A stretch of 64,000 bases of DNA, from the IMG/VR virus record IMGVR_UViG_3300048091_000424, one strand, 5' to 3'. Below are positions 1-64,000 of the stretch, piece by piece. The translations under genes were made by a program, and so were the position numbers. The DNA comes from a virus (taxonomy: Duplodnaviria > Heunggongvirae > Uroviricota > Caudoviricetes). The notes beneath the pieces are model-generated. The model made no database searches. It was not told the origin of the DNA and was given only the letters and a program-made list of their open reading frames with translations. How positions within the stretch are numbered: the stretch's first letter is position 1; the number at the start of each line of letters is the position of its first letter.

Positions 1-557
1 ACAAGACTGCGGAATGGGGTATTGACGACATTGGTCACAGCGTCGTCATGAAGCTTAATTATTTGCCGACTGTCCCGGTACCGAACAAGCGGTACATCAA
101 AGACACTCACAGCTTCGACGACCTGCTTTCTGCACCGCAGTCAATTCTTGGCCAAGTCGTCGAGGAACTCAAGGATGTGAGTGCTGAGGACTTCGCCCTC
201 GCCCACTTCTGTGCCTTCAAGCAAATTGAGAACCTGGGTTACCACCAACAAGATCTGAGCGGCTTTGATCCCAACCGCTTCGCGCTTAAAGTCATGCAGG
301 CTTATGAGGCATTCAGTACGCCGGTCGGCGTTTATGCCAACGTGGGCAAGCTTGAAATCGACGACATGGCCCGCGAGGGTGCCAAGGCCCTGGTGTCCTT
401 GCTGGTGCGTGAGCATGACTTTGATCACACCGTGTTCAAGAATCTACAATCGCGCAGTGTCGCGATCCTGGCCAGCGCCGGGCTCGACAAGTCCAGGTTA
501 CCGAAAATGAGCTACCAAGACCTTGGGCAGGTGTTCGGTGAAGATCTCGGGTTATGA
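1..557 (+). CDS. 3' part of a DLGL-tail family protein; 5' end lies outside the window
   Basis: The reading frame is open from the window edge, with no in-frame stop from nt 3. GC-rich third codon positions. The protein ends ...DLGQVFGEDLGL*, the same tail as 13 other proteins in this window. Confidence 0.7.
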   Translation, partial: KTAEWGIDDIGHSVVMKLNYLPTVPVPNKRYIKDTHSFDDLLSAPQSILGQVVEELKDVSAEDFALAHFCAFKQIENLGYHQQDLSGFDPNRFALKVMQAYEAFSTPVGVYANVGKLEIDDMAREGAKALVSLLVREHDFDHTVFKNLQSRSVAILASAGLDKSRLPKMSYQDLGQVFGEDLGL

Positions 558-630
558 AATGTGACAATTAAGCATCTATGTTGCTTTGCGATGAATGCGC
601 CAGCTATGCTTGAGAAAAGAGGGGAATCCA

Positions 631-1482
631 ATGCCAATTAGTATCCGCGACGCTTTGAAAAACTGTGAAACCAGGGAAGCCAAGACTCCACTGTTCAGCC
701 TGGACAAGGTGAAGCCACTGGTGGTTCCAGTGACGCTGCTTGCCGTCGGCGCCGCGATCCCATTCGCGCCAGGCCTGGATTCCATGTTCCAGTCCATAGC
801 GGACGTCTCTCAACGGGTGGCTGAAAACACTACGCTGATTGCGCAAAAGCATACCTACCTCCTCTACGCCCTGGGCGGAATTTCCGGTACGGTTGGCCTC
901 ATGCTGTCTGGCGTTGGCTTACTTGAGCACCGCGATAGCCAGAAAGGCATAGAAAAAGCGAAGGGCAAAGAAATCATCGTCGCCACGCAAACCGCCTGGA
1001 CAAGCCTAACCCGCACCAACGATAACCTAGCTCTGCAGCTTGCGAACCGCAAGAACTGGCTGGCCAACACGCTGGGCGATAAGAGCGATCTGACCTCCGA
1101 CATCCTGGCGAATCATGGTCTTGATAAAAAGGATCATGCTGCAATGGCGGAACTTGGTCGTGCCTTCGTCTTTGGCACGCAATACGCCGTGGTCGGCGCC
1201 GATCTGCAAGGCATCAAGTTGGATGTCGACAGCTTGAGCAGCCACCCGAAGACGCAGAACGCCATTGCTGAAGGCATGCTCCAGTACTACAAGAGCAAAT
1301 CTGATGTACCAAACGCCTTGACCACCAGCTTGAAAAGCTTTGTTGGTTTAGAATCCAAGGACAACCATGTGGAACTCTTCCGGCTGGTCAGATCTGGACT
1401 GGAAGCTTTGCGTGACTTGCAGGTAGTGCACAAATCACAGGACAAAACTAGCGATCAGAGCGGCCCGAGCCACGGCATGTAG
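631..1482 (+). CDS. hypothetical protein with a central hydrophobic/Gly-rich segment; paralog of the next gene
   Basis: ATG at 631 is preceded by GAGGGG. The ORF track extends the start to 595. Architecture is similar to 1596..2477. Confidence 0.6.
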   Translation: MPISIRDALKNCETREAKTPLFSLDKVKPLVVPVTLLAVGAAIPFAPGLDSMFQSIADVSQRVAENTTLIAQKHTYLLYALGGISGTVGLMLSGVGLLEHRDSQKGIEKAKGKEIIVATQTAWTSLTRTNDNLALQLANRKNWLANTLGDKSDLTSDILANHGLDKKDHAAMAELGRAFVFGTQYAVVGADLQGIKLDVDSLSSHPKTQNAIAEGMLQYYKSKSDVPNALTTSLKSFVGLESKDNHVELFRLVRSGLEALRDLQVVHKSQDKTSDQSGPSHGM

Positions 1483-1502
1483 GGCTTAACCCCTCAAAAG
1501 AG

Positions 1503-1534
1503 AATCCCGATCTAGGTCGGGATTTTCTATTTCT
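1503..1534 (+). terminator. rho-independent terminator
   Basis: 8-bp stem aatcccga/tcgggatt with a 6-nt loop, followed by ttctatttct. Confidence 0.6.
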
Positions 1535-1595
1535 GAACTGTATCTTTAGCCGAGTATTGCCAGCTAAGATAAAAGAAAAGAGAGAGGATCATCTT

Positions 1596-2477
1596 ATGAA
1601 TACCATCCAATCTGCCCTGCGCAACGTGGTTAGCCGTGAAGCAGAGCGCCTGAAGCAATTCGACTTCAGTAGCGAGAAGATGGATGACGCCATCCACCTC
1701 GTGATCCCCGGCATCTTGTGCGGCATTGCGCTGACCGCTTTAACCATTAAGGCGGGCGGCGTCACTGAGTTGCCGGCTTACACCGCCGCTCACCTGCAGA
1801 CCTGGAAAGATCAGGTCGTAAACTTCGCCATGCAAAACCAGACGGCGTTGACCGCTGCGGGTAGCGTGATCGCAGGTGGTGGTGCGGTCATGTTCCTGAA
1901 AGGTCTGAAGGAGGAAAACGATGAACTACGCGCTCGCTGGCGCCATGCGTTCAATCCGAAGGGCCACGGCGCCGCGTACATCAACGAGGTCGAACAGACC
2001 ACGGATAAGTTGTTGTCCACCCAGCAGAACGTAGTCCGAGAAGTAGCCAGACAAGAAAAATGGGCTGACTTCGCCCTAACGGATCTGAAAGTGACGAACT
2101 TGATGATCCTGCGCACCATGGGGTACGACGTCGCCGCTGATGACCAACTCGCCACCCTACAAGATGCTTACATCTTCGGCGTGAAAAAGGCCTGCGCGGA
2201 TGCCCTGGACACCAAGCGAGACATCATCAATGGCTTCGACCAGCCGAACTATCTGGTCGAGCGCTCCATCATCGAGGGTATGACGGAGTACTTCCGCGCC
2301 ACGGCGGTAAAAGAGCCTGGCCTGGCCGACAAGTTGAAGTTCGTGTTCTTCGGGGATGACGAGATTCTGAAGGATCGAACCAAGGCCTATCAGACGGCGC
2401 ATGCCGGCTACAAGGCGATCAAGAAGATCCGTACCATCACTCCGCAGGAAGCTTCAGCGGATGAGTTCAGCCTCTGA
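1596..2477 (+). CDS. hypothetical protein, paralog of 631..1482
   Basis: ATG at 1596 follows GAGAGAGGA. It shares the same hydrophobic Gly/Ala-rich segment and length class with the upstream gene. Confidence 0.6.
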   Translation: MNTIQSALRNVVSREAERLKQFDFSSEKMDDAIHLVIPGILCGIALTALTIKAGGVTELPAYTAAHLQTWKDQVVNFAMQNQTALTAAGSVIAGGGAVMFLKGLKEENDELRARWRHAFNPKGHGAAYINEVEQTTDKLLSTQQNVVREVARQEKWADFALTDLKVTNLMILRTMGYDVAADDQLATLQDAYIFGVKKACADALDTKRDIINGFDQPNYLVERSIIEGMTEYFRATAVKEPGLADKLKFVFFGDDEILKDRTKAYQTAHAGYKAIKKIRTITPQEASADEFSL

Positions 2478-2485
2478 CCAAAACG

Positions 2486-2510
2486 CCGCCCTCGCCTTGC
2501 GTGAGGGCGG
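2486..2510. terminator. bidirectional hairpin between convergent genes
   Basis: ccgccctc / gagggcgg forms an 8-bp stem with a 9-nt loop. The T-tract is stronger on the minus strand (cgttttgg). Confidence 0.45.
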
Positions 2511-2522
2511 TGTCCTTTAGGC

Positions 2523-2798
2523 TCAGGCCTCGATCTGAGCAATCTGATCGACGCAGTTTTCGACCACGCCAATGAACTCCATGACTGCCTCAATGTGCAG
2601 CGGGCTCGTGTCGGCCAACATCAGCACGATATCTTGCAGGTAAACGGCAACCCGATCATTCAGCCCACCCAGGGCGACCAAGTCTTCCTTCGGCAGCTTT
2701 TTCATCGAGAGCGTATTGAGCTTGGTGGCACCATCGTTCAGCTCAAGAATGAGCTTGGTGAGTTTTTCGCGAGCGATTGGGCTGAGATCTTCAGTCAT
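2523..2798 (-). CDS. hypothetical small acidic protein (91 aa)
   Basis: Clean ORF whose codon usage is consistent with its neighbours. It sits convergent to the upstream pair and shares their terminator. Confidence 0.5.
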   Translation of the reverse strand: MTEDLSPIAREKLTKLILELNDGATKLNTLSMKKLPKEDLVALGGLNDRVAVYLQDIVLMLADTSPLHIEAVMEFIGVVENCVDQIAQIEA

Positions 2799-2902
2799 GG
2801 AAAGGCCTTGGAGAGTTTATTGAACCACACCTCACAATATCTCCCTGCCTGACATCACTCAAGACAAATTTGTCTTCGTGATCCCATAACGATTTGCAAT
2901 AA

Positions 2903-3493
2903 TTGCCGCACTCATCTACGCGAGAGCTCATCGTGGTTGTTCTCAAAACGCTGCCTGCACTGATCCTACTCGCCTGCCTTCAGTTCTTCTCGCCTTCCCC
3001 GGCTGAGGCACAGACGCTCGACTGGAAAACCAACCTGTTGAACCAGGATCGCTGCCTTACGCTAACGCGGGTGAAGTCCAAAGAGACCCGGCGTTTTTGC
3101 TACTGGCGAAAAAACAGTGGCCTGGATCGCCAGGGCTACAGCATGGCCAACTGGATGCTCCGCGATGTGGACTACAACGCGGTTGTGTACATGGATCCCA
3201 CACTACTAGACACCTTGTTCATCATCCAACAGTGGTTGATCCTCGAAGGTCGCAATGGCGAAATTCATGTTCTTTCAGGTTACCGGACTCCGGAACACAA
3301 CAAACGCACGAAGGGGTCGGCGAAAAACTCGCAACACATGCGCGGAACGGCCACGGATCTGCACGTACCGGGCGTCTCTACAAAATTGCTTGCCGCGATG
3401 GGTCGGGTGATCGGCGCCGGTGGCGTGGGTATCTACATCAAAAACAATTTCGTCCATGTCGACACGGCAGGTGTTCGTGTCTGGGCCGGTTGA
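2903..3493 (+). CDS. YcbK/DUF882 family protein (peptidase M15A-like), with signal peptide
   Basis: N-terminal signal peptide LPALILLACLQFFSPSPAEA. The core SGYRTPEHNKRTKGSAKNSQHMRGTATDL...GVGIY...FVHVDTAG matches the YcbK/DUF882 consensus. Confidence 0.75.
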   Translation: MPHSSTRELIVVVLKTLPALILLACLQFFSPSPAEAQTLDWKTNLLNQDRCLTLTRVKSKETRRFCYWRKNSGLDRQGYSMANWMLRDVDYNAVVYMDPTLLDTLFIIQQWLILEGRNGEIHVLSGYRTPEHNKRTKGSAKNSQHMRGTATDLHVPGVSTKLLAAMGRVIGAGGVGIYIKNNFVHVDTAGVRVWAG

Positions 3494-3627
3494 ACACCCC
3501 TTTAATATATGAGCTTTCAACAATTTAATTGGGTGTAATACCCCATAGAAAGAGTCTAGCTTCCAAATACAGAACCGACGAATAACCTCAACTTTGTTCT
3601 CTAAGTAGTTGATTTGACTCTTTCTTA

Positions 3628-4164
3628 TTGCAAGAATGCGGGAAATCTATGCGCCATTTGTTTGCTGGACGGCCTCTATTAGTTGACCTGATCATGGTGA
3701 CTTACGGTTTCTACCTGGAGTATCTGTGTTTGATGGCCTTGCCTTCATACCTGATCTATCTCTGTCTTTACCAGATGCCATCCGAGGCCAAGCTCACTCA
3801 TTTCCTTGCTGAGAACAAGCTACGTTATTGCGATCAGGCGCAGCGGACTTACCCTTGGCGCATGGCCCTGTACAAAATCACACCTAAGACCTCCGGCACC
3901 GACTTGACGTTCCACTATGCATTGGAACTGAATGCAGGGCCCTGGTTTTGGCCGCGCTGGCGCAAAATCTTCGTCGCCAAGGCGGACACTGCCAATCACT
4001 TTCTAAAGAGTGTCCCCTCTTCACTGCGACCCCATATGCTGCCAGCCCAAAGAATTCCGAACCACGTGTACGTCGATGGCGTTCGCCAAAGTCTGCATAT
4101 GGGTGCATTCACCATTGGCCTAGTGCTGTTGTTGAACGTCAGCATTCTCTGGCTTTATTTCTGA
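3628..4164 (+). CDS. hypothetical membrane protein
   Basis: 178-aa ORF with hydrophobic N- and C-terminal segments. I recognise no motif. Confidence 0.4.
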   Translation: MQECGKSMRHLFAGRPLLVDLIMVTYGFYLEYLCLMALPSYLIYLCLYQMPSEAKLTHFLAENKLRYCDQAQRTYPWRMALYKITPKTSGTDLTFHYALELNAGPWFWPRWRKIFVAKADTANHFLKSVPSSLRPHMLPAQRIPNHVYVDGVRQSLHMGAFTIGLVLLLNVSILWLYF

Positions 4165-4232
4165 GTCATCGGTCACGTAAAATTGACTGCTGGCTCGACC
4201 GCCTTTTTCAGACAAAATGACCTGAGGTTTTA

Positions 4233-4799
4233 ATGAGCATCAAACCAGACAAGTGGATCCGCCGCATGGCGCAGGAACACGGCATGATCGAGCCTTTCGT
4301 TGAGCGCCAGGTACGCGGCAGCGAAGATAGCCGCTTGATCTCCTACGGCGTGTCGAGCTACGGCTACGATGTACGCTGCACCACTCACTTCAAGGTGTTT
4401 ACCAACATCAATTCAGCAGTCGTCGATCCCAAGGCCTTCGATGAAGGCAGCTTCGTCGACGTTCACAGCGACGTGTGCATCATTCCACCGAACTCCTTCG
4501 CCTTGGCCAGCACCGTCGAATATTTCCGCATTCCGCGCAATGTGCTGACCGTATGCCTGGGCAAGAGCACCTACGCCCGCTGCGGCATTATCGTCAACGT
4601 GACGCCGCTTGAGCCCGAATGGGAAGGCCATGTGACTCTGGAGTTCTCCAACACGACCACGCTGCCGGCGAAGATCTACGCCAACGAGGGCGTGGCTCAG
4701 ATGCTGTTCTTCGAATCCGACGAAGACTGTGAAGTGTCGTACAAGGATCGTGGCGGTAAGTACCAGGGCCAACGTGGCGTCACCCTACCTCGCACCTGA
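4233..4799 (+). CDS. dcd: dCTP deaminase
   Basis: [22 protein letters not shown]... and the rest of the protein are near-identical in pattern to the Pseudomonas/E. coli Dcd family. Length is 188 aa. Confidence 0.92.
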
Positions 4800-4813
4800 T
4801 ATGCACCCATGAA

Positions 4814-4840
4814 AAAGGACGAGCTTGCTCGTCCTTTTTG
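4814..4840 (+). terminator. rho-independent terminator of dcd
   Basis: aggacgag-cttg-ctcgtcct followed by ttttt. Confidence 0.7.
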
Positions 4841-5226
4841 CTGCCTGCTACTCCACGGTCAAAGATTGTCGCTAAGCCATGGTGTAACTGATTTGTTTGG
4901 CTAGCCGCTGCCTAGCCTGCCACTACTTGCCTGTTATCGGCTGACCATGACGGGTGCCTCGCGGGCCTCTTCTGGTTTTTAAGAGCGAGGAAGCTTTTGC
5001 ACACTCTTGAATGCCAGAATTTCATATTTTACGAGCGTGAGGCATTCACACGCTCGTGGTCATTCTAGCTCCCTCCGATTTTCACCGTCAATTTATGCAC
5101 ATTAAATACTTTATGAATTTGCGAATGTTGACTTGCATGTAAGCCTCCAGAGGCTTACAATTCATTCCATAGGGAGGCGGTTAAACGCTGTCCCAGATGG
5201 CTCAATTCGACAATTAATAGGAAAAA

Positions 5227-6120
5227 ATGATGAAACTACGGACACTTACAAGCAGCGTCGCGGTGGTATTGGCTATGGCCTGTTCTTCTGGCGAAGCCAG
5301 GAGCCTCATGGACTTGATCCCGTCCCCGTACCAGCAGGGTTCCCGCAGCGAACAGCATGAGTCGCGTCAAAGTTCGTTGAGCCAAAGCGAGGCGCTGTCG
5401 CTGTACTCCACCCGCCAGCAACAAAACTCGTTTGACGACTGCGCTGACAAGTTTCCGCAAAACCGTCCGATCTCGATGGCCAGTGTGTCGCCCAAGATGA
5501 AGCCGATGGCACTGTGCTCTGACAACTTCGCCGTCCTCTACTCGCAAACCAGCAAAACCCCGATGGTGGTGGTTGAGCGCCTGAACTCCGCCCTGCTGCG
5601 CGACGCCAAAGGCGAAGAACGCACCAACGCCTTCTACCCGGATCCGCGCATTCCTAAAGGCGCCCGTGCCGAGCTCTCGGATTACCGTGGATCGAACCTT
5701 GACCGTGGTCACCAGTCGCCAGCAGCGGATGCCCCGGATCAAAAGGCCATGGCGCAGTCGTTCGCCCTGTCGAACATGATCCCGCAAGACCCGAACAACA
5801 ACCGTAAAATCTGGAGCAAGGTTGAGAAGGACGTGCGCAAGTACGCCCAGCGCGTTGACGGTAACGTCTTCGTGTTCACCGGCCCGCTGTATGACCAAGG
5901 TTTCCAGACCATCGGTGAGAACAAGGTGTGGGTGCCTACCCGCCTGTTCAAGCTGGTCTACGACGAAAAGACACAACGTGCCTGGGCCTATGTACTGAGC
6001 AACGGTAACACGCCGATTCAGAAACCGATGGATTATGACAGCTTCGTCAAACTCACGGGCCTGCAGTTGCTGGGCAACCTGCCGGTCTCTGGCAGTGTAG
6101 GCCGCGTGACCTCGATCTAA
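5227..6120 (+). CDS. secreted DNA/RNA non-specific endonuclease (Serratia-nuclease family)
   Basis: Signal/lipoprotein-like N-terminus (VLAMACSS). LDRGHQSPAAD contains the DRGH catalytic motif, and the downstream sequence (ALSNMIPQDPNNN) matches the family's conserved Asn motif (NM...Q). Confidence 0.75.
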   Translation: MMKLRTLTSSVAVVLAMACSSGEARSLMDLIPSPYQQGSRSEQHESRQSSLSQSEALSLYSTRQQQNSFDDCADKFPQNRPISMASVSPKMKPMALCSDNFAVLYSQTSKTPMVVVERLNSALLRDAKGEERTNAFYPDPRIPKGARAELSDYRGSNLDRGHQSPAADAPDQKAMAQSFALSNMIPQDPNNNRKIWSKVEKDVRKYAQRVDGNVFVFTGPLYDQGFQTIGENKVWVPTRLFKLVYDEKTQRAWAYVLSNGNTPIQKPMDYDSFVKLTGLQLLGNLPVSGSVGRVTSI

Positions 6121-6236
6121 ATCGAGTCGGCTGAATATGGGTGGCCTCAGGGCCGCCCATTTTTGTTCACGTCCTTCGGATCTTCCAGGATGGCGCTACG
6201 CTTGAACCACAGACAATTTTGTTCAGGAAATACAGC

Positions 6237-6449
6237 ATGACCATGACATTGGTACAATTCGAGACCATCGTAACGGTGTTAGGCGGAACGCTTGATTGTC
6301 CATCCAATCTTGCTGCACGACGGGTCTTGGTAGATGGAGTGACCCAAGCTGACGCCATGCGTGAATGTGGCATCAAACGAGGCACGGTGAACAAGGCCGT
6401 ACGCCGCTATGAGAAAGTTCATGCAAGCCTTCTTGCCGCATACTGCTAA
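6237..6449 (+). CDS. KorA/TrfB-like small HTH transcriptional repressor
   Basis: RVLVDGVTQADAMRECGIKRGTVNKAVRRY parallels KorA GVLVDGKPQATFATSLGLTRGAVSQAVHRV. ATG at 6237 is preceded by AGGA. The track ORF starts at 6141. Confidence 0.5.
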   Translation: MTMTLVQFETIVTVLGGTLDCPSNLAARRVLVDGVTQADAMRECGIKRGTVNKAVRRYEKVHASLLAAYC

Positions 6450-6597
6450 AACCCCAGAGAAGCCGGCAAGCGGGCCTCCTCAGCCACTCTCAGCGGCGCT
6501 GCGCAACAAATCCAAGCAGACTACCAAAAGAGCGACGAAGTCGCCTCAGAGCCACTACAAGGCGCTGATTGATTTCCAAAACTAACATTCAGACAAC

Positions 6598-6624
6598 AAA
6601 AAGCCGCTCCGTAGAGCGGCTTTG
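6598..6624 (-). terminator. terminator for the minus-strand membrane-protein gene
   Basis: aagccgctc-cgta-gagcggctt, with TTTTT on the minus strand. Confidence 0.6.
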
Positions 6625-6645
6625 GCAGTCCAGTTACCACCGGCG

Positions 6646-7413
6646 CTAATCGTGTTCGCCCTTAGTGTCACTGCCGTCAACGAACAACTGATACCGCTGA
6701 ATGATGGTGATGTTCAACGGCAGGCCCTTGGCCAGGCTTTCATCAAAATGACTCAGGGTGGATGGCGTGTACAGACCCTTGGTCTTTTCGAGGTACAGCG
6801 CCAGTTCTGCCCCGCTAATGTCTTTGACCAAGATCATGTTGATCAGTCGGTTAAATTCAAACACCTGCAGGGACAACAATCCGCTGACCACGACCACCCA
6901 GACCAACAGCATTACCGGAGCCGCCAATAGCACCGAAATCATCAAGAGGAACTGAATCAGCACGAACTTCGCAATGAAGAACAGGAACAAGCTGACTGAC
7001 ATTTTCTGCACATTCTTTTCGTCAAAGCCTTCCTTGTACAGCTTCACCAACTCCTGCCCCTGGAAGAGTGTGTAGATCAGCATCCCGAGGAAAGCAGGAA
7101 TCATCAATACCAGAATATTGGTCAGTTCAGTCCACGCCATCGAGCAGAACAACACCACCGCCGTGAGGCCCATCAACCCCACCAAACCTTTGCCAATCAG
7201 GTCGACATCGATCAGGCGCACCCGAGTCTCATTGATCGAGCGGCCAATAAGATCACTCAACACATGCTGAAAGTAGTCGATGTTCTTGTCGCGCACGCTC
7301 TGCAGCTGCGTGGCGGTCAGTGGCTGATTGTGTGGCATGAAGTGGTTGAAGCGGTTGCTCAGAATGAGGTCGAGCAGATAACCAACGAATAGCCGGTACA
7401 GAGATATCAGCAT
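6646..7413 (-). CDS. hypothetical polytopic membrane protein
   Basis: 255 aa with several long hydrophobic segments. Confidence 0.6.
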   Translation of the reverse strand: MLISLYRLFVGYLLDLILSNRFNHFMPHNQPLTATQLQSVRDKNIDYFQHVLSDLIGRSINETRVRLIDVDLIGKGLVGLMGLTAVVLFCSMAWTELTNILVLMIPAFLGMLIYTLFQGQELVKLYKEGFDEKNVQKMSVSLFLFFIAKFVLIQFLLMISVLLAAPVMLLVWVVVVSGLLSLQVFEFNRLINMILVKDISGAELALYLEKTKGLYTPSTLSHFDESLAKGLPLNITIIQRYQLFVDGSDTKGEHD

Positions 7414-7476
7414 GCTCTTGCTTTCCGTTTCGGGGGCGAATATGAATATCTTATCATGTGAAGATCGAAGGTATCT

Positions 7477-8361
7477 TCAAGATTCCAGTGAAAGTTCACC
7501 GATAAATTCGCGCCAGGCCACCTTGCCCACGGCATCGAATAACCTCAAGGCGTGACAGGCGTAGAGACCTGATGTTGAGAACGCATTAAGCTCAACGACC
7601 TTTGGCTCGCCGGCGAACAGGCCAACATCACAGGTGTACGCCAGGTCAACCTGCCACGGTAGTGCCGCGACCTGCTGTGCGACCTCAAGACACAGCTTAC
7701 TCACCACCGGATCAATACTGCGCTGCCCATTTACATGGTAGCGACTGCCGGTGACCACCTTCCCTTCGACAATGAAGAACCGGTATTCAGCGCGAATGCT
7801 TTGGGCTGGCGCAATCAATACACGGGTATCGTCTGTGACCGAGGTCAGTTGGCGAAGACTGTTGATCTCAACCCCTGCGGTTTCCTGTTCCAGGCATAGC
7901 CCGGTGAACGTCTTTCCTCCTGAGTCAGGTCGGACAAACAGGCGGCTGTCGCCGAAGAGTCGATATATCTGATCACGCCTGCGCACGAAATCACCGAACG
8001 GCAGGTACACCCCTTCTGCATTGCCCAGGAGCTCCAAGGGTAAGCGAGGCATGTAGTGGGAGCACGCCAGGCGATCCTTGGTGTAGTAGGCGCCGGGAAT
8101 GGCGTTTGAGTTACGCAGGCGCTGTTCAACGAACCCAATGCTGCCGTAGAGCACGATGCATTCATCGGCGCTGTAAGCTCGTAGGGGCTCTCTGTACGTA
8201 TCACGGCAGTACTCGGTCACCTCAACGGTGTAACCTAGCCTGCGCAGCGCCATGGGTAGCCTGACGTGGGGTGTGTCGGCGAGCATCCCCTGATCTATGA
8301 CAAAGGTGACCGAGCCACGGCCACGATTCGCCAAGGGTTGCGGCGGGATCACGGGGCGCAT
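7477..8361 (-). CDS. ATP-grasp domain protein
   Basis: ...EYRFFIVEGKVVTGSRY..., plus the C-terminal ...VVELNAFSTSGLY... segment, is typical of ATP-grasp ligases. Its start overlaps the stop of the small upstream ORF. Confidence 0.6.
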   Translation of the reverse strand: MRPVIPPQPLANRGRGSVTFVIDQGMLADTPHVRLPMALRRLGYTVEVTEYCRDTYREPLRAYSADECIVLYGSIGFVEQRLRNSNAIPGAYYTKDRLACSHYMPRLPLELLGNAEGVYLPFGDFVRRRDQIYRLFGDSRLFVRPDSGGKTFTGLCLEQETAGVEINSLRQLTSVTDDTRVLIAPAQSIRAEYRFFIVEGKVVTGSRYHVNGQRSIDPVVSKLCLEVAQQVAALPWQVDLAYTCDVGLFAGEPKVVELNAFSTSGLYACHALRLFDAVGKVAWREFIGELSLES

Positions 8362-8529
8362 TTTACAGCGTCCCGAGACACCCTATTCATTTCCGGCGTG
8401 GCAAACATCAGGCTGCCGACGAACACGACAGCCATTTCCTGACCCACACTGCAACCACCGGTGGCCGGCGTGCTACAGCCTGTGCAAGTCGCCAGAAACA
8501 GGCAACCCAAGAGAAAATGGCGCATCATG
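8350..8529 (-). CDS. small Cys-rich secreted/lipoprotein-like peptide (59 aa), not in the ORF track
   Basis: Reverse-strand ORF encoding MMRHFLLGCLFLATCTGCSTPATGGCSVGQEMAVVFVGSLMFATPEMNRVSRDAVKCAP*. It has a signal-like N-terminus with LLGC/LATC. It lies exactly between the PTH2-like gene and the ATP-grasp gene, with its stop at 8350..8352 next to the ATP-grasp start. Confidence 0.45.
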
Positions 8530-8534
8530 CCCCC

Positions 8535-9278
8535 TTAAATCAGCTTCAACCCAGCGGTTAGATGACTGATATTGTCCAGAAACTCGGGGCCGACCGCCAG
8601 CATTTTCACACCGTCCAGTTCAACCAGCGAGGTCGTCGAGCCCATGGCATCAAACTGACCCTGCAGGTCTAGCAATACCTCGTCCGTGGCCACACTCAAA
8701 GAAATCTTGGTGTACCCGTTTTTGATCCAGGAATCAAAAGCGATGTTGGTGTGGCTGGAGATCAGGAACTGCTTGAAGTCCGACTGCGTGTCCGGCTCCA
8801 GCATTTTTGCCATCTGACTCAGGCAACCGATGGCAGCCAGGGCGCAGACGGTTTCCTTCTTCATCGTTCTCGAACGGCTGAAAATGAAGTACTGCCGAGC
8901 TCTGCGTTCAGAGCCTTGTTCTGCGCAGTCGTATGGGGCGTCTTCCCATTTTTCGGAGAAGATCCCGTTGGCCGCGCAGGTGACGGTCTTAACGCCTTTG
9001 AATTCGGTCGCGCCGTTGTCAATGACCTTCTGACCGTCGTCGGCTTGGCCCATAAACGTCTGAACAGCAGCCTCCTCGACAACAAAGCCGAAGTCGACGT
9101 CTGGTGCAGCCAGGAAATTTGTGAGGGTGTTCATCTTCGCGTTGGACAAGCGCAGACCGTCTTTGCTCGGTCTCATGTGGCTGGCTAGCACTTTCATCGC
9201 GGCGTGGCCTGATTGGGAGGCCATCTTTCCCATGCGCATATTCAGATCGCTGCGCATTACGATCCTAAGCTTTCTCAT
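8535..9278 (-). CDS. PTH2-like (peptidyl-tRNA hydrolase 2 fold) domain protein with an insertion
   Basis: N-terminal KLRIVMRSDLNMRMGKMASQSGHAAMK resembles the PTH2 motif (VVRTDLxMGKGKIAAQCSHAA). The C-terminal end, ...TSLVELDGVKMLAVGP, resembles the PTH2 C-terminal strand. Confidence 0.5.
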   Translation of the reverse strand: MRKLRIVMRSDLNMRMGKMASQSGHAAMKVLASHMRPSKDGLRLSNAKMNTLTNFLAAPDVDFGFVVEEAAVQTFMGQADDGQKVIDNGATEFKGVKTVTCAANGIFSEKWEDAPYDCAEQGSERRARQYFIFSRSRTMKKETVCALAAIGCLSQMAKMLEPDTQSDFKQFLISSHTNIAFDSWIKNGYTKISLSVATDEVLLDLQGQFDAMGSTTSLVELDGVKMLAVGPEFLDNISHLTAGLKLI

Positions 9279-9411
9279 TTTTTCCGTATCAGGTGAAGTG
9301 CATCGCCGGTCATTCCGAGCGACTTAAGGCTGGCAATTTATCATCAATATTATATAACTGCAAGCGTTGCCTGCAGTTTCTCCAGGTTTTGTTGTGGGTA
9401 ATCACCTGACT

Positions 9412-9819
9412 CTACTCGATTGGCTTGGGCTTGGGCTTGGGTTTTGGCTTGCGCTTGGGCGTGCGTTCCTCACGTAGGTGATATTTCAAGTCCGTTTGGC
9501 GAGCGGCCACCAGCGCTGACAAAATTTCGGCATAGGTAAGTTTGTACTCGGTAATCACATCAACCAATTCATCGCCGACCTTCGTCGCCACGCTGGGCAG
9601 GGTAAATGTGGTTTTATCGAGGTCTTTCCAGGCGCTGCAAGCGTTCTTGATCGATAGATCATCGATGGAGGCGAGAATCCAAAACCGTTCAATCTGGTTA
9701 GAGATCATATACCCCTGATCGTAAGTCTCGACTTCCTTGATAGCCATGGCCTCTGCCCACTTCAAGCCGAAAATGCCGGAGGCCCGACTATGCAATCTTA
9801 TCCGTGAGTCAATTTCCAT
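9412..9819 (-). CDS. hypothetical protein with C-terminal (KP)n tail
   Basis: Ends ...KRKPKPKPKPKPIE. The tail is encoded by a ggcttg hexanucleotide tandem repeat. Confidence 0.5.
   Translation of the reverse strand: MEIDSRIRLHSRASGIFGLKWAEAMAIKEVETYDQGYMISNQIERFWILASIDDLSIKNACSAWKDLDKTTFTLPSVATKVGDELVDVITEYKLTYAEILSALVAARQTDLKYHLREERTPKRKPKPKPKPKPIE
9421..9466. repeat. hexanucleotide tandem repeat (ggcttg-like, about 7 units) encoding the KP tail
   Basis: ggcttgggcttgggcttgggttttggcttgcgcttgggcgtgcg. Confidence 0.7.
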
Positions 9820-9950
9820 CGAGTTCTTCCGCGTGAGTTATGAGGTGGACTGTATGGTCGAATTGCCATCAAGTATTCAGACAAAATGCCGGGAAATCAA
9901 CCACGACTCAACCGTCACCCCCTACCAGCACCGCTCCACTGATACAGAAA

Positions 9951-9977
9951 ACAAAAAAGCACCCCGAGAGGTGCTTT
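9951..9977 (-). terminator. rho-independent terminator of the CpxP-like gene
   Basis: aagcacc-ccgaga-ggtgctt, with TTTTTT on the minus strand. Confidence 0.7.
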
Positions 9978-9996
9978 GGCTGAAGCGATGCCGGCC

Positions 9997-10389
9997 TTAC
10001 TGCTCAGGGCTGAGCGCTTTGGCCTTTTCAGCTTCCGATTTGTGCCTCATATAGGCGCTGGCCGCCTTGCTTTGCTGCTCGGGCGTGAGCATGCCCATGA
10101 CCCTGGTCTGGCGCTTTTTGGCGGCGTCCATATGCTCCTGGTTCATCGCAGCCTTGTCGTTGTCCGACAGCCTGCTAAGGTAGCGCATGTTAATTTCGTA
10201 GTGCGCCCGCATCTCTTCCTGGGTGGCGTCACTCAGAATCGAGGTTTGGTCATTGCTTAAACCCAGCTCTTGCTGAGCCTGCTGCACCATCTGAGCCGGG
10301 CTCGGAGCCCCGCCCTGGCCACCTTGGGCGGCCAACGCCAAGGACGGGACAGCCATGGACAGTGCAACGGCAAGCAGAACATTTTTCAT
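9997..10389 (-). CDS. periplasmic CpxP/Spy-family (LTXXQ-type) protein
   Basis: Signal peptide MKNVLLAVALSMAVPSLALA. Helical Gln/Glu-rich body carrying the LSNDQ and LTPEQ motifs. Confidence 0.65.
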   Translation of the reverse strand: MKNVLLAVALSMAVPSLALAAQGGQGGAPSPAQMVQQAQQELGLSNDQTSILSDATQEEMRAHYEINMRYLSRLSDNDKAAMNQEHMDAAKKRQTRVMGMLTPEQQSKAASAYMRHKSEAEKAKALSPEQ

Positions 10390-10594
10390 GAAATACTCCT
10401 CAATGAATGTTGATCAATATGCTAGTCAGCATCTTCAATCGGTTCAAATGGTTAGATGTAAACGTTCGGTAAATTAAACACTGACGGGCAAAAACATTGT
10501 TTACAAATTGACAAAAGCATCATAGTATTTAGCCATCAACGTGCACCGAGAGATCATCGTGATCAACCCTGTCGTCGCCAAGGAAGCCAGCCCT

Positions 10595-11353
10595 ATGTCC
10601 ACTGAACCATACCTGCGGCCTGATCGCGACGACGTCCTGCAGAAGCTGGAAAGTTACCAGCAAACTGGCTGCCAGAAAACCCTGGCATGGCTGCTGAACG
10701 AACACCGGGACATGTGTTACAGCATCGCCTACCGGTACGATCATCGGTTTGAAGTGGACGATACCTTTCAGGACTGCATGGAAATTCTGATTCATGCCAT
10801 CCGGGATCACGATTTGACCGGGTCGTACCCATTCTTTTCGTACGCCTACACCCGCGTATCCCGTGAGGTTGCTCGCAAGAAAATCCGCCAATGGTCGATT
10901 GTCAGTGTTCCGGACAACCGAGAGCTACTAAAGGTCTTTCGCAAGGTCAACAAAATGGGGATTCCGGCTTACCCGTCAGATGCTAAAGCCAAAGAAGTCG
11001 CCGAAATTCTTGATGTCAAGGTTGAGTACGTTTTCGCCGCTGCGGCGCTTTACTATAAAAAACCGATGTCTCTGGACAGCGGCACTCATAGCGACGTGGT
11101 GAGGTCAACGCTCTATGACGATTCATGCTCTCCTGAGCGAATTGTAAGTGAGCAGGATTTTGAGGCCAAACGTACCGAACTCGCTCAGAGGATGATCGGT
11201 CGACTGAACGAGCGAGAGGCTCTGGTCATCCAGCTGCGACACTTGAACGAGCCACCTTTGAAGTTGCGTGAGGTCGGCGAAGAGCTGGGCATTACCGCAG
11301 CGCGTGTGCAGCAGATCGAAACCAAGGCCATGAAGATGATGATGGCGGCTTGA
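10595..11353 (+). CDS. sigma-70 family RNA polymerase sigma factor (divergent, group 3/4-like)
   Basis: Region 4 HTH LREVGEELGITAARVQQIETKAMKKM. A region-2-like segment lies upstream. ATG at 10595 follows AAGGA. Confidence 0.7.
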   Translation: MSTEPYLRPDRDDVLQKLESYQQTGCQKTLAWLLNEHRDMCYSIAYRYDHRFEVDDTFQDCMEILIHAIRDHDLTGSYPFFSYAYTRVSREVARKKIRQWSIVSVPDNRELLKVFRKVNKMGIPAYPSDAKAKEVAEILDVKVEYVFAAAALYYKKPMSLDSGTHSDVVRSTLYDDSCSPERIVSEQDFEAKRTELAQRMIGRLNEREALVIQLRHLNEPPLKLREVGEELGITAARVQQIETKAMKMMMAA

Positions 11354-11468
11354 CCGTCGGAGAAGACAGCAGGTCGACCAGAATGCCTGCTTCCCCTCCT
11401 TGTCTTTCCAGCGGCTTGCAGTGTCAATTTATGCTATAATTTGAGCAGTAAAAATCGAGGGTCTGATC

Positions 11469-12113
11469 ATGCTCGTTACCTCGCATCGCAATATTGAATT
11501 CACCATGGTGTGCGGGCACAAAGAGATTGTGTCTGACGCTATTCGCGGTTCTCGGCAGATGGCCGAGGAAAGGCGAAACCTGGCCAGCATGCTGTGCTCC
11601 ACATGCGTGAGGGTGCTTGAAGGCTGGCTTAAGGCCGATCATGGTCAGCAGGCCTACCCGATGGACTTCCCGGTGCTCAACGGCGCTTCGGATGCCCAGG
11701 TGAGGTTCGCCTCCGACATGCGCCTGAAAGAATTCAAGAAGTACGGCCCCATCATGCAAACCTTGAGCAAAGACAGCACCGAACTGGCCAAGTTTGCCTG
11801 GCGTGCCCTGTACATGTGCTTCATGGTCACCGATAGCCGCTACTGGCTGGACGAACGGAAGCGATTCAACCATCACGTTTGGGGCGGCGAGATCCAGCGC
11901 CTGATGAAGGAGCCTGGGTTCAGCGACCGTGTATCGTCGTCTTCGGCCTACGGTTTCTTTTACAACAGCCGCGCACGTGACTCGATCAGCTACTTCATGG
12001 CGATCAACCCGGCTTGCGATCTTCAGGGTAAAAACCTGCCATTGATGCGGTTCTGGACGAAGGAAATGTTCAAAACCACGGTGGAGGTAGAGGAAGACCG
12101 GCAGGCGAGTTGA
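11469..12113 (+). CDS. hypothetical protein (214 aa)
   Basis: Codon usage and SD (GAGGG) favour this plus-strand ORF over the overlapping antisense 11424..12194 ORF. Confidence 0.55.
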   Translation: MLVTSHRNIEFTMVCGHKEIVSDAIRGSRQMAEERRNLASMLCSTCVRVLEGWLKADHGQQAYPMDFPVLNGASDAQVRFASDMRLKEFKKYGPIMQTLSKDSTELAKFAWRALYMCFMVTDSRYWLDERKRFNHHVWGGEIQRLMKEPGFSDRVSSSSAYGFFYNSRARDSISYFMAINPACDLQGKNLPLMRFWTKEMFKTTVEVEEDRQAS

Positions 12114-12246
12114 AAGGTCGCCCCTTCCGCGCAGCGGGCTCGCTCCAAGGGATTGGAGCAATCTCCACGAACATTTCTGGCCAATTGACGGCATTCATAA
12201 TCAGCTGTAGATTTTGCGATCAAAATTGATTGAGGGGAATTTTTCG

Positions 12247-12642
12247 ATGTTTCGTCGTAAGCCAACATCCATCCACCCAGAACTCAACCGAGCTGCTGCC
12301 AAACGTGCCCGCACCTTCAACGTCGGCATGCTGAAAGTGGTAGCTATCGCAGTGGGTTCCTTGTTGGTCATTGGCGGAACGTGGGCCGTAGCCGAAATGA
12401 GCGCCTCAACGCCTGACCCGGCAAAGTTGCGCATGGCTGAACTCAAAGGGCGCTCTGTCGCCCATACGTTTATCATCGATGCCTACGAGCAGTGCATGGC
12501 GCCAAAAGATGCCAACCGCTACCGCTGCTTGAAGTCGACCGCTGACGCAGCCAAAACGAAGACCATGACCTCCTTCCAAATCATCGGGGTGTTCAAGGAC
12601 TACGGCATCAACATCAACGGCTCTGATTTCCCGGAAATCTAA
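12247..12642 (+). CDS. small single-pass membrane protein, paralog A
   Basis: GAGGGG precedes ATG 12247. One TM helix, then A.Y.QC...C motif. Confidence 0.55.
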   Translation: MFRRKPTSIHPELNRAAAKRARTFNVGMLKVVAIAVGSLLVIGGTWAVAEMSASTPDPAKLRMAELKGRSVAHTFIIDAYEQCMAPKDANRYRCLKSTADAAKTKTMTSFQIIGVFKDYGININGSDFPEI

Positions 12643-12659
12643 GGCCAGTTGTACCTTTT

Positions 12660-13067
12660 GTGATTATGGAGAGTGGCATGGACGAAACAAACGCTGCAGG
12701 AATCGAAACCACTGCCGTTAAGCACCCGGCGAAACTTCTGGACTGGAAGCCGAAGACCTTCGGGGACTTCCTGCTGGTCGGTGTCGGTGTACTGTTATTT
12801 GCCGGCTTGCTTTGGGCATACATTGCAGCAGGCCTTGATGGCGTCCGTACCCAGGAGCGCCTTGACGAGTTGAGGAGCCGATCACCCGCCCATGATCAGA
12901 TTCTGACGGCCTACTATCAGTGCACGGGGCGGATGCCGTCTGCACCCCTCTCCTGCCTTGGGTCTGTTTCCAAGGGTGCTGAGATGAGCGGGATCAAGCC
13001 TGAAGTGGTCAAGTCAGTGTTGGTCGACGCAGGAATTACGCCCCCATCCGAAGTCAAAGCCCCCTGA
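12660..13067 (+). CDS. small single-pass membrane protein, paralog B
   Basis: Same architecture as 12247..12642 (TM, then ...AYYQC...C...). Confidence 0.55.
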   Translation: MIMESGMDETNAAGIETTAVKHPAKLLDWKPKTFGDFLLVGVGVLLFAGLLWAYIAAGLDGVRTQERLDELRSRSPAHDQILTAYYQCTGRMPSAPLSCLGSVSKGAEMSGIKPEVVKSVLVDAGITPPSEVKAP

Positions 13068-13116
13068 ATGCTATCAGGGGCTCCGAGCAGAGCACCTGTG
13101 GAAAAGGAGATGAATC

Positions 13117-13467
13117 ATGCAAACGGACTACAACATAGGCGTAAAGCGCCTAAACGAGATCACCGCTTGCCAAAAATGCGGCAACAACGAGGTGAAGGAA
13201 AAACGCCAATGGGCATTGCACTCCTGCGGCCATTGGAACGAATCCGTTGAGTTCGTGTGCGGGGCTAAGTACGAATTCACGCCAAATTTCATGAAAGTCG
13301 GCCTGGCGAAAGTCTGCACCTACGACCCTGAATTCAAGGCTCGCCAGGAACTGACCACCTCCGTGAAGGCTGAGTTTTTTAAGCTGGCGGAGAAGCGCGG
13401 CATTCATCCAGAAGAGATGAAAAGCCTGAGGGACAAGCTCCAATACTGGTATCCCTCAAGCTGGTGA
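13117..13467 (+). CDS. small Cys-rich (zinc-ribbon-like) protein
   Basis: CQKCGNN...HSCGHW...FVCG pattern. SD AAGGAGA upstream. Confidence 0.5.
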   Translation: MQTDYNIGVKRLNEITACQKCGNNEVKEKRQWALHSCGHWNESVEFVCGAKYEFTPNFMKVGLAKVCTYDPEFKARQELTTSVKAEFFKLAEKRGIHPEEMKSLRDKLQYWYPSSW

Positions 13468-13470
13468 ACA

Positions 13471-15180
13471 CTAAAGGTAGGCTGACAACAGCGAGTCTAG
13501 GGGCTTTGAAACCTGGGCCTTAGCAACCTGAACCGTTTCGACAGGCTTCAGGTTGTAGTCGGCTGCCATGTCTTTGTAAACCGCAATCGATGCGTCGACA
13601 TCCGCTTGACTGGCAACCCCGGTGTACCTGGAGTAATGATTCTCCATCGTGGTGTGAATGTCCTCGGCCAATTTCATGGCCAACGGATCATCAGTGCGCT
13701 TGAACAGCATTTTCCTCGTCGCAGAAATCTCGCTCCACATCGCCTTCACTGCGGGTGTGAACATCGTATCCGAGTTAAGGCGCAACTCCCCAGGAAAATA
13801 GGTTCCATCCTTGGCCATGAAGTTCTTCTCCATAAGGAACTTGGCAATCTCCGGAATTTCTTCTTTGGTTTTCATATGGATCGCCGCAGGATCTATCTGC
13901 GGAAAAATCTCATCGAGTGCCCAAGCGGTTTTGTGCGCGTAGTCGTTTACCGTCGAGATTCGCATGGGGCGAATGAGGTCGGTGTACAAATCATTGGTGC
14001 CTGTTTCACGCATGTAATCCAGGCTGGCAACCAGGTCACCGAAGGTTTCCTCAAGGCTGCGTTGATAAGCCAGTTGCATATCAGACAGATCCCTGTCCCC
14101 AGCACCTGGTTGATCCAGCTGGAAGAAACAATGACCCCCTTCGTGTGATTTCATAAAGAAATCCCAAAGGTTTTTGTCTACTAGCATCTCCGGCATGTTG
14201 CTGAATTTGTAGAAATTACCGTCTTTTGTGACCGGGGCAATCTGGTGGTGGTGGACTATACAAAGTGCGCTCTCCGAGGCCTCACCAGGCTCAACCATTT
14301 GAGCTAGGCCTCCCACCTTGTCCGCTGTAAAACTGTCGATGGATTTCTGCAAGGTGTGATCACGGGCATAATTCTTAACCATCTGAATGCCGTCAAATTC
14401 GCCGAACTGGACAATCTTGCGTTCCGAGACCTTGTCCTTGGACAACACTGTTTCTATCGTTGGCCGCGATTGCAGGTCAACCAGACCAAATCCACTGGTG
14501 GTATTCGCAAACCCAGTGGCATAAATGCCGCCAAGAGTAATGCTGGCCAGCACCGCTGCCACCACCCCAAGCTTTAGACCCTTTTTCAGGTAAAGGGTCA
14601 GTGGCTTGTCCTTGAGTGCTTCCACGTCCACAGACGCCGGCGCCGAATCGACCATGGTCAGGAAGTCGCGGCTCTCTGCGCGGTTCTTGTCCACCCACTG
14701 TGATTCTGAAATTTCAGTTTTAACGCTGGTCAGCGACAGGCCTGGGTGGATTGAGGCACAAATTCTGCTGAAACCGCTGTTGAAGTGCTCCAGTGAACCG
14801 ATGTCGTGGCATGCACGCCTGGTCATTTCAACCAATCCGTCGCGAGCGTGCTCGCCGCCTAGCAACGACGTCAGGTCTTGCGCATACATCTCGCCCAGGT
14901 GATTGTTGATGCCACTGTGAAGCGGCTTATAGAGGCGCTCATTGTCGGTCAGCAGTGCACTGGTCAGCATCATGCCCTTTGACTTTGGGCTCAAAGCGTT
15001 CATGAACTCGAGTGATGGGTAGTTGATCTCGGGGTGACTTGCCGTAGCTGACAGGTCGACCAGGCTAGCCAAGACCGGTGAGTAGCCCGCCGAGTCGACG
15101 ACATCTTCAAGGCGAACCTGCCCAACCGCGTATCCGCTTAATGCACCCGACAAATGTAACTTCAGCGCTTCGTTAACCAT
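13471..15180 (-). CDS. membrane-anchored protein with HExxH (zincin-like) motif
   Basis: SHEGGHCFF, plus a downstream Glu in LEETFGD that could serve as a third ligand. One TM helix (LGVVAAVLASITLGGIYATGF). Start at 15180 is preceded by AAGGAG. The track ORF starts at 15204. Confidence 0.4.
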   Translation of the reverse strand: MVNEALKLHLSGALSGYAVGQVRLEDVVDSAGYSPVLASLVDLSATASHPEINYPSLEFMNALSPKSKGMMLTSALLTDNERLYKPLHSGINNHLGEMYAQDLTSLLGGEHARDGLVEMTRRACHDIGSLEHFNSGFSRICASIHPGLSLTSVKTEISESQWVDKNRAESRDFLTMVDSAPASVDVEALKDKPLTLYLKKGLKLGVVAAVLASITLGGIYATGFANTTSGFGLVDLQSRPTIETVLSKDKVSERKIVQFGEFDGIQMVKNYARDHTLQKSIDSFTADKVGGLAQMVEPGEASESALCIVHHHQIAPVTKDGNFYKFSNMPEMLVDKNLWDFFMKSHEGGHCFFQLDQPGAGDRDLSDMQLAYQRSLEETFGDLVASLDYMRETGTNDLYTDLIRPMRISTVNDYAHKTAWALDEIFPQIDPAAIHMKTKEEIPEIAKFLMEKNFMAKDGTYFPGELRLNSDTMFTPAVKAMWSEISATRKMLFKRTDDPLAMKLAEDIHTTMENHYSRYTGVASQADVDASIAVYKDMAADYNLKPVETVQVAKAQVSKPLDSLLSAYL

Positions 15181-15433
15181 GTTTTGGGATCTCCTTTCCG
15201 ACATAATCTCATAGCCGCCTCATGTTGTTCAAAATCCTCGTTTGCATTACATAAAATGGTTGTCAATTTAGCCTATATGCTTATAATGATGGCCATTCAT
15301 TCACCTAACCTTTTGCGAGTCGATCATTTGATCAATTCCATGACATTCGCCGGCAGGATCAACTGCCTCGTTTCAGCCTAGCGCCCTTCCCTCGCACATT
15401 TTTGCGGGCCCGGCGCCTGTAGAGATTGCGATC

Positions 15434-16462
15434 ATGAACACCCAATACCTTTTTGATGCCGAACAGTTCCGCGACGCCGTGTTCAAACGGGATCGACGTG
15501 TCTGTGTGTTTTGCTCGGCACCGGCTGAATCAGCCGCACACATCCTGGAATCCCAGCTGTGGGACGACGGCGGCCACTACCTGCAAAATGGCGCCAGCGT
15601 CTGCAGAGAGCACCGACTCGCTTTTGAAATGACACATCTGTTGCCTAAGCAAATTCGGATTGCTGCTCGTATCCCGGAAATACTGGTACCTCAGGACTAC
15701 TTTCCGACCACGCCCTATGACCACTGGGGCAACGAGATTTTGCACAATGGAATGCGTCTGCGCGGTGAGCTGTTTCTCGATGATAATGTCCAGCAGCTAC
15801 TGAGCCAGGGCCGCGTACTGGATCAGTTCACCTGGCAGGTGAAGTACCCAACCACCCCTCACCTACCATGGTCAGAAGGGATTCAGCGGGATGACCGCCT
15901 TCTGCGTGACGTGCTTCACTTCCTGGGTAAGCGCGTCGTCGTCACAATGAAGATGGATGGCGAAAACACCTCGCTTTACAGTGACTACATCCACGCTCGT
16001 TCGCTGGATTCAAGGCACCACGAATCTCGTGACTGGGTGAAAAACTTCTGGGCCAGATTCAAATGGCAAATCCCTGAAGGTTGGAGGATCTGCGGTGAAA
16101 ACCTGTTTGCCCAGCACTCGATCCGGTACAACGATCTGGTGAGCTACTTCAATGGCTTCTCGATCTGGAACGAACGCAACAAGGCGTTGGACTGGGATGA
16201 CACCCTGGGCTACTTCGACATCCTTGGGATCACCCCGGTCGAGGAAATCTACCGTGGCGTCTTTGACCAGAAGTTGATCCACACAGCCTACCTGGAAAAG
16301 TCAAAAGGCAAGGTGTGCGAAGGCTATGTCGTACGCGTGGAGGACGAGTTCGACTTCCGAGATTTCCGCCGTTCGGTGGCCAAGTTTGTCCGCAAAGACC
16401 ATGTGCAAACCAAAGATCACTGGATGACCAGTGAGATCATCCCCAACAAGCTGAAAGGTTGA
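15434..16462 (+). CDS. HNH-like N-terminal domain fused to an RNA-ligase-family nucleotidyltransferase
   Basis: CVFC...H...N..CREH is HNH-like. VVVTMKMDGENTSLY is motif I (KxDGxN). EGYVVR is motif IV. KFVRKDH is motif V. Confidence 0.6.
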   Translation: MNTQYLFDAEQFRDAVFKRDRRVCVFCSAPAESAAHILESQLWDDGGHYLQNGASVCREHRLAFEMTHLLPKQIRIAARIPEILVPQDYFPTTPYDHWGNEILHNGMRLRGELFLDDNVQQLLSQGRVLDQFTWQVKYPTTPHLPWSEGIQRDDRLLRDVLHFLGKRVVVTMKMDGENTSLYSDYIHARSLDSRHHESRDWVKNFWARFKWQIPEGWRICGENLFAQHSIRYNDLVSYFNGFSIWNERNKALDWDDTLGYFDILGITPVEEIYRGVFDQKLIHTAYLEKSKGKVCEGYVVRVEDEFDFRDFRRSVAKFVRKDHVQTKDHWMTSEIIPNKLKG

Positions 16463-16576
16463 TCGCTGCACCACCAGCGGAGTTCGCTGCTTCGCTGTTT
16501 TCAGCGCCTGTTCCCTTGGACTTATTGCCATTAAATTGATATAAGATGGCATAACGAAATCACCAAGGATCTGGCC

Positions 16577-17983
16577 ATGTACATTCGCCCTAAACGCAAT
16601 CACCCTAACGCCGGCCCCCTGCTCACCCGCACCTTGATGCGCCGCGAGGGGTCGGCGTTTGATGCCGCGATTTTTCGTGACGACGGTGATCACTACGCTG
16701 AAGACATTAAGTTCGAGTATCTCCTCTACACGGTACCCTTCTGCCTTCAGCCTGCGTTATTTGGGATTTTTCTGGGCTTCTCCAAGCCGGCCATCACCCG
16801 ATTTTTGAGCCAGGCTGAAGTCAACCTGAGCGACATCGCAGGCCTGGCAACTGATGCGTTTGATCGCGCCGTCATGATTGCGGAAACCGGTGAAGAATTT
16901 ACCCTGTGGCAATTGCAGCGTTACCTGATCGAAGCCATGTCTGGTTGCCCGGTGCGAACCCACGCCATGATCAAGGAACTGCGGTCGAAAGAATTCAGCG
17001 GTAGCATCGGCGAGTCGCTGCTGCACTGTGAAGTACCCGCGTTGTGGGTTAGTAGCCGATTTGGTGGTGATGAGACCTTCACCATGCAGCGCCTACCAAA
17101 AAACATCAATCCAAACCTCTCTTACGAGAGCAATCTGGATATTCCCAATCACTCCTTTCCCGATCTTCTCCGTAGATCCGGTGTACTCAAAGATCAGTAC
17201 ATTCGCAAAGTCTTCGCCCTTCATGATTTCTACGAAGACCTGCTGATCAACCTCAGGGATGGGGAAGGATTAGCATTGCGCATCGTCAACAGCCTGGAGT
17301 TCCTCGATGACGATGAGGTCACCTCCTTTGCTTGGGGGCTGACCAATGCTGTGTTCATCCCAGACACCGACCGCATCGCGCCCCTGGGCGAAGAAAACAG
17401 TACCAATCCCCGTCCGTTGTTCCAGGTGCTGAAAACGCTGATCGAAGAGATGGAGTGCTTTGAGTCAGCCGACACGGTGACAGTAGCGCTCAACTACCTG
17501 CCAGCCGATTACATCGGCAACATTGACCGTGTGCAAGCGGACGAGCTCTACGCTCCTCTCCACGACTTCACCACGGTACTCAATCGTTTCTGTGAGGAAC
17601 TGCTAGAGCTTAATCCACTGGACTTCACCTTGGCCCATTTCACAGCCATGTCGAAGCTGCGCAATTTCCATTTTGCGGACTTCGAGCGGCCACGCCTGAG
17701 TAACACCTGCGTGCTGAGGCACGTAGCCTCCGCCGTTAAAGCTTTCAAGCCTTTTTTCAGCGAGGCGCCGACGCCGAAATGGGAAATCGACAAGCTGGTC
17801 GTGGCTTGCTGGAGGGACTTTGCTGACTTGTTCCGCGAGAAAGATTTTCGCCTCCTGTATGACGCGTCAGAGTTCATCTCCTCTGCGGTGCTCCCTATGA
17901 ACATGATCATGGAATATGACCGAAAATTCCCTGATCTGTGCGAGGATGACAAGAAAATATTGGCACGCTTCGAGGCACTTTAG
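16577..17983 (+). CDS. hypothetical protein (468 aa)
   Basis: Long clean ORF. I recognise no motif. Confidence 0.55.
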   Translation: MYIRPKRNHPNAGPLLTRTLMRREGSAFDAAIFRDDGDHYAEDIKFEYLLYTVPFCLQPALFGIFLGFSKPAITRFLSQAEVNLSDIAGLATDAFDRAVMIAETGEEFTLWQLQRYLIEAMSGCPVRTHAMIKELRSKEFSGSIGESLLHCEVPALWVSSRFGGDETFTMQRLPKNINPNLSYESNLDIPNHSFPDLLRRSGVLKDQYIRKVFALHDFYEDLLINLRDGEGLALRIVNSLEFLDDDEVTSFAWGLTNAVFIPDTDRIAPLGEENSTNPRPLFQVLKTLIEEMECFESADTVTVALNYLPADYIGNIDRVQADELYAPLHDFTTVLNRFCEELLELNPLDFTLAHFTAMSKLRNFHFADFERPRLSNTCVLRHVASAVKAFKPFFSEAPTPKWEIDKLVVACWRDFADLFREKDFRLLYDASEFISSAVLPMNMIMEYDRKFPDLCEDDKKILARFEAL

Positions 17984-18143
17984 ATCCTTTGAACTTGGGG
18001 TTTTCCACGTGCACAAGGATGAGCAGTGGATCACCTTCGAGGTCATTCAGGAGGATCTGAAGGGTCGCTGAGATACCGATGTGTATTATCTTGATTCCTG
18101 TATACAGCTAAACACAGAATAATATGAAATTCATATGAAGTTA

Positions 18144-18169
18144 ATAGGATAATAATATTATTATCCTAT
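18144..18169. promoter_or_regulatory. perfect 26-bp palindrome in an AT-rich leader (candidate operator)
   Basis: ataggataataat|attattatcctat. A second inverted repeat, atgtaaaaa-N6-tttttacat, lies nearby at 18231..18254. Confidence 0.35.
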
Positions 18170-18343
18170 GTATATCGAGTCATGAGTTACTAATTATCTT
18201 CAAGCTGATACTAGTGCAGTCATGGCTCTCGATGTAAAAATGTAAGTTTTTACATAGGATTAAAAAATATTATTTGATGTATTGACCTGCAAAAATCTCA
18301 TCATTACCATTTTATGAAGCTGAAGCTCATATAGGTAATCTTT

Positions 18344-28173: not shown

Positions 28174-28662
28174 TTGAACTCGCAATTGCATTTGATCGCT
28201 GCTTTCGGGATCCAGGGTCAGGTCGGATTGAAAAACTCCAGCCCCTGGAACATCCCAGCAGAGCAGCAACACTCGACTGAAACGATTGCAAACGCGACCG
28301 TGATCATGTGCCTCCCGACGTTTCAATCGCTTGGCTATGCGTTGCCGAAGCGTCGAAACATTGTCGTGACGGATGAAATCGGCTTTTTGCCTGGATGCGA
28401 GGTGGTCACCACCATCGAACAGGCGCTCGAGCTGGTCAAGCATGATCGACGTGTTTATGTAATCGGCGGCGTGCCACTGTGGAGCCAAGCACTGGCCCAT
28501 GCCACCCATTTGGTGTTGAGTGAGGTCAACTACAACGGCGAGGCCGACACCCTGCTGCCTGAGCCTTTCTTCACCCGTGTGCGCAGCGAGTTTCGCTTGA
28601 ACCATCTGCGGCATCAGGAAGAGTTCACGGCAACCTACTGGATAAGACATGGTCACCGCTAA
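28174..28662 (+). CDS. folA: dihydrofolate reductase-like protein
   Basis: LIAAFGIQGQVGLKNSSPWNIP..., NIVVT, VYVIGG and EADTLLPE track the DHFR fold consensus (IAA..G..PW, R.NIV.S, IGGG, EGDT.FP). Confidence 0.6.
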   Translation: MNSQLHLIAAFGIQGQVGLKNSSPWNIPAEQQHSTETIANATVIMCLPTFQSLGYALPKRRNIVVTDEIGFLPGCEVVTTIEQALELVKHDRRVYVIGGVPLWSQALAHATHLVLSEVNYNGEADTLLPEPFFTRVRSEFRLNHLRHQEEFTATYWIRHGHR

Positions 28663-29152
28663 CACCGCTGAAGCTCAACCGAATCCCCGCCGCTTGCTCC
28701 ATTTCATCGCCTGCGGCTTCGGCTCCGGGCTGATGCGCCCCGCTCCTGGTACTTGGGGTAGCTTAGCGGCTATCCCCTTTATCCTGGCTCTCCAGGGGCT
28801 CTCTACGCCGGTTTATACATTGATCCTTTTCTTAGCCACTTTGTTTGGCATTTGGGTTTGCCAGCGTGTGTCCGAGGATCTTGGCGTTGACGATCACCCA
28901 GCCATTGTTTGGGATGAATTTGTCGGCATGGGCTTTGCCCTGATCTGCCTGCCAGCAGAACATCAATTCCTGGGCGCAGCCCTGGGCTTTGGTTTGTTCC
29001 GCTTTTTCGACGTCGTGAAGCCAGGCCCGGTGGGCTGGCTGGACAGAAATCTAAGGGGCGGCATGGGCATCATGCTTGATGATGTTCTCGCGGGTATTTT
29101 TGCAGGCGTCTGCCTCCAACTGGCATTCTTTGGTTGGGCCTGGATGATTTAG
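28649..29152 (+). CDS. pgpA: phosphatidylglycerophosphatase A
   Basis: FGSGL..APGTWGSLAA, FRFFDVVKPGP and the C-terminal membrane segment are the PgpA signature. Confidence 0.85.
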   Translation: MVTANTAEAQPNPRRLLHFIACGFGSGLMRPAPGTWGSLAAIPFILALQGLSTPVYTLILFLATLFGIWVCQRVSEDLGVDDHPAIVWDEFVGMGFALICLPAEHQFLGAALGFGLFRFFDVVKPGPVGWLDRNLRGGMGIMLDDVLAGIFAGVCLQLAFFGWAWMI

Positions 29153-29170
29153 TCACCAGCCACTAACTAT

Positions 29171-29713
29171 TTAGTGCAATGATTGTATAATGACTTTCGA
29201 GTATGGAGTTTTTGTAACATGAATAAAGCCAGAGACGGCTGACACTAATTTTATAAAGTTTGGATGTGTTATAGTATCTTTTGGCAATTCATTATAAAGT
29301 TCCATGAGTCTACATGAAACATTAAACGGATCAGGCAACTGCAATGGATCTTTATCCAAAAATGTTACCTTCCCGCTCTCAATAGTATATCGCCGTCCTA
29401 CAACATATGCTTTTCTCTTCTTTGACACAATAGCCGCAGATATCCAATTTACTCCGTCGCCACCATTATCGCTATACGAATTGGATGAATTATTCTCGAC
29501 AACTAAGTAAGCATCAGGATTTAATGTGCTTATTACTGCATTTGCGTAGGTGACATAAAGAGGACTAGGTTTTAATAATAGAGGAGAATAGCCGTCATTA
29601 AATAAAAGATGACAAGACACCGACACCGACCTTCCTTCAAGTAAGTCTTTGGAGACTTTAGAAAGCAAGATAGTGACGATTGGCATATAAAACATAAAGC
29701 CCATCCACTGCAC
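29171..29713 (-). CDS. hypothetical protein in an AT-rich segment
   Basis: 180-aa ORF that is markedly AT-rich compared with the flanking pgpA and DLGL genes. Confidence 0.45.
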   Translation of the reverse strand: MQWMGFMFYMPIVTILLSKVSKDLLEGRSVSVSCHLLFNDGYSPLLLKPSPLYVTYANAVISTLNPDAYLVVENNSSNSYSDNGGDGVNWISAAIVSKKRKAYVVGRRYTIESGKVTFLDKDPLQLPDPFNVSCRLMELYNELPKDTITHPNFIKLVSAVSGFIHVTKTPYSKVIIQSLH

Positions 29714-29840
29714 TCATATCCGCTTGGTTTGACGCCACGATACCCTCTGCAGAAGGTAACATCAAGACGCCACCTTTCCTGGGCGACGCGCCACAAGGGC
29801 CGGGCCAGCCCTAGGTGGCTTTGACCTGATCACAGGATTC

Positions 29841-31406
29841 TCACAAGCCTAGGTCATTGGCGAAAGCGTGGCCGATCACCTTCAATGGAAGGTGGGGCAA
29901 GACCAGAGATTTCTCTAGTCCACCTTTGGACGTTATGGTGTTGAATTGCTGGATTGACTTAATATTGGCGCCAATTTCACTGATAGACAATGCGTTCAGT
30001 TTTACAATCTCAGCCATTATCTCAGGGTCTTTGTCGGTCACCGCATGTTTGATTACATGAAAAATAAGTTCTGATACTTTTCGCTTGGCCTGATCGCTTT
30101 CCGGGAAGGATCCCAGGAGCATTTTTGCATAAGCCATCCCACATCGACCCCTGGAATTCGTATGTGTGATCCCATATTCGAACCGTTCCAACAAGAACTC
30201 CAAGAATTCCTGCTTGGCATCCTCATTCAACAAGTTAACCCAGCGCTTCAATTTTCTTGTCGTTGCCAAGGAATTGGAGTCGCTGCATTCGGCGGAATAA
30301 TCTCTGCACCATAGAATAATACTGTCAACAGTAGAAACTTCTCGCAGAAGGTCAGCGCAGGAAGGATTTGCGGCCAACTTATCGAACCAATCTTCGTCCC
30401 ATTCAAACGCGTGCTCATTGAGCATCATGCGCAAAGGAGTCATTTCGGAACCGTCTCTGATTGCGAGTAACTCAGGTATGGGCGCGGGATTGTAATCCCA
30501 ACTAACCGCTGAGGCTAAAATACAGGACGCCAACTCCAAATGATTATCCGCAATAACCTGTCTGCCAAGATAACTGCCAATGAGTTGCTGTCGGCTGATG
30601 TCGTCGAGCACGTACAACCCGTACCTGAAATTCCGACGTGAAAAATCATCTCCAGTTAGCGTGAAGGCACGTGAAAAGCCGCCATAGGAGAGGTCGTACA
30701 GGGTGGCATCGGTGAAACGTTTGATGGAGGCGCCCACCATCTCTTGATCGAGCACGCCGGCGAGTACCATCAGCATGGGTATGCGACACAGACTGCCCTC
30801 GCCGGTTTCCAGGTTCTTGTAGGCCTTGGTTACCTTGAATTGGCTGCTAAACGGTTTGGAGTATTTTGAGCCTGGTCGTTCGCAGCGTTTGATGCCACGA
30901 ACCCATTCTTGAACCCAGGTGTCTAGATGCAACTCGTCCTGCAAAATGATCGGGACAATCCGTCCGGCCAGTAGCATCTGCCCATCCATAGTGCTGCTGT
31001 TACGACCAGGCATCGCGTCGCACTGCTTTAAGATGTTGACCTGTTCAAGCGGGGTGTATCGGTTGTTCAGTGCCTTGACGGTGTGCGGCAGCCAGATGAA
31101 GTAGCTGGTCATTTCCATGTGATGGATCAGATGGCTTAACAGCGCAATGCTGTCAGAAGAATTATCTGAGGTAAGGAAGATCCTCTTCCATTCGATCCGC
31201 TGATCCGCAATCAGCTCCGCGACCTCTTCATCACTGAACCATGGCCAGTAAAATTCAGTGTGCGCCTGGCTGGTGCTAATCAGCTCATCGATGGCCTTAC
31301 GCTTTACGAAGATTTCTTCGCCAGCGAGATCTTGCTCTTCGATATGCATCAGCAGTGGCGTAATGAACCGCTCTCGCACGTCAGCGGGCTTCATGATGGT
31401 TGTCAT
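29841..31406 (-). CDS. DLGL-tail family protein (521 aa)
   Basis: Ends ...KVIGHAFANDLGL*. It is the second gene of a two-gene operon; its start overlaps the stop of 31403..32485. Confidence 0.75.
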   Translation of the reverse strand: MTTIMKPADVRERFITPLLMHIEEQDLAGEEIFVKRKAIDELISTSQAHTEFYWPWFSDEEVAELIADQRIEWKRIFLTSDNSSDSIALLSHLIHHMEMTSYFIWLPHTVKALNNRYTPLEQVNILKQCDAMPGRNSSTMDGQMLLAGRIVPIILQDELHLDTWVQEWVRGIKRCERPGSKYSKPFSSQFKVTKAYKNLETGEGSLCRIPMLMVLAGVLDQEMVGASIKRFTDATLYDLSYGGFSRAFTLTGDDFSRRNFRYGLYVLDDISRQQLIGSYLGRQVIADNHLELASCILASAVSWDYNPAPIPELLAIRDGSEMTPLRMMLNEHAFEWDEDWFDKLAANPSCADLLREVSTVDSIILWCRDYSAECSDSNSLATTRKLKRWVNLLNEDAKQEFLEFLLERFEYGITHTNSRGRCGMAYAKMLLGSFPESDQAKRKVSELIFHVIKHAVTDKDPEIMAEIVKLNALSISEIGANIKSIQQFNTITSKGGLEKSLVLPHLPLKVIGHAFANDLGL

Positions 31407-32485
31407 AGCCCGAGGTCAGCCGAGAAGGCGCCGCCAAGCGCTTCTACGCTGAAATCTCGTTTATCCAGGCGATCCAAGTCAATACCCGGAATGGCGTTCA
31501 GCAGATCGAAGTCCTGAAGGGTCTTGAGTCCTGTTGCCAAAGCCTTCGCGTCCATCTGATTGAAGTACTTCGCATAACTCACGCCCGCCAGATGTGCGCG
31601 CCCTACTCCCAAGGCCAGGCCCACACTGTCACCCAAAGCCAGATCAGCTCGTATGCCTTTCATGAGTTCTGACTTGAATGCGTTCATGCGATCATCAGTA
31701 TCCAGCAGCAACTGCAACAGGTGCTCGGCATGATCACTGTCGAATGCACCCTCCAAGCGCTCTTTGAGAAAACCGGCCAGGCGGTTGATGAACGAAGGCC
31801 CTGGGTTATCGTCTGTTGAGGACGTCGCCAACTGTAGGTCAAGGAATAACGCTTTGCTGTTCTCGTCGTACTCCCGTCCCATCAGGCTGCCCAACAGGGC
31901 GTCATCCAGGAAGGTCATAAAGGGCGGCGCAGTCTGCTCATGCGCGGTCACACGCCGCAACTCACCAACGAGTCGATAAGCATTACAGTCAAGACTGGTG
32001 GCCGCCTGGCCGAGCTCACTCAAACCATTCTTTACCAGCAGGTTAGGAGCAGCGCGGCCAAGGCCTTCCATGAGCGACTTTGCGATGCTCGAAAGTGCTG
32101 CAGGGCTTACCGGGTCGGTCGATGAAGCAACAGAACGCAGCAGTGAACGCGCAGAGAAGCCGGCAGACTTGGTCAGGCCTTTGTCCATATCCGCAAGGCC
32201 CAGCGATGAGCCCACCACAGGAGTCAGAGGCTTGACGAGATCCGCGTTCAGGCTTGCTGCAGCGACATCCAGTTGATGGTAATCACAGGACACTTTGAAG
32301 AGGATCGGTACAGTGATATCGAAGTGGCCGGTGAGCGCGGCCAACTCCGTCTGAACCAAAGAAGTGGGCAGACCTGTCGTCAGGCCACCCCCTTCGGATA
32401 AAAACGAAAATACTGCCTGGTTCAGCGCGTTCAGTGAGTCTTCAGGAAGCGCCTCGTTTACTGGATTTGACATTGGATTTGCCAC
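31403..32485 (-). CDS. DLGL-tail family protein (360 aa)
   Basis: Ends ...EALGGAFSADLGL*. Confidence 0.75.
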   Translation of the reverse strand: MANPMSNPVNEALPEDSLNALNQAVFSFLSEGGGLTTGLPTSLVQTELAALTGHFDITVPILFKVSCDYHQLDVAAASLNADLVKPLTPVVGSSLGLADMDKGLTKSAGFSARSLLRSVASSTDPVSPAALSSIAKSLMEGLGRAAPNLLVKNGLSELGQAATSLDCNAYRLVGELRRVTAHEQTAPPFMTFLDDALLGSLMGREYDENSKALFLDLQLATSSTDDNPGPSFINRLAGFLKERLEGAFDSDHAEHLLQLLLDTDDRMNAFKSELMKGIRADLALGDSVGLALGVGRAHLAGVSYAKYFNQMDAKALATGLKTLQDFDLLNAIPGIDLDRLDKRDFSVEALGGAFSADLGL

Positions 32486-33005
32486 TCTTCGTCGTCATCC
32501 CGGCCTTAGCTGCGCTCAAGCCAGCTGGGGTCACTCGGGCGGGCTGCGCCTGGTGTTCGGGGTGCTTAGACAGCCAATTACTAATCACCAGCTTAACATA
32601 GGGCTGGAAGGCCACGTAAACAGGCCGATTGAAAATCCCCCAGCTAAGCACTGTAAAGCGCCGGTGCTTATCAAGGTCAATGTCGCACCCACATTCATCG
32701 CGCAGGCGACCTATCCAGGTTTGGGCGCTGAGCTTGCTGACACCCATCATCTGGCCAAGCAACTCGCCCGTGACGATGTTTTGTAGCCCCTCGATGAGCA
32801 TCAGGAACAGGCACATGTCCATGCTGCTGAAGCGCGAGGCTCGAGGCAGTCCGTATTCGTTTAGGTAGCTATTGCCATCACCATCTACAAAAAGGAGGGC
32901 TTTCTTGACTTTGAAGGCAATCGCCTGATTCTCAACGCCGGTATAGGAGCGAATCAGCTCATCCATCTCGGCGGATTGTAGGAAAGCTATCGGGTCGATT
33001 GTCAT
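32442..33005 (-). CDS. hypothetical protein upstream of the DLGL operon (possible HTH near residues 80-105)
   Basis: 187-aa ORF. ELLGQMMGVSKLSAQTWIGRL is HTH-like. Its end overlaps the start of the 31403..32485 gene. Confidence 0.45.
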   Translation of the reverse strand: MTIDPIAFLQSAEMDELIRSYTGVENQAIAFKVKKALLFVDGDGNSYLNEYGLPRASRFSSMDMCLFLMLIEGLQNIVTGELLGQMMGVSKLSAQTWIGRLRDECGCDIDLDKHRRFTVLSWGIFNRPVYVAFQPYVKLVISNWLSKHPEHQAQPARVTPAGLSAAKAGMTTKSGKSNVKSSKRGAS

Positions 33006-33125
33006 GGTGACTTTTCCTAAGGTTTGATTTTGAGTCCGAGCCTTTTCTGTCTGGGGTCTCGCTTTCTGTCAGTATAGCCATACTATACTCGAAAATCCAG
33101 CCACCAACAAAACAATGACATTCTA

Positions 33126-33154
33126 TTGACACCTTTTTTGGTGGCCAGTAGACT
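33126..33154 (+). promoter_or_regulatory. sigma70-like promoter for the tRNA-Asn/Leu/Leu operon
   Basis: TTGACA, a 17-nt spacer, then TAGACT, about 18 nt upstream of the tRNA 5' end. Confidence 0.4.
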
Positions 33155-33171
33155 TGATCTTGCAAGGCCAT

Positions 33172-33247
33172 TCCGTGATAGCTCAGTCGGTAGAGCATCG
33201 GACTGTTAATCCGAGTGTCCCTGGTTCGAGTCCAGGTCACGGAGCCA
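33172..33247 (+). tRNA. tRNA-Asn (GTT)
   Basis: Acceptor stem TCCGTGA/TCACGGA. Anticodon loop CTGTTAA. T-loop GGTTCGAGTCC. CCA encoded. Confidence 0.9.
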
Positions 33248-33259
33248 GCCTTACGCACT

Positions 33260-33346
33260 GCCCGAATGGCGAAACTGGTAGACGCATGGGACTTAAAATC
33301 CTCTGCTCGAAAGGGCGTCCCGGTTCGACTCCGGGTTCGGGCACCA
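33260..33346 (+). tRNA. tRNA-Leu (TAA), class II
   Basis: Acceptor GCCCGAA/TTCGGGC. Loop CTTAAAA. Long variable arm. Near-identical scaffold to E. coli Leu(UAA). Confidence 0.8.
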
Positions 33347-33356
33347 AGAATTCAAA

Positions 33357-33440
33357 GCCGAAGTGGTGGAATTGGTAGACGCGGCTGATTCAAAATCAGT
33401 TGCCTACGGCGTGCGGGTTCGAGTCCCGCCTTCGGCACCA
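33357..33440 (+). tRNA. tRNA-Leu (CAA), class II
   Basis: Acceptor GCCGAAG/CTTCGGC. Anticodon arm CTGA-TTCAAAA-TCAG. Confidence 0.9.
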
Positions 33441-33447
33441 AACAAGA

Positions 33448-33476
33448 AAGGCCCAGCATATGTCTGGGCCTTTTTC
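33448..33476 (+). terminator. rho-independent terminator after the tRNA operon
   Basis: aaggcccag-catatgt-ctgggcctt, then ttttt. Confidence 0.75.
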
Positions 33477-33741
33477 ATTTTACTGCGCCCTGGATGTCGT
33501 CATCATGAAACGCCTGTTTAGTCTGTTGTCCGAGCTTACGCGCCCTGCCCCACAACCAAACCTGGAAGGTCGCATCGAACCTACCGTGCCACGGCACATA
33601 GCAGCCTCACCCTTCGAAATGGCCTCAGATGAGCTGGCCAGAGATGGCGCCCGTCGCTTCAGCAATATCGATCAATTACGCGACAGAGTGAAGGGAACGC
33701 TTAGTCCCAATAATTAATTTCAAATATTTTTAAAATTGCTG

Positions 33742-33771
33742 TTGACAGTGTTTCAGGATTAGTTCTATCTT
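33742..33771 (+). promoter_or_regulatory. sigma70-like promoter upstream of sORF1, with an AT-rich UP-like tract
   Basis: TTGACA, a 17-18-nt spacer, then TATCTT. Confidence 0.4.
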
Positions 33772-33803
33772 AGCTACATCACTAGTTCAACCGAGTTTTT
33801 GAC

Positions 33804-33896
33804 ATGACCACTTTCACTCAACGCGATGATGCACGGCAGCAGGACGAACGTCCTGATATCTGCTCGCGTGATGAACGCTCTGTCAAAACTTTCTAG
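33804..33896 (+). CDS. sORF1: 30-aa highly charged peptide (MTTFTQRDDARQQDERPDICSRDERSVKTF)
   Basis: Not in the ORF track. Paralogous to sORF2, sharing the M(T/A)T(F/Y)T start, the gacgaacgtc (DER) core and a single Cys. A strong terminator follows. Confidence 0.35.
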   Translation: MTTFTQRDDARQQDERPDICSRDERSVKTF

Positions 33897-33937
33897 CATC
33901 TCAGATTTGAGGGCTAGACGCCCTCTTCTGCTAAAAC

Positions 33938-33970
33938 AGCCGGGGGCCCAAACCTCCGGCTTTTTGTTTT
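33938..33970 (+). terminator. rho-independent terminator after sORF1
   Basis: 8-bp GC-rich stem gccggggg/cctccggc, followed by tttttgtttt. Confidence 0.75.
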
Positions 33971-33983
33971 AAGGATTTCTATC

Positions 33984-34061
33984 ATGGCTACTTACACTAA
34001 CTTCGCTGACCGGACTGATCGTGACGAACGTCGCGATGAGCGCGAGTGCCTGACTGTCTAG
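33984..34061 (+). CDS. sORF2: 25-aa highly charged peptide (MATYTNFADRTDRDERRDERECLTV)
   Basis: SD AAGGA lies 8 nt upstream. Paralog of sORF1. Followed by a strong terminator. Confidence 0.4.
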   Translation: MATYTNFADRTDRDERRDERECLTV

Positions 34062-34097
34062 TGCCGTGATACGGGGCTAGAAGCCCCCAGACCGACG

Positions 34098-34128
34098 AAC
34101 CGGGGGCCATGGCTCCCGGTTTTTTTTG
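34098..34128 (+). terminator. rho-independent terminator after sORF2
   Basis: aaccggggg-ccatgg-ctcccggtt, followed by tttttttt. Confidence 0.75.
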
Positions 34129-34139
34129 AGTGTTATTTT

Positions 34140-34215
34140 GTCCCTCTCGTCTAATGGCTCAGGATATCTGGTTCTCAACCAGGTGATTGGGGTTCGAGTC
34201 CCCAGAGGGAAACCA
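34140..34215 (+). tRNA. tRNA-Glu-like (anticodon CTC) with a G1.A72 mismatch
   Basis: The scaffold GTCCCTCTCGTCTAATGGCTCAGGA...GGGGTTCGAGTCCCC is Glu-like. Anticodon loop TTCTCAA. 3' acceptor strand GAGGGAA pairs with 5' GTCCCTC except at 1:72. Confidence 0.5.
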
Positions 34216-34292
34216 ATTAGTGGTCATTGCCAGGTTAGAGGCGATGCCAGCAAGGAATAAAGCGCTCATTAAGGTGAGTGTCAAGTTTACAA

Positions 34293-34368
34293 GGCCCGTT
34301 AGCCAAGTTGGAAAGGTACGTGACTGTCTATCACGCATGCAGGGGTTCGAGCCCCCTACGGGTCGCCA
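34293..34368 (+). tRNA. atypical tRNA, anticodon GTC (Asp-like), class-II-like D-arm, copy 1
   Basis: Acceptor GGCCCGT/ACGGGTC. Anticodon arm CGTGA-CTGTCTA-TCACG (U at position 37). T-arm AGGGG-TTCGAGC-CCCCT. Confidence 0.5.
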
Positions 34369-34413
34369 CTTAGTTACACTTTTCGAAACTGAAAAGTGTG
34401 TTTTAAAAGTTAC

Positions 34414-34489
34414 GCTCCATTCGTCTAGCGGCCTAGGACGGAGGGTCTTCGCCCCTCTAACACCGGTTCGAATCCGGTATGGAGAACCA
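34414..34489 (+). tRNA. tRNA-Glu (TTC), copy 1 (G1.A72 mismatch)
   Basis: GCTCCATTCGTCTAGCGGCCTAGGACGGAGGG-TCTTCGC-CCCTC... Compensatory C2:G71 relative to copy 2, but 1:72 is G.A. Confidence 0.6.
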
Positions 34490-34529
34490 GTTATAGCTAC
34501 ACGTTTTATAAAGGTTTATAAGTTACAAA

Positions 34530-34604
34530 GGCCCGTTAGCCAAGTTGGAAAGGCATATGACTGTCTATCATACATCAGGGGTTCGAGCCCCCTACGGGTC
34601 GCCA
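34530..34604 (+). tRNA. atypical tRNA, anticodon GTC (Asp-like), copy 2
   Basis: Same as copy 1, with compensatory anticodon-stem changes (TATGA/TCATA versus CGTGA/TCACG). This argues the structure is under selection. Confidence 0.5.
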
Positions 34605-34652
34605 TTTAAGTTGCACTCTGATGCATTTCAAAGTGTTGGTTTTAATAGTTTT

Positions 34653-34728
34653 GTTCCATTCGTCTAGTGGCCTAGGACAGAGGGTCTTCACCCCTCAAAC
34701 GCCGGTTCGAGTCCGGTATGGAACTCCA
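34653..34728 (+). tRNA. tRNA-Glu (TTC), copy 2 (canonical)
   Basis: Acceptor GTTCCAT/ATGGAAC. Loop TCTTCAC. Perfect cloverleaf. Confidence 0.85.
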
Positions 34729-34812
34729 ATTTTGTTCGTTGTGTGGAGTAATTTCTGTGTCGGCAATCGAAACATAGACACAATTAAAGCTGTCACTTTG
34801 GACACAAAACAC

Positions 34813-34890
34813 GGTTTGTTAGCTCAGCTGGATATGAGCGCCGGCTTGTCACGCCGGAGGTCGCGGGTTCGAGCCCCGTACAAACCGCCA
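34813..34890 (+). tRNA. tRNA-Asp (GTC), canonical
   Basis: Acceptor GGTTTGT/ACAAACC. Anticodon arm CCGGC-TTGTCAC-GCCGG. Confidence 0.85.
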
Positions 34891-34896
34891 CTTACC

Positions 34897-34973
34897 GCTT
34901 CTGTAGCTCAACTGGATAGAGCAGCGCCCTACGAAGGCGAAGGTTAGAGGTTCGAGCCCTCTCAGAAGCACCA
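34897..34973 (+). tRNA. tRNA-Arg (ACG)
   Basis: Acceptor GCTTCTG/CAGAAGC. Loop CTACGAA. Scaffold like E. coli Arg(ACG). Confidence 0.85.
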
Positions 34974-35004
34974 TTTCAAACGCCTGGCTCACCCCAGACG
35001 ATCT

Positions 35005-35083
35005 ACCCCAGTCGCCAAACTGGATTAAGGCACCGGTCTTCGAAACCGGTCATGTGCAAGTTCGAATCTTGCCTGGGGTACCA
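35005..35083 (+). tRNA. tRNA-like, anticodon TCG (Arg-like), atypical D-arm
   Basis: Acceptor ACCCCAG/CTGGGGT. Anticodon arm CCGGT-CTTCGAA-ACCGG. T-arm GCAAG-TTCGAAT-CTTGC. The 7-nt 5' acceptor string is duplicated 7 nt upstream. Confidence 0.5.
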
Positions 35084-35178
35084 CCTTCTCGTCGCCTGTC
35101 CAGAAGCCACAATTGATTCCTTCGGTCAGCGTTGAAAATTAACTGGACAGGTGACTGCCAACTGGGTTTTTGGCAGCA

Positions 35179-35760
35179 TCAATGCTCCCACCACTTCGAC
35201 TTCGGTATGGCCGGATTCATCAGTCGGATTCGGTTTACCATCCCACCCGTCACATGCGAGTCCAGGAAGGTTAGAGGGTATTCCTTTCCCTTCAGCCACA
35301 GGGTTAGATTATACGTTGGGTTCCGGTAACCACTCCTCCCCGTCTGAGCTGTCTCGATCAACTCTGCGGGAACAATGGCGATACGAGCCGAAAAACGCTC
35401 GTAATACACGACAGCTCCGAGATCAAAGCACAAAAGAAGGTTTTTATCCCTGCCACGCCGTTCGGGGTCGCCGCTTAGCAGGTCACCCAGCACGAAATCA
35501 GCTCTTTTGCTGTGCAAATAAAGCCATTCGCTGACGGCGTAGATCCCCACCAGAATAATGGCCAGGGATAGCTCTGAAGCCACGGCGGTCAGCAGCCCGA
35601 CGACGCCCACCGCCCAGCGCCAGCGAAGTGTTACGAGACGCATCTGCTGCTTAAAATCAGCAAAGTACGCATCCGGAAGATCGTAGGTCACCACGCTCCT
35701 CGCGCCGGCGCCCTGATCCAAGGCTTTCGCCAACACACTGCTCAGCGATGTATCTGACAT
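35179..35760 (-). CDS. hypothetical membrane protein
   Basis: 193-aa ORF. Two hydrophobic helices. Confidence 0.5.
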   Translation of the reverse strand: MSDTSLSSVLAKALDQGAGARSVVTYDLPDAYFADFKQQMRLVTLRWRWAVGVVGLLTAVASELSLAIILVGIYAVSEWLYLHSKRADFVLGDLLSGDPERRGRDKNLLLCFDLGAVVYYERFSARIAIVPAELIETAQTGRSGYRNPTYNLTLWLKGKEYPLTFLDSHVTGGMVNRIRLMNPAIPKSKWWEH

Positions 35761-35819
35761 ATCGATCCCCCAAGTGCGTCTTCCTACTGAGGCCTGCGAA
35801 TGCTGCCGTCAGGGCGAAC

Positions 35820-36272
35820 CTATTTGGATGTTGCGGAAGTTAGCAGCCCTATCGCTTGAAGCTCCGCCTTGACTGCAGCCTGGAAAGCATCCGTCTTGAC
35901 GGTGCTCAGGTTAAGAATTTTCTCCGCGCAAGCTTCGTCGCTGAGTTCTTGGTACACAATCACTTTGGCAGCCACAAAACTCTTTGCCGCCACCACCACA
36001 CGCTCAGGATTGGTCGGATCGAAACCTTTCACCGCCATAGCCAGCAAGTACATGCCCAGCGTAAACACAAGGGCAATGGGCGCCATCATGCAGATCACAA
36101 GCGTAACAAGCGCCTCTGGCTTTGCGCCATTCAGCAATGCCTGGAGGGTCACTGCCTCAAAAGCCCTGTGTCCAAAAAAGAAACAAACCGTGGAGAACAA
36201 CACCAATAGCACGCCATAAACCAAATTCCCGAATGCTGCATTTTTTTGCACGTCAGCTTTGCTCATCATCAT
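35820..36272 (-). CDS. hypothetical polytopic membrane protein
   Basis: Start MMMSKADV, with GAGG SD. The track ORF extends to 36323. Confidence 0.55.
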   Translation of the reverse strand: MMMSKADVQKNAAFGNLVYGVLLVLFSTVCFFFGHRAFEAVTLQALLNGAKPEALVTLVICMMAPIALVFTLGMYLLAMAVKGFDPTNPERVVVAAKSFVAAKVIVYQELSDEACAEKILNLSTVKTDAFQAAVKAELQAIGLLTSATSK

Positions 36273-36323
36273 TGCCTCAAAAGGTCGTGCGGAGAACGGG
36301 GGCCGACGCCGGCCCCCATGCAA

Positions 36324-37262
36324 TCATTCATTGACTGATATGGTGGGTGTAGCGGCCTTCTCACTGATCATCACGGTCAGCAAGTTGGTCACGAGCGTGG
36401 CTTTTTGCGACTCGGTGAACTCGACCGTAGGGCCATGATCGCTTTCTTCACCCAGTTGCTTGATCACCTGACGTACCAGGGGTACGGAAGCATCCAGGAT
36501 CGCAGTACGGGCCGAGACCATCGCGCTCGCCTGCTGGCGCAGAAGCATCAAGCCAGCGATCTCCTGCGCATACGCAATATTGCTCAACCGGACATCGAGT
36601 ACACGAATACCGATGATGAACAGCTTCTTCTGGATCTTCTCCCGCATTTCATTCGCGATTTGTTCGGAGTTCTGGCGAAGGCAGGTTTTATCCGTCTTCT
36701 CCTTCATCTCCGCATCCGACAGATCGAATGGGTAGATCGACACCGATTCACGCAGGACGACTTCCATGGCATTGGCGACGATTGAATCCGGGTCATCGGC
36801 GTTAAAAATGTAGGACTCAGGGTTTACCACCCGATAGTTCAAGACAGCGCCAACGGTGATTGGACGTCCATCACTGTCGGTCATTTTAACGCTGGCCGTG
36901 GTTAGGGTCTTGGCTTTCAGACTGACCCTGGAACCGTCCATGAAGGGGTTAATCCAGAAAAAACCACTATCGAGCGCCGAGCCTTTCCGAGTGCCGAAAA
37001 ACGTCAGCACCACCGATTCGTTCGGGTTGATCTGCGTGAATCCACTCCACGACAGCATGAGTACAATCAGTGCCAGCGGGCACGCAAAGTCATAAATGTC
37101 GCCGATAAGATACGCGTGACTGCCATCAGCACGAATACCGTAGCCAATGAACGGCATGTAGATGATGCAGGCCAATGCCAGGATCATCACCAATACCATG
37201 GCACCACCGTTGAAGGGGGTGTAGCGTCGGATTTCATGCTTATGGTCTTGCTCTTGTTCCAT
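36324..37262 (-). CDS. SPFH/band-7 (stomatin/prohibitin-like) domain protein
   Basis: N-terminal TM, then ...LTFFGTRKG...VLNYRVVNPESYIF..., typical of SPFH. Confidence 0.7.
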   Translation of the reverse strand: MEQEQDHKHEIRRYTPFNGGAMVLVMILALACIIYMPFIGYGIRADGSHAYLIGDIYDFACPLALIVLMLSWSGFTQINPNESVVLTFFGTRKGSALDSGFFWINPFMDGSRVSLKAKTLTTASVKMTDSDGRPITVGAVLNYRVVNPESYIFNADDPDSIVANAMEVVLRESVSIYPFDLSDAEMKEKTDKTCLRQNSEQIANEMREKIQKKLFIIGIRVLDVRLSNIAYAQEIAGLMLLRQQASAMVSARTAILDASVPLVRQVIKQLGEESDHGPTVEFTESQKATLVTNLLTVMISEKAATPTISVNE

Positions 37263-37435
37263 GAAAAGTACCTATGTGAATGAAGGTTACAGCCGCAGCT
37301 GGCTCGCTTTGCACAACTCACAAACTATACCGATATATTGACACTGCGACAAACAACATGCCTGTGACACTGGCGCCAGCCAGACCGCGTGCGTCACACT
37401 TAAATATCGTCGCAATCACTTCAGGCTGCCGCAGC

Positions 37436-38308
37436 ATGACCCCGGATTATCGCCAGCTCTCTGATGAGGATCTTCTGGATCTTGTGCTCTACGACAAGAT
37501 CGAGGTTCAGGACATTCCGCCAGCCAGAATGACTCGATCTTTCATACTCGAGGGCTCCCGGCAATTGCAGCGGTTTACCAAGAAGCTCACCCCGGAGCAA
37601 TTCACTCCGGAAGTGCAGACGATTGAGATCGAGCATTTACTCAAATCGCTTAGTTTTGTGGAGCTGGCCACGCTTCCCGAGAAGGCCGGTTACGCTGTGG
37701 TCGCCAGGCTGTATTTGAAGCGGTTCTCGGACAACATTCATGAAATACATCCGTCCTACCTGACTGATGATGACATCCAGACCGCCATCCTGAAAAATCC
37801 TGACTTGGTGAAATTACACAACCCTGCTCTCTTTGTTGCTGCACTCACACCGGCCCTGGCCAATCAACTGATTGAACATGACATTGCCAAGATCGATATG
37901 GTCGACCCATGGGTCATCACCGACGAATCTCTAAAGGCCGGCATTCACAAGAGGCCGCTCCGACTCCCCCATTTCGGAAAAGGCGAAGCGTTTCGACGCC
38001 TCATGGCTTTGCTCAAAACTGGATACTGGCCAGATCCAGACAACAACATCTGGATTACCTACCACAAACCCAGGACAGTGGCTGAGGCCGTAAAGAACAG
38101 ACTGGCTGACCACAATCAGCTGGCTGATATAACTCTACTCGATGCATATCTTTGCATTCAGCCGCTGACGTCTCTGAAGCTTCACGTGAGCAACAATGAG
38201 CTCCTCTTGCGCCTGATGCCCTGGTATCCGAAAGAAGAGGTGCTATCGACCTTCAAGGAGAACCTGGTGGTGGTCGGCGATGTGTTCAAAGCAGACCTCG
38301 GTCTCTAA
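37436..38308 (+). CDS. DLGL-tail family protein (paralog of 38327..39277)
   Basis: Ends ...VVVGDVFKADLGL*. Shares the (S/T)GYWP(D/E) motif with the next gene. Alternative upstream starts at 37358 or 37280. Confidence 0.7.
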   Translation: MTPDYRQLSDEDLLDLVLYDKIEVQDIPPARMTRSFILEGSRQLQRFTKKLTPEQFTPEVQTIEIEHLLKSLSFVELATLPEKAGYAVVARLYLKRFSDNIHEIHPSYLTDDDIQTAILKNPDLVKLHNPALFVAALTPALANQLIEHDIAKIDMVDPWVITDESLKAGIHKRPLRLPHFGKGEAFRRLMALLKTGYWPDPDNNIWITYHKPRTVAEAVKNRLADHNQLADITLLDAYLCIQPLTSLKLHVSNNELLLRLMPWYPKEEVLSTFKENLVVVGDVFKADLGL

Positions 38309-38326
38309 CCAAAAAGGATTTTCCCG

Positions 38327-39277
38327 ATGACCGACGCGCACGAAAGCTATGACCACTACGATTACGAACCGTCGCCATTTGAGACCAAACCAAAGGGTGA
38401 CTGGACTGACCAGGACTACGCCGATGCTTTGGGTGAGCAGAAAATCGTCTGGAATGAGATTCCTGGGTCATTCAGAACCAGCACAGTCTACCAGGTGGCC
38501 GTGACTCAGGATCGTACGTTGTACGGGCAAATACCGAAGGATCATCTGAACACCGAAATTCAGCTGAATGCGATCCGAACTTTCCCCGCGTTGTTCGCTG
38601 AGCAGAAGTTCTTTAACCCAAAGCTCTGCGATAACTACTACACCCTGGCGTGCGCGGCGGTCGCGACTGACGCCCAAAATATCTACGAGGTCAGCATTCA
38701 GTGCATTGATCGTCGTCTAGTGAGCGAGGCCATCCTCACCCAGCCGACCGTGGTGTACCACCTGTGGCAAAGATCGGAAGAACTGTGCAAAGAATTGGTG
38801 GATCAAGCCTTCGTCGAAGAGGCGGCTATCGATAACCTCAGCTGCATAGTCCTGCACAAATCGTTTAAGGGCAGAAACTACCTCGCTGACTTCCCTCTCC
38901 CGGATGAGGTTCTGATCAAAGCCGTCGAGGCACAACCGAAGAAAGCACGCTTGCTCGCAGAACTTGGCAGGGAGGGACTGCTCACTGAAATGATCAGGTC
39001 TGGCTACTGGCCTGAACACTGGCATGACATATCCAGGCCACAAGACCTGGATGCAGGCATTACGGCGTTCATCCGGAACAAGGAATCTGCAATTCAGCGA
39101 GCCTACTACAAGGCCTACATCAACCAGTGGCCATCGAGTGAAGTCATTCCCCTGATGCTCAACTGGCCGAGGAAAAACTACCTCCCGGACTTGTTCCCCA
39201 AGGAGGAATTGTTTGACGTGTTCAAGGGCGATCTGCAGACCCTGGGCAAATGGTTCAGCGAAGACCTTGGACTGTAA
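38327..39277 (+). CDS. DLGL-tail family protein
   Basis: Ends ...LGKWFSEDLGL*. Confidence 0.75.
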   Translation: MTDAHESYDHYDYEPSPFETKPKGDWTDQDYADALGEQKIVWNEIPGSFRTSTVYQVAVTQDRTLYGQIPKDHLNTEIQLNAIRTFPALFAEQKFFNPKLCDNYYTLACAAVATDAQNIYEVSIQCIDRRLVSEAILTQPTVVYHLWQRSEELCKELVDQAFVEEAAIDNLSCIVLHKSFKGRNYLADFPLPDEVLIKAVEAQPKKARLLAELGREGLLTEMIRSGYWPEHWHDISRPQDLDAGITAFIRNKESAIQRAYYKAYINQWPSSEVIPLMLNWPRKNYLPDLFPKEELFDVFKGDLQTLGKWFSEDLGL

Positions 39278-39673
39278 TCATTTACGCAGGATGAGCCAGG
39301 CCACGACCAGCAGCACGACGGCGAGGACTTTGACGCTCGTCTTCACCTCCCAGGGATTAATGGGCTTAAACCTCTCCTGAGAGGCCTTGCCGGCCCCTTC
39401 CCTGTCTGCACCATTACTCTGACCGAACACCTTTCTCCCCTCCAGCGCTTTCTGCTGGTACAGCTTGGTGTCATAGCTCATGCGCTTCTGAGGATCCATC
39501 AGCGTGGTGTACGCCAAGTTGAGCATGGTCATGACACGCACCGCCTCAGGCGAACCTTGATGGCGGTCAGGATGGTGCCGCTGAGCCAGACGCTTGAAGG
39601 CAGTCCTGATCTCAGTGGTCGTCGCGTTTTGGCTCACTCCGAGCCGGTCGTAATGCGTAATGGTGTGTTCCAT
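39278..39673 (-). CDS. J-domain (DnaJ-like) protein with C-terminal TM anchor
   Basis: HYDRLGV...HPDR (HPD motif). C-terminal VLAVVLLVVAWLIL. Confidence 0.75.
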   Translation of the reverse strand: MEHTITHYDRLGVSQNATTTEIRTAFKRLAQRHHPDRHQGSPEAVRVMTMLNLAYTTLMDPQKRMSYDTKLYQQKALEGRKVFGQSNGADREGAGKASQERFKPINPWEVKTSVKVLAVVLLVVAWLILRK

Positions 39674-39712
39674 AGGGGTATCATCGTGCTAATTGTTCGT
39701 AGGGTGTCTGCC

Positions 39713-40465
39713 TCAGGGTGTTTCCAGGGTTAACGTAGAACTCTCGTACGTTTCGTTGCTGTTCATCTCGACCAAGGTCAGGAAACCGTGCTGCTCGGGG
39801 TAGCAGACGCCGGTGTCGATGTAGCAGATATTGCCAAGCCTTTGTCGACTTTTAAGGGACGTGTGACCAACAAATAATATGTCTAAATTGCCTATCGTTT
39901 TGTTGTACCTGTCAACACGCCATACGGTCGATTCAGCCAAATGACTCCCCCTCAATAACTCGGGAGAGTAGTGGCTGATTTCCAGAACGAAATCATCCCA
40001 ATCATCCATAGGACATTGTGCGTGCACGATCCCAAATCGACGCCCATCTTGAGCTTCCACCTCGATAGCCAAGGGTAATCGCTGAAACGCGTGAATGATT
40101 GCCGCTCGGGTACCGGATGGCAGTTCATAGAACCAGGCTCCGCCATGATTGACATGCCTCTGCCGACGGCCTTGCAGATCTACGCCTGCAGCAATACACA
40201 TCAGATCGTGGTTGCCAATAACCGCATGCACCCAGGGTTTGGCCAGCCATTCGAGAACTTTTATGGAGAATGGGCCACGGTCGACCAGATCGCCGGCGAG
40301 AAACAAGCGGTCTTTTTCCGGGTCAAAACTGACATGCTCTAGCAGCGCTTCCAGTTCACAGAAATGCCCATGGACATCACTGGCAATGAAGTCTCGGCCA
40401 CGCGTGTTTTTTGAGAACTTGAGGTAGTTTTTATTGGTCACGCGAGGCCATCCTCGACAACTCAC
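39713..40465 (-). CDS. PPP-family Ser/Thr protein phosphatase (metallophosphoesterase)
   Basis: DVHG, GDLVDRG and GNHD motifs in canonical order. Confidence 0.8.
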   Translation of the reverse strand: MSCRGWPRVTNKNYLKFSKNTRGRDFIASDVHGHFCELEALLEHVSFDPEKDRLFLAGDLVDRGPFSIKVLEWLAKPWVHAVIGNHDLMCIAAGVDLQGRRQRHVNHGGAWFYELPSGTRAAIIHAFQRLPLAIEVEAQDGRRFGIVHAQCPMDDWDDFVLEISHYSPELLRGSHLAESTVWRVDRYNKTIGNLDILFVGHTSLKSRQRLGNICYIDTGVCYPEQHGFLTLVEMNSNETYESSTLTLETP

Positions 40466-40693
40466 AACCGCTATCGGGATGGGCCATCAATCAACTTACG
40501 ACAGCATTGAACCTGCAGGACGAAACGCCGCAAGGGACTCAACAAACTGGAGAGAAGAAGTTGACACAGGTAACCGACTTCGGAGGAGATTTTTGATGGC
40601 CCAGGTTAACACTTATTATAGACAAAACAAAGTCTTAAGCGGACTCTTAACATCCGCTTAGATGGAGGGGCAAATCGATGGTTTTACAGTCGG

Positions 40694-41005
40694 CTATTCA
40701 TTAGCGCACAAGAACTCGAGGCATCCTATCAACCAGAAAAATGCACCCCAGGCAGCAATTGATCCAACACACTTAAGGGCAAGAATTGCCCACTCACCCA
40801 GTGTTTGGTCTGCTAGAACAGGGACTTGCAGGAAAAAGTTAACCACGGCGATCACCAAAATGACCAACGAGGTCGGCACCGCAATCATCACGAAGCGACC
40901 CACTTTATTCAGGCGTGGCTCACGCAGTCCGCATTGGCAGTAAGGACAATGCTGCGGGTCATTGCGTAATTCTGTCTTGCATTCCGGGCAGGTAACAGTG
41001 GCCAT
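40694..41005 (-). CDS. zinc-ribbon plus 2-TM membrane protein
   Basis: CPEC...CPYC, then two hydrophobic helices. Confidence 0.5.
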   Translation of the reverse strand: MATVTCPECKTELRNDPQHCPYCQCGLREPRLNKVGRFVMIAVPTSLVILVIAVVNFFLQVPVLADQTLGEWAILALKCVGSIAAWGAFFWLIGCLEFLCANE

Positions 41006-41067
41006 GGGAAAATCACCTGAGTGGTTTCCCTTATTAACAACTATTCACGCTCATTAGTCAATTGTCC

Positions 41068-41096
41068 GTATAGCAAAAAGCCGCCATCTGGCGGCT
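41068..41096 (-). terminator. rho-independent terminator of the XRE-like regulator gene
   Basis: aaagccgcc-agat-ggcggcttt. TTTTT on the minus strand. Confidence 0.65.
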
Positions 41097-41107
41097 TTAG
41101 ATGATGC

Positions 41108-41692
41108 TTAATGCGTCAACTCACCGCGAATCGTGTCGATTCGACCGAGCAGTCCTTCAAGGGGATAGCCCTCTTCAATCAAGCGGGACACATCGCCCTT
41201 CAACGAGAGAACGTGTGAGGAGGCTGAATTCAGTTTTTTAGCCACGTCACGATCTTTGGTGTGGGCGTAAGACGCACCCAGGTCGGGACGAATATCAAAC
41301 GGCTGAACCTTCAGCAGGTTGGCCAGGGAGACCAGTACCGATTGCGTCAGCGGGCGCTTGCCGTTCAAAGCAATGGTCAAGTTGGAGCGATCAACCCCAA
41401 TGTTTTTGGCCGCCGCGCAACGAGTGATGCGGTTGGAGCGCTGATACAATGCCCAGGCGCCAACTAGACGCTCCCAAGTTTCGCGGTCAGAGCCTTTGAC
41501 GGCGACGTCGATGGGCGTTTTAAGAATTTCTTCACAAGCTTTGATGATGGCTTTGCCGAAAAAACGCAGGTTTTCATGCTGTCCCGGCATCTTGAGCGGT
41601 TCGAGCTCGCGCAGGTAACTATTCTCTGGCAGCCGACTCCAAATGCCATCCAGCAGCTGCCCCAAATTAGGCTTGGTGGGCTTTCTCGCCAT
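41108..41692 (-). CDS. XRE-type HTH transcriptional regulator
   Basis: ITRCAAAKNIGVDRSNLTIALNGKRPLT is a helix-turn-helix. Confidence 0.55.
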   Translation of the reverse strand: MARKPTKPNLGQLLDGIWSRLPENSYLRELEPLKMPGQHENLRFFGKAIIKACEEILKTPIDVAVKGSDRETWERLVGAWALYQRSNRITRCAAAKNIGVDRSNLTIALNGKRPLTQSVLVSLANLLKVQPFDIRPDLGASYAHTKDRDVAKKLNSASSHVLSLKGDVSRLIEEGYPLEGLLGRIDTIRGELTH

Positions 41693-41773
41693 GTTAAACA
41701 GGCCTCCCTTGTGAGTGGGCCGCGAATGCAGTCGTGGCTGGGTTACGAGTGGAAAAGTAAGTGATCATCGAGT

Positions 41774-42175
41774 TCACTGCTTTGGTGCTCCCTGGTTAGG
41801 TTCAGGGTTGCAGTTCGGAATGACGACATCCCCTTCCACCAGCCCCATACGGGAAAATTCTTTGAAGACGCATCGCTTGGCTTGCGGCTCGAAGTAGGAC
41901 ACCCACAGTGAATCTTCTTTCCAGGTGGCGCCGAGGAACTGAGCATTGGTGGGGAGCTCAACGGTAAGCGTGCCCCCGAAGCGGCGAGCGACTGTGTTTC
42001 CCAGGTAGAACTGCCAGAAACTCCAGCCGACGACGCCGACCAACAGCGCTGAGCAGAAGGCCTTGCCCAGACGAGTCAACTGACTGCCGCTTGCGTACTG
42101 TAAGACAACGAAACCCACGAGGCCCATAACCACCAGCAACGCGATGAAATAGACGTAAATAGCCATAAATACCAA
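41774..42175 (-). CDS. hypothetical membrane protein
   Basis: Two N-terminal TM helices. Confidence 0.5.
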   Translation of the reverse strand: MVFMAIYVYFIALLVVMGLVGFVVLQYASGSQLTRLGKAFCSALLVGVVGWSFWQFYLGNTVARRFGGTLTVELPTNAQFLGATWKEDSLWVSYFEPQAKRCVFKEFSRMGLVEGDVVIPNCNPEPNQGAPKQ

Positions 42176-42276
42176 CGTAACAGTGAGCCCCCTCCTTGGC
42201 GGAGGGTATCTAGCCGGAAATATACCTTAAATTGACAAAAATATGAAATCGGTTTTTCCGCTAACCGTCCAGGGCC

Positions 42277-42651
42277 TCAGGCCATGTCCAGCAGATCGGC
42301 ATGCACACTGTCCCACTGCTCTTTTGCCGTTTTGCGCAGGGTTGCGCTAGTCACGGCGGCAAAGGTGTTCAGCGATTCTTCCAGATCCAACGGCGGTATC
42401 CGGCGCACCCGATTCAGCGACACCCAGAAGGCATCCAGGGCGTCGAGGTTGAACTCCCCCGCGTCTTCCACATCCAGGGCGGACTCTGGATCATCCAATG
42501 CCTCATGCCACGGGTACAGCTCCCCGTCGATAATAAGATCGCAGCACACTTGCTCGTCCACCAGGCGGGCGCGCTGCATCACCAGCCAACGGCCACAGCA
42601 TTCATAGCGGACGTCGGTATCCTGGGTAGGCACTGGAATCGGTTGACTCAT
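42277..42651 (-). CDS. hypothetical acidic protein
   Basis: 124-aa ORF. Confidence 0.45.
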   Translation of the reverse strand: MSQPIPVPTQDTDVRYECCGRWLVMQRARLVDEQVCCDLIIDGELYPWHEALDDPESALDVEDAGEFNLDALDAFWVSLNRVRRIPPLDLEESLNTFAAVTSATLRKTAKEQWDSVHADLLDMA

Positions 42652-42872
42652 GTTCAGAATCCTTCTTGGAATTAGGTGCCAGGTCAGGCCTCCCGGTGTT
42701 GGGTGGCCGCCCCGCTGTGTTTGTTACCAACCTGACAGCGCTTGGAGCCACGGCGGGCGATATTGCGCTCAAGGGATAGCTCTGACAGTACAAACAGATA
42801 TCGCCGCTAGAACGGCCACGGGGGAGCTTCAAGCCGGCCTGCCTGCGGCGATCCGGAGATACGACTTCTCTC

Positions 42873-44021
42873 TTACGCCACGCCCACGGCTTCACTCACT
42901 CCCGCCGTCGGCAACATTACCGCTTTCGACCACGAGAACAATCGGCGTCCGATCTGAGGCGTCGGCAACTCGCCAATGCTCTGACCTTTAGACGCGTGCA
43001 GCTTCAACCACAGCCACGGCAGGTTAACCCCGCACAGCAGACTAAGGCCCAGGCCATCACTGAAGCGTGGGCTGGCGCTGAGCACCTTACAGCGACCCTC
43101 GCTGTCGAGCTTGAATTTGGCGTTGAACAAACCGGAAAATCCAAATTCACGGACGATTATTTGCAGCTGACGGCGCAGCTCCGGGTTGTCGACAATTAAC
43201 TCACCCTCCTCCTCGCCTTCCGGTTTCTGGCGAGCGACGTAGGTCACCAGCTGACCTTTCCACGCCAGGCAATCCACGGAGAATTCTTGGCCAGGCAGGT
43301 ACTCCATCACGATCCAGTTATTGGCGGCGCCGGCTTTGATCGAAGCCTGGTGCGCCAGCAAACCGAAATCAGGGAAGCGCATGACCTTGTTCTCGGGAAA
43401 GAACAGTTGCTGGTGTGGATCAGGGTGGTCGTCGAAACGGTAGAACGCTTTGCCGAGTAGCCGATTGGACGGTTTTGCGCACACGGCTTTAAGTTCGTCC
43501 GGAACAGCCACCATGCGTGTTTTGATGGTCGCCACGCTGTCATTCAACTGGGTCTCATAGTCGTCGTTCCAGATCAGCCAGGCCGGCACCATGTCGCCAT
43601 AGTAGGCCTGCTCAAGCCGGTGGTAGAACTCAGCCTTAACGTCGAGCACCGCCAGTTCCTTTGGCGAGCAGCTGTACAGCAACTCCACGCCGATGGCCCG
43701 GAAGTCTTCACGGCGCTCGATCATCGCTGCATAGAAACGACTGACGACGATACAGTCGATGCCATGCTCGGCGGCATAGCCCAGGGCCCAGTCAGTGTAA
43801 TCCTGCGCCGAAATGCTCGAAGCTTCGACCGCGACCTGGTCAGCCAGGGTGAAACCGATGAAGTTCGGATTGTGGTGCGTCACATGGATTTGTTGCAGAA
43901 TACGCTCGCTTTCATGGAGCATCGACTCATGTTGCTTGATGGACTGAATGGCTTCGGCGATCACTGCCATTCCGTCGTTGAACCAGACCTTGAGCTTCAC
44001 GTACACCACACCCTGAGCCAT
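42873..44021 (-). CDS. ATP-grasp domain enzyme
   Basis: NWIVMEYLPGQEFSVD and flanking segments match the ATP-grasp large-domain pattern. Confidence 0.6.
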   Translation of the reverse strand: MAQGVVYVKLKVWFNDGMAVIAEAIQSIKQHESMLHESERILQQIHVTHHNPNFIGFTLADQVAVEASSISAQDYTDWALGYAAEHGIDCIVVSRFYAAMIERREDFRAIGVELLYSCSPKELAVLDVKAEFYHRLEQAYYGDMVPAWLIWNDDYETQLNDSVATIKTRMVAVPDELKAVCAKPSNRLLGKAFYRFDDHPDPHQQLFFPENKVMRFPDFGLLAHQASIKAGAANNWIVMEYLPGQEFSVDCLAWKGQLVTYVARQKPEGEEEGELIVDNPELRRQLQIIVREFGFSGLFNAKFKLDSEGRCKVLSASPRFSDGLGLSLLCGVNLPWLWLKLHASKGQSIGELPTPQIGRRLFSWSKAVMLPTAGVSEAVGVA

Positions 44022-44108
44022 AAAATATGGGCGGATGGTACGTAGCAGATTGATAAACTGTCAATATATACGTATTGTTTCAAGGGGTTAAACACACCTC
44101 ATTCATGC

Positions 44109-44792
44109 ATGGAGAAGGCGGTGAACAAGGCTTGCAGCGTCAGCAAAATAAAGACAGCGACATTGTCATTTACCGCATCACCCCCTGTGGGGATGTCCGT
44201 GTGCACAGAAAGCCAGGAAGAATACCGTCAGCGCCTGAACACCATCATCAAATGGGAAGTGGCCCAGTATTTCGATACCGGCAAGAAAGAACCGGCAAAC
44301 TGGGGACAGTTTAGCCTCCAGCGCAGCATGGTATTTCCCGTCCACAAAGGAACCACCGCCTACTCCTATCAGGGAAAAGGCCTAATCCACGCCTATGATC
44401 TGAGCATGCTCAAGCCGGCGTTGATGAAAACCAAGGGAAAGAAGCTGAAGGATTATCAGGAGGCTGTAGACCGATTCACTCGCGTCGTAAGCACTCTATC
44501 CGTCAATGACCTTCATGAGCTGAAGATCCACTACCAGGGTGACCTGACGCTCGCACTCAGAGTGAAAGACAGGCAACTCCATTGGATTACCGGGGAAGAA
44601 ACCCACGAGACCCTCACCTTCCAGGACTCGGAAACCGCTGAAGGCCTGATGACCGCGTTGGAGCAATACGGGGAAACTGGCGAGATCGATGATGCCTACA
44701 CGATGTTCATGCTAACGCCATTCGATCTGCACAAATCGGAGATGAACCTCAATCAGAGGGGCCGACTGTTCGCCATCGATCTTGGGCTTTGA
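44109..44792 (+). CDS. DLGL-tail family protein (227 aa)
   Basis: Ends ...RGRLFAIDLGL*. Confidence 0.75.
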   Translation: MEKAVNKACSVSKIKTATLSFTASPPVGMSVCTESQEEYRQRLNTIIKWEVAQYFDTGKKEPANWGQFSLQRSMVFPVHKGTTAYSYQGKGLIHAYDLSMLKPALMKTKGKKLKDYQEAVDRFTRVVSTLSVNDLHELKIHYQGDLTLALRVKDRQLHWITGEETHETLTFQDSETAEGLMTALEQYGETGEIDDAYTMFMLTPFDLHKSEMNLNQRGRLFAIDLGL

Positions 44793-44910
44793 ATCGTCTC
44801 AGGAAATTGTGGTGTATTCCAAGTTGACGTGTACCAAATGACAATACATGTAATTGACTCTTTCTTGCTGTCACTTTAATATCACTCACATAACTCCAGG
44901 AGTGTTAGTG

Positions 44911-46038
44911 ATGGATGCGGATTTTCTAAAGGCGATAGAAGCCGAGCGGGCCAAACAAGAAAGTTTCCAAAATGCTGTCGCAGCGGAAGCGGCCAAGCAG
45001 CAAAAAGTGGTCAATGGCAAGCTGCTCAACTACCGCTCAATCTGGTTCATGTTTATGGTGCTGGTGTTTGCGCCAGCCTGGTTCCTGGCTTCCAGTGTTG
45101 AGGGCATTTCCTTCGGCCTTGCCGTCGATGTCGTGCACGCCGGGCTTGAGGGCCTGTACTTCCCCGGCTGGCTCGCCAGCCTGGTCAGCTACCCTGTGAC
45201 CGCGATGGCAACCCTGATTCCAGGATCGAGCAGGTCGGCCTATTGGGCCGTGTACATGGTCTTTTCATCCTTCAGCGTGGTCATCTTTTTTGTGTATTTC
45301 ATGCTGGTTGAGCCCCCGAACTACCGGAGGATGAAGTTCGAGGCCGACCCGCTGTGGGAAGAGAAACTTCTCGTCAAGTACCCGGTTCCCAGTAAACTGA
45401 GACCGGTTTCTTTCAGCAGCATGATCGTCTTCCTGATCCTCTCTTCGCTGTTCGGGGAAGTGGTGTCCGGCTACAACCGAGATCCGCTGGCTGACACTTA
45501 TGTTGGCTCCATCTACCTCATCGACAAGAATCGCAACGAGACGCCACTCCGGGCCACCATCAAACTGGACATGATCGATCCTGGCTACATCTACGATAGA
45601 AAGCCCGGTGTGAATACTCGCAGCTGGCACATCGAATTCAGCGGTGAAGACCTGCCCATGCTGAAATCCATCGGGATCGATGAAAAGTTCTTCAAAGGTA
45701 ATGTCGACTTCGATGGCTATGGCAGCGTGGTCTGCTCTGCGAGTATCGGTACCGCGCAGTATTACGTGCCAAGCTTCCTGGGCGGGACGATCTTGCTGAT
45801 CCGCAATCACTATGTGAATGCTCCGGACAGATACTCCGACTACAAGTGCCCGGAAAACATGCACTTCGGCCTTGAAAACTTGAACCAGGGTCATTTCGCC
45901 ATCGCGGACATTTCAAAGAAATACATCATTGCCGCGAAAATCGAGCGCGATTCCCGGTTTAGCTGGATCCAGCGCAAAATTATGGAATATCGCTATCAGA
46001 AGATCGGCACGAACTTCTTTGACCGAAGGAACCGATAA
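44911..46038 (+). CDS. polytopic membrane protein with C-terminal domain paralogous to 61623..62288
   Basis: SD AGGAG. Shares DMIDPGY, FLGG and ERDSRFSWIQRKIMEYRY with the 61623 gene, which has EMLDPGF, YLGG and ERDSRVSFIQRMVMRMRF. Confidence 0.65.
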   Translation: MDADFLKAIEAERAKQESFQNAVAAEAAKQQKVVNGKLLNYRSIWFMFMVLVFAPAWFLASSVEGISFGLAVDVVHAGLEGLYFPGWLASLVSYPVTAMATLIPGSSRSAYWAVYMVFSSFSVVIFFVYFMLVEPPNYRRMKFEADPLWEEKLLVKYPVPSKLRPVSFSSMIVFLILSSLFGEVVSGYNRDPLADTYVGSIYLIDKNRNETPLRATIKLDMIDPGYIYDRKPGVNTRSWHIEFSGEDLPMLKSIGIDEKFFKGNVDFDGYGSVVCSASIGTAQYYVPSFLGGTILLIRNHYVNAPDRYSDYKCPENMHFGLENLNQGHFAIADISKKYIIAAKIERDSRFSWIQRKIMEYRYQKIGTNFFDRRNR

Positions 46039-46125
46039 GCCTTCCTGATTGATGCGAAAAGCCCGCTTCGATGCGGGCTTTTTTTATGCGTGTTTGGGTG
46101 GTTGAATCCTAGAAATTTGTGCCAG

Positions 46126-46350
46126 CTACTTTGGCTTTTTACCGCTCTTGTGCACCAGGCGCTCGCTAATTTCGGTCGTCGAGTAGACCGTGGCGAAGTC
46201 AGCATCCCAGTGATTCGAGCAGTCGAAGTGGCCCTGGCCCTTCAGGCCGCTGGCATCGACCAACCCTTCGTACCAAAATCCGATCATCCACTCCTCCGAG
46301 CCTTCCGGGCGGATCCAGTAATATCCGGAATCACGCACATTGTCAGTCAT
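46126..46350 (-). CDS. hypothetical small protein (74 aa)
   Basis: Overlaps the upstream gene stop, suggesting translational coupling. Confidence 0.5.
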   Translation of the reverse strand: MTDNVRDSGYYWIRPEGSEEWMIGFWYEGLVDASGLKGQGHFDCSNHWDADFATVYSTTEISERLVHKSGKKPK

Positions 46351-46567
46351 TGGCCGCCACCTTTTCGCGCTCTACCTGGGCGAGGTAAGCAGTAAAACCT
46401 TTAATTTTCTCTTCAACCCAGCTGTCTGGCGTCTCAGCATCCAGAGATCCGCCGTTGGTGAAGTACCAGTCGGCGTATTCCCAGCCGGCGAGATAGTCTT
46501 CTGTGCAGTCTGCCGGGGGCGATTTCTGAAGCTGGTGTAGAGGCAGCGTCTTGGCAGCGTTAGACAT
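46343..46567 (-). CDS. hypothetical small acidic protein (74 aa)
   Basis: Middle gene of a three-gene minus-strand operon. Confidence 0.5.
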   Translation of the reverse strand: MSNAAKTLPLHQLQKSPPADCTEDYLAGWEYADWYFTNGGSLDAETPDSWVEEKIKGFTAYLAQVEREKVAAND

Positions 46568-46655
46568 GGCGAAATCCCTTTGTGTCGTTCGGTGCAGATG
46601 AATGCACAGACTGTATGCCTCTAGAGGTTAATCGTCAAGGGAGTACCAAGAAATG

Positions 46656-47918
46656 CTATAGCTCGGGTGCGCTAGGATCGAGTGTGGTTTTTCCGAACTC
46701 GACCCATTTGACTTTGGAGACACCTTTCAGCGCCACCTCATCATCCGGAAAACCATCAACCGCAGTTAGGCCGGACACCTCAAAAGGAAAGAGGCCAGCA
46801 CAAGGCGCCACGCCCTTATACGGGTCGTGCGGGTCTCGCCAGTAAACACCGGAGATGACCTCAGGGAATTTTTCCTTGGCCCATTCAATAATCGCAAATT
46901 CCACACCAATGATGTCGTGCGGACGAAAACCATGCCTGGCCAACAATTCAGAGGTACCCACCTGGATGCAGGCCTGCGACAGCGTTTTATCATCACCCTC
47001 CTCCATTTCGGCCTCAGCGTCCTCTCGGGTTTTGTAGCTGTAGCTTTGAACGCCATCCATCTCGTCGTCGTACCAACTGAGACTGAAAATCGTCCGAGGT
47101 TCCAGCAAACCCTGGGCAATCCCCCATTCGGTTATTTCTTGCTTCAGCGCTTCAGCAGTCGACGTCATGGGATCGAGGATCGAATACAAGTCTAGCAGCG
47201 TTGTGCTGTCTGCCTTGAGGTGGAGCTTCTTACCGCCGAATTTGGAGATACGCTGCCAAGCTTCAGGACAGGCAGACATGGAGAATAGATTCCCTTCGTA
47301 GCTTGTCCCTCGCTCGAACTTATGACTGGCGTCGAGGGATCCCCAGTGCCAGAGCGAAGCCACTTTGATTACTGGGATCTTAGATCCTCCGGGTATTGAA
47401 GCCACTGGAGAAGAAGACCCTGACGAGAGTGCCTGTCCAACTGAAATGAAGTTTTCCTGAATGAAGTCAGCAATGATCGAGAAGTCTTCAAGGGCGATCT
47501 CTGCAGACGATTCATCGCAGCCAGAGATGCCATACAACTCGTCCACTTCCATAAGCCTGGCACTGCATGGCTGACGTGTAATCCCGCTCCAGAACGCCAC
47601 CGCCGCCTCTATGGTGTGAACACCATTGGCATCAAGGATCAGTTGGGCTGCGCTGTTGTACAAGCCACTGTGCACCGGCATCCCAGCGTCATCGACAATG
47701 GCAATCACCGCTTCCTGGCTCAGCGCATCAGCCAGTCCGATGGTTAGGTCGTGGCACGAGCCATGCGCCAGCTCCATCACTGCGGACTCAATCGAGGCGT
47801 TTTTCTCGCTGTAAGTCTCGGAGAGCTTCGCGAAAGCTTGCGTGTCTTCGATGGGTAAATCGAACGCTTTCACCGCGCCGGCAAGAAACTTTTTGGCGAA
47901 ATCAATACCAGTACTCAT
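46656..47918 (-). CDS. hypothetical protein (about 420 aa)
   Basis: SD AAGAGG before ATG 47918. The track ORF extends to 47963. Confidence 0.55.
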   Translation of the reverse strand: MSTGIDFAKKFLAGAVKAFDLPIEDTQAFAKLSETYSEKNASIESAVMELAHGSCHDLTIGLADALSQEAVIAIVDDAGMPVHSGLYNSAAQLILDANGVHTIEAAVAFWSGITRQPCSARLMEVDELYGISGCDESSAEIALEDFSIIADFIQENFISVGQALSSGSSSPVASIPGGSKIPVIKVASLWHWGSLDASHKFERGTSYEGNLFSMSACPEAWQRISKFGGKKLHLKADSTTLLDLYSILDPMTSTAEALKQEITEWGIAQGLLEPRTIFSLSWYDDEMDGVQSYSYKTREDAEAEMEEGDDKTLSQACIQVGTSELLARHGFRPHDIIGVEFAIIEWAKEKFPEVISGVYWRDPHDPYKGVAPCAGLFPFEVSGLTAVDGFPDDEVALKGVSKVKWVEFGKTTLDPSAPEL

Positions 47919-48027
47919 TGCGGCCTCTTTCCACGGAAACTCAAGAAACGCCGGCAGAGCCACTGCCTGCCGGCCATTTCTCTATGGTAACGAAGGAGCT
48001 CAACGAATGGCGAACAGCATAAACCGC

Positions 48028-48252
48028 TCAGTTGAATCGAATGACTTCTCCCCTGGTCAACTGCCGATGAGATTCCAGGGCGCCAGCATCGCTGCGTTTG
48101 GGATTATCAGGCTGGTAGTGCCGGGCCTTCTCTGGATCGTTCGTCCAGCAGAACGAATGACCATAGCCAGTGGCGTACGAACTACCTTTCAGGTACTTGC
48201 CACGCTTCTTGATGGTGTACAACGGTGCTTTTCTGTCCATTGCGTTCGACAT
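48028..48252 (-). CDS. hypothetical small basic protein
   Basis: SD GGAG before the ATG at 48252. Confidence 0.4.
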   Translation of the reverse strand: MSNAMDRKAPLYTIKKRGKYLKGSSYATGYGHSFCWTNDPEKARHYQPDNPKRSDAGALESHRQLTRGEVIRFN

Positions 48253-48413
48253 GGTGGGCTCCAGATTATTTCGATCAAAAAGCAATATGGCTCAGGTTTG
48301 CCAGAATGCAAGAAATGGCGAAGTTCGCAGTCAATTATTTAACAATATTGCCGGCCTAGTCTTTGGCCGGAATATCAGGAACAACAGGGCAAGGGCCTTG
48401 GCACCCTACCCCG

Positions 48414-49820
48414 TTAACGCCCTGGCCCGAAGTCAGTTTCCGGCTGCTCCTTGAGAAAGCGACTAACCGCATCGCGACGAGCTGTCCTCACCGCCGTCTT
48501 GGCAGCCTCCAGAATCAACGCCTTATCCGGTGTCCGGTTCCTTGCAATGGCCCGTGCCTCTTCCTTCGCCATGGTGGCCTGCATGATCGGGCCTGGCTTG
48601 ACCGAACTCACCGCTTCCATGGCGCTCAGCAGGTAAGCTCCCTGCAGATACGTTTCTGGCCTTTTGGTCGAACCATCCTTTTGACGAATACGTCGGCCAA
48701 AGTTATCCGCTGCGCACATCGTCGCCACATCCCCTAAAAAGGCCTTGTCGTGGCGCTGAATTCGATCAAGGTCAAGGCGCTCATATAGCGCCTGAAGGCC
48801 CTGGCGACCTGCTGACGAAATGCGGTGTACTTCTTGATGGGTCAACGCACATTTGTGCACAAAGTACTGGATTTCAGACGGCATCTTGATGCGGGCGGCC
48901 AGCGTGTCAAGAAGCCCCTCAAAACGTTCTACATTTTCGTGCCCATGGTGATGGCCACGAACGGAGCCGTCCGCGTACCACAGCAAATCGGCTGGTGTCT
49001 TGATCTTGCCCAGGTCATGGAGCAAAGCAGCCATGCGAATCCGCAGAGAGCTCGCCGTTGAATGGCCCGTCGTTAGCTTGGCCGCTTCATCGAGAACCAT
49101 CTTGGTATGGATCCAGACATCACCCTCGGCGTGGTAATCATCCCGCTGTGGAACGCCCTTCATCTGCTCCAGTTCAGGGAACAGGACTTTCAGCGCCCCA
49201 CAGGCATCCAGCACATCAAAATAGACGTGTGGGTTGGGTGTCAGCATCGCCTTCTCGGTTTCTTTCCAAATCCGTTCTGGCTTGATGTTGGGCTTGCCGC
49301 TCGGCGTCGTTGGATTGAGCATCCCTTTGGACGTCATCTCAGTCATCAGAGACATGGTCTCTGGCGCCACAGAGAAGTCGTACCTTGCCGCGAAGCGGGC
49401 TACGCGCAGAATGCGCAACGGATCCTCAGCAAAGCTCGGGCCGACATGCCGCAGCGTGCGATTTTGAAGGTCTTGTTGGCCGCCGTAGGGATCGAACACC
49501 GTTCCGTCATCCAGCTCGGCCATGGCGTTGATGGTGCAATCCCGGCGCCCAAGATCTTGCTCCAGCGTGATGCCTTCCCACTTGTACTTGAAGTCGTTGT
49601 AACCATCACCGGTGCTGATTTCCGAGCGGCCAAGGGCGTACTCGTCGCCGGTTTCTGGGTGCAGAAAGACCGGGAAATCCCCGCCCACCTGGGTAAAGCC
49701 GCGACTCAACATTGACTCCGGTGATTCGCCGATCACCACATAGTCGATATCCGTGGGCTCAAGGCCAAGCAGCCTATCCCGGACACAACCCCCCACTCTG
49801 TAGCACTTCTCAAATGTCAT
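48414..49820 (-). CDS. cca: CCA tRNA nucleotidyltransferase with HD domain
   Basis: GGCVRDRLLG...DIDYVV N-terminal pol-beta motif and a C-terminal HD region. SD GGGAGGA before ATG 49820. Confidence 0.85.
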   Translation of the reverse strand: MTFEKCYRVGGCVRDRLLGLEPTDIDYVVIGESPESMLSRGFTQVGGDFPVFLHPETGDEYALGRSEISTGDGYNDFKYKWEGITLEQDLGRRDCTINAMAELDDGTVFDPYGGQQDLQNRTLRHVGPSFAEDPLRILRVARFAARYDFSVAPETMSLMTEMTSKGMLNPTTPSGKPNIKPERIWKETEKAMLTPNPHVYFDVLDACGALKVLFPELEQMKGVPQRDDYHAEGDVWIHTKMVLDEAAKLTTGHSTASSLRIRMAALLHDLGKIKTPADLLWYADGSVRGHHHGHENVERFEGLLDTLAARIKMPSEIQYFVHKCALTHQEVHRISSAGRQGLQALYERLDLDRIQRHDKAFLGDVATMCAADNFGRRIRQKDGSTKRPETYLQGAYLLSAMEAVSSVKPGPIMQATMAKEEARAIARNRTPDKALILEAAKTAVRTARRDAVSRFLKEQPETDFGPGR

Positions 49821-49930
49821 AGGCCTATATCCTCCCTGACGGGTACCAAGTGCGTGTGTCTTACGCACGCGCTCACATGTTAAATTCAAGTATGACTCAC
49901 GCCGCAACGGCAAAGAAGAGATTCTCGTGC

Positions 49931-51289
49931 ATGGACAACACCTTCCTCGGGCAATATTACCCAGCAGCCTCTGATCGTGAGCGCCGAGCCCTGGCCGAGA
50001 GGATCAGACACATCTCTGATGAAGATCGAGCCGCCCTGTTCAATGACCTGTCGAAAATGTCCGCTGATACCCTATTCTACTTCGTTGAGGGTATGACTCA
50101 GGCTCAGGCATTACCGCACCTGGTCACCATGGCTATCGAATCCAGGCCAACTTTAACGGGTTTCAACTACAACAACACCCTCTCCATGATCAACTTGGCG
50201 CTAAAAACCCCTTTCGACGAAAAATTCGACAAGGCCGCTGCCGTCTCGGGCGTTGCTAAGCTGATCAAAGGGTATGTGCACCGCACCAACATGAACCTCA
50301 TCGAAGGTATCTCAACGTCGCTGACGAAGGAATCGATAACCCTCTTGTCGGGTCATCACGAGATCGACGCGGCATTTGTTGAACACCTCGGGCGTGCATT
50401 AACTAAAAAACCAAGTTTCGCGCAGACCCAAAACATCATTTATGGCCTGCGTGATCTTGATATTCCACTCTCGTTCGCAACCTTCCTCGTTACGATCAAG
50501 GAGCCTGAGCAATACGCCATTCGTTCGAACCTCTTAAACGACTTTTACCACGGCAATGCCTTGACGCCCGCCTACATCAAAACCATTCGTGCCGAGTTGG
50601 GCGATGACGTTCTGATTAACCTGGCCAGGTTGAACATTAACGAAAAGAAAGCCGGCCTCACATCCTTCAACTGGATAGTGAGTGAATTGACAGAAGCGGT
50701 TGTGATCAACCAGGCCACCCTGGATCAGCAGCTTGCAGCTTCTATCAAGGCGAAAAAGGCCTGTGATTTTTTCAGCGACATTCTGGCGGGAACCAAAGGC
50801 TCTGGGATCTACGAACAATCTGCCACGTTTGTGTTGAACAACCTGGCTACCCTCATCAAGCACGAAAAACTGGCACCGAGTGAATCTTTTGCCTACTTTG
50901 CCAGGGATTCAAAACGGGGCCAGGAGCTGGTAAGCGTTTACCTGGACAAAATAGCGTCCATGATTTCGGGGCTGGATGATTTCCGCGATGTGAACCCTGA
51001 GCATCGCTTCGACGCTAAGGCCAATACCCAAGGCGCGGTGTTGAGCGAGGTGTTCAACATTCGCTATGAGCTGCCTGAAGCTCGGGACATCAAAACCTGG
51101 CGCAACGCAACCATCCGGGCTATCACCACCACTGGTGTGCTGGAGTTTGCCGAGAGCCTAGCCGACATCCATGAACCAGCTGCGATGGCGATCTACAAGG
51201 ACATGGGCACCGTAGCGAACCGAGATGAAATCCTGAAGAAGTTCATGAAGATTCGCCAGGTCGCGTTCTGTTCCGACTTAGGTATGTGA
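49931..51289 (+). CDS. DLGL-tail family protein (ends DLGM); tandem paralog A
   Basis: Ends ...RQVAFCSDLGM*. Aligns from MDNTFLG with the next gene's MQNTFLG. The track ORF starts at 49850. Confidence 0.7.
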   Translation: MDNTFLGQYYPAASDRERRALAERIRHISDEDRAALFNDLSKMSADTLFYFVEGMTQAQALPHLVTMAIESRPTLTGFNYNNTLSMINLALKTPFDEKFDKAAAVSGVAKLIKGYVHRTNMNLIEGISTSLTKESITLLSGHHEIDAAFVEHLGRALTKKPSFAQTQNIIYGLRDLDIPLSFATFLVTIKEPEQYAIRSNLLNDFYHGNALTPAYIKTIRAELGDDVLINLARLNINEKKAGLTSFNWIVSELTEAVVINQATLDQQLAASIKAKKACDFFSDILAGTKGSGIYEQSATFVLNNLATLIKHEKLAPSESFAYFARDSKRGQELVSVYLDKIASMISGLDDFRDVNPEHRFDAKANTQGAVLSEVFNIRYELPEARDIKTWRNATIRAITTTGVLEFAESLADIHEPAAMAIYKDMGTVANRDEILKKFMKIRQVAFCSDLGM

Positions 51290-51320
51290 AACATCCCCCA
51301 ACCACGAAAGAGACGTAAGC

Positions 51321-52667
51321 ATGCAGAACACCTTCCTCGGGGAAAATTTCACTCTCCCAGCATTTTCAGAAAAGGCGCTGCTGGGAGAAAGAATCAAGAA
51401 TATGACCGCCGAAGAGCGGACTTACCTTGAAAATGACCTGGCGGCCATGAGTGCTGAAGCTGTGTATCACATCGTCTCCCAAATGGCTGTCGCCACCCGT
51501 CTGCCAAATCTGGCCAGTGCGGCTGTAGCCTCTCGCCCTGTGCCCACGGGTTTTTGCTTTAATCACACCTTGTCGATGCTCAATTACGTCCTGGTCAATC
51601 AGGATGAAGAGGAGTTTGACGCCGACCAAGCGCTCCTCGACGCCGCTAGCCTGATCAAAGGCTATCAGCACCGGACGAACATGAACCTGCTGGAAGAAGT
51701 TTCATCCCAGGTGACCAAAAAGTCGAAGGCGTTGATGGCCGGGAACGCAGGCATCGACGAAGCCTTTGTCGAACACCTTGGCCGAGCGCTGGAGAAAAGG
51801 TTAGTTTTCAGCAAAGCGGAAGGCATGATCGCCGGCCTATGTGAACTAAACCTTCCCCAGTCACTTAAATGCGTACTGGCTGCCTTCAAGGCGTCAGAGC
51901 ATGTGCACCTCCTCCATACAACACTCCAGGATTTGTACACAAAGGACGCGCTCAACCCGGCTTACATCGAAGTGGTGAGGTCTGTGTTGGGCGACCAGAG
52001 CTTGATCAGCCTGGCCAGGACGCACCTGAATGACAACTCTGGGCAGAAGTCTTTTGTTTGGCTACTGGAAGCATTTTCAGAGAAGACACTGCTCGATCAC
52101 CTTACCCTGGGTGATCATCTGGAATATTCGATCAAACTGAAGAAGCCCTGTTTCTTCTTCAACAGCATTCTGAGAGGGAACAAAGAGCTAGGTCTTCTCC
52201 AGAATACTGGGAACTTTGTGTTGGACAACCTCGCGGTTTTGGTCGCGAGCGAAGCATTTCCGCCTAGCGATAAGCTGGTCGAGTTTGCCATCGAGCAAGG
52301 ACGCGGCGCCGAATTGGTTAGTCTGTATCTGGACAATATTCGGGCACAGATCACTCGTATGGAGGATCGTGTTCACGCCGAAGATCGTTTCGATTCGATA
52401 GGCGCCACACCGGGCCAGGTGTTGAATGAAGTCCTCAAGAATCGCTATAGCATTGAGGCTCCGGAGATTACCCGGTGGCGTGATGCGACCATCCGAGCCG
52501 TCATCAAAATTGGCGTGCTGGAGTTTCAGACGGTACTGGCTGACATGAACGAGGAGCTGGCCACCACCCTTCACAAGCAAATTGGTAATGCGCCGAACCG
52601 TATGGAAATTCTGGAGAAGTGCCTCAAGATTCGGCAGGTCGCGTTCAGCCACGACCTGGGCTTGTAG
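51321..52667 (+). CDS. DLGL-tail family protein; tandem paralog B
   Basis: Ends ...RQVAFSHDLGL*. Confidence 0.75.
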   Translation: MQNTFLGENFTLPAFSEKALLGERIKNMTAEERTYLENDLAAMSAEAVYHIVSQMAVATRLPNLASAAVASRPVPTGFCFNHTLSMLNYVLVNQDEEEFDADQALLDAASLIKGYQHRTNMNLLEEVSSQVTKKSKALMAGNAGIDEAFVEHLGRALEKRLVFSKAEGMIAGLCELNLPQSLKCVLAAFKASEHVHLLHTTLQDLYTKDALNPAYIEVVRSVLGDQSLISLARTHLNDNSGQKSFVWLLEAFSEKTLLDHLTLGDHLEYSIKLKKPCFFFNSILRGNKELGLLQNTGNFVLDNLAVLVASEAFPPSDKLVEFAIEQGRGAELVSLYLDNIRAQITRMEDRVHAEDRFDSIGATPGQVLNEVLKNRYSIEAPEITRWRDATIRAVIKIGVLEFQTVLADMNEELATTLHKQIGNAPNRMEILEKCLKIRQVAFSHDLGL

Positions 52668-52681
52668 CGAGTCGCTGGCAG

Positions 52682-53236
52682 TTACGCGCCCTGCTCAGCT
52701 GCCCGTCGCTCATCCCCTTCTCGTAGCCATTGCGCTACCGTCTCAGGGTCTTCAAGACGCATGAAGACTTTTACGTTGACCGAAGCGATGGTTTCCTTCC
52801 TGCCGAGCAGCACGTCGATAAACCATTGGCCTTTTTCGCCGTGCTTGGCCACATAGGCGGCTTCGATATCTTCAGGTACGGTCACCACCAGCCCTTCCTT
52901 TCGAGCGAACGCGAGGTTGGGATACATCGGCTCCAAGTCTTCCAAGACTCGGATGGCAACCTTCTCAAAATCACCCAGCCGCTTCCAGACTTTTACGATC
53001 ACCGATAAGTTGGCATCCTTTCTGCCGAGCAACACGTCGATGAACCCCTGGGCCTTCTCGCCGTGCTTGGCCACATATTCGGCTTCGATGTGTTCCGGCA
53101 CGGTCACCACAAGCCCTGCCACGCGAATATAGGCAAGGTTGGAAGACATGGGCGACAAGGCCTCCAACACATGGAGGGAGACCTGGGTTTCTACCGATGG
53201 AAGCTCGTCAACGCGCTGTGCAGGTACCGTATGCAT
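52682..53236 (-). CDS. hypothetical protein with an internal tandem duplication of an approximately 75-aa domain
   Basis: VAGLVVTVPEHIEAEYVAKHGEKAQGFIDVLLGRKDANLSVIVKVWKRL is repeated as EGLVVTVPEDIEAAYVAKHGEKGQWFIDVLLGRKETIASVNVKVFMRL. Confidence 0.55.
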   Translation of the reverse strand: MHTVPAQRVDELPSVETQVSLHVLEALSPMSSNLAYIRVAGLVVTVPEHIEAEYVAKHGEKAQGFIDVLLGRKDANLSVIVKVWKRLGDFEKVAIRVLEDLEPMYPNLAFARKEGLVVTVPEDIEAAYVAKHGEKGQWFIDVLLGRKETIASVNVKVFMRLEDPETVAQWLREGDERRAAEQGA

Positions 53237-53277
53237 GGGGCTCTCGAATAGTCAGTGAATGTCATTGGTGATCCGGT

Positions 53278-53712
53278 CTACAACGAAAAATCCGGATGTT
53301 CCATCTTCAGGTAAACGCTTTCGTCTATTTTTTTAACCCTGTCTTCAAGCTGCTCAAGCGTAAGAATCTCCCCCAACGGTGGGCGCATCCCCCATTTCTT
53401 GGTTTTGTGGCTGAAGCCAATGGCCGCGTAGAAGTCCCACAGCGATGCCTGAAGAAAATGGGGATCGTCGCGCCAGTCATACACGTAGTCTTCACGCTTT
53501 TTCCGCTCCGCTTCCATACGGGCAACCAGGCGTAGCGGCTCGAAAATAACTGACAGGTCTTCCGTAAAGTCACGACTGCCAAACCAACCGATACTGGTCA
53601 AGGCTCGGTAATCACTGCGATTTGGATCGGCCTCAAGCGGAAAACGATGGATCTCAAGTCCTTCGCCGATTAAGACCGTGGCCTGATACCAGTTAAATTG
53701 GCCTTTGCGCAT
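53278..53712 (-). CDS. hypothetical protein (144 aa)
   Basis: Clean ORF. Confidence 0.5.
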   Translation of the reverse strand: MRKGQFNWYQATVLIGEGLEIHRFPLEADPNRSDYRALTSIGWFGSRDFTEDLSVIFEPLRLVARMEAERKKREDYVYDWRDDPHFLQASLWDFYAAIGFSHKTKKWGMRPPLGEILTLEQLEDRVKKIDESVYLKMEHPDFSL

Positions 53713-53722
53713 TCAACTCCCC

Positions 53723-54757
53723 TCAACGCTTTTCGAGCAACGCCCGCATCGCCACTCCAAGGTCGCAGAACTGCCCCTTGGCGCTCTCCGTACGGCCCTT
53801 AGCCCAGGCGTCAAAGACAAACGCTTCACGGTGGTAGTCTTCCAGCATACGCATGTCCCCAGAAAGCCCATAGCTCAGGCGGGATTGCTCAGCACGCTCT
53901 CCAATCTCCACCTGGTGCCGGCGTAGCGGAGTTCCGAACAGCGGCAGACCCAGCTCAATGGCCTTGGATGACCACAACATGTCGTATTGGGTGATGATCA
54001 GTGGTGCAGCCTCGGCAATCGACTCAATGCTGTACCCATCGGTGAAGGCTTCCTCAGGGGAAATCATGACAAACCCATCACCCCACAGCGACTGCCCCTT
54101 TTCCATCAGCTCAGGGGTGTTCACATGCCGGGTGTCCCAGATCGCCAGCACCTGACCTTTGAAGTCCTTCTTGCCGACGCCCGCCAAATCCGGAGCAACT
54201 CGCAGGATCAACCCGGTACGATCACGGTCGAGGCTTTTGGCTGCAAAAACGACGCCGGGCTTGTCGATGAGCTGACCCGCAGTTCTCCCTGTGATGTTGT
54301 GTAGCCAATGCTCCAGCTCTGGGAATGAGGACTCCTTCGGCCAGTCTTTCACATCAGCAATCAATTGACTGTCACCGACCTGAATCACTCTGATGTTTTC
54401 CAGGACAGCCACCAGCATGGCGCTGTGGGCGCCGGAGGCCACAATGGCATCAGGCTTGAGTTTGCGCAGGAGTACAGACCAGGATTGATAAATGGTCTGC
54501 CGAAGGGTCGGATCCGTCCAGCCAGCGTTGTGCAGGTGGCGCCAAGGGCCTTCTGCGACGTGATTGGTTTGGATCTTGACCGTTACGGTTGAATAGACCT
54601 TGTCAACCCAGGTCAGGTCGACATCCGGGAGGTTGTTGTTAGTCGCCAGGATGATTCTGACGCCTTCGAACTGAGCCCTCAGCGCCTGCGCACAACACTT
54701 AAGCTGGTGCAGGGATTGCTGAGCAGGGCCCTGTTCGTAGATGAACAATACACGCAT
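53723..54757 (-). CDS. hypothetical protein; Rossmann-like alpha/beta fold; any glycosyltransferase assignment is tentative
   Basis: 344-aa ORF with alternating hydrophobic and GxG segments. No confident motif. Confidence 0.45.
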   Translation of the reverse strand: MRVLFIYEQGPAQQSLHQLKCCAQALRAQFEGVRIILATNNNLPDVDLTWVDKVYSTVTVKIQTNHVAEGPWRHLHNAGWTDPTLRQTIYQSWSVLLRKLKPDAIVASGAHSAMLVAVLENIRVIQVGDSQLIADVKDWPKESSFPELEHWLHNITGRTAGQLIDKPGVVFAAKSLDRDRTGLILRVAPDLAGVGKKDFKGQVLAIWDTRHVNTPELMEKGQSLWGDGFVMISPEEAFTDGYSIESIAEAAPLIITQYDMLWSSKAIELGLPLFGTPLRRHQVEIGERAEQSRLSYGLSGDMRMLEDYHREAFVFDAWAKGRTESAKGQFCDLGVAMRALLEKR

Positions 54758-54841
54758 GATCCAACCTCTTAGTCTGTTGCCATCATACGCGATAAATTGA
54801 CAGGTTAACCAGGTTGCGAGTTAACCGTGTTGCTTTGCCTT

Positions 54842-55252
54842 TTAAGCTGTGCGCCGCTCACTGGTTTTAGGAATGTCCTTCAACGGATATTTCTCGGACA
54901 ACACCGCTGGAGCGAGACTCAACAACTTAAGGATCGTATGCAGGCTCTTGTAGTCCCAGACCAGGTTGACATCATGGTTGGGGGTTTCCATGCAGGTTAC
55001 GCCTACCATTGCAGCCGACTCTTGGGCCGTTCCAGCGTTCTCAAGCATCAATAGAGTGCTGAATTTCGCTTTCAGATCCTTGTGCAGCATCTTGGCCATG
55101 TCGACTGACAAGTTCGCCGCCGTCACGTCATGAACCTGCTTGTAAGGGTTTTCCACTTTGATGACAGCAATCGGGCCATTTGCCGTGGGTACCGGCCACA
55201 ACAACGTCGCCGTAACGCCGACCTTAGTAGGCACACGATATTCTTTGGTCAT
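54842..55252 (-). CDS. hypothetical protein
   Basis: Start MTKEYRVP. The track ORF extends to 55390 and overlaps the upstream gene. Confidence 0.45.
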   Translation of the reverse strand: MTKEYRVPTKVGVTATLLWPVPTANGPIAVIKVENPYKQVHDVTAANLSVDMAKMLHKDLKAKFSTLLMLENAGTAQESAAMVGVTCMETPNHDVNLVWDYKSLHTILKLLSLAPAVLSEKYPLKDIPKTSERRTA

Positions 55253-55338
55253 GGCAATAGCGATCCTGAATAATTGAGAGTTACATGCATACACAGACAC
55301 GAGCAAAAACGAACCAGGCCCCTTCGGGGAAGGATCGA

Positions 55339-56277
55339 CTAGTTGAAGTATACGGGGTACCAGACCTGCCGGCCATAGTCGAAATTCCACTTCTGCCTTA
55401 ATTCAACCGTGTCTGCAGCATTTATATACGAAGGGCCCGTGGCGTCGACTATCAAGTAGCGTTTTCCGTCTTTGATGTAGGCCAATTCGTCAGGAACTTC
55501 AGGCATTTCTACCGCCGAGACGATGTGTTCTTTGTCCGGCAAAAGCACCAAAAATACCGAGCGGTTCGGATACATCTTTTTTAACAAACCGGCCATGTAG
55601 ACCTGTTTGCTCTCGCAATCCCCTTGCTTCTCCACCAGCATTCGGATGGGCGTCAGCATGCCAAACTCGTTGTTCTGAAGGGCGTCGTAAGGGATCGACT
55701 GGAGAAAATTGAGCCGGTCGTTGATCATCTGCGATTGCGTTTTACCGGGGTCTCGCCGCTGAAAGAACTGATGGGTGACACCTATGATGTCGGCATAGTC
55801 GAGGATGATGTCCTCGTAGTTGATGATCAGCTCTTTCAGCTCCTGGTCATAACGGTAGTAGGTGATCGGGCGCAGCTCGTCGAACGCGCCATCGATGTAA
55901 GCTTTGACCTTGAGATAGGCCTCCTTGGCCATGGCTTCACTGCCCTCCCTGTAGGTGTAACTGATCTCGTAGGATTCGCCAAAGGTTCTGAGACTCACTT
56001 GCACATCAGCCGAAGAGAGTTGCTGGGACAGGATCTTGGCTTCGTCCATGACCTTATCTCGCAATTGTTCATGGCCATACATGTCTCGGCCAGCTGTCAT
56101 GGCTATGCGCATCCTGGACTCACCGATAGTAAGGCCAAAATGCTGCGTCTCCCCCGCCTCGTCTTTCCACCAGTGCTCTAGGTAGTAAGGCTCTGCCTGA
56201 CTGTGGCCAGCGAAGACCAAGTTGATTACTAGGGGCAAAAGGAGTTTCGTGAAGTGTCGGCGCATGATAATAGACAA
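55339..56277 (-). CDS. secreted hypothetical protein; possible transglutaminase-like Cys/His/Asp core
   Basis: Signal peptide LLLPLVINLVFAGHSQA. QGDCESKQVYMAGLL, then KEHIVSAV, then LIVDAT, suggests a C-H-D triad. This is weak. Confidence 0.45.
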   Translation of the reverse strand: MSIIMRRHFTKLLLPLVINLVFAGHSQAEPYYLEHWWKDEAGETQHFGLTIGESRMRIAMTAGRDMYGHEQLRDKVMDEAKILSQQLSSADVQVSLRTFGESYEISYTYREGSEAMAKEAYLKVKAYIDGAFDELRPITYYRYDQELKELIINYEDIILDYADIIGVTHQFFQRRDPGKTQSQMINDRLNFLQSIPYDALQNNEFGMLTPIRMLVEKQGDCESKQVYMAGLLKKMYPNRSVFLVLLPDKEHIVSAVEMPEVPDELAYIKDGKRYLIVDATGPSYINAADTVELRQKWNFDYGRQVWYPVYFN

Positions 56278-56415
56278 CGATCTAATATTGGGCGTGTTCG
56301 CCAGATACTTAGATTATCTCAATACGAGACTGACAATACACATGAATTGTTAGTTTGCTCGGTGGATAAAAACCCCGGCCAGGCCGGGTTTCGTAGTTTT
56401 TAACCGGTCAGACGG

Positions 56416-57733
56416 TTAAGGCGCCGTACCATCCCAGTAATGCAGCGGCACCTTCGGCCCTGTGGAGGCCAACCAGCCTGTTCTCCCGCCAATCAAGGTC
56501 GTCACCGCATGGTTGCGCACAAACCCGACGTGCTGGGCCGCCAGCAACGCTGCGTCGCGAATAAGCGGTGTAATCGAGCTCGCGGACTGGAAAAGCGGCG
56601 TCAAATGACGACTGGCGGACTGGTAATACCCGAGGTGCTTGCGGCGGTACTTGGAGTATTGCGCAAAAATCGCGGGCCAGTGCAACACTTGGGGCTCCTC
56701 CGCGATCTCGCGTTCGATGATGACCTCGGCAATAGACATGGCGTCCACCAGGCCCATGTTGGCGCCCTGCCCCAGTTGTGGGCTCATCGAGTGCGCACAA
56801 TCACCGATGGCCAACACCCTGCCGCAATGCCAGCCAGGCATCTCGATGTCGGTGTAGGTGGCCAGGGAAAATTGATCCTCCGACTGCAATTGCTCCAACA
56901 AGGGATTGACGTGGGTGCCCACCAGGGCTCTGACGTCGCGCTTCCAACCGTCCAGTGACCCACTCGACCCAAAGAGGCCGTGGCCGTATTCAACAGGTCG
57001 GCTCCAAAACAGGCTGCACAGCCGCTGCGTGTTATTGGCAGCTTCGCCTATCGGCATGATTCCAAACATCTGCCGGCTCTGCTTGTACCATTGGCGCAGA
57101 ACGCTTTCGTTCAGGCGGTCTGGCAGCTCGACCGTCGCCCACAAGGCACCCCCACGTATAAGGCTTCGCCCGGTGCTGGATTGATGACTTGTATTGCAGC
57201 GTGGAGTTACGCCCGCTTGCGAGGATCAACGCGTCGTATTCGGATGAAATCTGCCGGGTTGCAACGATGCTGTCTAACACGGATTGGCTGGCCGGGGACG
57301 GATTGCGCTCCGTAAGCGTGATCTCGATCACTTCAGCACTGACAAAATCACTGACATTAACCCCGAAGAAGAACTTCACGCCGCAGCGCTTGGCTTCTTC
57401 ATACAACACCTCGAGGAGAACACTGCGATGAATGCCCAGGCCGTGTGCCCCACGCTTCCAGTGTTCATACCGGGTATCGAGAATCAGTCGCTCACCGAGC
57501 TTGGAAGTGCCCAGCACGCCCTTGAGTGGAGCGCCCTTCCTCAGGCATTGATCCAACAGCCCCAATTCGTGAAGAACAGCCATCCCGGACGGTTGCAACA
57601 TGATTCCTGAACCGACCGCCTCGAGCGTAGATGCCCGCTCAAGGACATGAACTTCCAGGCCTGAACGTTTGAGGAAAATTGACGTGGCAATCCCTGCCAC
57701 CCCAGCGCCAACAACTGCTATGGCCATACGCAT
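56416..57733 (-). pseudogene. FAD-dependent monooxygenase (UbiH/salicylate-hydroxylase-like) interrupted by a frameshift
   Basis: The N-terminal half (57032..57733) carries GAGVAGI, the FAD-binding motif. The C-terminal half (56416..57144) carries AIGDCAHSMSPQLGQGANMGLVDA. The two halves are in different frames and overlap by about 110 nt. Confidence 0.6.
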
Positions 57734-57827
57734 TCCTTTTCGGGGGATCTGATCGCGTCTAAATTACACAGATTTGCGGAAACAAAAAAGCCCGGACATG
57801 TCCGGGCTTCTCTGACGACGAGCGTGA

Positions 57828-58421
57828 TTACAGCGCGGACTTCACCGCTGCGATCATGTCAGTAACGACGTTGCCAGGGGTCGCCTTGGCCAGTGCAATG
57901 ACCTTCCAGCCGCCAGCTACACGCTCCAGCGCGGCCATAACCATCCCGGTATTGTTACCCTTCTCGGAGATGTTCATGAACGTAAGCTTGGTCTTGCGGC
58001 CCGCTTCCATGTCATAGATGGAGCAGTGGGCGTTTTCGACCTCGTTAAAGGTCTGATTACGAAACGAGTTAACTGTGAAAACCAGGTACTTGGCCCGTGG
58101 GTTCAAACGATCCAGATCGACATCGATGGTCTCGTCATCGCCGTCGCCGGCGCCGGTCAGGTTGTCACCGCCGTGACGGATGGAGCCACAGGCGCTGATC
58201 TTGTTGCGGAACCAGATCGTATCGAGCAGTTGTTTGTCGTCATCCAGCACCAAGCAGGATGCATCCAGGTCGATTTCCTTGGCTGTACCACCAAAACCAA
58301 GAAAACCTTTGGACTTCGCCGGATCCCAACCCAGGCCCATGGCGATTTTGGACAGCGGCAGGCCATTAGGCTTGGACAGGCTTACACGATCACCTTTCGA
58401 AAGACTGACTACGTTACTCAT
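57828..58421 (-). CDS. terD: TerD-family tellurium-resistance/stress protein
   Basis: VSLSKGDRVSLSK...GLGWDP... is the TerD domain signature. Confidence 0.8.
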   Translation of the reverse strand: MSNVVSLSKGDRVSLSKPNGLPLSKIAMGLGWDPAKSKGFLGFGGTAKEIDLDASCLVLDDDKQLLDTIWFRNKISACGSIRHGGDNLTGAGDGDDETIDVDLDRLNPRAKYLVFTVNSFRNQTFNEVENAHCSIYDMEAGRKTKLTFMNISEKGNNTGMVMAALERVAGGWKVIALAKATPGNVVTDMIAAVKSAL

Positions 58422-58479
58422 AAAAATGTTCCCTTTTTGAGAAAAGAAGCCGGCAGCAAGTGCGTGCCGGCATTAGCAG

Positions 58480-59073
58480 TTAGCCCGCGACCAGACCGAC
58501 TTCCTTCAGGACGCCCTGCAGGCCATCACGGTAACCCTGGCCGACAGCACGAACTTTCCAGGCGTTGCCTTCACGGTAGATATCGGCCATCACGACTCCG
58601 GTCTCTGGCTTGTAGTCTTCGGTGAGGGAGAAACGGATCAGGGTTTTGCCGGTGTCCATATCGTCGATATGGAACACAGCGGTGGGCACCTGACCGAAGT
58701 CGTGGCCGCGCTCTTTGGCTTCGTGGATGCTTACCACATAGCGCAAAATCGAAACGGTTTCAGGCAGGCGTGCACGCTTGAAGGTGATTTGTTCATCGTC
58801 ACCCTCACCTGCGCCGTCCAGGCTGTCCTTACCACACTTGAGGGAGCCGCACGCCGATTCCGGGTTGCCATAGAAAATGAAGTTCTTGGCGCCGTGGCAT
58901 TTGCCGTTGGCATCGAGCATCAGCACGCTGGCGTCCAGGTCGAATTTATGGCCGTTGACCGGTTCCTTTGGTGCATCCCAGCTCAAACCCACGCGCAGGT
59001 TTTGCAGATCATCGGCACGCTTGGTCAAGTCCACAAATTGGTCTTTGGAAAGATTTACGATCATATCGCTCAT
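58480..59073 (-). CDS. TerD-family protein (TerD/TerE paralog)
   Basis: IVNLSKDQFVDLTK...GLSWD... Second TerD domain. Confidence 0.8.
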   Translation of the reverse strand: MSDMIVNLSKDQFVDLTKRADDLQNLRVGLSWDAPKEPVNGHKFDLDASVLMLDANGKCHGAKNFIFYGNPESACGSLKCGKDSLDGAGEGDDEQITFKRARLPETVSILRYVVSIHEAKERGHDFGQVPTAVFHIDDMDTGKTLIRFSLTEDYKPETGVVMADIYREGNAWKVRAVGQGYRDGLQGVLKEVGLVAG

Positions 59074-59149
59074 GGAAATTACCCTATCAGACAGTGAATT
59101 AAATGGTGTGAATTGGCGGGGCCTAATTGCGGCCCCACCGAGTGGCCAG

Positions 59150-60175
59150 TTAGGCCGTTACCGGAGCTTTGCTCTCTTCAGCCTTTTTGTGGCGGAAGGA
59201 AGAAAAGATCGCCAGGGCAATCAAGACTGCGCCAGCCAGACCGGTGAACATCTCTGGCACGTGCATGAAGTTGTGGCAGAGCATGATTGCAGCCAGGACA
59301 CCGATGGCGTAGTGAGCGCCGTGCTCCAGGTAGACCAGTTCAGCCAGTACACCAGCACGAACCAGGTGGATCGTGATCGAACGCACGAACCAAGCGCCGA
59401 TGGCCAGACCCAGCATGATGATGATCGGGTCATTGCTCATCGCGAAGGCGCCAATCACACCGTCCAACGAGAAGGACGCATCAACGACCTCAAGATAGAG
59501 AAAACTCATGAACCCACCGCGCTTGATAGTTTCCGTCACTGCCTCGCCAGTGTCTTTGTCTTCGAAGGCGTTCTTCAGCAGACCCATCACGAAGTACAGA
59601 GCGATACCGAAGACGCCGGCGAACAAGAACGTGCCAACCTTGCCTGCTTCAATACCCATGGACACGCTAATCAGGACAACCAGGGCCACAATCGAGCTCA
59701 TCGTCTGGTGCTCGCCAAAGCGGCCCATAAGACGCTCTACGCCACCCAGCCAGTGGTGTTCTTTTTCGGAGTCGAACAGGAAGTCGAGGAAGATCATCAG
59801 CAGGAACATGCCGCCGAATGCGGTAATCGCGGTGCTCGCTTCGTCCAGGTGTTTGGAGTACGACGCGGTGTCATTGAACACCATGTTGGCCGTTTCCATG
59901 AAGCCCAGGTTGGCGGTGACTGCAACGATGAGCACCGGCAGTAGCAAACGCACGCCTACCACTGCAATCAAGATACCCAGCCAAAGGAACAGGTTCTGCC
60001 AAAAAACACTCATATTTTGGAGGATTTTAGCGTTGAACACGGCGTTATCAAAGCTCACGCTCACTTCAAGCACGCCCAGGATCGCGACGATGAAGGCACC
60101 TTCCACCCCATGGAAGTAGTAACCCAGACAAATACCGATGATGGCGACCAGCGCCGACGTCCAATAATTTCGCAT
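59150..60175 (-). CDS. terC: TerC-family integral membrane protein
   Basis: Polytopic; the SFDNAVFNA and ...HGAHYA... motifs are TerC-like. SD AGAGG before ATG 60175. Confidence 0.75.
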   Translation of the reverse strand: MRNYWTSALVAIIGICLGYYFHGVEGAFIVAILGVLEVSVSFDNAVFNAKILQNMSVFWQNLFLWLGILIAVVGVRLLLPVLIVAVTANLGFMETANMVFNDTASYSKHLDEASTAITAFGGMFLLMIFLDFLFDSEKEHHWLGGVERLMGRFGEHQTMSSIVALVVLISVSMGIEAGKVGTFLFAGVFGIALYFVMGLLKNAFEDKDTGEAVTETIKRGGFMSFLYLEVVDASFSLDGVIGAFAMSNDPIIIMLGLAIGAWFVRSITIHLVRAGVLAELVYLEHGAHYAIGVLAAIMLCHNFMHVPEMFTGLAGAVLIALAIFSSFRHKKAEESKAPVTA

Positions 60176-60410
60176 TGCCAAACCTCTAGTTTTAGGAAGC
60201 GAGGCGAGACACCGGTAGGAGCCCTTTCTCGACTTTTGAGTGAGTGGAGTAGCCCCGAGCATTCAATCCGATAGGATCGGTACTGGGCCAGAGCCAAACG
60301 CGAGAGGGATTATTGCGAATATTGACGACTTGTCAATACATGTGGAATGTTTTTATGGCGTTTTGATGCCAGCCTGCCGAACAGTGGTGCCCGGCAGGAG
60401 GTGCGATAGG

Positions 60411-61457
60411 TCAATCGATGTCAGACGGTGAGCGCGGATTGCGAACTCGGCGGCTGTTTGCTTCACGCTTTTTCCGGACAGATTCAAAAGCTCGCCAGAT
60501 CGACATCGCTGCCAACGTCTGAGCGCAGTTAATGCGCCTGTCGTAGCCACCTTCGTACAGTCCGTCCTCAGTGATCCGTTTCACATCACGAATCAATTTG
60601 GTATTGGGAACGATGTTCTCTTCCAGGTCGAAGGTGCCGTAGTACACCTCGCACATGCCAGAGATCATGTGGCTGTCAGGGCGCATCTCACCGATCTTTT
60701 CCAGGCCACGGAGTGGCAGGCCGGTCAATTCCTGCAAGACAATCGCGGCAGCGGTTTCACGGTTGTGCATTTTCGACGCCGGCACCCGTGGAAACTCGAG
60801 CACGTGCAGACTGTCAATTTCACTGAATCGTTCCACCATGAGGAAATGTCCATCACGTGGATCATGCATGAGAATGATCGCGGTCTTCCCGTCCGGGTAG
60901 CGCATCACGTACTGATATTTGGGCCCAACAACAATTTCAAAGCCAGGCCCCTCCAGCACCACATCGCCTGGACGGCTGGAGCGCTTCTGCCCTGCCATCG
61001 AATCATTGCCCTGCAGGCGCCTAAGGAGTGTGCTGATGCTTTGTTCGATAATGACAGTGAGGTTGGCATGGCTCTGCACCGCTGACGGTGACAAGGCCTT
61101 GTTAACGTCCTTTACACCTGGGAGGGTCATCAGGTAGCTCTCAAAGGCCACTTGAAACTGAGTGCCGATTGATTGTGCCCGTAAATACTCAATATCAAGG
61201 AGTTGCCGAAACTTGTTGAGACCACTACTCACATCGGTACGGTGCCAGGGGTGGATCTCGCACATCAGCTCCAGTAATTGGCTTAGTGATTTAAGCCAGT
61301 GTTCACCCAGGTCGGGGATCTCATAAATCGGGCTGGAGAAGAGTTGATACAACGCCGAGGAACTGAAATTATTCAGCATGAAATCAAGGCGTTCTTCAGG
61401 CGTAGCGATGGCCATCAATGTGGCTTCAGCAGATACATTTGGCATGGTTATACCCAT
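60411..61457 (-). CDS. two-domain protein with a C-terminal divergent Nudix-like hydrolase domain
   Basis: GHFLMVER...LEFPRVPASK...RETAAAIVLQELTGL follows the Nudix box spacing (G.5E.7REUxEExGU), but with substitutions. Confidence 0.4.
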   Translation of the reverse strand: MGITMPNVSAEATLMAIATPEERLDFMLNNFSSSALYQLFSSPIYEIPDLGEHWLKSLSQLLELMCEIHPWHRTDVSSGLNKFRQLLDIEYLRAQSIGTQFQVAFESYLMTLPGVKDVNKALSPSAVQSHANLTVIIEQSISTLLRRLQGNDSMAGQKRSSRPGDVVLEGPGFEIVVGPKYQYVMRYPDGKTAIILMHDPRDGHFLMVERFSEIDSLHVLEFPRVPASKMHNRETAAAIVLQELTGLPLRGLEKIGEMRPDSHMISGMCEVYYGTFDLEENIVPNTKLIRDVKRITEDGLYEGGYDRRINCAQTLAAMSIWRAFESVRKKREANSRRVRNPRSPSDID

Positions 61458-61622
61458 TCCTATTTTTCTTATTGATTTATAATGACAAAATTCACGAAGA
61501 AAACAATCTATTTGTTGTCAATTGAATGCAGAAAAAACATTAAAAAAAGATGCACCATCAATTGACACACGGTAAAGGCCAGGTATACTGACACCAAGAA
61601 CGTCAAATCTTGGAGAACGACG

Positions 61623-62288
61623 ATGAAAATCCGTAGCTTTAGTACCGCAGCTGCTGTGGTCGTGACCGTCTTGGTGGTCATCGAGATCTTTTTAGGTTTT
61701 GCTCGCAACCCATTGGATGACCGCTGGGTGGGTAAAGTCGAATTGGTGACCATTTCCAAGGTTAAGCCACTCGACGTCACCATGACCTATGAGATGCTCG
61801 ATCCAGGTTTCGTGATGAACATTCGTCCAGACGTTACCCGTCCTGGCGTGAGGATCACCTACGAAGGGCCAGATGCTGACGTCCTGCGTAAAATGAACAT
61901 CAAGCCTGAATTGTTTGCCAGCCCGGATCGGTGGAAATTCAGCCAGGGCTACTGCAACCTCCATGTCGAGAAGAAGTTGGCGTGGCAGGGAACCAGCTAC
62001 CTCGGTGGCCCAGAAGTCAACATGTACGCAATGCGTTACCAGACCGAGCCGAAAGATCCGTGCGAGACCTACGAGCTTGGCGTGGTTGACTTTAACCACC
62101 TCGACTTCAAAATCTTGCGTCCTGGTGAAGGCCAGTACAGCATGAACGGTATCAGTCTGAAAGACATGGTTCATGTGTCGCTGGAGCGTGATAGTCGCGT
62201 AAGCTTCATTCAACGGATGGTTATGCGGATGCGGTTCGGATGGTGGCTTGAACAACCAACTTTCCAGAAAGATGGTTCAAACACCTGA
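61623..62288 (+). CDS. N-terminally anchored protein paralogous to the C-terminal domain of 44911..46038
   Basis: One N-terminal TM helix. Shared EMLDPGF, YLGG and ERDSRVSFIQRMVMRMRF motifs. Confidence 0.6.
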   Translation: MKIRSFSTAAAVVVTVLVVIEIFLGFARNPLDDRWVGKVELVTISKVKPLDVTMTYEMLDPGFVMNIRPDVTRPGVRITYEGPDADVLRKMNIKPELFASPDRWKFSQGYCNLHVEKKLAWQGTSYLGGPEVNMYAMRYQTEPKDPCETYELGVVDFNHLDFKILRPGEGQYSMNGISLKDMVHVSLERDSRVSFIQRMVMRMRFGWWLEQPTFQKDGSNT

Positions 62289-62345
62289 CGATTAACGTAG
62301 GTAAACAAAAGCCCTGGCATGCCAGGGCTTTTTTATTGTGTGAAT

Positions 62346-63665
62346 TTACAACCCAAGGTCTTTGCTGAAGGCTTTGCCCAAATCCTTTGTTGCCAGATAC
62401 TTGGTGTAGTAGCTGGAGTCGTCAAACTCAGTTATAAGTTGTGCGCGCCCCTTCGCATTTAACGTTGACACGCAATACTCCCAATCAATCAAATCCTTTG
62501 CGATTGACAACACTCTTTTTACCGAATCAGATTGCATTTTATCACTACGCCCATTGAGCAAAGTAATAAAGACCTGGCCGATCAACTTTTTTTGCACAGC
62601 TGGATCAAGAGCCGACCCCCAAACTTTACCGATGAGATTAAACATCTCATTAGGGATTTGAGCTGCAGAGGCTTTTTGTGTTGGAACACCGAAACATTGC
62701 AGCGCTATTGAGCTTTTTTGACTGAGTGTTTCAATCAACTGCTCAGCGGAGGCATGGAGTGCCTCACTCATCACCTTACGGATTACCGGCACATGGTAGC
62801 CTTTCCGATCTTTCGGCAGGGCGTCATCATAATGGCCAAAGCGATTTCTGATGCGTGATGGTCTGTCATCAGGTTCATCACTAATGCTCTTGAACAACGC
62901 ATAGCGCTGCAGCCATGCCTTCACCTCTGGGGCGTCGTTACCTGGGTGCATTTTGAAGCCAAGATAATTAGGCTCTCCCTCGGCAGCGTTAATGGCCATT
63001 GGGAGGCGTTCCAGAAGGTTCAACTCAGCACCATAGCGACTGGCCTTCACAGTGTCTGGAGACAGCACCCCTTCCAACGCCTTGTAAATGATCTTCGCCT
63101 CTGCCGGCTCGAACAGTGCCGCCACGAGGTTAAATAACTTGCCCGTCCTGAACCCATTCTCGAGATGATCCGAGCGTACACCCCGGTTATCTTCATCCCC
63201 ATGAACCTCTAAATGACTACCGTATTCACGGATAAATTGTCTCAAGAAGAGGTGATCTGGATGGGGCGGTTGCCGCCAGACGCCATCCCTGTCCAGCCAA
63301 CTACTGGACTCGTAACAAAGACCAGTAAGGAGGAGCCAGAATTCATCCGCCTTTAGCGCTTCGAGAAAGAACCTGAAGTCATCTGCTGACAACAGATCTG
63401 GTCGTGAAAAAACTTCCAATTCGCGGGGTGCTTGCGCCATATTGTGGCGCTGTACCTGAAAACGAACTTCGTTACCTTGGCGCTCCTGAATGGCATACAC
63501 CAGAGGGCCAATCGGTTCGACAAATTCACCCGCCTTTTCCATGGCGTTTAATTTTTTACGAAACTCAATGAACGGCGGACTTTTGCGGGGCAACTCAGGC
63601 TGTTTTTGTTCCACGATCAGGGCTCCTAGGCTATTGATCCAGGTTAGCACTGCCGCAACGGTCAC
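62346..63665 (-). CDS. DLGL-tail family protein (439 aa)
   Basis: Ends ...DLGKAFSKDLGL*. Confidence 0.75.
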   Translation of the reverse strand: MTVAAVLTWINSLGALIVEQKQPELPRKSPPFIEFRKKLNAMEKAGEFVEPIGPLVYAIQERQGNEVRFQVQRHNMAQAPRELEVFSRPDLLSADDFRFFLEALKADEFWLLLTGLCYESSSWLDRDGVWRQPPHPDHLFLRQFIREYGSHLEVHGDEDNRGVRSDHLENGFRTGKLFNLVAALFEPAEAKIIYKALEGVLSPDTVKASRYGAELNLLERLPMAINAAEGEPNYLGFKMHPGNDAPEVKAWLQRYALFKSISDEPDDRPSRIRNRFGHYDDALPKDRKGYHVPVIRKVMSEALHASAEQLIETLSQKSSIALQCFGVPTQKASAAQIPNEMFNLIGKVWGSALDPAVQKKLIGQVFITLLNGRSDKMQSDSVKRVLSIAKDLIDWEYCVSTLNAKGRAQLITEFDDSSYYTKYLATKDLGKAFSKDLGL

Positions 63666-63712
63666 CTCAAACGACCGGAAGCATCCCTCCCCGTTTTAAT
63701 CACCCCCTTGCC

Positions 63713-64000
63713 CTACGCGGTCGGGAAACGCGGCACGATGTTCAACGGACTATCCCAGGGGCTGCCGGTGCAGCGACCACGGTCATGCGGACGGTTGTAG
63801 CGCCAGGCGCCATCGCTAAACCGCGCACACTCATAACCTCGCAGCTTGTCCGAAAGCTCAGTACAGATAACCTCTTCACCGCCGAGCGTGATGCAACGAT
63901 CCCCCAGCTCAAAAGCCATGGAGCCCTTCATCCCATTCTCCGGTGTTACGCCGGCGATCTCCAACATTCCGAGCGGAGTGCTCATTTCCGACTGGTTCAT
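63713..64000 (-). CDS. hypothetical protein, possibly 5'-truncated by the window edge
   Basis: The ORF begins at an ATG exactly at the window end and may extend beyond it. 95 aa are visible. Confidence 0.35.
   Translation of the reverse strand: MNQSEMSTPLGMLEIAGVTPENGMKGSMAFELGDRCITLGGEEVICTELSDKLRGYECARFSDGAWRYNRPHDRGRCTGSPWDSPLNIVPRFPTA

Follow-up and report, generated by a model that had tools for sequence, protein, structure and literature searches.

A near-invariant C-terminal tail on unrelated proteins of a Pseudomonas megaplasmid, a possible type IVB address label

Tail genes in the window and their replicon

The window, meaning the whole 64,000-nucleotide stretch of DNA analyzed here, contains 14 open reading frames (ORFs) whose products share the ending F-x-x-(D/E)-L-G-(L/M) (Table 1). 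All of those listed in the original prediction were found, and a six-frame, stop-to-stop translation gives exactly 14 ORFs ending in [DE]LG[LM]: 12 in DLGL and one each in ELGL and DLGM, with F at -7 in 14/14. Could this be chance? Residue shuffles of the 153 ORFs that reach 100 aa yield a mean of 0.008 such endings, and the maximum seen in 500 shuffles was 1. Even when the motif is relaxed, it is met at only a few internal places in window ORFs. The carriers, first put at ~15% of the genes, make up ~22% of the ~63 genes in the window.

Table 1. Tail-bearing genes of the window and a related gene lacking a terminal tail
Gene	Position	Strand	Product	Ending
T01	3..557	+	C-terminal part, cut by window edge	VFGEDLGL
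T02	21513..22634	+	373 aa, first in five-gene tandem array	LFGLELGL
T03	22645..23841	+	398 aa, T02 paralogue	AFSRDLGL
T04	23882..25069	+	395 aa, T02 array paralogue	AFTRDLGL
T05	25066..26253	+	395 aa, T02 array paralogue	MFGMDLGL
T06	26312..27514	+	400 aa, distantly paralogous to T02-T05 (hhalign, 96% probability)	RFGQDLGL
T07	29841..31406	-	521 aa, separate family	AFANDLGL
T08	31403..32485	-	360 aa, separate family	AFSADLGL
T09	37280..38308	+	up to 342 aa, start uncertain	VFKADLGL
T10	38327..39277	+	316 aa, weak T09 paralogue	WFSEDLGL
T11	44109..44792	+	227 aa, separate family	LFAIDLGL
T12	49931..51289	+	452 aa, start as called on JGI contig	AFCSDLGM
T13	51321..52667	+	448 aa, T12 paralogue (44% identity)	AFSHDLGL
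T14	62346..63614	-	~422 aa, ORF runs on to 63665	AFSKDLGL
T01-family member without terminal tail	16577..17983	+		KFPDLCEDDKKILARFEAL

With their tails removed, these proteins form ~8 families rather than the ~10 proposed, as T02 to T06 are one family, T12 and T13 are paralogues, and T09 and T10 are weakly alike (blastp E=0.009). The start of T02 overlaps the stop of an ART-PolyVal gene by 4 nt. The first gene, originally read as 1..557, does carry the tail but is not complete, since only the C-terminal portion of its ~480-aa product is encoded here; on the related plasmid pPL1, members of its family are 465-493 aa long and its orthologue, g0748, is 79% identical. A further member of this family, at 16577..17983, has an ending that resembles a degenerate tail to which ~15 further residues have been added. 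Its product is homologous and syntenic to that of positions 4197-5648 of a related replicon, L028, which ends HFTNELGI (blastp 2e-15), and its pPL1 counterpart is g0729, recruited to the T01 family. T07 orthologues in pPL1, L027, L029, L032, and L034 retain tails, each of its lineage's own type.

What kind of DNA carries these genes? The setting was proposed to be the effector repertoire of a host-associated gammaproteobacterium. Instead, the window is part of a ~1.08-Mb conjugative-type megaplasmid, not a chromosome, and the hosts are soil and plant Pseudomonas. A protein identical to T13 lies on a 1,077,129-bp JGI contig, and the relatives are pPL1 (P. silesiensis, 1.17 Mb), a P. serbica plasmid (1.06 Mb), and the pMPPla107/pBASL58 family. 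Proteins of the window and pPL1 are 56-90% identical, and a TerD-TerD-DUF475-ATP-grasp block is syntenic with pBASL58. Divergence from the relatives is high, with nucleotide matches confined to tRNAs. Plasmids of the pMPPla107 type are ~1-Mb circles with a GC content of ~53-55%, tens of tRNAs, mostly hypothetical genes, and an MPF_I/Dot-Icm-like T4SS (PMC6482414). The window, with 52.5% GC and 11 tRNAs, belongs to a replicon of this type on the features compared. Phage-like genes are also found on the replicon, namely an RNA ligase with jumbo-phage relatives and tRNA arrays.

Extent, position, and selection of the tail

The tail was first described as a 7-residue motif. It is longer: the consensus, L(-14)-x3-G/A(-10)-x2-F(-7)-S/G-x-D/E(-4)-L-G-L, reaches L(-14), and conservation is limited to the ~16-20 C-terminal residues. 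Position -3 is L, I, or M in 113/113 tail proteins, and Lys is enriched from -9 to -20 (K38 at -13, K27 at -17). pPL1 has ~99 tail genes among its 1250 (8%), and in each the tail forms the very end of the protein. The enrichment foreseen for a related replicon is borne out there, with 71 proteins ending in [DE]LG[LM] against 0.13 expected. F..[DE]LG[LM] is terminal in 70/70 occurrences on pPL1, and a tail HMM gave no significant internal matches. The 14-gene observation is thereby confirmed and is larger in extent than had been said. No description of the tail was found in the published literature.

That the tails are copies of a DNA repeat is ruled out by the L and G codons, which vary between window genes, by the occurrence of all three stop codons, and by the unrelated DNA downstream. 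Over the last 8 codons of 13 window/pPL1 orthologue pairs, 46 states are identical, 41 synonymous, and 17 nonsynonymous, the nonsynonymous changes falling at -8, -6, or -5 or being conservative (D/E at -4, L/I at -1). Because tail codons vary synonymously, selection is at the protein level, and the tail is shown to be under protein-level purifying selection. Among 1.84 billion representatives searched, a terminal tail is kept in 28/28 remote full-length homologues retrieved for the T02 family, down to E=1e-5. Some family members have lost the tail or have it buried.

The tail also comes in lineage-specific flavors: F[SG]xDLGL in the window and pPL1, FTx[ES]LG[VI] in L028, Lxx[DE]LG[LF] in pBASL58, LExx[GA]LGL in L032, and [LIV]Exx[DE][LM]G[MI] in L034. 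Each is common to different, unrelated families of its replicon, and this concerted change argues for coevolution with one receptor. Together with the strictly terminal position, it is what the tag-like behavior originally proposed would lead one to expect. What might the receptor be? Pol IV ends in a beta-clamp-binding motif, QLVLGL-COOH, and the tail resembles it as a hydrophobic peptide with a terminal ...LGL-COOH. Unlike that motif, however, the tail lacks the Q-L consensus, and its variation between lineages argues against a conserved host target such as the beta-clamp; some 100 nonreplicative ORFans as clamp clients are implausible.

A protease is another candidate. The tail could be a C-terminal degron through which a plasmid-encoded FtsH-like AAA+/M41 protein, or the host's ClpXP, Lon, or FtsH, would keep ~100 proteins short-lived or conditionally stable. 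Nonpolar free C termini are classic protease tags (the LAA-COOH of ssrA, FtsH substrates), the models predict a flexible tail, and pPL1 encodes an FtsH-like protein with AAA and Peptidase_M41 domains, g1122. It is distinctly unlikely, though, since a plasmid would hardly be expected to devote 8% of its genes to products made for degradation. The lineage-specific flavors also speak against a conserved host protease, and a ~16-residue motif with conserved L-14, G-10, and F-7 exceeds the length of a typical degron.

The proteins behind the tail

At the scale of pPL1, the carriers fall into 47 BLAST families, reduced to 43 after iterative HMM searches. When 22 tail-less profiles of multimember families were aligned all-versus-all with hhalign, a single pair merged. 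It is supported at the sequence level that the tail is borne by more than 40 families of bodies with no detectable relationship. Pfam gave just 2 weak matches for the 98 pPL1 carriers scanned and NCBIfam and PADLOC none. No toxin, enzyme, or eukaryote-like domains were seen in the carriers. A weak hydrophobic segment, at most, is present in 9/113 tail proteins; the carriers are soluble proteins of cytosolic type.

AF2 models were obtained for two families. T02 (pLDDT 88.6) is an all-alpha helical repeat and T13 (pLDDT 82) is all-alpha, and both families have HEAT/ARM/TOG-like helical repeats with the tail helical. The last 9 residues of T13 have a pLDDT of 39 (below 50), and the last residues of T02 have 68. 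Model confidence falls in the very segment that is best conserved, a pattern that would be typical of a docking peptide. As both modeled bodies are generic alpha-helical repeats, the bodies may share an ancient origin. The claim that the tail is portable and owes nothing to common ancestry is therefore upheld in part: hhalign finds the bodies unrelated and tails are lost, but the models share helical-repeat folds.

Does the tail need a receptor at all? It could be the last structural helix of an ancient, explosively diverged superfamily, serving folding, oligomerization, or membrane contact. Two sequence-unrelated families with all-alpha repeat folds and helical tails are in keeping with this, as is the observation of tail loss within a family but not of transfer between families. 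We nevertheless regard it as very unlikely. A packed core helix would show a rise in confidence rather than a fall, such a helix has no need of the exact C terminus and yet the motif is terminal in 70/70 cases, and it would not change in concert across families within a lineage; nor does hhalign find a relationship among the bodies.

The helical repeats, a typical protein-binding scaffold, can also be read as adaptors whose bodies bind targets while the tail plugs into a common plasmid-encoded intracellular enzyme or scaffold, with no export involved. Receptors of the F-box and BC-box types attach to the core of a ligase in this way. The lack of enzymatic domains in the carriers and the fast divergence of their tandem paralogue arrays would fit, and concerted tail evolution fits any receptor encoded on the element. 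Still, we think this unlikely, as no candidate hub was identified, no bacterial precedent for ~100 adaptors on one hub is known to us, and a strict need for the extreme C terminus would be expected rather of a tag for sorting or export. pPL1, which is annotated in part, may encode further export systems or hubs, with g1122 an example of a candidate hub.

A possible address label for a type IVB machine

The search for a T4SS apparatus that the original prediction called for was productive. pPL1 encodes DotA/TraY (TIGR04346, E=7e-108), a TrbC/DotL-type T4CP (NF041447, 4e-103), and, in the gene adjoining that of the T4CP, a DotM homologue (NF033890, 2e-37; PDB 6EXA, 9e-24), along with an R64-like thin pilus, and pBASL58 is typed MPF_I. 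We tentatively favor the explanation that the tail is a T4BSS translocation signal of a new kind, unusual in how fixed it is. The C-terminal helix of 16-20 residues, hydrophobic(-7)-x-x-[D/E]-L-G-hydrophobic-COOH, would serve as an address label whose free carboxyl end docks into one receptor encoded on the same element. That receptor would be the coupling-protein complex of the megaplasmid T4BSS, made up of the DotL/TrbC-type ATPase and its DotM/TrbA-type partner, which would pass the tagged proteins to the T4BSS channel for delivery into a target cell. Candidate targets are a recipient bacterium in conjugation, a competitor, or a eukaryote; in a recipient, the proteins might, for example, aid plasmid establishment or counter defenses.

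How does this compare with known type IVB systems? In the Dot/Icm systems of Legionella and Coxiella, as here, hundreds of unrelated proteins, most of them ORFans, bear the signal within their last ~20-30 residues, carriers account for ~8-10% of the coding repertoire, paralogue arrays are frequent among them, and position -3 is hydrophobic. Dot/Icm signals reportedly occupy the C-terminal ~20-35 residues, with a hydrophobic residue near -3 (-3/-4). Homologues of DotA, DotL, and DotM occur on the same replicon family as the tails, and to this extent the originally drawn analogy with Dot/Icm holds. It fails in the details of the signal. The Legionella signal is compositional and degenerate, with a Glu-rich block and FxxxLxxxK, whereas the megaplasmid tail is near-invariant, strictly terminal, and Lys-rich; neither a Glu-rich E-block (EExxE) upstream of the end nor the FxxxLxxxK register was found in the tail proteins. 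The binding modes known for DotM and LvgA would therefore not apply to the tail. T4CP adaptors do read short helical linear motifs, such as the FxxxLxxxK read by LvgA, as cited in PMC9519443. The megaplasmid system is also of conjugative type with an R64-like thin pilus, so its targets may be bacteria, and translocation here is a prediction.

The IncI plasmids R64 and ColIb-P9 share with the megaplasmids the MPF_I architecture, TraY/DotA, TrbC/DotL, TrbA/DotM, and a type IVb thin pilus. In IncI conjugation the Sog primase passes into recipients, so that delivery of a protein along with the plasmid has a precedent, but only one or a few protein substrates are known for this system and no consensus tag has been described in them. 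A common C-terminal module that marks unrelated proteins for a T4SS coupling protein is found in the XVIPCD of Xanthomonadales X-Tfe proteins. That module is a folded ~120-residue domain recognized by VirD4 of a type IVA system, whereas the tail is a 16-20-residue peptide alongside a type IVB system. The tail is not an XVIPCD, given conservation over ~16-20 residues, unrelated upstream sequence, and a type IVB apparatus.

What about other sorting machines? No known signal was said to have a fixed ending, but there are precedents. The type I secretion (T1SS) signal of metalloproteases, lipases, and HasA is said to consist of extreme C-terminal acidic and hydrophobic residues ("D + 3 hydrophobic"), a short free-C-terminus motif like D-L-G-L. 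PTS1 (-SKL-COOH, read by PEX5) and encapsulin cargo peptides are likewise fixed terminal tags, shared by many unrelated proteins and recognized by a single receptor that needs the free carboxylate. The tail might thus be a T1SS signal or a cargo-loading peptide for an encapsulin- or microcompartment-like shell, given these formal likenesses (some encapsulin peptides end in ...DLGIRK) and the phage-like RNA ligase and tRNA arrays of the replicon. This is highly improbable. T1SS protease-class substrates have RTX/GG repeats and an adjacent ABC/MFP pair, whereas the carriers, 14 from the window and 98 from pPL1, gave no match to HemolysinCabind or any other repeat family, and the ~30 window and ~30 pPL1 proteins scanned included no ABC transporter with a membrane-fusion protein, no Linocin_M18/encapsulin match, and no shell gene. 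PTS1 and encapsulin peptides differ from the tail in kingdom or compartment, and with no peroxin-like or shell gene seen here they serve as analogies only. Published descriptions of the plasmid family name only the T4SS.

Certain points count against the favored T4BSS reading as well. The T4BSS genes lie outside the 64-kb window, on the relative pPL1. All tail-bearing replicons seen belong to one megaplasmid superfamily with many other genes in common, which weakens any specific link between tail and T4BSS. The carriers have no toxin, enzyme, or eukaryote-like domains; a lack of known domains is itself a trait of many Dot/Icm substrates. To our knowledge, no T4BSS signal is a fixed terminal motif.

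Overall, each ~1-Mb megaplasmid carries ~100 soluble, fast-evolving ORFan proteins with this tail. For pMPPla107, a full Dot/Icm-like T4SS has been described, with the secretion of effectors by it left as a question (PMC3136466). The cargo of the pMPPla107-type machine has been a standing question since 2011, and the tail proteins are candidates for it.

A terminal peptide tail under protein-level selection

As originally predicted, 14 proteins of the window (T01 to T14) share the C-terminal tail F-x-x-[DE]-L-G-[LM]-stop; six-frame stop-to-stop translation recovered 14 ORFs with a [DE]LG[LM] ending, at exactly the predicted coordinates. Counting back from the C terminus (-1 being the last residue), phenylalanine occupies -7 in 14/14 and the ending is DLGL in 12/14, which is also the only last tetrapeptide to recur among window ORFs. 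Residue shuffles of the 153 window ORFs of at least 100 aa gave a mean of 0.008 such endings against the 14 observed, bearing out the predicted enrichment over chance. Two details of the prediction are revised. T01 is truncated by the window edge, which leaves the C-terminal part of a protein of ~480 aa, and the supposed ten or so families come to about 8 once the tails are removed: T02-T06, T09/T10 (weakly), T12/T13, and five singletons.

Is the tail conserved as DNA or as peptide? When the 48 nt before each stop are compared, the leucine and glycine codons vary between tail genes, all three stop codons follow the window tails, and the DNA downstream is unrelated from one gene to another. The last 8 codons of 13 orthologue pairs (protein identity 56-90%) shared with pPL1, a P. 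silesiensis megaplasmid relative, comprise 46 identical, 41 synonymous, and 17 non-synonymous states, the last of these falling at -8, -6, and -5 or being conservative (D/E at -4, L/I at -1). Selection on the protein therefore maintains the tail, which is not a repeat in the DNA. A DNA-level repeat, a terminator, or the end of a mobile element as its source is ruled out by the codon and stop variation and the unrelated flanks.

The entire pPL1 sequence was retrieved and 1250 genes were called. ORFs of at least 100 aa ending in [DE]LG[LMIV] number 82, and with the variants DLNL, DIGL, DMGL, and DLSL counted, the tail is present on about 99 of the 1250 called genes (8%). The enrichment extends replicon-wide, as anticipated: 71 pPL1 proteins end in [DE]LG[LM] compared with 0.13 in the shuffles. 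All 70 of the 70 F..[DE]LG[LM] occurrences in the predicted pPL1 proteome lie at the extreme C terminus, and a 24-column tail HMM found no significant internal match. The consensus, drawn from 113 proteins ending in the tail (carriers), spans ~16 residues, with L at -14 (66/113), G/A at -10 (84/113), F at -7 (110/113), S/G at -6, D/E at -4 (113/113), L at -3, G at -2, and L at -1. These carriers are acidic (median pI 5.5), with a median length of 415 aa; hydrophobic proteins are rare among them (9/113 versus 178/721 others), and their genes occur in tandem, up to a dozen paralogues to an array. Other C-terminal tetrapeptides also recur on pPL1 (GPSL six times; SPTP, SPSP, and KLLQ four times each) and may represent paralogues, insertion sequences, or further tags.

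Do the carriers share anything besides the tail? Once the last 20 residues are removed, BLAST sorts the 113 proteins into 47 families, a number that iterative HMM searches lower to 43. An hhalign all-versus-all comparison of the 22 multi-member families merged a single pair, T02-05 with T06 (96%), every remaining pair scoring below 50% probability. By sequence the bodies are mutually unrelated, as had been proposed. The 14 window proteins have no Pfam or PHROGs match; among 98 pPL1 carriers, two match Pfam (DUF4116 and DUF3135) and none matches NCBIfam or PADLOC. A truncated acyl-carrier-protein motif (F-x-E-D-L-G-x-D-S) was considered and rejected, there being no carrier-protein fold or Pfam match and the tail being terminal in every lineage. 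In a separate observation, seven stretches of the 1249-aa protein P0048 match the T02-family profile at profile positions 188-233; a sub-motif of this family may occur elsewhere as a tandem repeat.

The replicon behind the window

The neighbors of the window tail genes include eleven tRNA genes, an RNA ligase with its best relatives in jumbo phages, a CCA-adding enzyme, an ART-PolyVal ADP-ribosyltransferase, TerD/TerC/ATP-grasp_Ter genes, an SPFH protein, and a non-specific endonuclease. Where does such a segment come from? Homologues of the T02 family lie on a Pseudomonas serbica plasmid contig of 1,059,468 bp and on the circular P. silesiensis plasmid pPL1 (1,168,067 bp), and a protein identical to T13 is encoded on a 1,077,129-bp metagenomic contig. 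A tblastn search with T13 returned no phage match and, among plasmids, pPL1 alone; a related-locus search with a narrower alignment (A3) returned P. serbica only. Size, GC content (52.5% in the window), and tRNA load agree with the pMPPla107/pBASL58 megaplasmid family (PMC6482414), in which the TerD-TerD-DUF475-ATP-grasp block is syntenic. Taken together, homologue locations, size, GC content, tRNA load, and synteny argue that the window belongs to a Pseudomonas megaplasmid of ~1 Mb and not to a chromosome. A jumbo-phage origin, suggested by the tRNA array, the RNA ligase, and the absent PHROG/Pfam matches, was replaced once homologues mapped to Pseudomonas plasmids of 1.06-1.17 Mb; with it went the idea that the tail targets proteins to a capsid, because the origin is a megaplasmid.

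Features of the window and of related replicons
Feature	Replicon	Coordinates	Strand	Remark
tRNA array, 11 genes	window	33172-35083	+	Asn, Leu x2, Glu x3, Asp x3, Arg x2
RNA ligase and CCA-adding enzyme	window	15434-16462 (+), 48414-49913 (-)		same stretch as tRNA array
ORF of the T01 family	window	16577-17983		not ending in the tail
P-loop protein, 807 aa	window	18344-20767	+	weak matches only: AAA_22, Zeta_toxin, BrxC/D, DUF6035
ART-PolyVal ADP-ribosyltransferase, stand-alone	window	20911-21516	+	its stop overlaps the T02 start by 4 nt
Tellurite-resistance-type genes	window	42873-44021, 57828-60262	-	ATPgrasp_Ter, two TerD, DUF475/TerC
Small ORF	window	9412-9819	-	ends in (KP)n repeat, ...KRKPKPKPKPKPKPIE
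Cas3-like helicase-nuclease and FtsH-like AAA+/M41 protease	pPL1	759,432-762,092 and 1,016,352-1,018,373		
Coupling protein/DotM pair	pPL1 (NZ_CP143488.1)	1,103,172-1,112,505		flanked by g1199, g1207
Tail genes	L032 (1.28-Mb metagenomic relative)	1-5532, 18869-20197		adjoin a giant ESPR/YDG-repeat protein (4222 aa) and a WGR-PARP domain protein

The tRNA array, RNA ligase, and CCA-adding enzyme look like a module for tRNA supply and repair; the closest relatives of the ligase are in the jumbo phages SCTP-2, RsoM2USA, and CcrBL9, and PTH2 is also present on related contigs. The order RNA ligase, T01-like gene, ART-PolyVal, and T02-family gene(s) is conserved in two related contigs (L028 and L029), while in L034 and L035 these genes are clustered yet rearranged. 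The tellurite-type genes follow the pBASL58 order (record 791-798 kb), with tail genes in between. Also encoded on pPL1 are Mfd, LigA, RecJ, RecD2, and NrdA.

What might read the tail?

Persistence, loss by masking, concerted variation, and flexibility all point to a recognition tag. When 1.84 billion representative proteins were searched exhaustively with a profile, the T02 family appeared in 34 clusters; of the full-length members that were retrieved, which reach down to E=1e-5, 28/28 end in the tail. The T01-family ORF that lacks it ends KFPDLCEDD...EAL; its P. serbica orthologue ends KFPELGEDD..., and the syntenic homologue on L028 carries a proper tail, HFTNELGI. Judged from these endings, the ORF looks like a case of tail loss by masking. 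The ankyrin-repeat protein of pBASL58 has no tail.

Different families on one replicon share a lineage-specific flavor of the tail: F[SGA]x[DE]LG[LI] in the window, pPL1, and L029; FTx[ES]LG[VI] in L028 (3/3); L/I at -7 in pBASL58 (7/7); LExx[GA]LGL in the 1.28-Mb contig L032; and ...[LM]G[MI] in the P. putida contig L034 (6/6). Co-evolution with a single receptor would produce just such a pattern. Since the flavors are lineage specific, they argue against a conserved host target, and a beta-clamp or PDZ ligand of a host protein is accordingly disfavored. A degron read by a host protease fits the flavors poorly as well, while the FtsH-like AAA/M41 protease of pPL1 offers a possible partner encoded by the element itself. 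The tail is the most conserved segment of the carriers even though model confidence drops there (pLDDT 39 in the last nine residues of T13, 68 in the last three of T02). A purely structural terminal helix sits poorly with this drop, with the terminal position, and with the concerted variation.

The original prediction called for a dedicated machinery, and T4SS apparatus genes were found on the related replicon pPL1: a DotA/TraY protein (7e-108), an IncI TrbC/DotL-type coupling ATPase (4e-103), and, directly adjoining the latter, a DotM/IcmP homologue (2e-37; 9e-24 against 6EXA, the structure of Legionella DotM). There is also an R64-like type IVb thin pilus, with T2SSE ATPase, PilO, and secretin by Pfam and pilin-like N termini judged by eye. 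The DotO-sized product of g0038 (1013 aa) matches nothing in Pfam, NCBIfam, or the PDB sequences. By eye, the genes flanking the coupling protein/DotM pair encode a protein with an FtsZ/tubulin-like GGGTGTG signature (g1199) and an actin/ParM-like protein (g1207). Dot/Icm substrates carry C-terminal signals, the coupling complex reading short linear motifs such as FxxxLxxxK and EExxE, and bacteria can be injected by a Pseudomonas type IVB secretion system (T4BSS; PMC9519443). For pMPPla107, described in 2011 with a complete Dot/Icm-like T4SS, 776/1080 hypothetical genes, and no recognizable effectors, it was unknown whether the T4SS solely conjugates or secretes proteins too (PMC3136466). Going by context only, the tail is most economically read as the putative translocation signal of the megaplasmid T4BSS, albeit one that differs from known Dot/Icm signals in having neither E-block nor FxxxLxxxK. 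The tail could alternatively be an intracellular docking peptide through which a set of helical-repeat adaptors attaches to one shared hub, or it could direct proteins to a type I system or a protein shell, though the partner genes and repeats expected of the last two are absent from the proteins scanned.

Implications for megaplasmid biology

Secretion and sorting tags at the C terminus are a familiar class of signal; what is new is a near-invariant, strictly terminal consensus on about 100 conjugative-megaplasmid proteins, with lineage-specific variants. Full-text searches on DLGL/secretion, pMPPla107 effectors, and the P. silesiensis megaplasmid found no description of it. One speculation, which we consider possible but rather unlikely, is that the Dot/Icm-like conjugation machine of ~1-Mb Pseudomonas megaplasmids acts as a protein injector, sending consensus-tagged cargo to recipients or competitors, with tag and receptor co-evolving. 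The “postcode” would be hydrophobic-x-x-[DE]-L-G-hydrophobic-COOH, and the cargo about 100 rapidly diversifying helical-repeat proteins per plasmid, which would promote establishment of the incoming plasmid or disarm defenses; co-evolution would have each plasmid lineage export its own cargo only. If true, type IVB systems would gain their first fixed linear signal, and no conjugative element described so far would have a larger protein cargo.

The tail offers a concrete handle on the pMPPla107 cargo question: about 100 candidate substrates per plasmid, bearing a peptide of about 16 residues suited to fusion, deletion, and swapping, with natural lineage-specific variants usable for receptor mapping. 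Should the tail prove to be a T4BSS signal, it would be the first of that kind simple enough for cargo prediction by regular expression, making it unusually tractable, and it might be put to use as a portable tag for delivery. Should it prove otherwise, it would still mark a sorting or docking system, hitherto overlooked, behind 8% of the gene content of plasmids among the largest known; part of their “dark matter” would then be accounted for too.

Follow-up and report, generated by a model that had tools for sequence, protein, structure and literature searches.

What does a small, Cys-rich open reading frame (ORF) do between the genes for a peptidyl-tRNA hydrolase-like protein and an ATP-grasp ligase? 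In the window (the whole 64,000-nucleotide stretch of IMG/VR record IMGVR_UViG_3300048091_000424), three such genes follow one another on the minus strand. A small ORF immediately 5' of an ATP-grasp gene is also the arrangement of the graspetide clusters for microviridin (MdnA/B/C) and plesiocin (PsnA/B), and an initial annotation, made from the sequence alone, had read the locus as a graspetide-type RiPP system with a PTH2-fold accessory, with the fallback of a small lipoprotein that has nothing to do with the enzymes. The fallback is what the evidence fits. We favor, at a probability of about 0.6, the reading that the locus is an operon of four or five genes in an "informational" region of a megaplasmid, composed of a translation-maintenance block and a lineage-specific lipoprotein gene, and not a RiPP cluster.

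All three ORFs exist in the order first described, with small corrections to their coordinates: a tandem PTH2 (peptidyl-tRNA hydrolase 2) protein of 247 amino acids (aa) (positions 8535 to 9278, minus strand), the small ORF (8349 to 8528 including its stop, minus strand; 59 aa from the first ATG), and an R2K-clade ATP-grasp enzyme of 294 aa (7477 to 8361, minus strand). They are followed on the same strand by a gene for a 255-aa multi-pass membrane protein (6646 to 7413), with hydrophobic stretches at residues 70 to 119 and 135 to 188 and no match in a Pfam search. The proposal that these genes form one operon holds, because they lie tightly packed and overlapping on one strand and because a strong terminator-like hairpin (6623 to 6600, minus strand; a 10-bp stem with 6 G-C pairs and a T-rich tail) occurs only after the 255-aa gene, its last member, with none between the preceding genes. 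A 135-aa gene (9412 to 9819, minus strand), 133 nucleotides (nt) upstream of PTH2 and itself preceded by a terminator-like site at 9977 to 9956, is possibly the first of the transcription unit.

The 247-aa protein matches the PTH2 family in both profile and fold, and as a whole it hits Pfam PTH2 with an E value of 4.8e-16 over two stretches. Where PTH2-like motifs had been noted at its two ends, the likeness to PTH2 stands, but the protein actually comprises two complete PTH2 domains, each scoring above the Pfam cut-off of 23 bits: the N-terminal half alone reaches 37.3 bits (residues 3 to 102 aligned to profile positions 2 to 95), and the C-terminal half alone reaches 26.9 bits (profile positions 3 to 114 of 115 covered). 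The tandem architecture rests on these independent matches and not on the hhalign repeat test of one half against the other, which was weak (E = 0.12) with the register correct.

The first domain (about residues 1 to 110; 8949 to 9278, minus strand) is predicted to be active, given its Pfam match and motifs. Its invariant positions are R9, D11, G17-K18, Q22, H25, and D87-x-G89-x-T91-E92-F93, among which K18, H25, D87, G89, T91, and E92 do not vary across 11 sequences, and its residues 2 to 35 align to residues 2 to 35 of Sulfolobus solfataricus Pth2 (1xty). The "GK" Lys and the "DxGxTE" Asp correspond to Lys18 and Asp86 of S. solfataricus Pth2, which we take to be catalytic. In the second domain (about residues 125 to 247; 8538 to 8906, minus strand), an ungapped register puts V144 and G151 at the positions of K18 and H25 in the N-terminal half, and the Asp of "DxGxTE" is variable, suggesting that this domain is degenerate and has lost its catalytic positions. 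The protein misses the NCBIfam equivalog cut-offs (48.8 versus 126 bits for NF003314 and 42.9 versus 82 bits for TIGR00283) and therefore represents a divergent PTH2 subfamily. It shares with known PTH2 proteins (PF01981; archaeal and eukaryotic Pth2, also present in jumbo phages) the family match of both halves and, in the N-terminal half, the GK...H and DxGxTE motifs; it differs in joining two domains in one chain of about 245 aa, whereas known PTH2 proteins have about 115 to 120 aa, and in having a second domain that appears to lack the catalytic positions. We saw the long form on giant Pseudomonas and Vibrio plasmids and otherwise only on a few contigs of low GC content or from Flavobacteriaceae, and the fused, half-degenerate double PTH2 seems to mark plasmids of about 1 Mb. 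We consider the tandem PTH2, along with its loose link to R2K, to be modestly new.

The ATP-grasp enzyme matches Pfam R2K_2 (E = 6.5e-16; 59 bits against a cut-off of 26.2) and R2K_3 (E = 1.7e-15; 58 bits against a cut-off of 26.3), and all 61 of its 61 homologues carry both assignments. Its best structural matches are LysX, ArgX, and RimK. The enzyme belongs to the R2K clade, the Cdc123-related and predicted protein-modifying ligases, and not to the graspetide ligases. Cdc123 is an essential assembly factor of eukaryotic translation initiation; we know of no substrate assigned to a bacterial R2K ATP-grasp enzyme. Among the homologues, R144, K150, and E257 are invariant and N259 is nearly so, residues that we mapped onto the R2K motifs by eye and not through the alignment in the published figure. 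With that clade (Cdc123, R2K.2/DUF4343, and R2K.3), as described by Burroughs et al. in 2015 (PMC4431377), the enzyme would, on this mapping, share a basic residue in a strand followed by a Lys six residues downstream (R144 and K150 here). The clade is described with an "absolutely conserved lysine" in that strand, where our mapping places an invariant Arg, and the ExN motif (E257 and N259) has the standard ATP-grasp form, while R2K.3 has ExGD (PMC4431377). The R2K family also occurs in jumbo phages.

The small gene, which is absent from an ORF track with a 60-aa cut-off, is a real 58-aa gene of the kind that such standard cut-offs overlook: it is under purifying selection, has a conserved ribosome-binding site, and overlaps the start of the ATP-grasp gene. 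The originally described 59-aa ORF is thus genuine, but its coordinates (8350 to 8529) were off by one, and a product of 58 aa is likelier, starting at the second ATG (8525 to 8523) and giving a gene at 8349 to 8525 on the minus strand. A Shine-Dalgarno-like GGGGG (8534 to 8530, minus strand) directly follows the PTH2 stop codon; relatives start at the aligned codon, four of them (L003, L014, L010, and L013) also with a purine-rich box 4 to 6 nt 5' of it, and gene callers run on the source contig give 58 aa. In place of the reported 6-nt spacer before the ATP-grasp ATG, the TGA stop (8351 to 8349) lies inside the ATP-grasp ORF, with 7 nt between ATG and TGA; this 13-nt overlap indicates translational coupling. 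The small ORF is open in seven nonidentical relatives, with Nei-Gojobori dN/dS values of 0.05 to 0.27, versus 0.07 to 0.22 for the genes on both sides; between the window and L003, dN/dS is 0.115, with 22 synonymous and 12 nonsynonymous differences.

The product is a putative lipoprotein. Bacterial lipoproteins, the substrates of SPase II, are recognized by a basic n-region, a hydrophobic h-region, and a lipobox, [LVI][ASTVI][GAS]C, no later than about residue 35. The putative signal peptide (residues 1 to 16; 8478 to 8525, minus strand) consists of MRH, a hydrophobic core, and C-T-G before the lipobox Cys, with which, according to the family alignment, the predicted mature protein of 42 aa begins (8352 to 8477, minus strand; Ser at +2). 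Canonical lipoboxes occur at the aligned position in relatives, as ISGC and LSGC (L010, L013, and L018), LSGC (P0087), and LSAC (P0088). The copies in the window, L003, L014, and L017 read C-T/A-G-C; a Cys occupies -3, and at that lipobox Cys the strict PROSITE-like pattern fails. The description of a lipobox-like start with four further Cys gives the correct total of five in the window's protein, but just three are conserved among homologues: the lipobox Cys, the one at +9, and the third residue from the C terminus.

When we asked whether the three genes co-occur elsewhere, PTH2 and R2K proved to be adjacent in the megaplasmid clade, but the small gene was confined to the closest relatives. 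It is present in L017, L003, L014, L010 to L013, and L018, all of them loci whose PTH2 is at least 69% identical to that of the window and always in exactly this position, and it is absent from L004, L015, L184, L006, L008, L186, L189, L188, L181, the phage loci, and all R2K loci at a greater distance. In three of the loci that lack it (L004, L015, and L184), PTH2 is joined directly to R2K at a distance of 13 to 38 nt; conversely, in L010 to L012, an insertion interrupts R2K but leaves PTH2 and the small gene intact. A family HMM, searched over every ORF of 30 aa or longer in 190 loci, recovered the small gene at its known position only, with no relocated copy. The protein family amounts to only four clusters among 1.84 billion (1.84e9) representatives, and its most distant homologue, P0087, accession WP_202940452.1, comes from a 971-kb Pseudomonas fluorescens contig and found no match in PLSDB by tblastn. 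Another cluster member, the 388-aa P0090, was set aside since it looks like an IS transposase and is probably a clustering artifact.

The element that carries the operon belongs to a family of Pseudomonas megaplasmids of ~1 Mb with jumbo-phage-like content. Besides 11 tRNAs, the window encodes an RNA ligase, a CCA-adding enzyme, a sigma factor, and a dCTP deaminase. The plasmids related to it measure 0.95 to 1.17 Mb, and it groups with pPL1, pPLMAXa, and a P. serbica plasmid. The element is plasmid-like and not a known phage: a megablast search of positions 6500 to 10500 against the phage collection and a single-protein IMG/VR scan with the ATP-grasp enzyme both found nothing. Its annotation and typing are those of a plasmid, MPF_I is present in its relative pBASL58, and a nonexhaustive look at structural genes identified no capsid or terminase gene in the window. 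The ~1-Mb Pseudomonas megaplasmid family of pMPPla107 and pBASL58 has been described before (PMC6482414). These giant Pseudomonas plasmids likewise have tRNAs, a long PTH2 (~32% identity), and an R2K ATP-grasp enzyme (~44% identity), but nucleotide similarity to the window is limited to a tRNA-sized stretch and, unlike in the window, their PTH2 and R2K genes are more than 300 kb apart. In jumbo phages, PTH2 has been read as recycling tRNAs and rescuing ribosomes, and R2K as modifying host proteins (PMC7824862; PMC4431377). Plasmids of this kind bring tRNAs, an RNA ligase, and a CCA-adding enzyme of their own, which further suggests that giant plasmids keep up translation much like jumbo phages. 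A reading of the locus as a defense system was rejected, as six locus proteins gave no PADLOC match at an E value of ≤0.01.

We therefore picture the operon as follows, inferring the enzymatic substrates, the lipidation, the disulfide, and the envelope role. The N-terminal PTH2 domain would most likely hydrolyze the ester bond of peptidyl- or N-acyl-aminoacyl-tRNA and so recycle host and plasmid tRNAs, with the degenerate C-terminal domain probably serving as the built-in partner of a pseudo-dimer. The R2K enzyme, whose ATP and Mg site appears intact, would most likely tag a cytoplasmic protein with an amino acid or short peptide, the target possibly being a translation component, as predicted for the clade. 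Between the two, a small lineage-specific gene appears to have been inserted. Its product would be exported by Sec and then cleaved and lipidated at the lipobox Cys; the lipoprotein is probably directed to the outer membrane because it has Ser at +2, and a single disulfide, between Cys25 and Cys56 in the numbering of the 58-aa protein, probably holds the mature 42 aa together. The protein would work in the envelope, for example, in exclusion or receptor masking, and it would not be a substrate of the cytoplasmic ligase. IncP TrbK, which acts in entry exclusion, and phage T5 Llp, which blocks a receptor, are small envelope lipoproteins of mobile elements, and the small protein would resemble them in size (about 40 to 60 aa when mature), lipobox, Cys, and carriage by mobile elements; they differ in that no sequence similarity is detectable, and no transfer or receptor genes adjoin the gene here. 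In this sublineage, the small gene also serves as the upstream ORF for translational coupling of the ATP-grasp gene, and this coupling, together with the constant position of the ORF, could still mean a functional tie to the ATP-grasp enzyme within the sublineage.

A rival account makes the tandem PTH2 and the R2K enzyme a two-enzyme module acting on one substrate, with the small lipoprotein as a passenger; the ligase might, for instance, tag a translation component or tRNA-linked species with an aminoacyl or peptidyl group, which the hydrolase would then remove or edit. Across the Pseudomonas megaplasmid clade the two genes are always neighbors, even where PTH2 identity falls to 38 to 43%, but this adjacency sits within wider synteny. 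In the low-GC contigs, PTH2 and R2K are the only two genes in common with the whole 64-kb window; L008 has them side by side and divergent, whereas 1.25 kb separates them in L102 and 5.2 kb in L104. This proximity in an unrelated lineage hints at a shared function that two independent housekeeping genes would not explain. Such a link would be new, in that the R2K gene contexts reported in PMC4431377 are GNAT, ADP-ribosylglycohydrolase, and type VI secretion system (T6SS) toxins, with no PTH2 partner among them. Much of the distribution speaks against it, however. A distance of more than 300 kb separates PTH2 from R2K not only in pBASL58 and pMPPla107 but also in the FeN3W plasmid, and jumbo phages that have both genes keep them apart. 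A long PTH2 occurs with no R2K within 6 kb in L019, L020, L105, L110, and L122 (likewise in L103, where only ~0.8 kb upstream is covered) and on Vibrio megaplasmids with no R2K match; R2K occurs without PTH2 in L186, L189, and L188; and the disrupted R2K genes of L010 to L012 stand beside an intact PTH2. We thus regard a shared-substrate module as unlikely, at odds of roughly one in a handful, and hold somewhat less hope still for its fuller form, an unrecognized module of giant plasmids and other giant elements that marks a translation component or tRNA-linked species with an aminoacyl or peptidyl group and erases the mark again. If true, the latter would mean that the element controls or protects host translation and would provide the first substrate clue for the bacterial R2K relatives of Cdc123; the recurrence of PTH2-R2K proximity in two unrelated lineages is a lead, not proof.

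Another rival reading takes the small lipoprotein for the o-spanin-like lysis protein of a phage-like element. For this speak its small size, its predicted outer-membrane type, and its conserved Cys; the syntenic block also includes an M15 peptidase gene at a distance of about 5 kb, and the gene content of the window is jumbo-phage-like. Nonetheless, a lysis role is very improbable: the gene has no adjacent i-spanin-like partner, holin, or endolysin, its product has no match in PHROGs, and the plasmid typing, the MPF_I of pBASL58, and the nonexhaustive look for capsid and terminase genes described above all point away from a phage.

The graspetide reading, in which the small ORF encodes a precursor that the ATP-grasp enzyme macrocyclizes with PTH2 as a new accessory, is largely refuted and keeps only the slimmest chance. 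In its favor, the small ORF is directly 5' of, and translationally coupled to, the ATP-grasp gene, and lipoproteins do occur in some graspetide clusters, there as accessory proteins and not as precursors (PMC8939145). Graspetide precursors are recognized by a "Phhx(1,2)h"-type leader, often with GG, and by a core with conserved Thr/Ser and Asp/Glu (or Lys) (PMC8939145). Here, the small protein begins with a signal peptide and lipobox in place of a leader; neither the "Phhx(1,2)h" motif nor GG is conserved, with GG present only in window-type copies and TEGC, TQEC, TSDC, or AREC elsewhere; and the seven-member alignment has a single invariant Ser and a single invariant Asp in place of an array of donors and acceptors. 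The ligase is of the R2K clade and not of the MdnB/MdnC/PsnB type, and unlike in microviridin and plesiocin clusters, the two genes are not inherited together, since the small gene is missing from most loci with an orthologous R2K and persists where the ligase is broken (L010 to L012). The main value of this result is negative: a Cys-rich small ORF before an ATP-grasp gene is insufficient for a graspetide call, which requires that ligase clade, leader motifs, and co-inheritance fit, and none of these three does so here. The notion, drawn from the structural matches to LysX, ArgX, and RimK, that the short, Cys-rich protein is a LysW-like carrier whose C terminus is extended by the ATP-grasp enzyme was rejected as almost certainly wrong, because the conserved acidic C-terminal tail of LysW-type carriers, with Glu as its last residue, is absent (the proteins end in KCAP, SCSR, KCSL, GCNL, or GCSR), the N terminus bears an export signal, and the gene is not codistributed with the ATP-grasp gene.

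The genes on either side of the three have narrow distributions of their own. Syntenic homologues of the 255-aa membrane protein lie 3' of R2K in L003, L014, L004, L015, and L184, with weak similarity only in the distant ones; we discarded it as a conserved third partner, as its homology is confined to the megaplasmid clade (E values of 5e-7 to 7e-5 for distant members), and the same-sized neighbor in L008 is unrelated to it. At the upstream end, BLASTP gave no link between the window's 135-aa protein and the upstream proteins of L014, L010, L004, L015, and L184, which, at 133 to 157 aa, are related to one another; its sole detected homologue, 49% identical and 121 aa long, occupies the corresponding position in L003.

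The three genes lie in a run of five consecutive minus-strand ORFs, encoding in order a 135-aa protein (9412-9819), a 247-aa tandem peptidyl-tRNA hydrolase 2 (PTH2) protein (8535-9278), a small protein of 59 aa (8349-8528), a 294-aa ATP-grasp enzyme (7477-8361), and a 255-aa membrane protein (6646-7413). The one strong terminator-like hairpin in this run comes after the 255-aa gene (6623-6600), and a further one precedes the 135-aa gene (9977-9956), so these genes form one operon of four or five genes, the central three of which the initial annotation had already read as an operon. The three ORFs of that annotation stand, with minor corrections: it placed the small ORF one nucleotide off, at 8350..8529, and set its stop 6 nt before the ATP-grasp ATG; in fact, its TGA (8351-8349) falls inside the ATP-grasp ORF, with an ATG-to-TGA gap of 7 nt and an ORF overlap of 13 nt. 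A GGGGG box (8534-8530) stands directly 3' of the PTH2 stop codon, and translation of the small ORF likely begins at the second ATG (8525), giving 58 aa; homologues use the codon aligned with this ATG as their start, and the gene callers applied to the source contig give the same length. The 135-aa protein upstream of PTH2 has a (KP)5 repeat at its C-terminal end; the next gene (9997-10389, minus strand) encodes a 130-aa protein with a secretion-signal-like N-terminus that weakly resembles acid-shock protein Asr (E = 0.002, well short of the cut-off) in a profile match.

Over its full length, the 247-aa protein gives two separate Pfam PTH2 matches, and its halves, scored alone, each pass the gathering score and span almost the whole profile (37.3 bits for residues 1-115 and 26.9 bits for residues 116-247). 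The protein falls far under the NCBIfam equivalog cut-offs. An AlphaFold2 model built from an 11-sequence alignment has two alpha/beta halves (pLDDT 86.3, pTM 0.89). In the family alignment, R9, D11, G17-K18, Q22, H25, and D87-x-G-x-T-E-F of the N half are invariant, and residues 2-35 align one-to-one with Pth2 of S. solfataricus. In the C half, by an ungapped register, V144 and G151 take the places of the Lys and His, and the Asp varies. Archaeal Pth2 is dimeric, and from these residues we read the protein as a built-in pseudo-dimer in which a probably active N domain is joined to a degenerate one.

This long form is rare, with twelve clusters of 241 to 247 aa in a search of 5.8 billion proteins. 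It occurs on Pseudomonas megaplasmids, often as two paralogous copies, on Vibrio plasmids of 0.88 to 0.94 Mb (NZ_CP062152.1, NZ_CP097357.1, NZ_CP015514.1, and CP099927.1), on pMPPla107 (NZ_CP031226.1) and pBASL58 (NZ_CP032678.1), and on a Flavobacteriaceae contig and several low-GC contigs; the Vibrio and Pseudomonas plasmids of ~0.9 to 1 Mb that carry it are "non-mobilizable." The fusion of two PTH2 domains, one of them degenerate, is typical of giant plasmids and mildly new, and the tandem type may mark a broader class of such plasmids. Both pPL1 (NZ_CP143488.1) and pPLMAXa (NZ_CP064950.1, locus L020 at 765365-778066) have a second long paralogue, about 34% identical and far from the R2K gene, of which the single PTH2 of pMPPla107 and pBASL58 may be the orthologue.

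The ATP-grasp enzyme matches Pfam R2K_2 and R2K_3 (R2K being the Cdc123-related ATP-grasp clade) and phrog_7313 (E = 1.8e-40), a family common in jumbo phages; it has no match in NCBIfam and no sequence match among PDB chains at an E of ≤1. Across 30 homologues, R144, K150, E192, R194, D245, and E257 are invariant and N259 nearly so, which suggests an intact site for ATP and Mg. The window enzyme has an ExN motif, whereas R2K.3 has ExGD (PMC4431377). R2K.2 and R2K.3 are predicted to ligate peptides onto proteins in phage-host conflicts, and their reported neighbours include GNAT and ADP-ribosylglycohydrolase genes but never peptidyl-tRNA hydrolase (Burroughs et al., PMC4431377).

That PTH2 and R2K constitute a true two-enzyme module is unlikely. 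The two genes adjoin throughout the Pseudomonas megaplasmid clade, but there the adjacency is embedded in a wider synteny (sigma factor, 150-aa gene, PTH2, R2K, membrane protein, dCTP deaminase, and M15 peptidase). More telling are three low-GC contigs on which they are adjacent and divergent (L008, 23% GC), 1.25 kb apart (L102, 28% GC), or 5.2 kb apart (L104, 31% GC), and in whose flanks they are the sole genes with a homologue anywhere in the 64-kb window. Against this, more than 300 kb separates them in pBASL58, pMPPla107, and the FeN3W plasmid, and they lie apart in jumbo phages that have both. Long PTH2 genes also occur with no R2K within 6 kb (L019, L020, L105, L110, and L122; L103, ~0.8 kb upstream) and on Vibrio plasmids with no R2K match, and R2K occurs without PTH2 in L186, L188, and L189. 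The link is thus partly supported, not as an obligate pair but as a loose, recurrent proximity of a half-degenerate PTH2 to an R2K ATP-grasp, which is itself mildly new. Long PTH2 and/or R2K genes are found on very low-GC contigs of 1.04 Mb (L008), 1.54 Mb (L102), and 1.69 Mb (L189, 25% GC), with GatB and amidase genes nearby in L008; these contigs may be either small bacterial genomes or giant elements outside the chromosome.

The small ORF is a genuine gene, probably for a lipoprotein, and its distribution is narrow. Homologous ORFs occupy the same position in L017, L003, L014, L010-L013, and L018, with Nei-Gojobori dN/dS values of 0.05 to 0.27 (flanking genes, 0.07 to 0.22); the window and L003 give 0.115 (dS 0.85, dN 0.098). 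A profile search of 1.84 billion representatives recovered just four clusters, two of them distant, with textbook lipoboxes: LSGC in P0087 (P. fluorescens, 971-kb contig) and LSAC in P0088. In the family alignment, a basic n-region and a hydrophobic core lead up to the lipobox Cys, where a mature part of 42 aa begins. Position +2 of the mature part is Ser or Ala, another conserved Cys stands at +9, and the last conserved Cys is three residues from the end; a "VFVxSLxF...RxxxDAxxC" stretch is conserved as well. The other two cysteines counted in the initial annotation fall within the signal peptide, outside the conserved set. The lipobox in the window copy, with Cys at -3, does not satisfy a strict pattern, which makes lipidation probable rather than certain.

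The initial annotation favored a graspetide-type RiPP locus with the small ORF as precursor and kept an unrelated lipoprotein as its fallback; it is the fallback that is supported. On the co-occurrence check that the same annotation had proposed, the three genes are found together in one sub-clade alone, where PTH2 identity to the window copy is 69% or more. In L004, L015, and L184 (PTH2 38 to 43% and R2K 55 to 58% identical), a PTH2-to-R2K gap of 13 to 38 nt leaves no room for the small gene, the 420-nt spacer of L006 holds no homologue of it, and none of the 190 fetched loci has a copy elsewhere. In L010-L012, from three separate samples (PTH2 70% identical; the L010 contig end contains Nextera adapter sequence), R2K is cut after "RPDSGMKTFT," from about 5373 onward, by an insertion beginning with a TnpB/OrfB-like ORF (MKRQQAYKFRLEPTFEQ...), and the tandem PTH2 and small gene are intact. 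Graspetide precursors are marked by a "Phhx(1,2)h" leader, a GG motif, and conserved Thr/Ser plus Asp/Glu (PMC8939145); the small protein has no such leader, its GG motif is not conserved, and conserved Thr/Ser plus Asp/Glu are missing. The narrow co-occurrence, the small gene persisting beside a cut R2K, and the missing hallmarks leave the graspetide reading unsupported, and translational coupling is the sole demonstrable tie between the small gene and R2K. A LysW-like carrier reading falls too, since the C-terminus is not acidic.

The replicon is a giant plasmid, although the set of genes it carries is jumbo-phage-like. A megablast of region 6500-10500 against 50,697 phage records gave no close match, and the window shares 76 to 80% DNA identity with the 1,168,067-bp plasmid pPL1 of Pseudomonas silesiensis. 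The gene block recurs on pPLMAXa (949 kb), a P. serbica plasmid of 1.06 Mb, and metagenomic contigs of 0.95 to 1.13 Mb. Eleven tRNA genes cluster at 33172-35083 on the plus strand (Asn, two Leu, three Glu, three Asp-GTC, and two Arg). With an RNA ligase (15434-16462) and, on the minus strand, an HD-domain CCA-adding enzyme (48414-49913), they give a plasmid a tRNA maintenance set like that of a jumbo phage. The window further encodes a sigma-70-like factor, a dCTP deaminase, a NucA-type nuclease, and a second ATP-grasp unrelated to the R2K enzyme (42873-44021, minus strand; Pfam ATPgrasp_Ter, E = 2.5e-28).

Judging from sequence, the tandem PTH2 would recycle peptidyl- or N-acyl-aminoacyl-tRNA, a role in keeping with the tRNA array, RNA ligase, and CCA-adding enzyme nearby and with the tRNA-recycling interpretation of jumbo-phage PTH2 (PMC7824862). 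The R2K enzyme is predicted to use ATP to ligate an amino acid or peptide onto a cytoplasmic protein, and the small protein would be exported, lipidated, and probably disulfide bonded in the envelope, where, by analogy with other small lipoproteins of mobile elements, it may act in exclusion or receptor masking; six proteins of the locus match no PADLOC defence-system model at an E of ≤0.01.

Elsewhere in the window, five paralogous genes in tandem (21513-27514, plus strand) encode proteins of 373 to 400 aa with 21 to 37% pairwise identity, and the four scanned against Pfam have no match. GC content dips to 0.417 at 18001-20000, compared with about 0.53 in the rest of the window; an 807-aa ORF there (18344-20767, plus strand) has a weak AAA_22 match and nothing else, and this low-GC stretch may be a recent foreign insertion.

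Follow-up and report, generated by a model that had tools for sequence, protein, structure and literature searches.

Two tandem leader-peptide attenuators probably control a Glu/Asp/Arg tRNA gene array on a Pseudomonas megaplasmid

Analysis of a 64,000-nt stretch of DNA (the window) indicated that its eleven clustered tRNA genes probably constitute two transcription units, i.e. an Asn-Leu-Leu cluster served by promoter P1, and a group of eight Glu, Asp and Arg genes served by promoter P2. Our models suggest that expression of the latter group is likely to be governed by leader-peptide attenuation of the his/ilv type, with two tandem attenuators forming a decoding-capacity feedback loop. The computed features of the locus comprise (i) the tRNA genes, ORFs, promoter and terminators, (ii) the alternative helices and their covariation, (iii) the geometry of these elements and (iv) their conservation in nine lineages.

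The source replicon is a megaplasmid of Pseudomonas serbica (approx. 1.08 Mb) of the pMPPla107 type, to which the whole window belongs. The initial annotation placed the array beside horizontally acquired, AT-rich effector loci. This view is not supported: the G+C content of the window is nearly uniform (51-57%) and the synteny of the array is kept in all relatives, as a component of the plasmid backbone. The "DLGL genes" form a family of tandem paralogs 6-12 kb upstream of the array, with no evident link to it. The window also codes for an RNA ligase and a CCA-adding/repair enzyme. Plasmids of the pMPPla107 family carry 44-54 tRNA loci each, including repeated tRNA-Glu(ttc), and these tRNAs have been suggested to offset translational cost (Smith, Leligdon and Baltrus 2019, PMC6482414). 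The tRNA complement described there is that of the same replicon family as the window; in that report the tRNAs were counted, and leader ORFs, attenuators and atypical tRNA features were not described.

All eleven tRNA genes (33172-35083, plus strand) were identified by both ARAGORN and the Rfam model RF00005, with the order and anticodons given previously. Their RF00005 scores, those of the atypical members included, range from 43.8 to 72 bits, above the gathering score of 29. The repeat period, estimated earlier at about 237 bp, was measured as 237-239 bp.

33172-33247, plus strand: tRNA-Asn(GTT)
33260-33346, plus strand: tRNA-Leu(TAA)
33357-33440, plus strand: tRNA-Leu(CAA)
34140-34215, plus strand: tRNA-Glu(CTC); G1.A72, A73; starts 12 nt past the U-run of switch 2
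34293-34368, plus strand: Asp-like tRNA(GTC) copy 1; 3-bp D-stem, loop CUGUCUA (U37, A38), G73
34414-34489, plus strand: tRNA-Glu(TTC) copy 1; C33, G1.A72, A73
34530-34604, plus strand: Asp-like tRNA(GTC) copy 2; U37, anticodon stem compensatory with respect to copy 1
34653-34728, plus strand: tRNA-Glu(TTC) copy 2; C33, G1-C72, U2-A71, U73
34813-34890, plus strand: canonical tRNA-Asp(GTC); the counterpart in pPL1 is a pseudogene
34897-34973, plus strand: tRNA-Arg(ACG)
35005-35083, plus strand: tRNA-Arg(TCG); A1-U72, A73, tRNA-Gln-like D-arm, stem pairs invariant in four lineages

A tRNA array unit, or L-array, is defined as comprising 20 or more tRNA genes, with no fewer than 2 genes per kb (Tran et al. 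2016, PMC4758250). With 11 genes in 1.9 kb, the array reaches this density but not this number.

The G1.A72 mismatch noted earlier in two tRNAs was located in Glu(CTC) and in Glu(TTC) copy 1. For the latter, which was the only one of these two mismatch-bearing genes aligned by cmscan, the 1:72 pair was also flagged by that program. The Asp-like pair does possess a 3-bp D-stem (three Watson-Crick pairs plus A13.A22) and U37, but its description as "class-II-like" is misleading, because the variable arm is short. The D-arm GCCAAxxGGxxAAGGC resembles the bacterial tRNA-Gln scaffold, as in E. coli tRNA-Gln. The paired changes described between the Asp-like copies (C27-G43 to U27-A43 and G28-C42 to A28-U42) and the compensatory 2:71 change between the Glu(TTC) copies (C2-G71 to U2-A71) were both recovered. 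In addition, both Glu(TTC) genes have C33 in place of the near-universal U33, a feature that had been overlooked.

Relatives share the G1.A72 mismatches, U37 and the compensatory changes that distinguish the duplicates. Comparison of four lineages, which differ at approx. 16-18% of sites in the array region, revealed that (i) G1.A72 of Glu(CTC) persists alongside compensatory substitutions in six other stem pairs, (ii) C33 is kept in 8 of 8 Glu(UUC) genes and (iii) 17 of 17 stem pairs of Arg(TCG) are invariant. In pPL1 the anticodon arm is missing from the "canonical" Asp(GTC), whereas the atypical genes are intact. These observations support the view that the atypical genes encode RNAs that have been maintained, as opposed to pseudogenes in decay. 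Conserved, atypical anticodon loops (C33 of Glu(UUC), U37/A38 of Asp(GUC) and, in some Glu(CUC), Y37) recall the tRNAs of phages and mobile elements for which evasion of tRNA-targeting nucleases has been proposed or demonstrated (van den Berg et al. 2023, PMC10264068), as with phage tRNAs acting against retron and PARIS systems (PMC11555353, PMC11464382), in which the anticodon is likewise kept and other loop positions are altered. The element analysed here, however, is a megaplasmid and not a phage, and regulated expression of such phage tRNAs has not been described.

The most informative feature of the locus is the 700-bp gap at 33441-34139, skipped in the initial annotation, which contains a putative regulatory leader. 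The elements predicted in and around this gap are as follows.

33126-33154, plus strand: promoter P1 (TTGACA-17-TAGACT), predicted to drive Asn-Leu-Leu; no leader, first tRNA 17 nt downstream
33172-33440, plus strand: Asn-Leu-Leu cluster, probably a separate transcription unit
33445-33475, plus strand: bidirectional intrinsic terminator, end of the Asn-Leu-Leu unit
33505-33717, plus strand: ORF0, 70 aa, function unassigned; variable sites by codon position 22/12/54
33718-33771, plus strand: AT-rich UP-like tract and promoter P2 (33742-33771; -35 TTGACA at 33742, 18-nt spacer, -10 TATCTT ending at 33771)
33804-33896, plus strand: leader ORF 1, MTTFTQRDDARQQDERPDICSRDERSVKTF followed by a stop codon; Asp/Glu/Arg at 12 of 30 residues (40%)
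33892-33969, plus strand: switch 1; helix 1:2 33892-33918 (stop codon 33894-33896 inside), helix 2:3 33909-33925, antiterminator 3:4 33920-33947, terminator T1 (4:5) 33938-33961, then a U-run
33984-34061, plus strand: leader ORF 2, MATYTNFADRTDRDERRDERECLTV followed by a stop codon; Asp/Glu/Arg at 12 of 25 residues (48%), Shine-Dalgarno AAGGA upstream
34058-34127, plus strand: switch 2; helix 1:2 34058-34080 (stop codon 34059-34061 inside), helix 2:3 34073-34087, antiterminator 3:4 34083-34107, terminator T2 (4:5) 34097-34122, then U8

The variable sites of ORF0 are concentrated at third codon positions, as would be expected if it encodes a protein. Transcription from P2 is predicted to start at approx. 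33778, upstream of both leader ORFs, and a consensus scan of the window's array detected no promoter-like site within it besides P2. The arrangement AAATATTTTTAAAA...TTGACA is also found in pPL1, pMPPla107 and lineages L003, L004 and L010, with weaker variants in FeN3W and pBASL58. Leaderless clusters, i.e. Asn-Leu-Leu of the window and Leu-Leu-Met of pBASL58, have their promoter 15-17 nt before the first tRNA.

When the 304 ATG-initiated ORFs of the window with 20-45 aa are ordered by Asp+Glu+Arg content, the top two places are taken by the leaders (binomial P of 4e-3 and 6e-4 against a background of 18.2%). Their regulatory codons, GAY, GAR and CGN, which make up 40-48% of the total, are exactly those decoded by the downstream anticodons GUC, UUC, CUC, ACG and UCG. 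Both ORFs are intact in nine lineages: the indels within them are all in-frame (+24, +9 and +3 nt), whereas those outside are of 1-2 nt, and their Asp and Arg codons show synonymous changes. From this signature we infer that the leaders are translated; leader 1 of the window has a weak Shine-Dalgarno sequence. Most leaders have conserved a Cys codon 4-5 codons upstream of the stop.

The module is present in nine lineages (including pMPPla107, pBASL58, pPL1 and FeN3W), in which 16 leader units, with 40-59% Asp/Glu/Arg, precede 73 tRNA genes. These comprise 27 Glu, 24 Asp and 22 Arg genes, with no other identity, and their order, copy number and tRNA bodies all vary between lineages. L010 alone has AGA codons in its leaders, and L010 alone has Arg(UCU) and Arg(CCU) in its array. 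The distance from the U-run to the first tRNA is 0-13 nt in most lineages; it reaches 78 nt (AT-rich) in pMPPla107 and 35 nt in L013, and a weak promoter might be concealed in either of these gaps.

Four consecutive, mutually exclusive hairpins were found in both leaders of all lineages, with energies of approx. -11 to -14 (1:2), -10 to -16 (2:3), -8.5 to -13 (3:4) and -10 to -19 kcal/mol (4:5); the window terminators T1 and T2 have -16.6 and -18.6 kcal/mol, respectively. The terminators of pMPPla107 and pBASL58 are missed by a simple terminator scan, although their folding energies are -15 to -19 kcal/mol and a run of U6-U7 follows them. Helix 1:2 encloses the stop codon in 15 of the 16 units; in the remaining one the stop codon precedes the helix by 8 nt. 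The switches are the most conserved DNA of the locus (variable sites 3% and 11%, compared with 41% in ORF0), and within switch 2 variation affects 1 of 48 stem positions and 7 of 17 unpaired positions (Fisher p = 2e-4).

Covariation was analysed in 11 switch units, using slid registers and 500 shuffles as controls. In the antitermination fold, 96.8% of cells are paired (32-61% in the slid controls), six pairs have changed on both sides (a number reached by 2 of 500 shuffles) and the covariation score is 0.293, compared with 0.156 (0 of 500 shuffles). The termination fold is 94.5% paired. The core of helix 1:2 has been replaced between families, from CUAG:CUAG to GCUUAGC:GCUAAGC, CAUUUAG:CUAAAUG, CGUUUAG:CUAAACG or GCUAG:CUAGC. 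Since the lineages are homologous, this covariation reflects few independent events. The leader matched no Rfam family, including the T-box (RF00230), at the gathering threshold or at E <= 10.

The effect of ribosome position was modelled for the 16 units by partition-function folding in which a mask stood for the ribosome; a kinetic process is thereby approximated as if it were at equilibrium. For any ribosome position up to the last Asp/Glu/Arg codon, the predicted probability of the antiterminator, P(3:4), is approx. 0.9-1.0 in 14 of 16 units; the exceptions are L013 leader 1 and pBASL58, where the antiterminator is not uniformly favoured over the upstream codons. A ribosome that has advanced to the final 2-5 codons or to the stop is predicted to lower P(3:4) to 0-0.1 in nine units. 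Six of the 16 units switch incompletely (P(3:4) 0.3-0.8 with the ribosome at the stop codon), with values of 0.3-0.5 in L010 leader 1, L013 leader 2, FeN3W and pMPPla107 leader 2, and of 0.6-0.8 in L004 leader 2 and L010 leader 2. The Asp/Glu/Arg codons end at the boundary where stalling ceases to be productive in the model. For an untranslated leader read-through is predicted (P(3:4) 0.8-1.0), so termination would depend on efficient leader translation.

We infer that ribosome stalling decides in vivo whether transcription terminates, and that the physiological cue is scarcity of charged Asp/Glu/Arg tRNAs. P2 would drive the array only via read-through of both ribosome-mediated attenuators. 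When Asp/Glu/Arg decoding is ample, a ribosome reaching the stop codon would cover segment 1, allowing helices 2:3 and 4:5 to form and transcription to terminate before the tRNA genes. A stall at an Asp, Glu or Arg codon would leave segment 1 free to form helix 1:2, segment 3 would then capture segment 4, and, with no terminator formed, RNA polymerase would transcribe the array.

Some of these results would also be expected if the leaders sensed translational stress in general, with any slowing of the leader ribosome (by antibiotics, global starvation or loss of initiation) relieving termination and Asp/Glu/Arg not being a specific signal. The model gives read-through whenever the ribosome misses the stop, even without translation, and the inducible tRNA array of Anabaena responds to general translational stress (PMC8421152). 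We nevertheless consider this unlikely as the sole explanation, since Asp/Glu/Arg content is kept at 40-59% in 16 otherwise diverged leaders, with identities matching all 73 tRNAs, AGA codons are used only together with Arg(UCU), and the regulatory codons end exactly where stalling would stop being productive. Stress sensing is compatible with attenuation as an additional input. The array might alternatively be unregulated, the ORFs being independent small-protein genes or non-functional, the terminators ordinary and the tRNAs expressed from an undetected promoter or by leaky read-through. The consensus scans are crude and missed some promoters and terminators, and the AT-rich gap follows the last pMPPla107 terminator; however, little room is mostly left between U-run and first tRNA, helices 1:2 and 3:4 are superfluous for a plain terminator, yet conserved and covarying, and the stop codon is almost always embedded in helix 1:2 of the exceptionally conserved switches. 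This makes the absence of regulation quite improbable.

Still less probable is that the leader peptides act within the exit tunnel, as in Mg2+ sensing of the mgtL type or as arrest peptides, and respond to an ionic or metabolic signal instead of tRNA supply. Asp/Glu-rich nascent chains destabilise translating ribosomes, and the recurrent Cys codon would suit such a role. However, Arg is enriched as much as Asp and Glu, so the peptides are roughly net-neutral, their composition is conserved but the order of their residues is not, and the link to exclusively Asp/Glu/Arg tRNAs would be left unexplained. The reading offered in the initial annotation, i.e. a horizontally inserted, redundant array near effector loci, supplying codon-specific capacity for AT-rich acquired genes or tRNA-derived regulators and bearing a 3' integration scar, appears barely tenable as a whole, although codon supplementation as such may play a part. 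The codon usage of the window is richer in A/T-ending codons than that of Pseudomonas chromosomes, its genes using GAT (50%), GAA (53%) and CGA (13%), and tRNA supplementation has been proposed for this plasmid family (Smith et al. 2019, PMC6482414). Codon bias, however, cannot explain the Asp genes, because one anticodon, GUC, reads both Asp codons; the array is syntenic plasmid backbone, and the leaders are left unaccounted for. The string ACCCCAG is indeed duplicated (at 34991 and at 35005, the latter being the 5' end of the tRNA), but the upstream copy is unique to the window and absent from three other lineages, which gives a scar no support. The suggested tRNA-derived regulators found no support.

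Leader-peptide attenuation, the preferred reading, has close parallels in the enterobacterial his, thr, leu, ilvGMEDA, ilvBN, pheA and trp attenuators, which likewise combine a codon-enriched leader ORF, exclusive hairpins and an intrinsic terminator, with ribosome position deciding the fold. The sequence and structural elements of a ribosome-mediated attenuator were found in silico, i.e. the leader ORF, cognate codons, terminator, antiterminator with upstream helices and stall geometry. Several amino acids would be sensed, as in ilv and thr, through a multi-hairpin relay, as in his, and the hairpin energies are close to those of classical trp (approx. -11, -12 and -20 kcal/mol). The classical systems regulate genes for amino-acid biosynthesis or related enzymes, whereas the genes regulated here would be tRNAs, whose products decode the sensor codons. 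The regulatory amino acids also differ: we know of no Asp/Glu/Arg leader, and none is present in Rfam. In addition, the stop codon lies within segment 1, with the regulatory codons upstream of this segment, and the attenuators are plasmid-borne and often arranged in tandem. In trp and his an untranslated leader causes superattenuation, whereas the extra relay helix is predicted to result in read-through.

T-box riboswitches also couple, through a 5' leader, the charging or availability of a specific tRNA to the choice between terminator and antiterminator. Unlike the leaders described here, they recognise uncharged tRNA by direct binding and have no ORF; they are found mainly in Firmicutes, and the genes under their control are those of aminoacyl-tRNA synthetases, biosynthesis and transport instead of tRNAs. 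The trn operon of Anabaena sp. PCC 7120 is similarly a horizontally spread, supernumerary tRNA cluster, silent until translation is impaired (Santamaria-Gomez et al. 2021, PMC8421152). It comprises 23 tRNAs for many amino acids and is controlled at its promoter, by direct repeats bound by a putative repressor (PMC8421152), whereas the present arrays contain 5-11 tRNAs for three amino acids and would be subject to codon-specific attenuation.

The shortage sensed could arise from the codon demand of the plasmid in a foreign host or from tRNA-targeting toxins; extra tRNA fails to relieve amino-acid starvation, which leaves the natural inducing signal uncertain. Because the products of the array decode the leader, the circuit would provide negative feedback matching plasmid tRNA synthesis to demand. 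With eight Asp/Glu/Arg tRNA genes placed behind two leaders with terminator switches, the plasmid probably makes these tRNAs only when the ribosome experiences their shortage, and leader-peptide attenuation of tRNA genes would represent a form of control not previously described.

The window carries 11 tRNA genes on the + strand (33172-35083), on which ARAGORN and the Rfam tRNA covariance model agree (43.8-72 bits with the latter; gathering score 29). Their order is Asn(GTT), Leu(TAA), Leu(CAA), Glu(CTC), Asp(GTC), Glu(TTC), Asp(GTC), Glu(TTC), Asp(GTC), Arg(ACG), Arg(TCG), and all 11 encode the CCA. Cloverleaf parsing and the cmscan alignments bore out most of the unusual features described in the initial annotation: (i) G1.A72 in Glu(CTC) and in the first Glu(TTC), (ii) a 3-bp D-stem and U37 in both Asp-like genes, (iii) anticodon stems that differ between the Asp-like copies at two pairs, both compensatory, and (iv) a compensatory 2:71 difference between the two Glu(TTC) copies. 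It had overlooked C33, present in both Glu(TTC) genes of the window; position 33 of tRNAs is almost always U.

Also overlooked was the stretch separating Leu(CAA) from Glu(CTC) (33441-34139), which constitutes a leader region with the following elements:

33445-33475, terminator of the Asn-Leu-Leu unit
33505-33717, + strand, ORF0 (70 aa)
33742-33771, AT-rich tract and promoter P2 (TTGACA-18-TATCTT) of the Asp/Glu/Arg tRNA unit
33804-33896, leader ORF 1, MTTFTQRDDARQQDERPDICSRDERSVKTF
33938-33961, terminator T1, behind leader ORF 1
33984-34061, leader ORF 2, MATYTNFADRTDRDERRDERECLTV
34097-34122, terminator T2, behind leader ORF 2

The U-run of T2 lies 12 nt from the start of tRNA-Glu(CTC), and no promoter-like sites were found inside the array by a simple scan, which overlooks some promoters and terminators. 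The two leaders rank first and second in Asp+Glu+Arg content among the 304 small ATG-ORFs of the window. Their regulatory codons are GAY, GAA, GAG, CGY and CGG, and the anticodons encoded downstream (GUC, UUC, CUC, ACG and UCG) match them exactly. Most leaders of this type, described below, also keep a Cys codon (UGC) 4-5 codons ahead of the stop (34047-34049 in the window; also in L010, FeN3W (L020), pMPPla107 (L021) and L022), in the peptide contexts ECLTV, ACALV, SCALG, PCACI and TCAFV; the underlying constraint may act on the peptide or at the RNA level (e.g. a pause site).

Each leader can form a relay of alternative helices built from five segments. The stop codon lies inside segment 1, which pairs with segment 2; alternatively, segment 2 pairs with segment 3, and segment 3 with the 5′ arm of the terminator (segment 4; antiterminator helix 3:4), which otherwise pairs with segment 5 to give the terminator. 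The energies of helices 1:2, 2:3, 3:4 and 4:5 in the P. serbica group (about -12, -10.5, -12.5 and -17 to -19 kcal/mol, respectively) are near those of the classical trp attenuator. The switch was tested by folding transcripts ended at the end of segment 4 under a ribosome mask, an equilibrium proxy for a kinetic decision. With the masked ribosome on any codon through the last Asp/Glu/Arg codon, the probability of the antiterminator was close to 1.0; once the ribosome was within the last 2-4 codons or at the stop, it fell below 0.1 and helix 2:3 reached about 0.9. The run of regulatory codons stops precisely where the antiterminator is lost. In the full-length RNA, the terminator form is favoured at equilibrium (P 0.93-0.98). 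Since the antiterminator also forms in the absence of any ribosome, no superattenuation of the kind seen in the trp attenuator is predicted for the window leaders. A candidate for it, a long-range helix between the start-codon region and segment 1 in the minimum-free-energy fold of leader 2, was rejected: it is unsupported by a G-to-A change in pPL1 and contig L003, and it is not dominant at the decision point.

The pattern of substitutions between lineages follows these structures. All stems are avoided; in switch 2, 1 of 48 stem positions varies vs 7 of 17 unpaired ones (p = 2e-4). Variable sites make up 3% and 11% of the two switch regions vs 41% of ORF0, and indels are in-frame within the leader ORFs and of 1-2 nt outside them.

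By exact protein matches, the window is assigned to a ~1.08-Mb replicon of Pseudomonas serbica, a megaplasmid of the pMPPla107 type, a family known for its 44-54 tRNA loci (PMC6482414). A genome-wide motif scan identified the plasmid of P. serbica IT-P366 (1,059,468 bp) and one chance match, L009 (an Acidimicrobiaceae MAG), rejected as a relative for having neither a U-run nor an ORF. P. silesiensis plasmid pPL1 has a region homologous to the array over its full 2 kb, at about 79% identity; of 72,556 plasmids, pPL1 is the sole further one with a leader of the serbica type. The array is also carried by contigs L003, L004, L006 and L007. Contigs L003-L007 were reached through homologs of ORF0, a conserved ORF between two tRNA units whose homologs fall into two clusters only among 5.8 billion proteins; the P. 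serbica group and L013 have it, and it is absent upstream of the leaders of L010, FeN3W, pMPPla107 and pBASL58. Two further lineages, contigs L013 and L010, came from a metagenome motif scan in which 8 of 10 matches were due to chance, in DNA of 61-68% GC, and three more plasmids (FeN3W, pMPPla107 and pBASL58) were reached via low-identity tRNA matches. Matches in phage records are confined to single canonical tRNAs, and viral scans with three patterns yielded nothing related (matches L025-L030 are ordinary hairpins, and L024 is the same contig as L011).

The leader units of these more distant relatives and their downstream tRNA genes are as follows:

L013, 2 leader units; Asp-like, Glu, Asp, Arg, Arg
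L010, 2 leader units with very different peptides; Arg(ACG), Glu(TTC), Arg(CCT), Asp, Arg(TCT), Glu(CTC), Asp, Arg(CCG)
Pseudomonas sp. FeN3W plasmid, 1 leader unit; 11 tRNAs in tandem [Glu-Asp-Arg] repeats
pMPPla107, 2 leader units; 11 tRNAs
pBASL58, 1 leader unit; 7 tRNAs

Across nine lineages, the 16 leader units contain 40-59% Asp/Glu/Arg, and the 73 downstream tRNAs comprise 27 Glu, 24 Asp, 22 Arg and no other species, with order, copy number and even tRNA bodies varying between lineages. AGA codons occur in the L010 leaders only, and Arg(UCU) and Arg(CCU) in the L010 array only. In two types of cluster with other specificities, Asn-Leu-Leu in the window and Leu-Leu-Met in pBASL58, a promoter immediately precedes the first tRNA and there is no leader. 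The gap behind the last terminator is 78 nt in pMPPla107 and 35 nt in L013. The first 50 kb of pMPPla107 contain no tRNAs; at about 908.4-909.4 kb (L021, NZ_CP031226.1), ARAGORN identified tRNA genes for Glu (5) and Asp (3). From the text of Smith et al. (2019) it would follow that this plasmid lacks Glu and Asp tRNAs, and the tRNA counts of two plasmids are swapped there between text and table (PMC6482414).

The four-helix relay and the switch geometry are found in every unit, with switching incomplete in six. Helix 1:2 covaries between families (CUAG:CUAG, GCUUAGC:GCUAAGC, CAUUUAG:CUAAAUG, CGUUUAG:CUAAACG and GCUAG:CUAGC). In an alignment of 11 switches, 96.8% of cells are paired in the antitermination fold vs 32-61% in slid controls, and 94.5% in the termination fold; the covariation score of the former was matched by none of 500 shuffles, with few independent covariation events because the lineages are related.

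The interpretation best supported by these computational data is ribosome-mediated attenuation of the classical type, acting on tRNA genes. Ribosomes stalled at Asp/Glu/Arg codons would cause the plasmid to transcribe its own Asp/Glu/Arg tRNAs, and quick reading of these codons would stop that transcription, so that decoding capacity would be under negative feedback. The mechanism is of the same class as the his, thr, ilv, leu, trp and pheA attenuators, all of whose structural hallmarks are seen here in silico, and departs from them solely in what is regulated. The leader is not a T-box according to Rfam, and searches against Rfam at E <= 10 returned sub-threshold, terminator-like noise only. 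The array falls outside the term "tRNA array unit" under the 20-gene definition (PMC4758250). The closest functional precedent is the inducible L-array of Anabaena, but that array is repressor-controlled (PMC8421152); according to the same 2021 study, the differential regulation of individual bacterial tRNA genes is largely unknown. A full-text literature search, in which absence is no proof, returned no report of a leader-peptide attenuator ahead of tRNA genes, and a closed loop from leader codons to the transcription of cognate tRNAs is, as far as we could find, undescribed.

A leader of this kind might also act as a general stress sensor or through a nascent-peptide effect, or the locus might not be regulated at all. 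A fourth reading, from the initial annotation, is that the array is an insertion that supplies codon-specific capacity for acquired genes. As the main explanation, each of the four is opposed by the specific and conserved match between the Asp/Glu/Arg codons of the leaders and the tRNAs encoded downstream. The "integration scar" invoked for the insertion fails, because the ACCCCAG duplicate is seen in the window only. The small ORFs were also considered as RiPP precursors or substrates of tRNA-dependent peptide modification. This reading was rejected: the tested neighbours lack such enzyme domains (most have zero Pfam, PHROG or NCBIfam matches), and the terminator relay would be left unexplained.

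The claim of the initial annotation that the atypical tRNAs are not decaying pseudogenes was upheld. Among four differing lineages, six other stem pairs of Glu(CTC) change compensatorily while G1.A72 stays, C33 occurs in 8 of 8 Glu(UUC) genes, and Arg(TCG) shows no variation. On pPL1 (L001), it is the ortholog of the "canonical" tRNA-Asp(GTC) that has become a pseudogene by loss of the anticodon arm (about 7756-7812), and the atypical Asp-like genes are intact. This conservation and compensation indicate selected genes. Three or more distinct tRNA bodies, from the P. serbica group, FeN3W and pMPPla107, carry the loop CUGUCUA (U37) of Asp(GUC); position 37 is a pyrimidine in some Glu(CUC) genes, and G1.A72 of Glu(CUC) is shared by the P. 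serbica group and pBASL58. Judging from these comparisons, C33, pyrimidine-37 and G1.A72 are selected variants at positions where other tRNAs are almost invariant, and they should therefore be useful probes of decoding, modification or nuclease recognition.

In Arg(TCG) (35005-35083) and the Asp-like genes (34293-34604), the D-arm and anticodon stem are tRNA-Gln-like, and in the Asp(GTC) genes of L010 (7317-7392) and FeN3W (L020 3715-3788) the D-arm is tRNA-Glu-like. Such apparent shuffling of bodies and anticodons points to tRNA gene remoulding, by anticodon switching, inside these arrays. One tandem Arg(ACG) copy of FeN3W (L020 4077-4151) lacks 1 nt of the 3′ acceptor strand (CCTGGGTGCCA vs CCTGGGGTGCCA), and is either a decaying repeat copy or a sequencing error. 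The spacers behind the Asp-like genes (34369-34413 and 34605-34652) contain an AU-rich hairpin, e.g. ACACUUUUC...GAAAAGUGU, followed by a U-rich tract; these hairpins, similar to an element in pPL1, may be processing sites.

The module might serve as an inducible counter-defence, a role that we consider possible, if rather improbable, because the odd tRNA features are similar to changes in the anticodon loop that have been proposed as a protection of phage tRNAs against nucleases (PMC10264068) and because the window encodes an RNA ligase and a CCA enzyme. The leaders would sense depletion of host tRNA-Asp, -Glu or -Arg, e.g. by anticodon nucleases or other tRNA-targeting toxins of competitors or host defence systems, and would switch on plasmid tRNAs made resistant by their unusual anticodon loops and acceptor ends (C33, U37/A38, G1.A72), with the two enzymes as a back-up. 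If true, this would be a sensor-effector immunity circuit made wholly of leader peptide and tRNAs. The phage-type RNA ligase (15434-16462, + strand; Pfam PF09414, E = 7e-28; phrog_24030, E = 3e-119), whose neighbours are orphan ORFs without a family match, has a possible tRNA-repair function on the same plasmid. The CCA-adding/repair enzyme (48414-49913, - strand) is divergent and multifunctional, with an HD domain (NF008137, 411 bits, below the 451-bit cut-off), and is present although every array tRNA already encodes its CCA.

Elsewhere in the window, five tandem ORFs (21513-27514, + strand; 373-400 aa) form a diverged paralog family with 22-37% identity. No Pfam match was found in the four tested (all but 22645-23841), and no link to the tRNA module was seen. 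They are probably the "DLGL genes" of the initial annotation, since four carry a DLGL motif. The GC content drops to 41.7% at 18001-20000, compared with about 52-53% elsewhere, and this stretch, with an 807-aa ORF (18344-20767) that has a weak AAA_22 match only, may be a more recently acquired island. Genes for a dihydrofolate reductase and a PgpA-like phosphatase (28174-29152, + strand; Pfam labels from metagenome contig L006, which is identical) precede the array by 4-5 kb, and the window also contains an SPFH/Band-7 gene (36324-37262) and a Ter-associated ATP-grasp gene (42873-44021).

The locus offers a simple mechanism in which a leader ORF would measure codon-specific decoding capacity and set the transcription of the tRNAs that read the same codons. 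For synthetic biology, the module would be a compact, portable and codon-demand-responsive tRNA supply. In the plasmids themselves, such decoding feedback could explain how megaplasmids of ~1 Mb keep their translational cost in check, and how they function across hosts with different tRNA pools.

Follow-up and report, generated by a model that had tools for sequence, protein, structure and literature searches.

Putative leader peptides upstream of plasmid-borne tRNA arrays in Pseudomonas megaplasmids

Introduction

Leader-peptide transcription attenuators control amino acid biosynthesis operons in Gammaproteobacteria, among them trpL, hisL, leuL, pheL and the multivalent thrL and ilvL (definition following Elf & Ehrenberg 2005, PMC1183508). 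In these systems a promoter is followed by a short ORF with regulatory codons, overlapping alternative helices and an intrinsic terminator upstream of the regulated genes, and the position of the ribosome, at the stop codon or at the regulatory codons, selects the fold. The known targets of such attenuation are amino acid biosynthesis, transport and one synthetase operon, the latter being the pheST operon of Escherichia coli, in which translation of cognate codons in the pheM leader controls an aminoacyl-tRNA synthetase for a single amino acid. Tandem leader ORFs have been described in Salmonella mgtCBR, where mgtM and mgtP lie in series in one leader, are each coupled to alternative stem-loops that set read-through, and sense ATP and proline/charged tRNA-Pro to control a virulence and transport operon (PMC3641672). 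T-box riboswitches also report on a specific tRNA and control a terminator/anti-terminator choice upstream of translation-related genes, but they bind uncharged tRNA directly, need no translation and have conserved specifier and T-box motifs. Finally, the tRNA gene cluster of phage T4 encodes two related structured RNAs of about 120-190 nt, species 1 and 2 (rnaC, rnaD), which are not known to be translated or to end in terminators ahead of the tRNAs.

Here we analyzed two small paralogous units located upstream of a tRNA array in a 64,000-nt stretch of DNA (the window), which comes from a 1.06-Mb megaplasmid of Pseudomonas serbica; an initial reading of it as jumbo phage DNA was rejected on this ground. 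We show that each unit carries a micro-ORF rich in Asp, Glu and Arg codons followed by a predicted terminator, and that the eight tRNA genes behind them are Asp, Glu or Arg tRNAs. The units most likely act as ribosome-mediated attenuators of these tRNA genes, a use of classical attenuation for which full-text literature searches found no report. The paper on the pMPPla107 plasmid family discusses the tRNAs but not leaders.

Results

Anatomy of the two units

The promoter-like site, the parts of the two units and the Asp/Glu/Arg tRNA array are on the plus strand. A sigma-70-type promoter-like site, TTGACA-18 nt-TATCTT, was found at 33742-33771, and it is the only promoter-like site upstream of the Asp/Glu/Arg tRNA array; TTGACA is invariant and the -10 element is TAnnnT in all relatives. 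It is followed by a 30-codon ORF at 33804-33896, MTTFTQRDDARQQDERPDICSRDERSVKTF, which has only a weak Shine-Dalgarno (SD) sequence (GAG, 10 nt upstream), and by an intrinsic-terminator-like hairpin with a T-rich tract (terminator 1, 33938-33970; 5' arm E1 at 33938-33947 and 3' arm F1 at 33953-33961). The second unit contains the SD AAGGA at 33971-33975, 8 nt before the ATG of a 25-codon ORF at 33984-34061, MATYTNFADRTDRDERRDERECLTV, and a second terminator at 34097-34127 (E2 at 34097-34108, F2 at 34111-34122, and a T8 tract), which ends 12 nt before the first tRNA gene. The array at 34140-35083 consists of tRNA genes for Glu(CTC), Asp, Glu(TTC), Asp, Glu(TTC), Asp, Arg(ACG) and Arg(TCG). A consensus scan found no promoter-like site between 33772 and 35530. 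The units lie downstream of a separate Asn-Leu-Leu array that has its own promoter and terminator.

The two units are paralogous, aligning over about 200 columns at 75% mean column identity with the shared blocks GACGAACGT, CGnGATGAnCG, CTAG, GGGCTAGAnGCCC and CCGGGGGCC. Each transcript folds far better than shuffled sequences (z -4.5 and -4.2, with 0 of 200 shuffles as good). A long imperfect hairpin at 33782-33896 spans the 5' UTR and the whole of ORF 1, with the apex CAGGACGAACGUCCUG at 33838-33853, where the inverted repeat caggacgaacgtcctg is located; it is a possible pause hairpin or A:B element.

These results confirm the observation made in the sequence-only reading, which had described two paralogous charged micro-ORFs or sRNA units with their own terminators, and both ORFs exist exactly as quoted there. 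Four of its details were corrected. The promoter spacer is 18 nt and not 17 nt, the two terminators share a core but are not near-identical, and the units are not so much embedded in the tRNA array as placed between the only promoter-like site and the first gene of an Asp/Glu/Arg-only array. The claim that the differences between the units are mostly codon-level, implying a conserved peptide, did not hold (see below).

Composition of the putative leaders matches the downstream tRNAs

We next examined the amino acid composition of the two peptides. After Met, 12 of 29 residues of ORF 1 and 12 of 24 residues of ORF 2 are Asp, Glu or Arg (41-50%), against a background of 17.5% (binomial P 2e-3 and 3e-4), and only 0.6% and 0.09% of 6,759 small ORFs of a related plasmid do as well. 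All eight downstream tRNAs serve exactly these three amino acids, a link that was missed in the sequence-only reading. All 25 Arg codons in five leader ORFs, including all those of ORF 1, are CGN, matching the ACG/TCG/GCG anticodons of the array, whereas AGR makes up 19-22% of Arg codons in long ORFs. ORF 2 includes GAG codons, which match the tRNA-Glu(CTC) that follows. The D/E/R leaders are related by descent, however, so the codon statistics across them are not independent.

The reading frame is conserved while the peptide drifts

The sequence-only reading had proposed a search of other genomes for homologous units to distinguish a peptide from an RNA, and we compared the locus with its relatives. 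The same synteny and the same D/E/R-only arrays were found in P. silesiensis pPL1, Pseudomonas sp. PLMAX pPLMAXa and metagenome contigs whose flanking protein is 44-82% identical; the arrangement is conserved in four diverged lineages. Orthologues of ORF 1 in the related loci that we numbered L012/L023, L015 and L017/L018/L022 keep the frame despite indels of -3 and +27 nt, and orthologues of ORF 2 carry a +9 nt in-frame insertion. The start codon, the SD, the stop region and the D/E/R core are kept across the lineages, with the AAGGA of unit 2 conserved in L012, L023 and L015. In contrast, pN/pS was 0.66-1.25 in orthologue comparisons, the N- and C-terminal parts are replaced between lineages, the single Cys is lost in L017, L018 and L022, and the L015 orthologue of unit 1 is truncated by a stop codon three codons earlier. 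The peptide sequence is thus not under purifying selection, and what is kept is the reading frame and the D/E/R codons, which is the signature of a leader peptide rather than of a functional peptide. The near-identical strains (L003-L009) carried too few differences to test coding against structure; the strain polymorphism 33992 T>C is synonymous. Nucleotide conservation at synonymous sites (GACGAACGT, CGTGATGAACG) was strong, and this, together with the long hairpin over the ORF, shows extra RNA-level constraints that the attenuation model does not explain.

Other searches gave little. A pattern search of IMG/VR for the small hairpin plus terminator core returned only two chance hits in GC-rich contigs without tRNAs, the flanking 187-aa protein and the small ORF70 protein found no relatives in IMG/VR, and a search of a phage collection matched only the tRNA genes. 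NCBIfam, PHROGs and Pfam scans of the neighbours were largely uninformative; the neighbours are tRNAs and hypothetical proteins without recognizable domains, and no modification, export or immunity genes are adjacent. In the Rfam search only tRNAs reached the gathering score in the window, and a permissive search of 33440-34145 gave only terminator-like matches of 22 bits or less, against cut-offs of 35-80, so no match to curated leader families (His_leader, Thr_leader, Leu_leader, Trp_leader, Phe_leader and others) or to the T-box was detected.

Unrelated putative leaders precede other tRNA arrays

To investigate whether this relationship extends to other arrays, we examined tRNA arrays on related megaplasmids (pPL1, pMPPla107, pBASL58 and FeN3W) and found unrelated micro-ORFs plus terminators whose composition mirrors their own array. 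In pPL1, MSSISSLTSLTPSSPAD precedes tRNAs for Ser, Ser, Thr, Pro, Ser and later Leu, Met/Ile2?, Thr, Leu. In pMPPla107, MNTLSLSSSMPTPSLMAS precedes Ser, Ser, Thr, Pro, Leu, Ser, Ser, Thr, Pro, Leu, Gly, Met, Met, Arg. A second pPL1 leader, MTAHINHQAKQMANNYFAKWCVRHV, precedes Phe, Asn, Cys, Tyr, Lys, Met, Ala, Trp, Val, Gln, His, and all 11 array amino acids are present in the peptide, which a random 24-mer manages with P = 2e-4. Further leaders are MNAHHFNQQITKQAKNYFAGWCVSVR in pBASL58 and MNAHNFHQYCICNQQAKINFAKWYVRVS in FeN3W. Cognate fractions were 13/16 to 25/27 (P 1e-4 to 5e-6), and when leaders were tested against each other's arrays, enrichment appeared only on the diagonal. Leader content also co-varies with array content: an internal Met codon and a tRNA-Met occur only in pPL1, a Gly codon and a tRNA-Gly occur only in pBASL58, and two Ile codons and two tRNA-Ile occur in FeN3W. 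The match is not complete, since some leader residues have no cognate tRNA in the array (Thr, Ile, Arg in pPL1) and tRNA-Thr in FeN3W has no matching codon in its leader. Not every array would be attenuated: the Arg(TCT)-Gly-Arg(CCT) array of pPL1 has a promoter but no leader. The pMPPla107 stretch 600-650 kb held only one tRNA. pBASL58 is reported to have six tRNA-Glu genes (PMC6482414), so a D/E-type leader is predicted there.

Each unit contains mutually exclusive predicted helices

We then examined the RNA downstream of each ORF. In unit 1, segment B1 (33892-33903, UCUAGC-A-UCUCA) overlaps the stop codon UAG at 33894-33896 and pairs with segment C1 (33908-33918, UGAGGGCUAGA), with a duplex energy of -12.8 kcal/mol that was reached by only 0.4% of shuffled B sequences. 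C1 can alternatively pair with segment D1 (33920-33925, GCCCUC) to form a small hairpin, and D1 can pair with GGGGGC of the terminator 5' arm to form the anti-terminator. In unit 2, segment B2 (34057-34066, UCUAGUGCCG) overlaps the stop codon UAG at 34059-34061 and pairs with C2 (34072-34081, CGGGGCUAGA) at -14.8 kcal/mol, reached by none of 1000 shuffles, and D2 (GCCCCC) is at 34083-34088. B:C was stronger than for shuffled B in all 10 units tested (fraction of shuffles as good, 0.013 or less). B overlaps the stop codon in every family, although the sequences are unrelated (GUGUAGG/CCUACAC, CGGUAGG/CCUACCG and GCUAAGUA/UACUUAGC), and L015 unit 1, despite its earlier stop codon, keeps the downstream AUCUAGC that pairs with C. 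CTAG is four-fold under-represented in these plasmids, yet five copies lie in 33782-34077. In the D/E/R units, however, D:E complementarity is no better than for shuffled D, because a C-run meets a G-run.

To examine whether ribosome position could select between these helices, transcripts cut just before the 3' arm of the terminator were folded locally. With B free, the MFE was B:C plus D:E, whereas with a 19-nt ribosome mask at the stop codon it was C:D in nearly all units, with E free or only weakly paired. The switch was cleanest in the three Phe-Asn-Cys-type leaders, in the pMPPla107 leader and in L015 unit 1. For the pPL1 Ser/Thr/Pro leader and for L015 unit 2, D:E was kept even with the ribosome placed at the stop codon. 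Full-length equilibrium folding with a sliding ribosome mask did not show a switch in most units, because the terminator forms whatever the ribosome position, and a first truncated-fold metric was uninformative, giving a constant 0.72. The predicted switch therefore has to be kinetic, as it is in trp and his. Because MAFFT alignments placed the alternative helices of the different units and lineages out of register, we relied on per-sequence folds and duplex energies.

Discussion

We propose, with fairly high confidence, that the two units are tandem ribosome-mediated transcription attenuators of a plasmid-borne Asp/Glu/Arg tRNA operon. In this model, transcription starts at the 33742-33771 promoter and must pass two intrinsic terminators to reach the tRNA genes. 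If Asp-, Glu- and Arg-tRNAs are plentiful, the ribosome would keep up with RNA polymerase and cover B at the stop codon, so that C pairs with D, E pairs with F, and transcription stops. If any of the GAU/GAC, GAA/GAG or CGN codons is decoded slowly, the ribosome would stall upstream and leave B free, B:C would form, D would be released and capture E, and polymerase would read into the tRNA genes. The output, more Asp/Glu/Arg tRNA, would relieve the signal, which makes this a negative feedback loop on decoding capacity that two units in series would sharpen. Our analysis establishes the anatomy, the conservation pattern, the match between leader composition and tRNA identity in several independent leader/array pairs, and the existence of the alternative helices in predicted folds. 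Translation of the ORFs, termination efficiency, read-through and its rise when the cognate charged tRNA is limiting, the selection of the fold by ribosome position, and the sign of the response are inferred from sequence in the absence of expression data.

The interpretation given in the sequence-only reading was partly supported. It had listed a RiPP-like precursor, a small regulatory peptide or a cis-acting leader, leaning toward a conserved peptide, and only the cis-acting leader fits the evidence. Its suspicion of an RNA-level role was also partly right, since the stop-codon region, the small hairpin and the terminator form a chain of alternative helices.

Among the alternatives, the one that survives best, although it is unlikely, is that the leaders are translated cis-regulators with a different logic, such as the opposite sign (efficient translation opens the long hairpin and promotes read-through), Rho- or stability-based control, or a constitutive dimmer that merely keeps plasmid tRNA output low. 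The long hairpin that encloses the SD/AUG and the ORF is unexplained by the simple model, equilibrium folds do not show a clean ribosome-dependent switch in several units, and with no ribosome at all local folding favours the anti-terminator, which differs from trp/his super-attenuation. On the other hand, the cognate-codon enrichment and the codon-by-codon match to the array anticodons imply sensing of those particular tRNAs, a terminating ribosome would block the anti-terminator path in every family because B always overlaps the stop codon, and the geometry leaves B uncovered when the ribosome waits at the last regulatory codons.

It is less likely still that the units are stable non-coding RNAs made from the tRNA precursor, resembling species 1 and 2 of phage T4, with incidental ORFs. 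The strong predicted structure, the conserved nucleotides at synonymous positions, the long hairpin covering the ORF, the pN/pS of about 1 and the presence of two paralogous copies inside a tRNA region are consistent with this possibility. However, the reading frame is maintained in all lineages and all indels are in frame, a non-coding RNA has no reason to match the downstream tRNAs in unrelated leaders of other arrays, two strong terminators stand between the only promoter and the tRNAs, and no Rfam family matches. Genes for functional peptides (charged regulatory peptides, toxins or RiPP precursors) with independently expressed tRNAs are the least likely, because, although the ORFs have a promoter, an SD (unit 2) and a terminator, share N-terminal and DER motifs and a single Cys, and the 30-aa ORF was called by gene callers at JGI, this reading has against it the drift, Cys loss and truncation of the peptide, the neighbouring genes and the lack of a promoter-like site for the tRNAs downstream of the terminators, and does not explain why unrelated micro-ORFs before other arrays spell out those arrays' amino acids.

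Compared with the biosynthetic attenuators, the locus has the corresponding order of elements, a peptide that is free to vary apart from its regulatory codons, and a predicted three-hairpin terminated state (long hairpin, small hairpin, terminator) that resembles the his leader. It departs from them in that the regulated genes are tRNAs and not enzymes, so the loop would act on decoding capacity rather than on amino acid supply. In addition, the leaders would sense 3 to about 13 different amino acids by sampling individual codons that match the array's anticodons, two attenuators lie in series, the elements show no sequence or covariance-model similarity to Rfam leader families, and they are located on about 1-Mb megaplasmids. 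As in pheM, a component of the translation apparatus would be controlled by translation of cognate codons, but here the targets are the tRNA genes themselves and several amino acids at once. As in mgtCBR, two short ORFs lie in series, but both units would sense the same three amino acids and control tRNA genes. Nothing like the specifier and T-box motifs of T-boxes was detected, and the present elements contain conserved ORFs. With respect to the T4 RNAs, ORF conservation and cognate composition argue for translation-coupled control.

The mechanism is of a described type, and what is new is the target and the multi-amino-acid codon-sampling design. Direct feedback from codon-decoding speed to transcription of the matching tRNA genes would be a new regulatory circuit for tRNA supply, which in bacteria is otherwise thought to be set mainly by growth-rate and stringent control of promoters. 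The leaders are compact natural sensors, in this view, for up to a dozen codons at once, which could be used as reporters of tRNA availability, and the rule that leader composition predicts the co-regulated tRNAs would be a simple one for annotating such arrays. pMPPla107 is experimentally tractable, so the idea can be tested directly. The circuit would explain how megaplasmids that carry 40-54 tRNA genes and have a lower GC content than their hosts (PMC6482414, PMC11556034) limit the cost of those genes and adapt to hosts with different tRNA pools. More broadly, it is probable, although not certain, that the tRNA arrays of the pMPPla107 family and its relatives are governed by a previously unrecognized class of codon-sampler leader peptides, through which the plasmid would measure how well its current host decodes the codons served by each array and switch on its own tRNAs only when needed. 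The same principle may operate upstream of tRNA arrays in other giant plasmids and phages.

Organization of the tRNA region and its two leader-like units

We first examined the order of elements on the + strand. A promoter-like site at 33126-33154 precedes tRNA-Asn, tRNA-Leu(TAA) and tRNA-Leu(CAA) at 33172-33440, which are followed by a bidirectional terminator at 33445-33475 and by a conserved 70-codon ORF (ORF70) at 33505-33717. A second promoter-like site, TTGACA-18 nt-TATCTT, is located at 33742-33771. It is followed by unit 1, which consists of an ORF at 33804-33896 (MTTFTQRDDARQQDERPDICSRDERSVKTF), a small GC hairpin, and a terminator at 33938-33961 with a T tract, and then by unit 2, which consists of AAGGA at 33971-33975, an ORF at 33984-34061 (MATYTNFADRTDRDERRDERECLTV), a small hairpin, and a terminator at 34097-34122 with T8. 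Twelve bases later begins tRNA-Glu(CTC), followed by tRNA-Asp, Glu(TTC), Asp, Glu(TTC), Asp, Arg(ACG) and Arg(TCG), ending at 35083. A consensus scan found no promoter-like site between 33772 and 35530. Among the Rfam families, only tRNAs were recognized, and a permissive search of 33440-34145 returned nothing beyond weak terminator-like matches. Two of the three tRNA-Asp genes, at 34293-34368 and 34530-34604, have the anticodon loop CUGUCUA, with U rather than the usual purine at position 37, whereas the third, at 34813-34890, has the normal UUGUCAC, a difference that could affect modification or nuclease recognition.

The two units are paralogues with 75% mean column identity, and both fold much better than shuffled sequence (z of -4.5 and -4.2). 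The observation made in the sequence-only reading, two paralogous units each with its own terminator, therefore stands, with three corrections: the promoter spacer is 18 nt instead of 17 nt, the terminators are not near-identical, and the peptide is not conserved in the way that had been supposed.

Leader composition matches the downstream tRNA genes

The sequence-only reading missed a key feature of the two peptides, which are 41% and 50% Asp+Glu+Arg, while every one of the eight tRNA genes behind the second terminator is Asp, Glu or Arg. Against the amino acid usage of long ORFs of a related plasmid (D+E+R = 17.5%), the enrichment gave binomial P values of 2e-3 and 3e-4, and only 0.6% and 0.09% of 6,759 small ORFs reached it. 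All Arg codons are CGN, which are read by the ACG and TCG anticodons of the array, whereas AGR makes up about 20% of the Arg codons in long ORFs, although this test treats related leaders as independent and thus overstates significance. Unit 2 also uses GAG, matching tRNA-Glu(CTC), the first gene after it.

The units are conserved on related Pseudomonas plasmids

The sequence is identical to JGI metagenome contigs and 99.5% identical to plasmid unnamed1 of Pseudomonas serbica strain IT-P366 (NZ_JAQIYM010000090.1; 1,059,468 bp). Most proteins encoded in the window have no Pfam, NCBIfam or PHROG match. Relatives were identified through the flanking 521-aa protein, at 82, 63, 58, 58, 45 and 44% identity, through the small ORF70 protein, and by blastn. 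They comprise P. silesiensis G3 pPL1 (1.17 Mb), Pseudomonas sp. PLMAX pPLMAXa (949 kb) and several metagenome contigs. The family was also linked distantly by tblastn (22-25% identity) to pMPPla107 and pBASL58.

Synteny is conserved in all lineages, the order always being Asn-Leu-Leu, terminator, ORF70, TTGACA promoter, unit 1, unit 2 where present, and then an array made only of Asp, Glu and Arg tRNAs. ORF70 (+ strand) encodes a conserved protein of 63-70 aa with the invariant motif EPT...SPFE.A...L...G..RF, which has no Pfam match and sits between the Asn-Leu-Leu terminator and the leader promoter in every lineage; it might be linked to the tRNA locus. The unit 1 orthologue in the related element L012 and in pPL1 is MAIFNQRDDARQDVRPDTCSRDERPDICSRDERDS(A/T)TF, which carries one codon deleted and a 27-nt in-frame duplication. 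In the related element L015 it is MTSFANHAEARDRDVRPDICTRDERSV, with a TAA three codons early, and in the related elements L017 and L018 and in pPLMAXa it is MNAITFFTAAQDRDERPD(S/T)RARDERDMDSF. The unit 2 orthologues are MATYTFIA(N/D)REDRTDRDER(L/R)DERECLTV, which carries a 9-nt in-frame insertion, and MATYVIIVERTDRDERRDDRECLPI. The pPLMAXa lineage has only unit 1, followed by tRNA-Glu about 35 nt after the terminator.

Every indel is a multiple of three, and the start codon, SD and stop region persist. Pairwise pN/pS values were 0.66, 1.25, 0.75 and 0.96, the N- and C-terminal residues turn over, and the single Cys is lost in one lineage. The selected features are therefore 'being translated' and 'containing D/E/R codons', not a peptide sequence, as expected of a leader peptide. 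This argues against both a functional peptide and a purely non-coding RNA. The interpretation in the sequence-only reading, which favored a conserved peptide but listed a cis-acting leader among the possibilities, is thus partly supported.

Other features of these elements were also observed. GC content drops to 41.7% at 18001-20000, against about 52-54% elsewhere, and the dip coincides with an 807-aa ORF (18344-20767) that has only a weak AAA_22 match and may be a recently acquired gene. A run of five tandem paralogous ORFs of about 373-400 aa without recognizable domains (21513-27514) is conserved, with copy-number changes, in all related plasmids, and was found in L012, L015, L017 and L018. 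Genes with RNA_ligase (PF09414), PolyA_pol/CCA-adding-type (PF01743), ART-PolyVal (PF18760), DHFR and PgpA domains cluster within about 10 kb of the array in L015, L017, L018 and a further related element, L016, suggesting a tRNA maintenance or repair neighborhood.

Micro-ORFs preceding other tRNA arrays mirror the amino acids of those arrays

To obtain an independent test with other amino acids, the whole of pPL1 was analyzed with ARAGORN, which found 41 tRNAs in five places. Two further arrays are preceded by the same kind of module, namely a TTGACx promoter, SD, micro-ORF, terminator, and then tRNA. At 563.4 kb, the leader MSSISSLTSLTPSSPAD is followed by tRNAs Ser(GGA), Ser(GCT), Thr(CGT), Pro(TGG) and Ser(TGA) and, further on, by Leu(TAG), a CAT-anticodon tRNA, Thr(TGT) and Leu(GAG). 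The 2.5-kb gap between tRNA-Ser(TGA) and tRNA-Leu(TAG) ends with a reading frame rich in His and Cys (…HHIRHLRKGG…CHGCHVQIHAGKYDG…; 567072-567254), reminiscent of an HNH-type or intron-encoded nuclease, and there are also long tRNA-free gaps of 370-650 nt between later tRNAs.

At 645.5 kb, the leader MTAHINHQAKQMANNYFAKWCVRHV is followed by tRNAs Phe, Asn, Asn, Cys, Tyr, Lys(TTT), Met, Tyr, Ala(TGC), Lys, Ala(GGC), Trp, Lys(CTT), Val, Gln(CTG), Lys, Gln(TTG) and His. All 11 amino acids of the array occur in the 24 post-Met residues, which a random 24-mer achieves with P = 2e-4 and which only 10 of 6,759 small ORFs do. Both Gln codons, both Lys codons and three Ala codons are used, and only Thr, Ile and Arg are extra. 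The gap between tRNA-Met and tRNA-Tyr (646708-647213) contains stretches that look like tRNAs (for example gtagctcagttggtagagcg…ggttcgag) but were not called by ARAGORN, and they may be degenerate or unusual tRNA genes. Cognate enrichment gave P values of 5e-6 and 1e-5, and when each leader was scored against each array, only the true pairs were enriched (2.6-4.1-fold on the diagonal against 0.14-1.3 off it).

The same rule was found in more distant plasmids. In pMPPla107, MNTLSLSSSMPTPSLMAS precedes tRNAs Ser, Ser, Thr, Pro, Leu, Ser, Ser, Thr, Pro, Leu, Gly, Met, Met and Arg. In pBASL58, MNAHHFNQQITKQAKNYFAGWCVSVR precedes Tyr, Ile, Ala, Trp, Asn, Lys, Asn, Phe, Thr, Cys, Lys, Val, Gln/His repeats and Gly, and in the Pseudomonas sp. 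FeN3W plasmid, MNAHNFHQYCICNQQAKINFAKWYVRVS precedes Tyr, Phe, Trp, Asn, Cys, His, Tyr, Lys, Ile, Asn, Ala, Ile and further tRNAs. The cognate fractions are 15/17, 23/25 and 25/27. Leader content tracks array content: an internal Met codon and a tRNA-Met occur only in pPL1, a Gly codon and tRNA-Gly(GCC) occur only in pBASL58, and two Ile codons and two tRNA-Ile occur in FeN3W. Only some arrays appear to be attenuated, since the Arg(TCT)-Gly-Arg(CCT) array of pPL1 (about 91.8 kb) has a promoter but no leader, and the same is true of the Asn-Leu-Leu array in the window (33126-33475).

Predicted alternative helices in the leader RNAs

Each unit has a long imperfect hairpin over the ORF, a stop-codon region (B), the two arms of the small hairpin (C and D) and the two arms of the terminator (E and F). 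The terminated state is C:D plus E:F, and the alternative state is B:C plus D:E. In unit 1, B is UCUAGC-A-UCUCA (33892-33903), C is UGAGGGCUAGA (33908-33918), D is GCCCUC (33920-33925), and the part of E that pairs with D is GGGGGC (33942-33947). In unit 2, B is UCUAGUGCCG (34057-34066), C is CGGGGCUAGA (34072-34081), D is GCCCCC (34083-34088), and the part of E that pairs with D is GGGGGC (34102-34107).

To examine the alternative helices, transcripts were cut just before F and folded locally. With B free, the MFE is B:C plus D:E. With a 19-nt mask for a ribosome at the stop codon, C:D forms in nearly all units and E is free or only weakly paired. This predicted switch is clean in all three Phe-Asn-Cys-type leaders, in the pMPPla107 leader and in L015 unit 1, but is less clean in others, and in two units D:E persists even with B masked. 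In full-length equilibrium folds, the terminator wins in most units whatever the ribosome position. B:C is more stable than with shuffled B in all ten units tested (z of -2.9 to -4.4), whereas D:E in the D/E/R units is low-complexity C-run/G-run pairing that shuffles reproduce.

B overlaps the stop codon in every family, although the sequences are unrelated. Between orthologues the helix is kept by changes on both strands: GUGUAGG/CCUACAC in pPL1, CGGUAGG/CCUACCG in pBASL58 and GCUAAGUA/UACUUAGC in FeN3W. Between the two paralogues in the window, the A/G difference in C (GAGGGC against GGGGC) is matched in both of its partners, B (UCUCA against GCCG) and D (GCCCUC against GCCCCC). L015 unit 1 has moved its stop codon nine nt upstream but retains AUCUAGC, which still pairs with C. 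CTAG is four-fold under-represented in these plasmids, at about 1 per kb (69 observed against 248 expected across the window), yet five copies, at 33782, 33893, 33914, 34058 and 34077, lie within 300 nt. Four of them lie in the B and C segments, and the fifth, near the 5' end of the unit 1 transcript, is not conserved in L015 or L017. The geometry also fits: a ribosome waiting with the last regulatory codons in its A site (Arg25 in unit 1, Arg20 in unit 2) would cover about 13 nt downstream and leave B just exposed, whereas a ribosome at the stop codon would cover B.

A proposed attenuation mechanism for tRNA genes

We propose that the two units represent classical ribosome-mediated attenuation applied to a tRNA operon. 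In this model, fast decoding of Asp, Glu and Arg codons would put the ribosome on the stop codon and on B, so that C:D and E:F form and transcription terminates. Slow decoding would stall the ribosome upstream, so that B:C and D:E form and the polymerase reads through into the tRNA genes. The extra tRNA would restore decoding speed, and two attenuators in series would multiply the effect. Sequence analysis shows the anatomy, the conservation pattern, the cognate composition in several independent pairs and the existence of the alternative helices, but in the absence of expression data the translation of the ORFs, the kinetic choice of fold and the polarity of the response are inferred. The model does not explain the long hairpin over the ORF or the strong conservation of GACGAACGT and CGTGATGAACG, which may reflect a pause hairpin or an A:B element that enforces termination without translation, leaving the behavior of an untranslated leader uncertain.

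The proposed mechanism is that of the trp, his, thr, ilv and phe leaders (definition in PMC1183508). Functionally, the nearest case is the pheST leader, where a synthetase is controlled by cognate codons. The tandem mgtCBR leader ORFs are a precedent for two attenuators in series (PMC3641672). The differences here are the target (tRNA genes), the number of amino acids read by a single leader (3 to about 13), the near one-to-one match between leader codons and array anticodons, and the setting on about 1-Mb megaplasmids. Full-text literature searches found no report of leader-peptide control of tRNA genes or arrays, although the literature searched was incomplete and this absence is not proof of novelty. 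The paper describing the pMPPla107/pBASL58 family notes 54 and 44 tRNA loci and suggests that they offset tRNA depletion or codon-usage differences, but it mentions no leader or attenuation.

Together, these results support, with fairly high confidence, the interpretation that the two units are most likely a tandem pair of leader-peptide attenuators controlling an Asp/Glu/Arg tRNA array. They appear to be one instance of a wider, apparently undescribed scheme in which megaplasmid tRNA arrays are gated by micro-ORFs that spell out the array's own codons.
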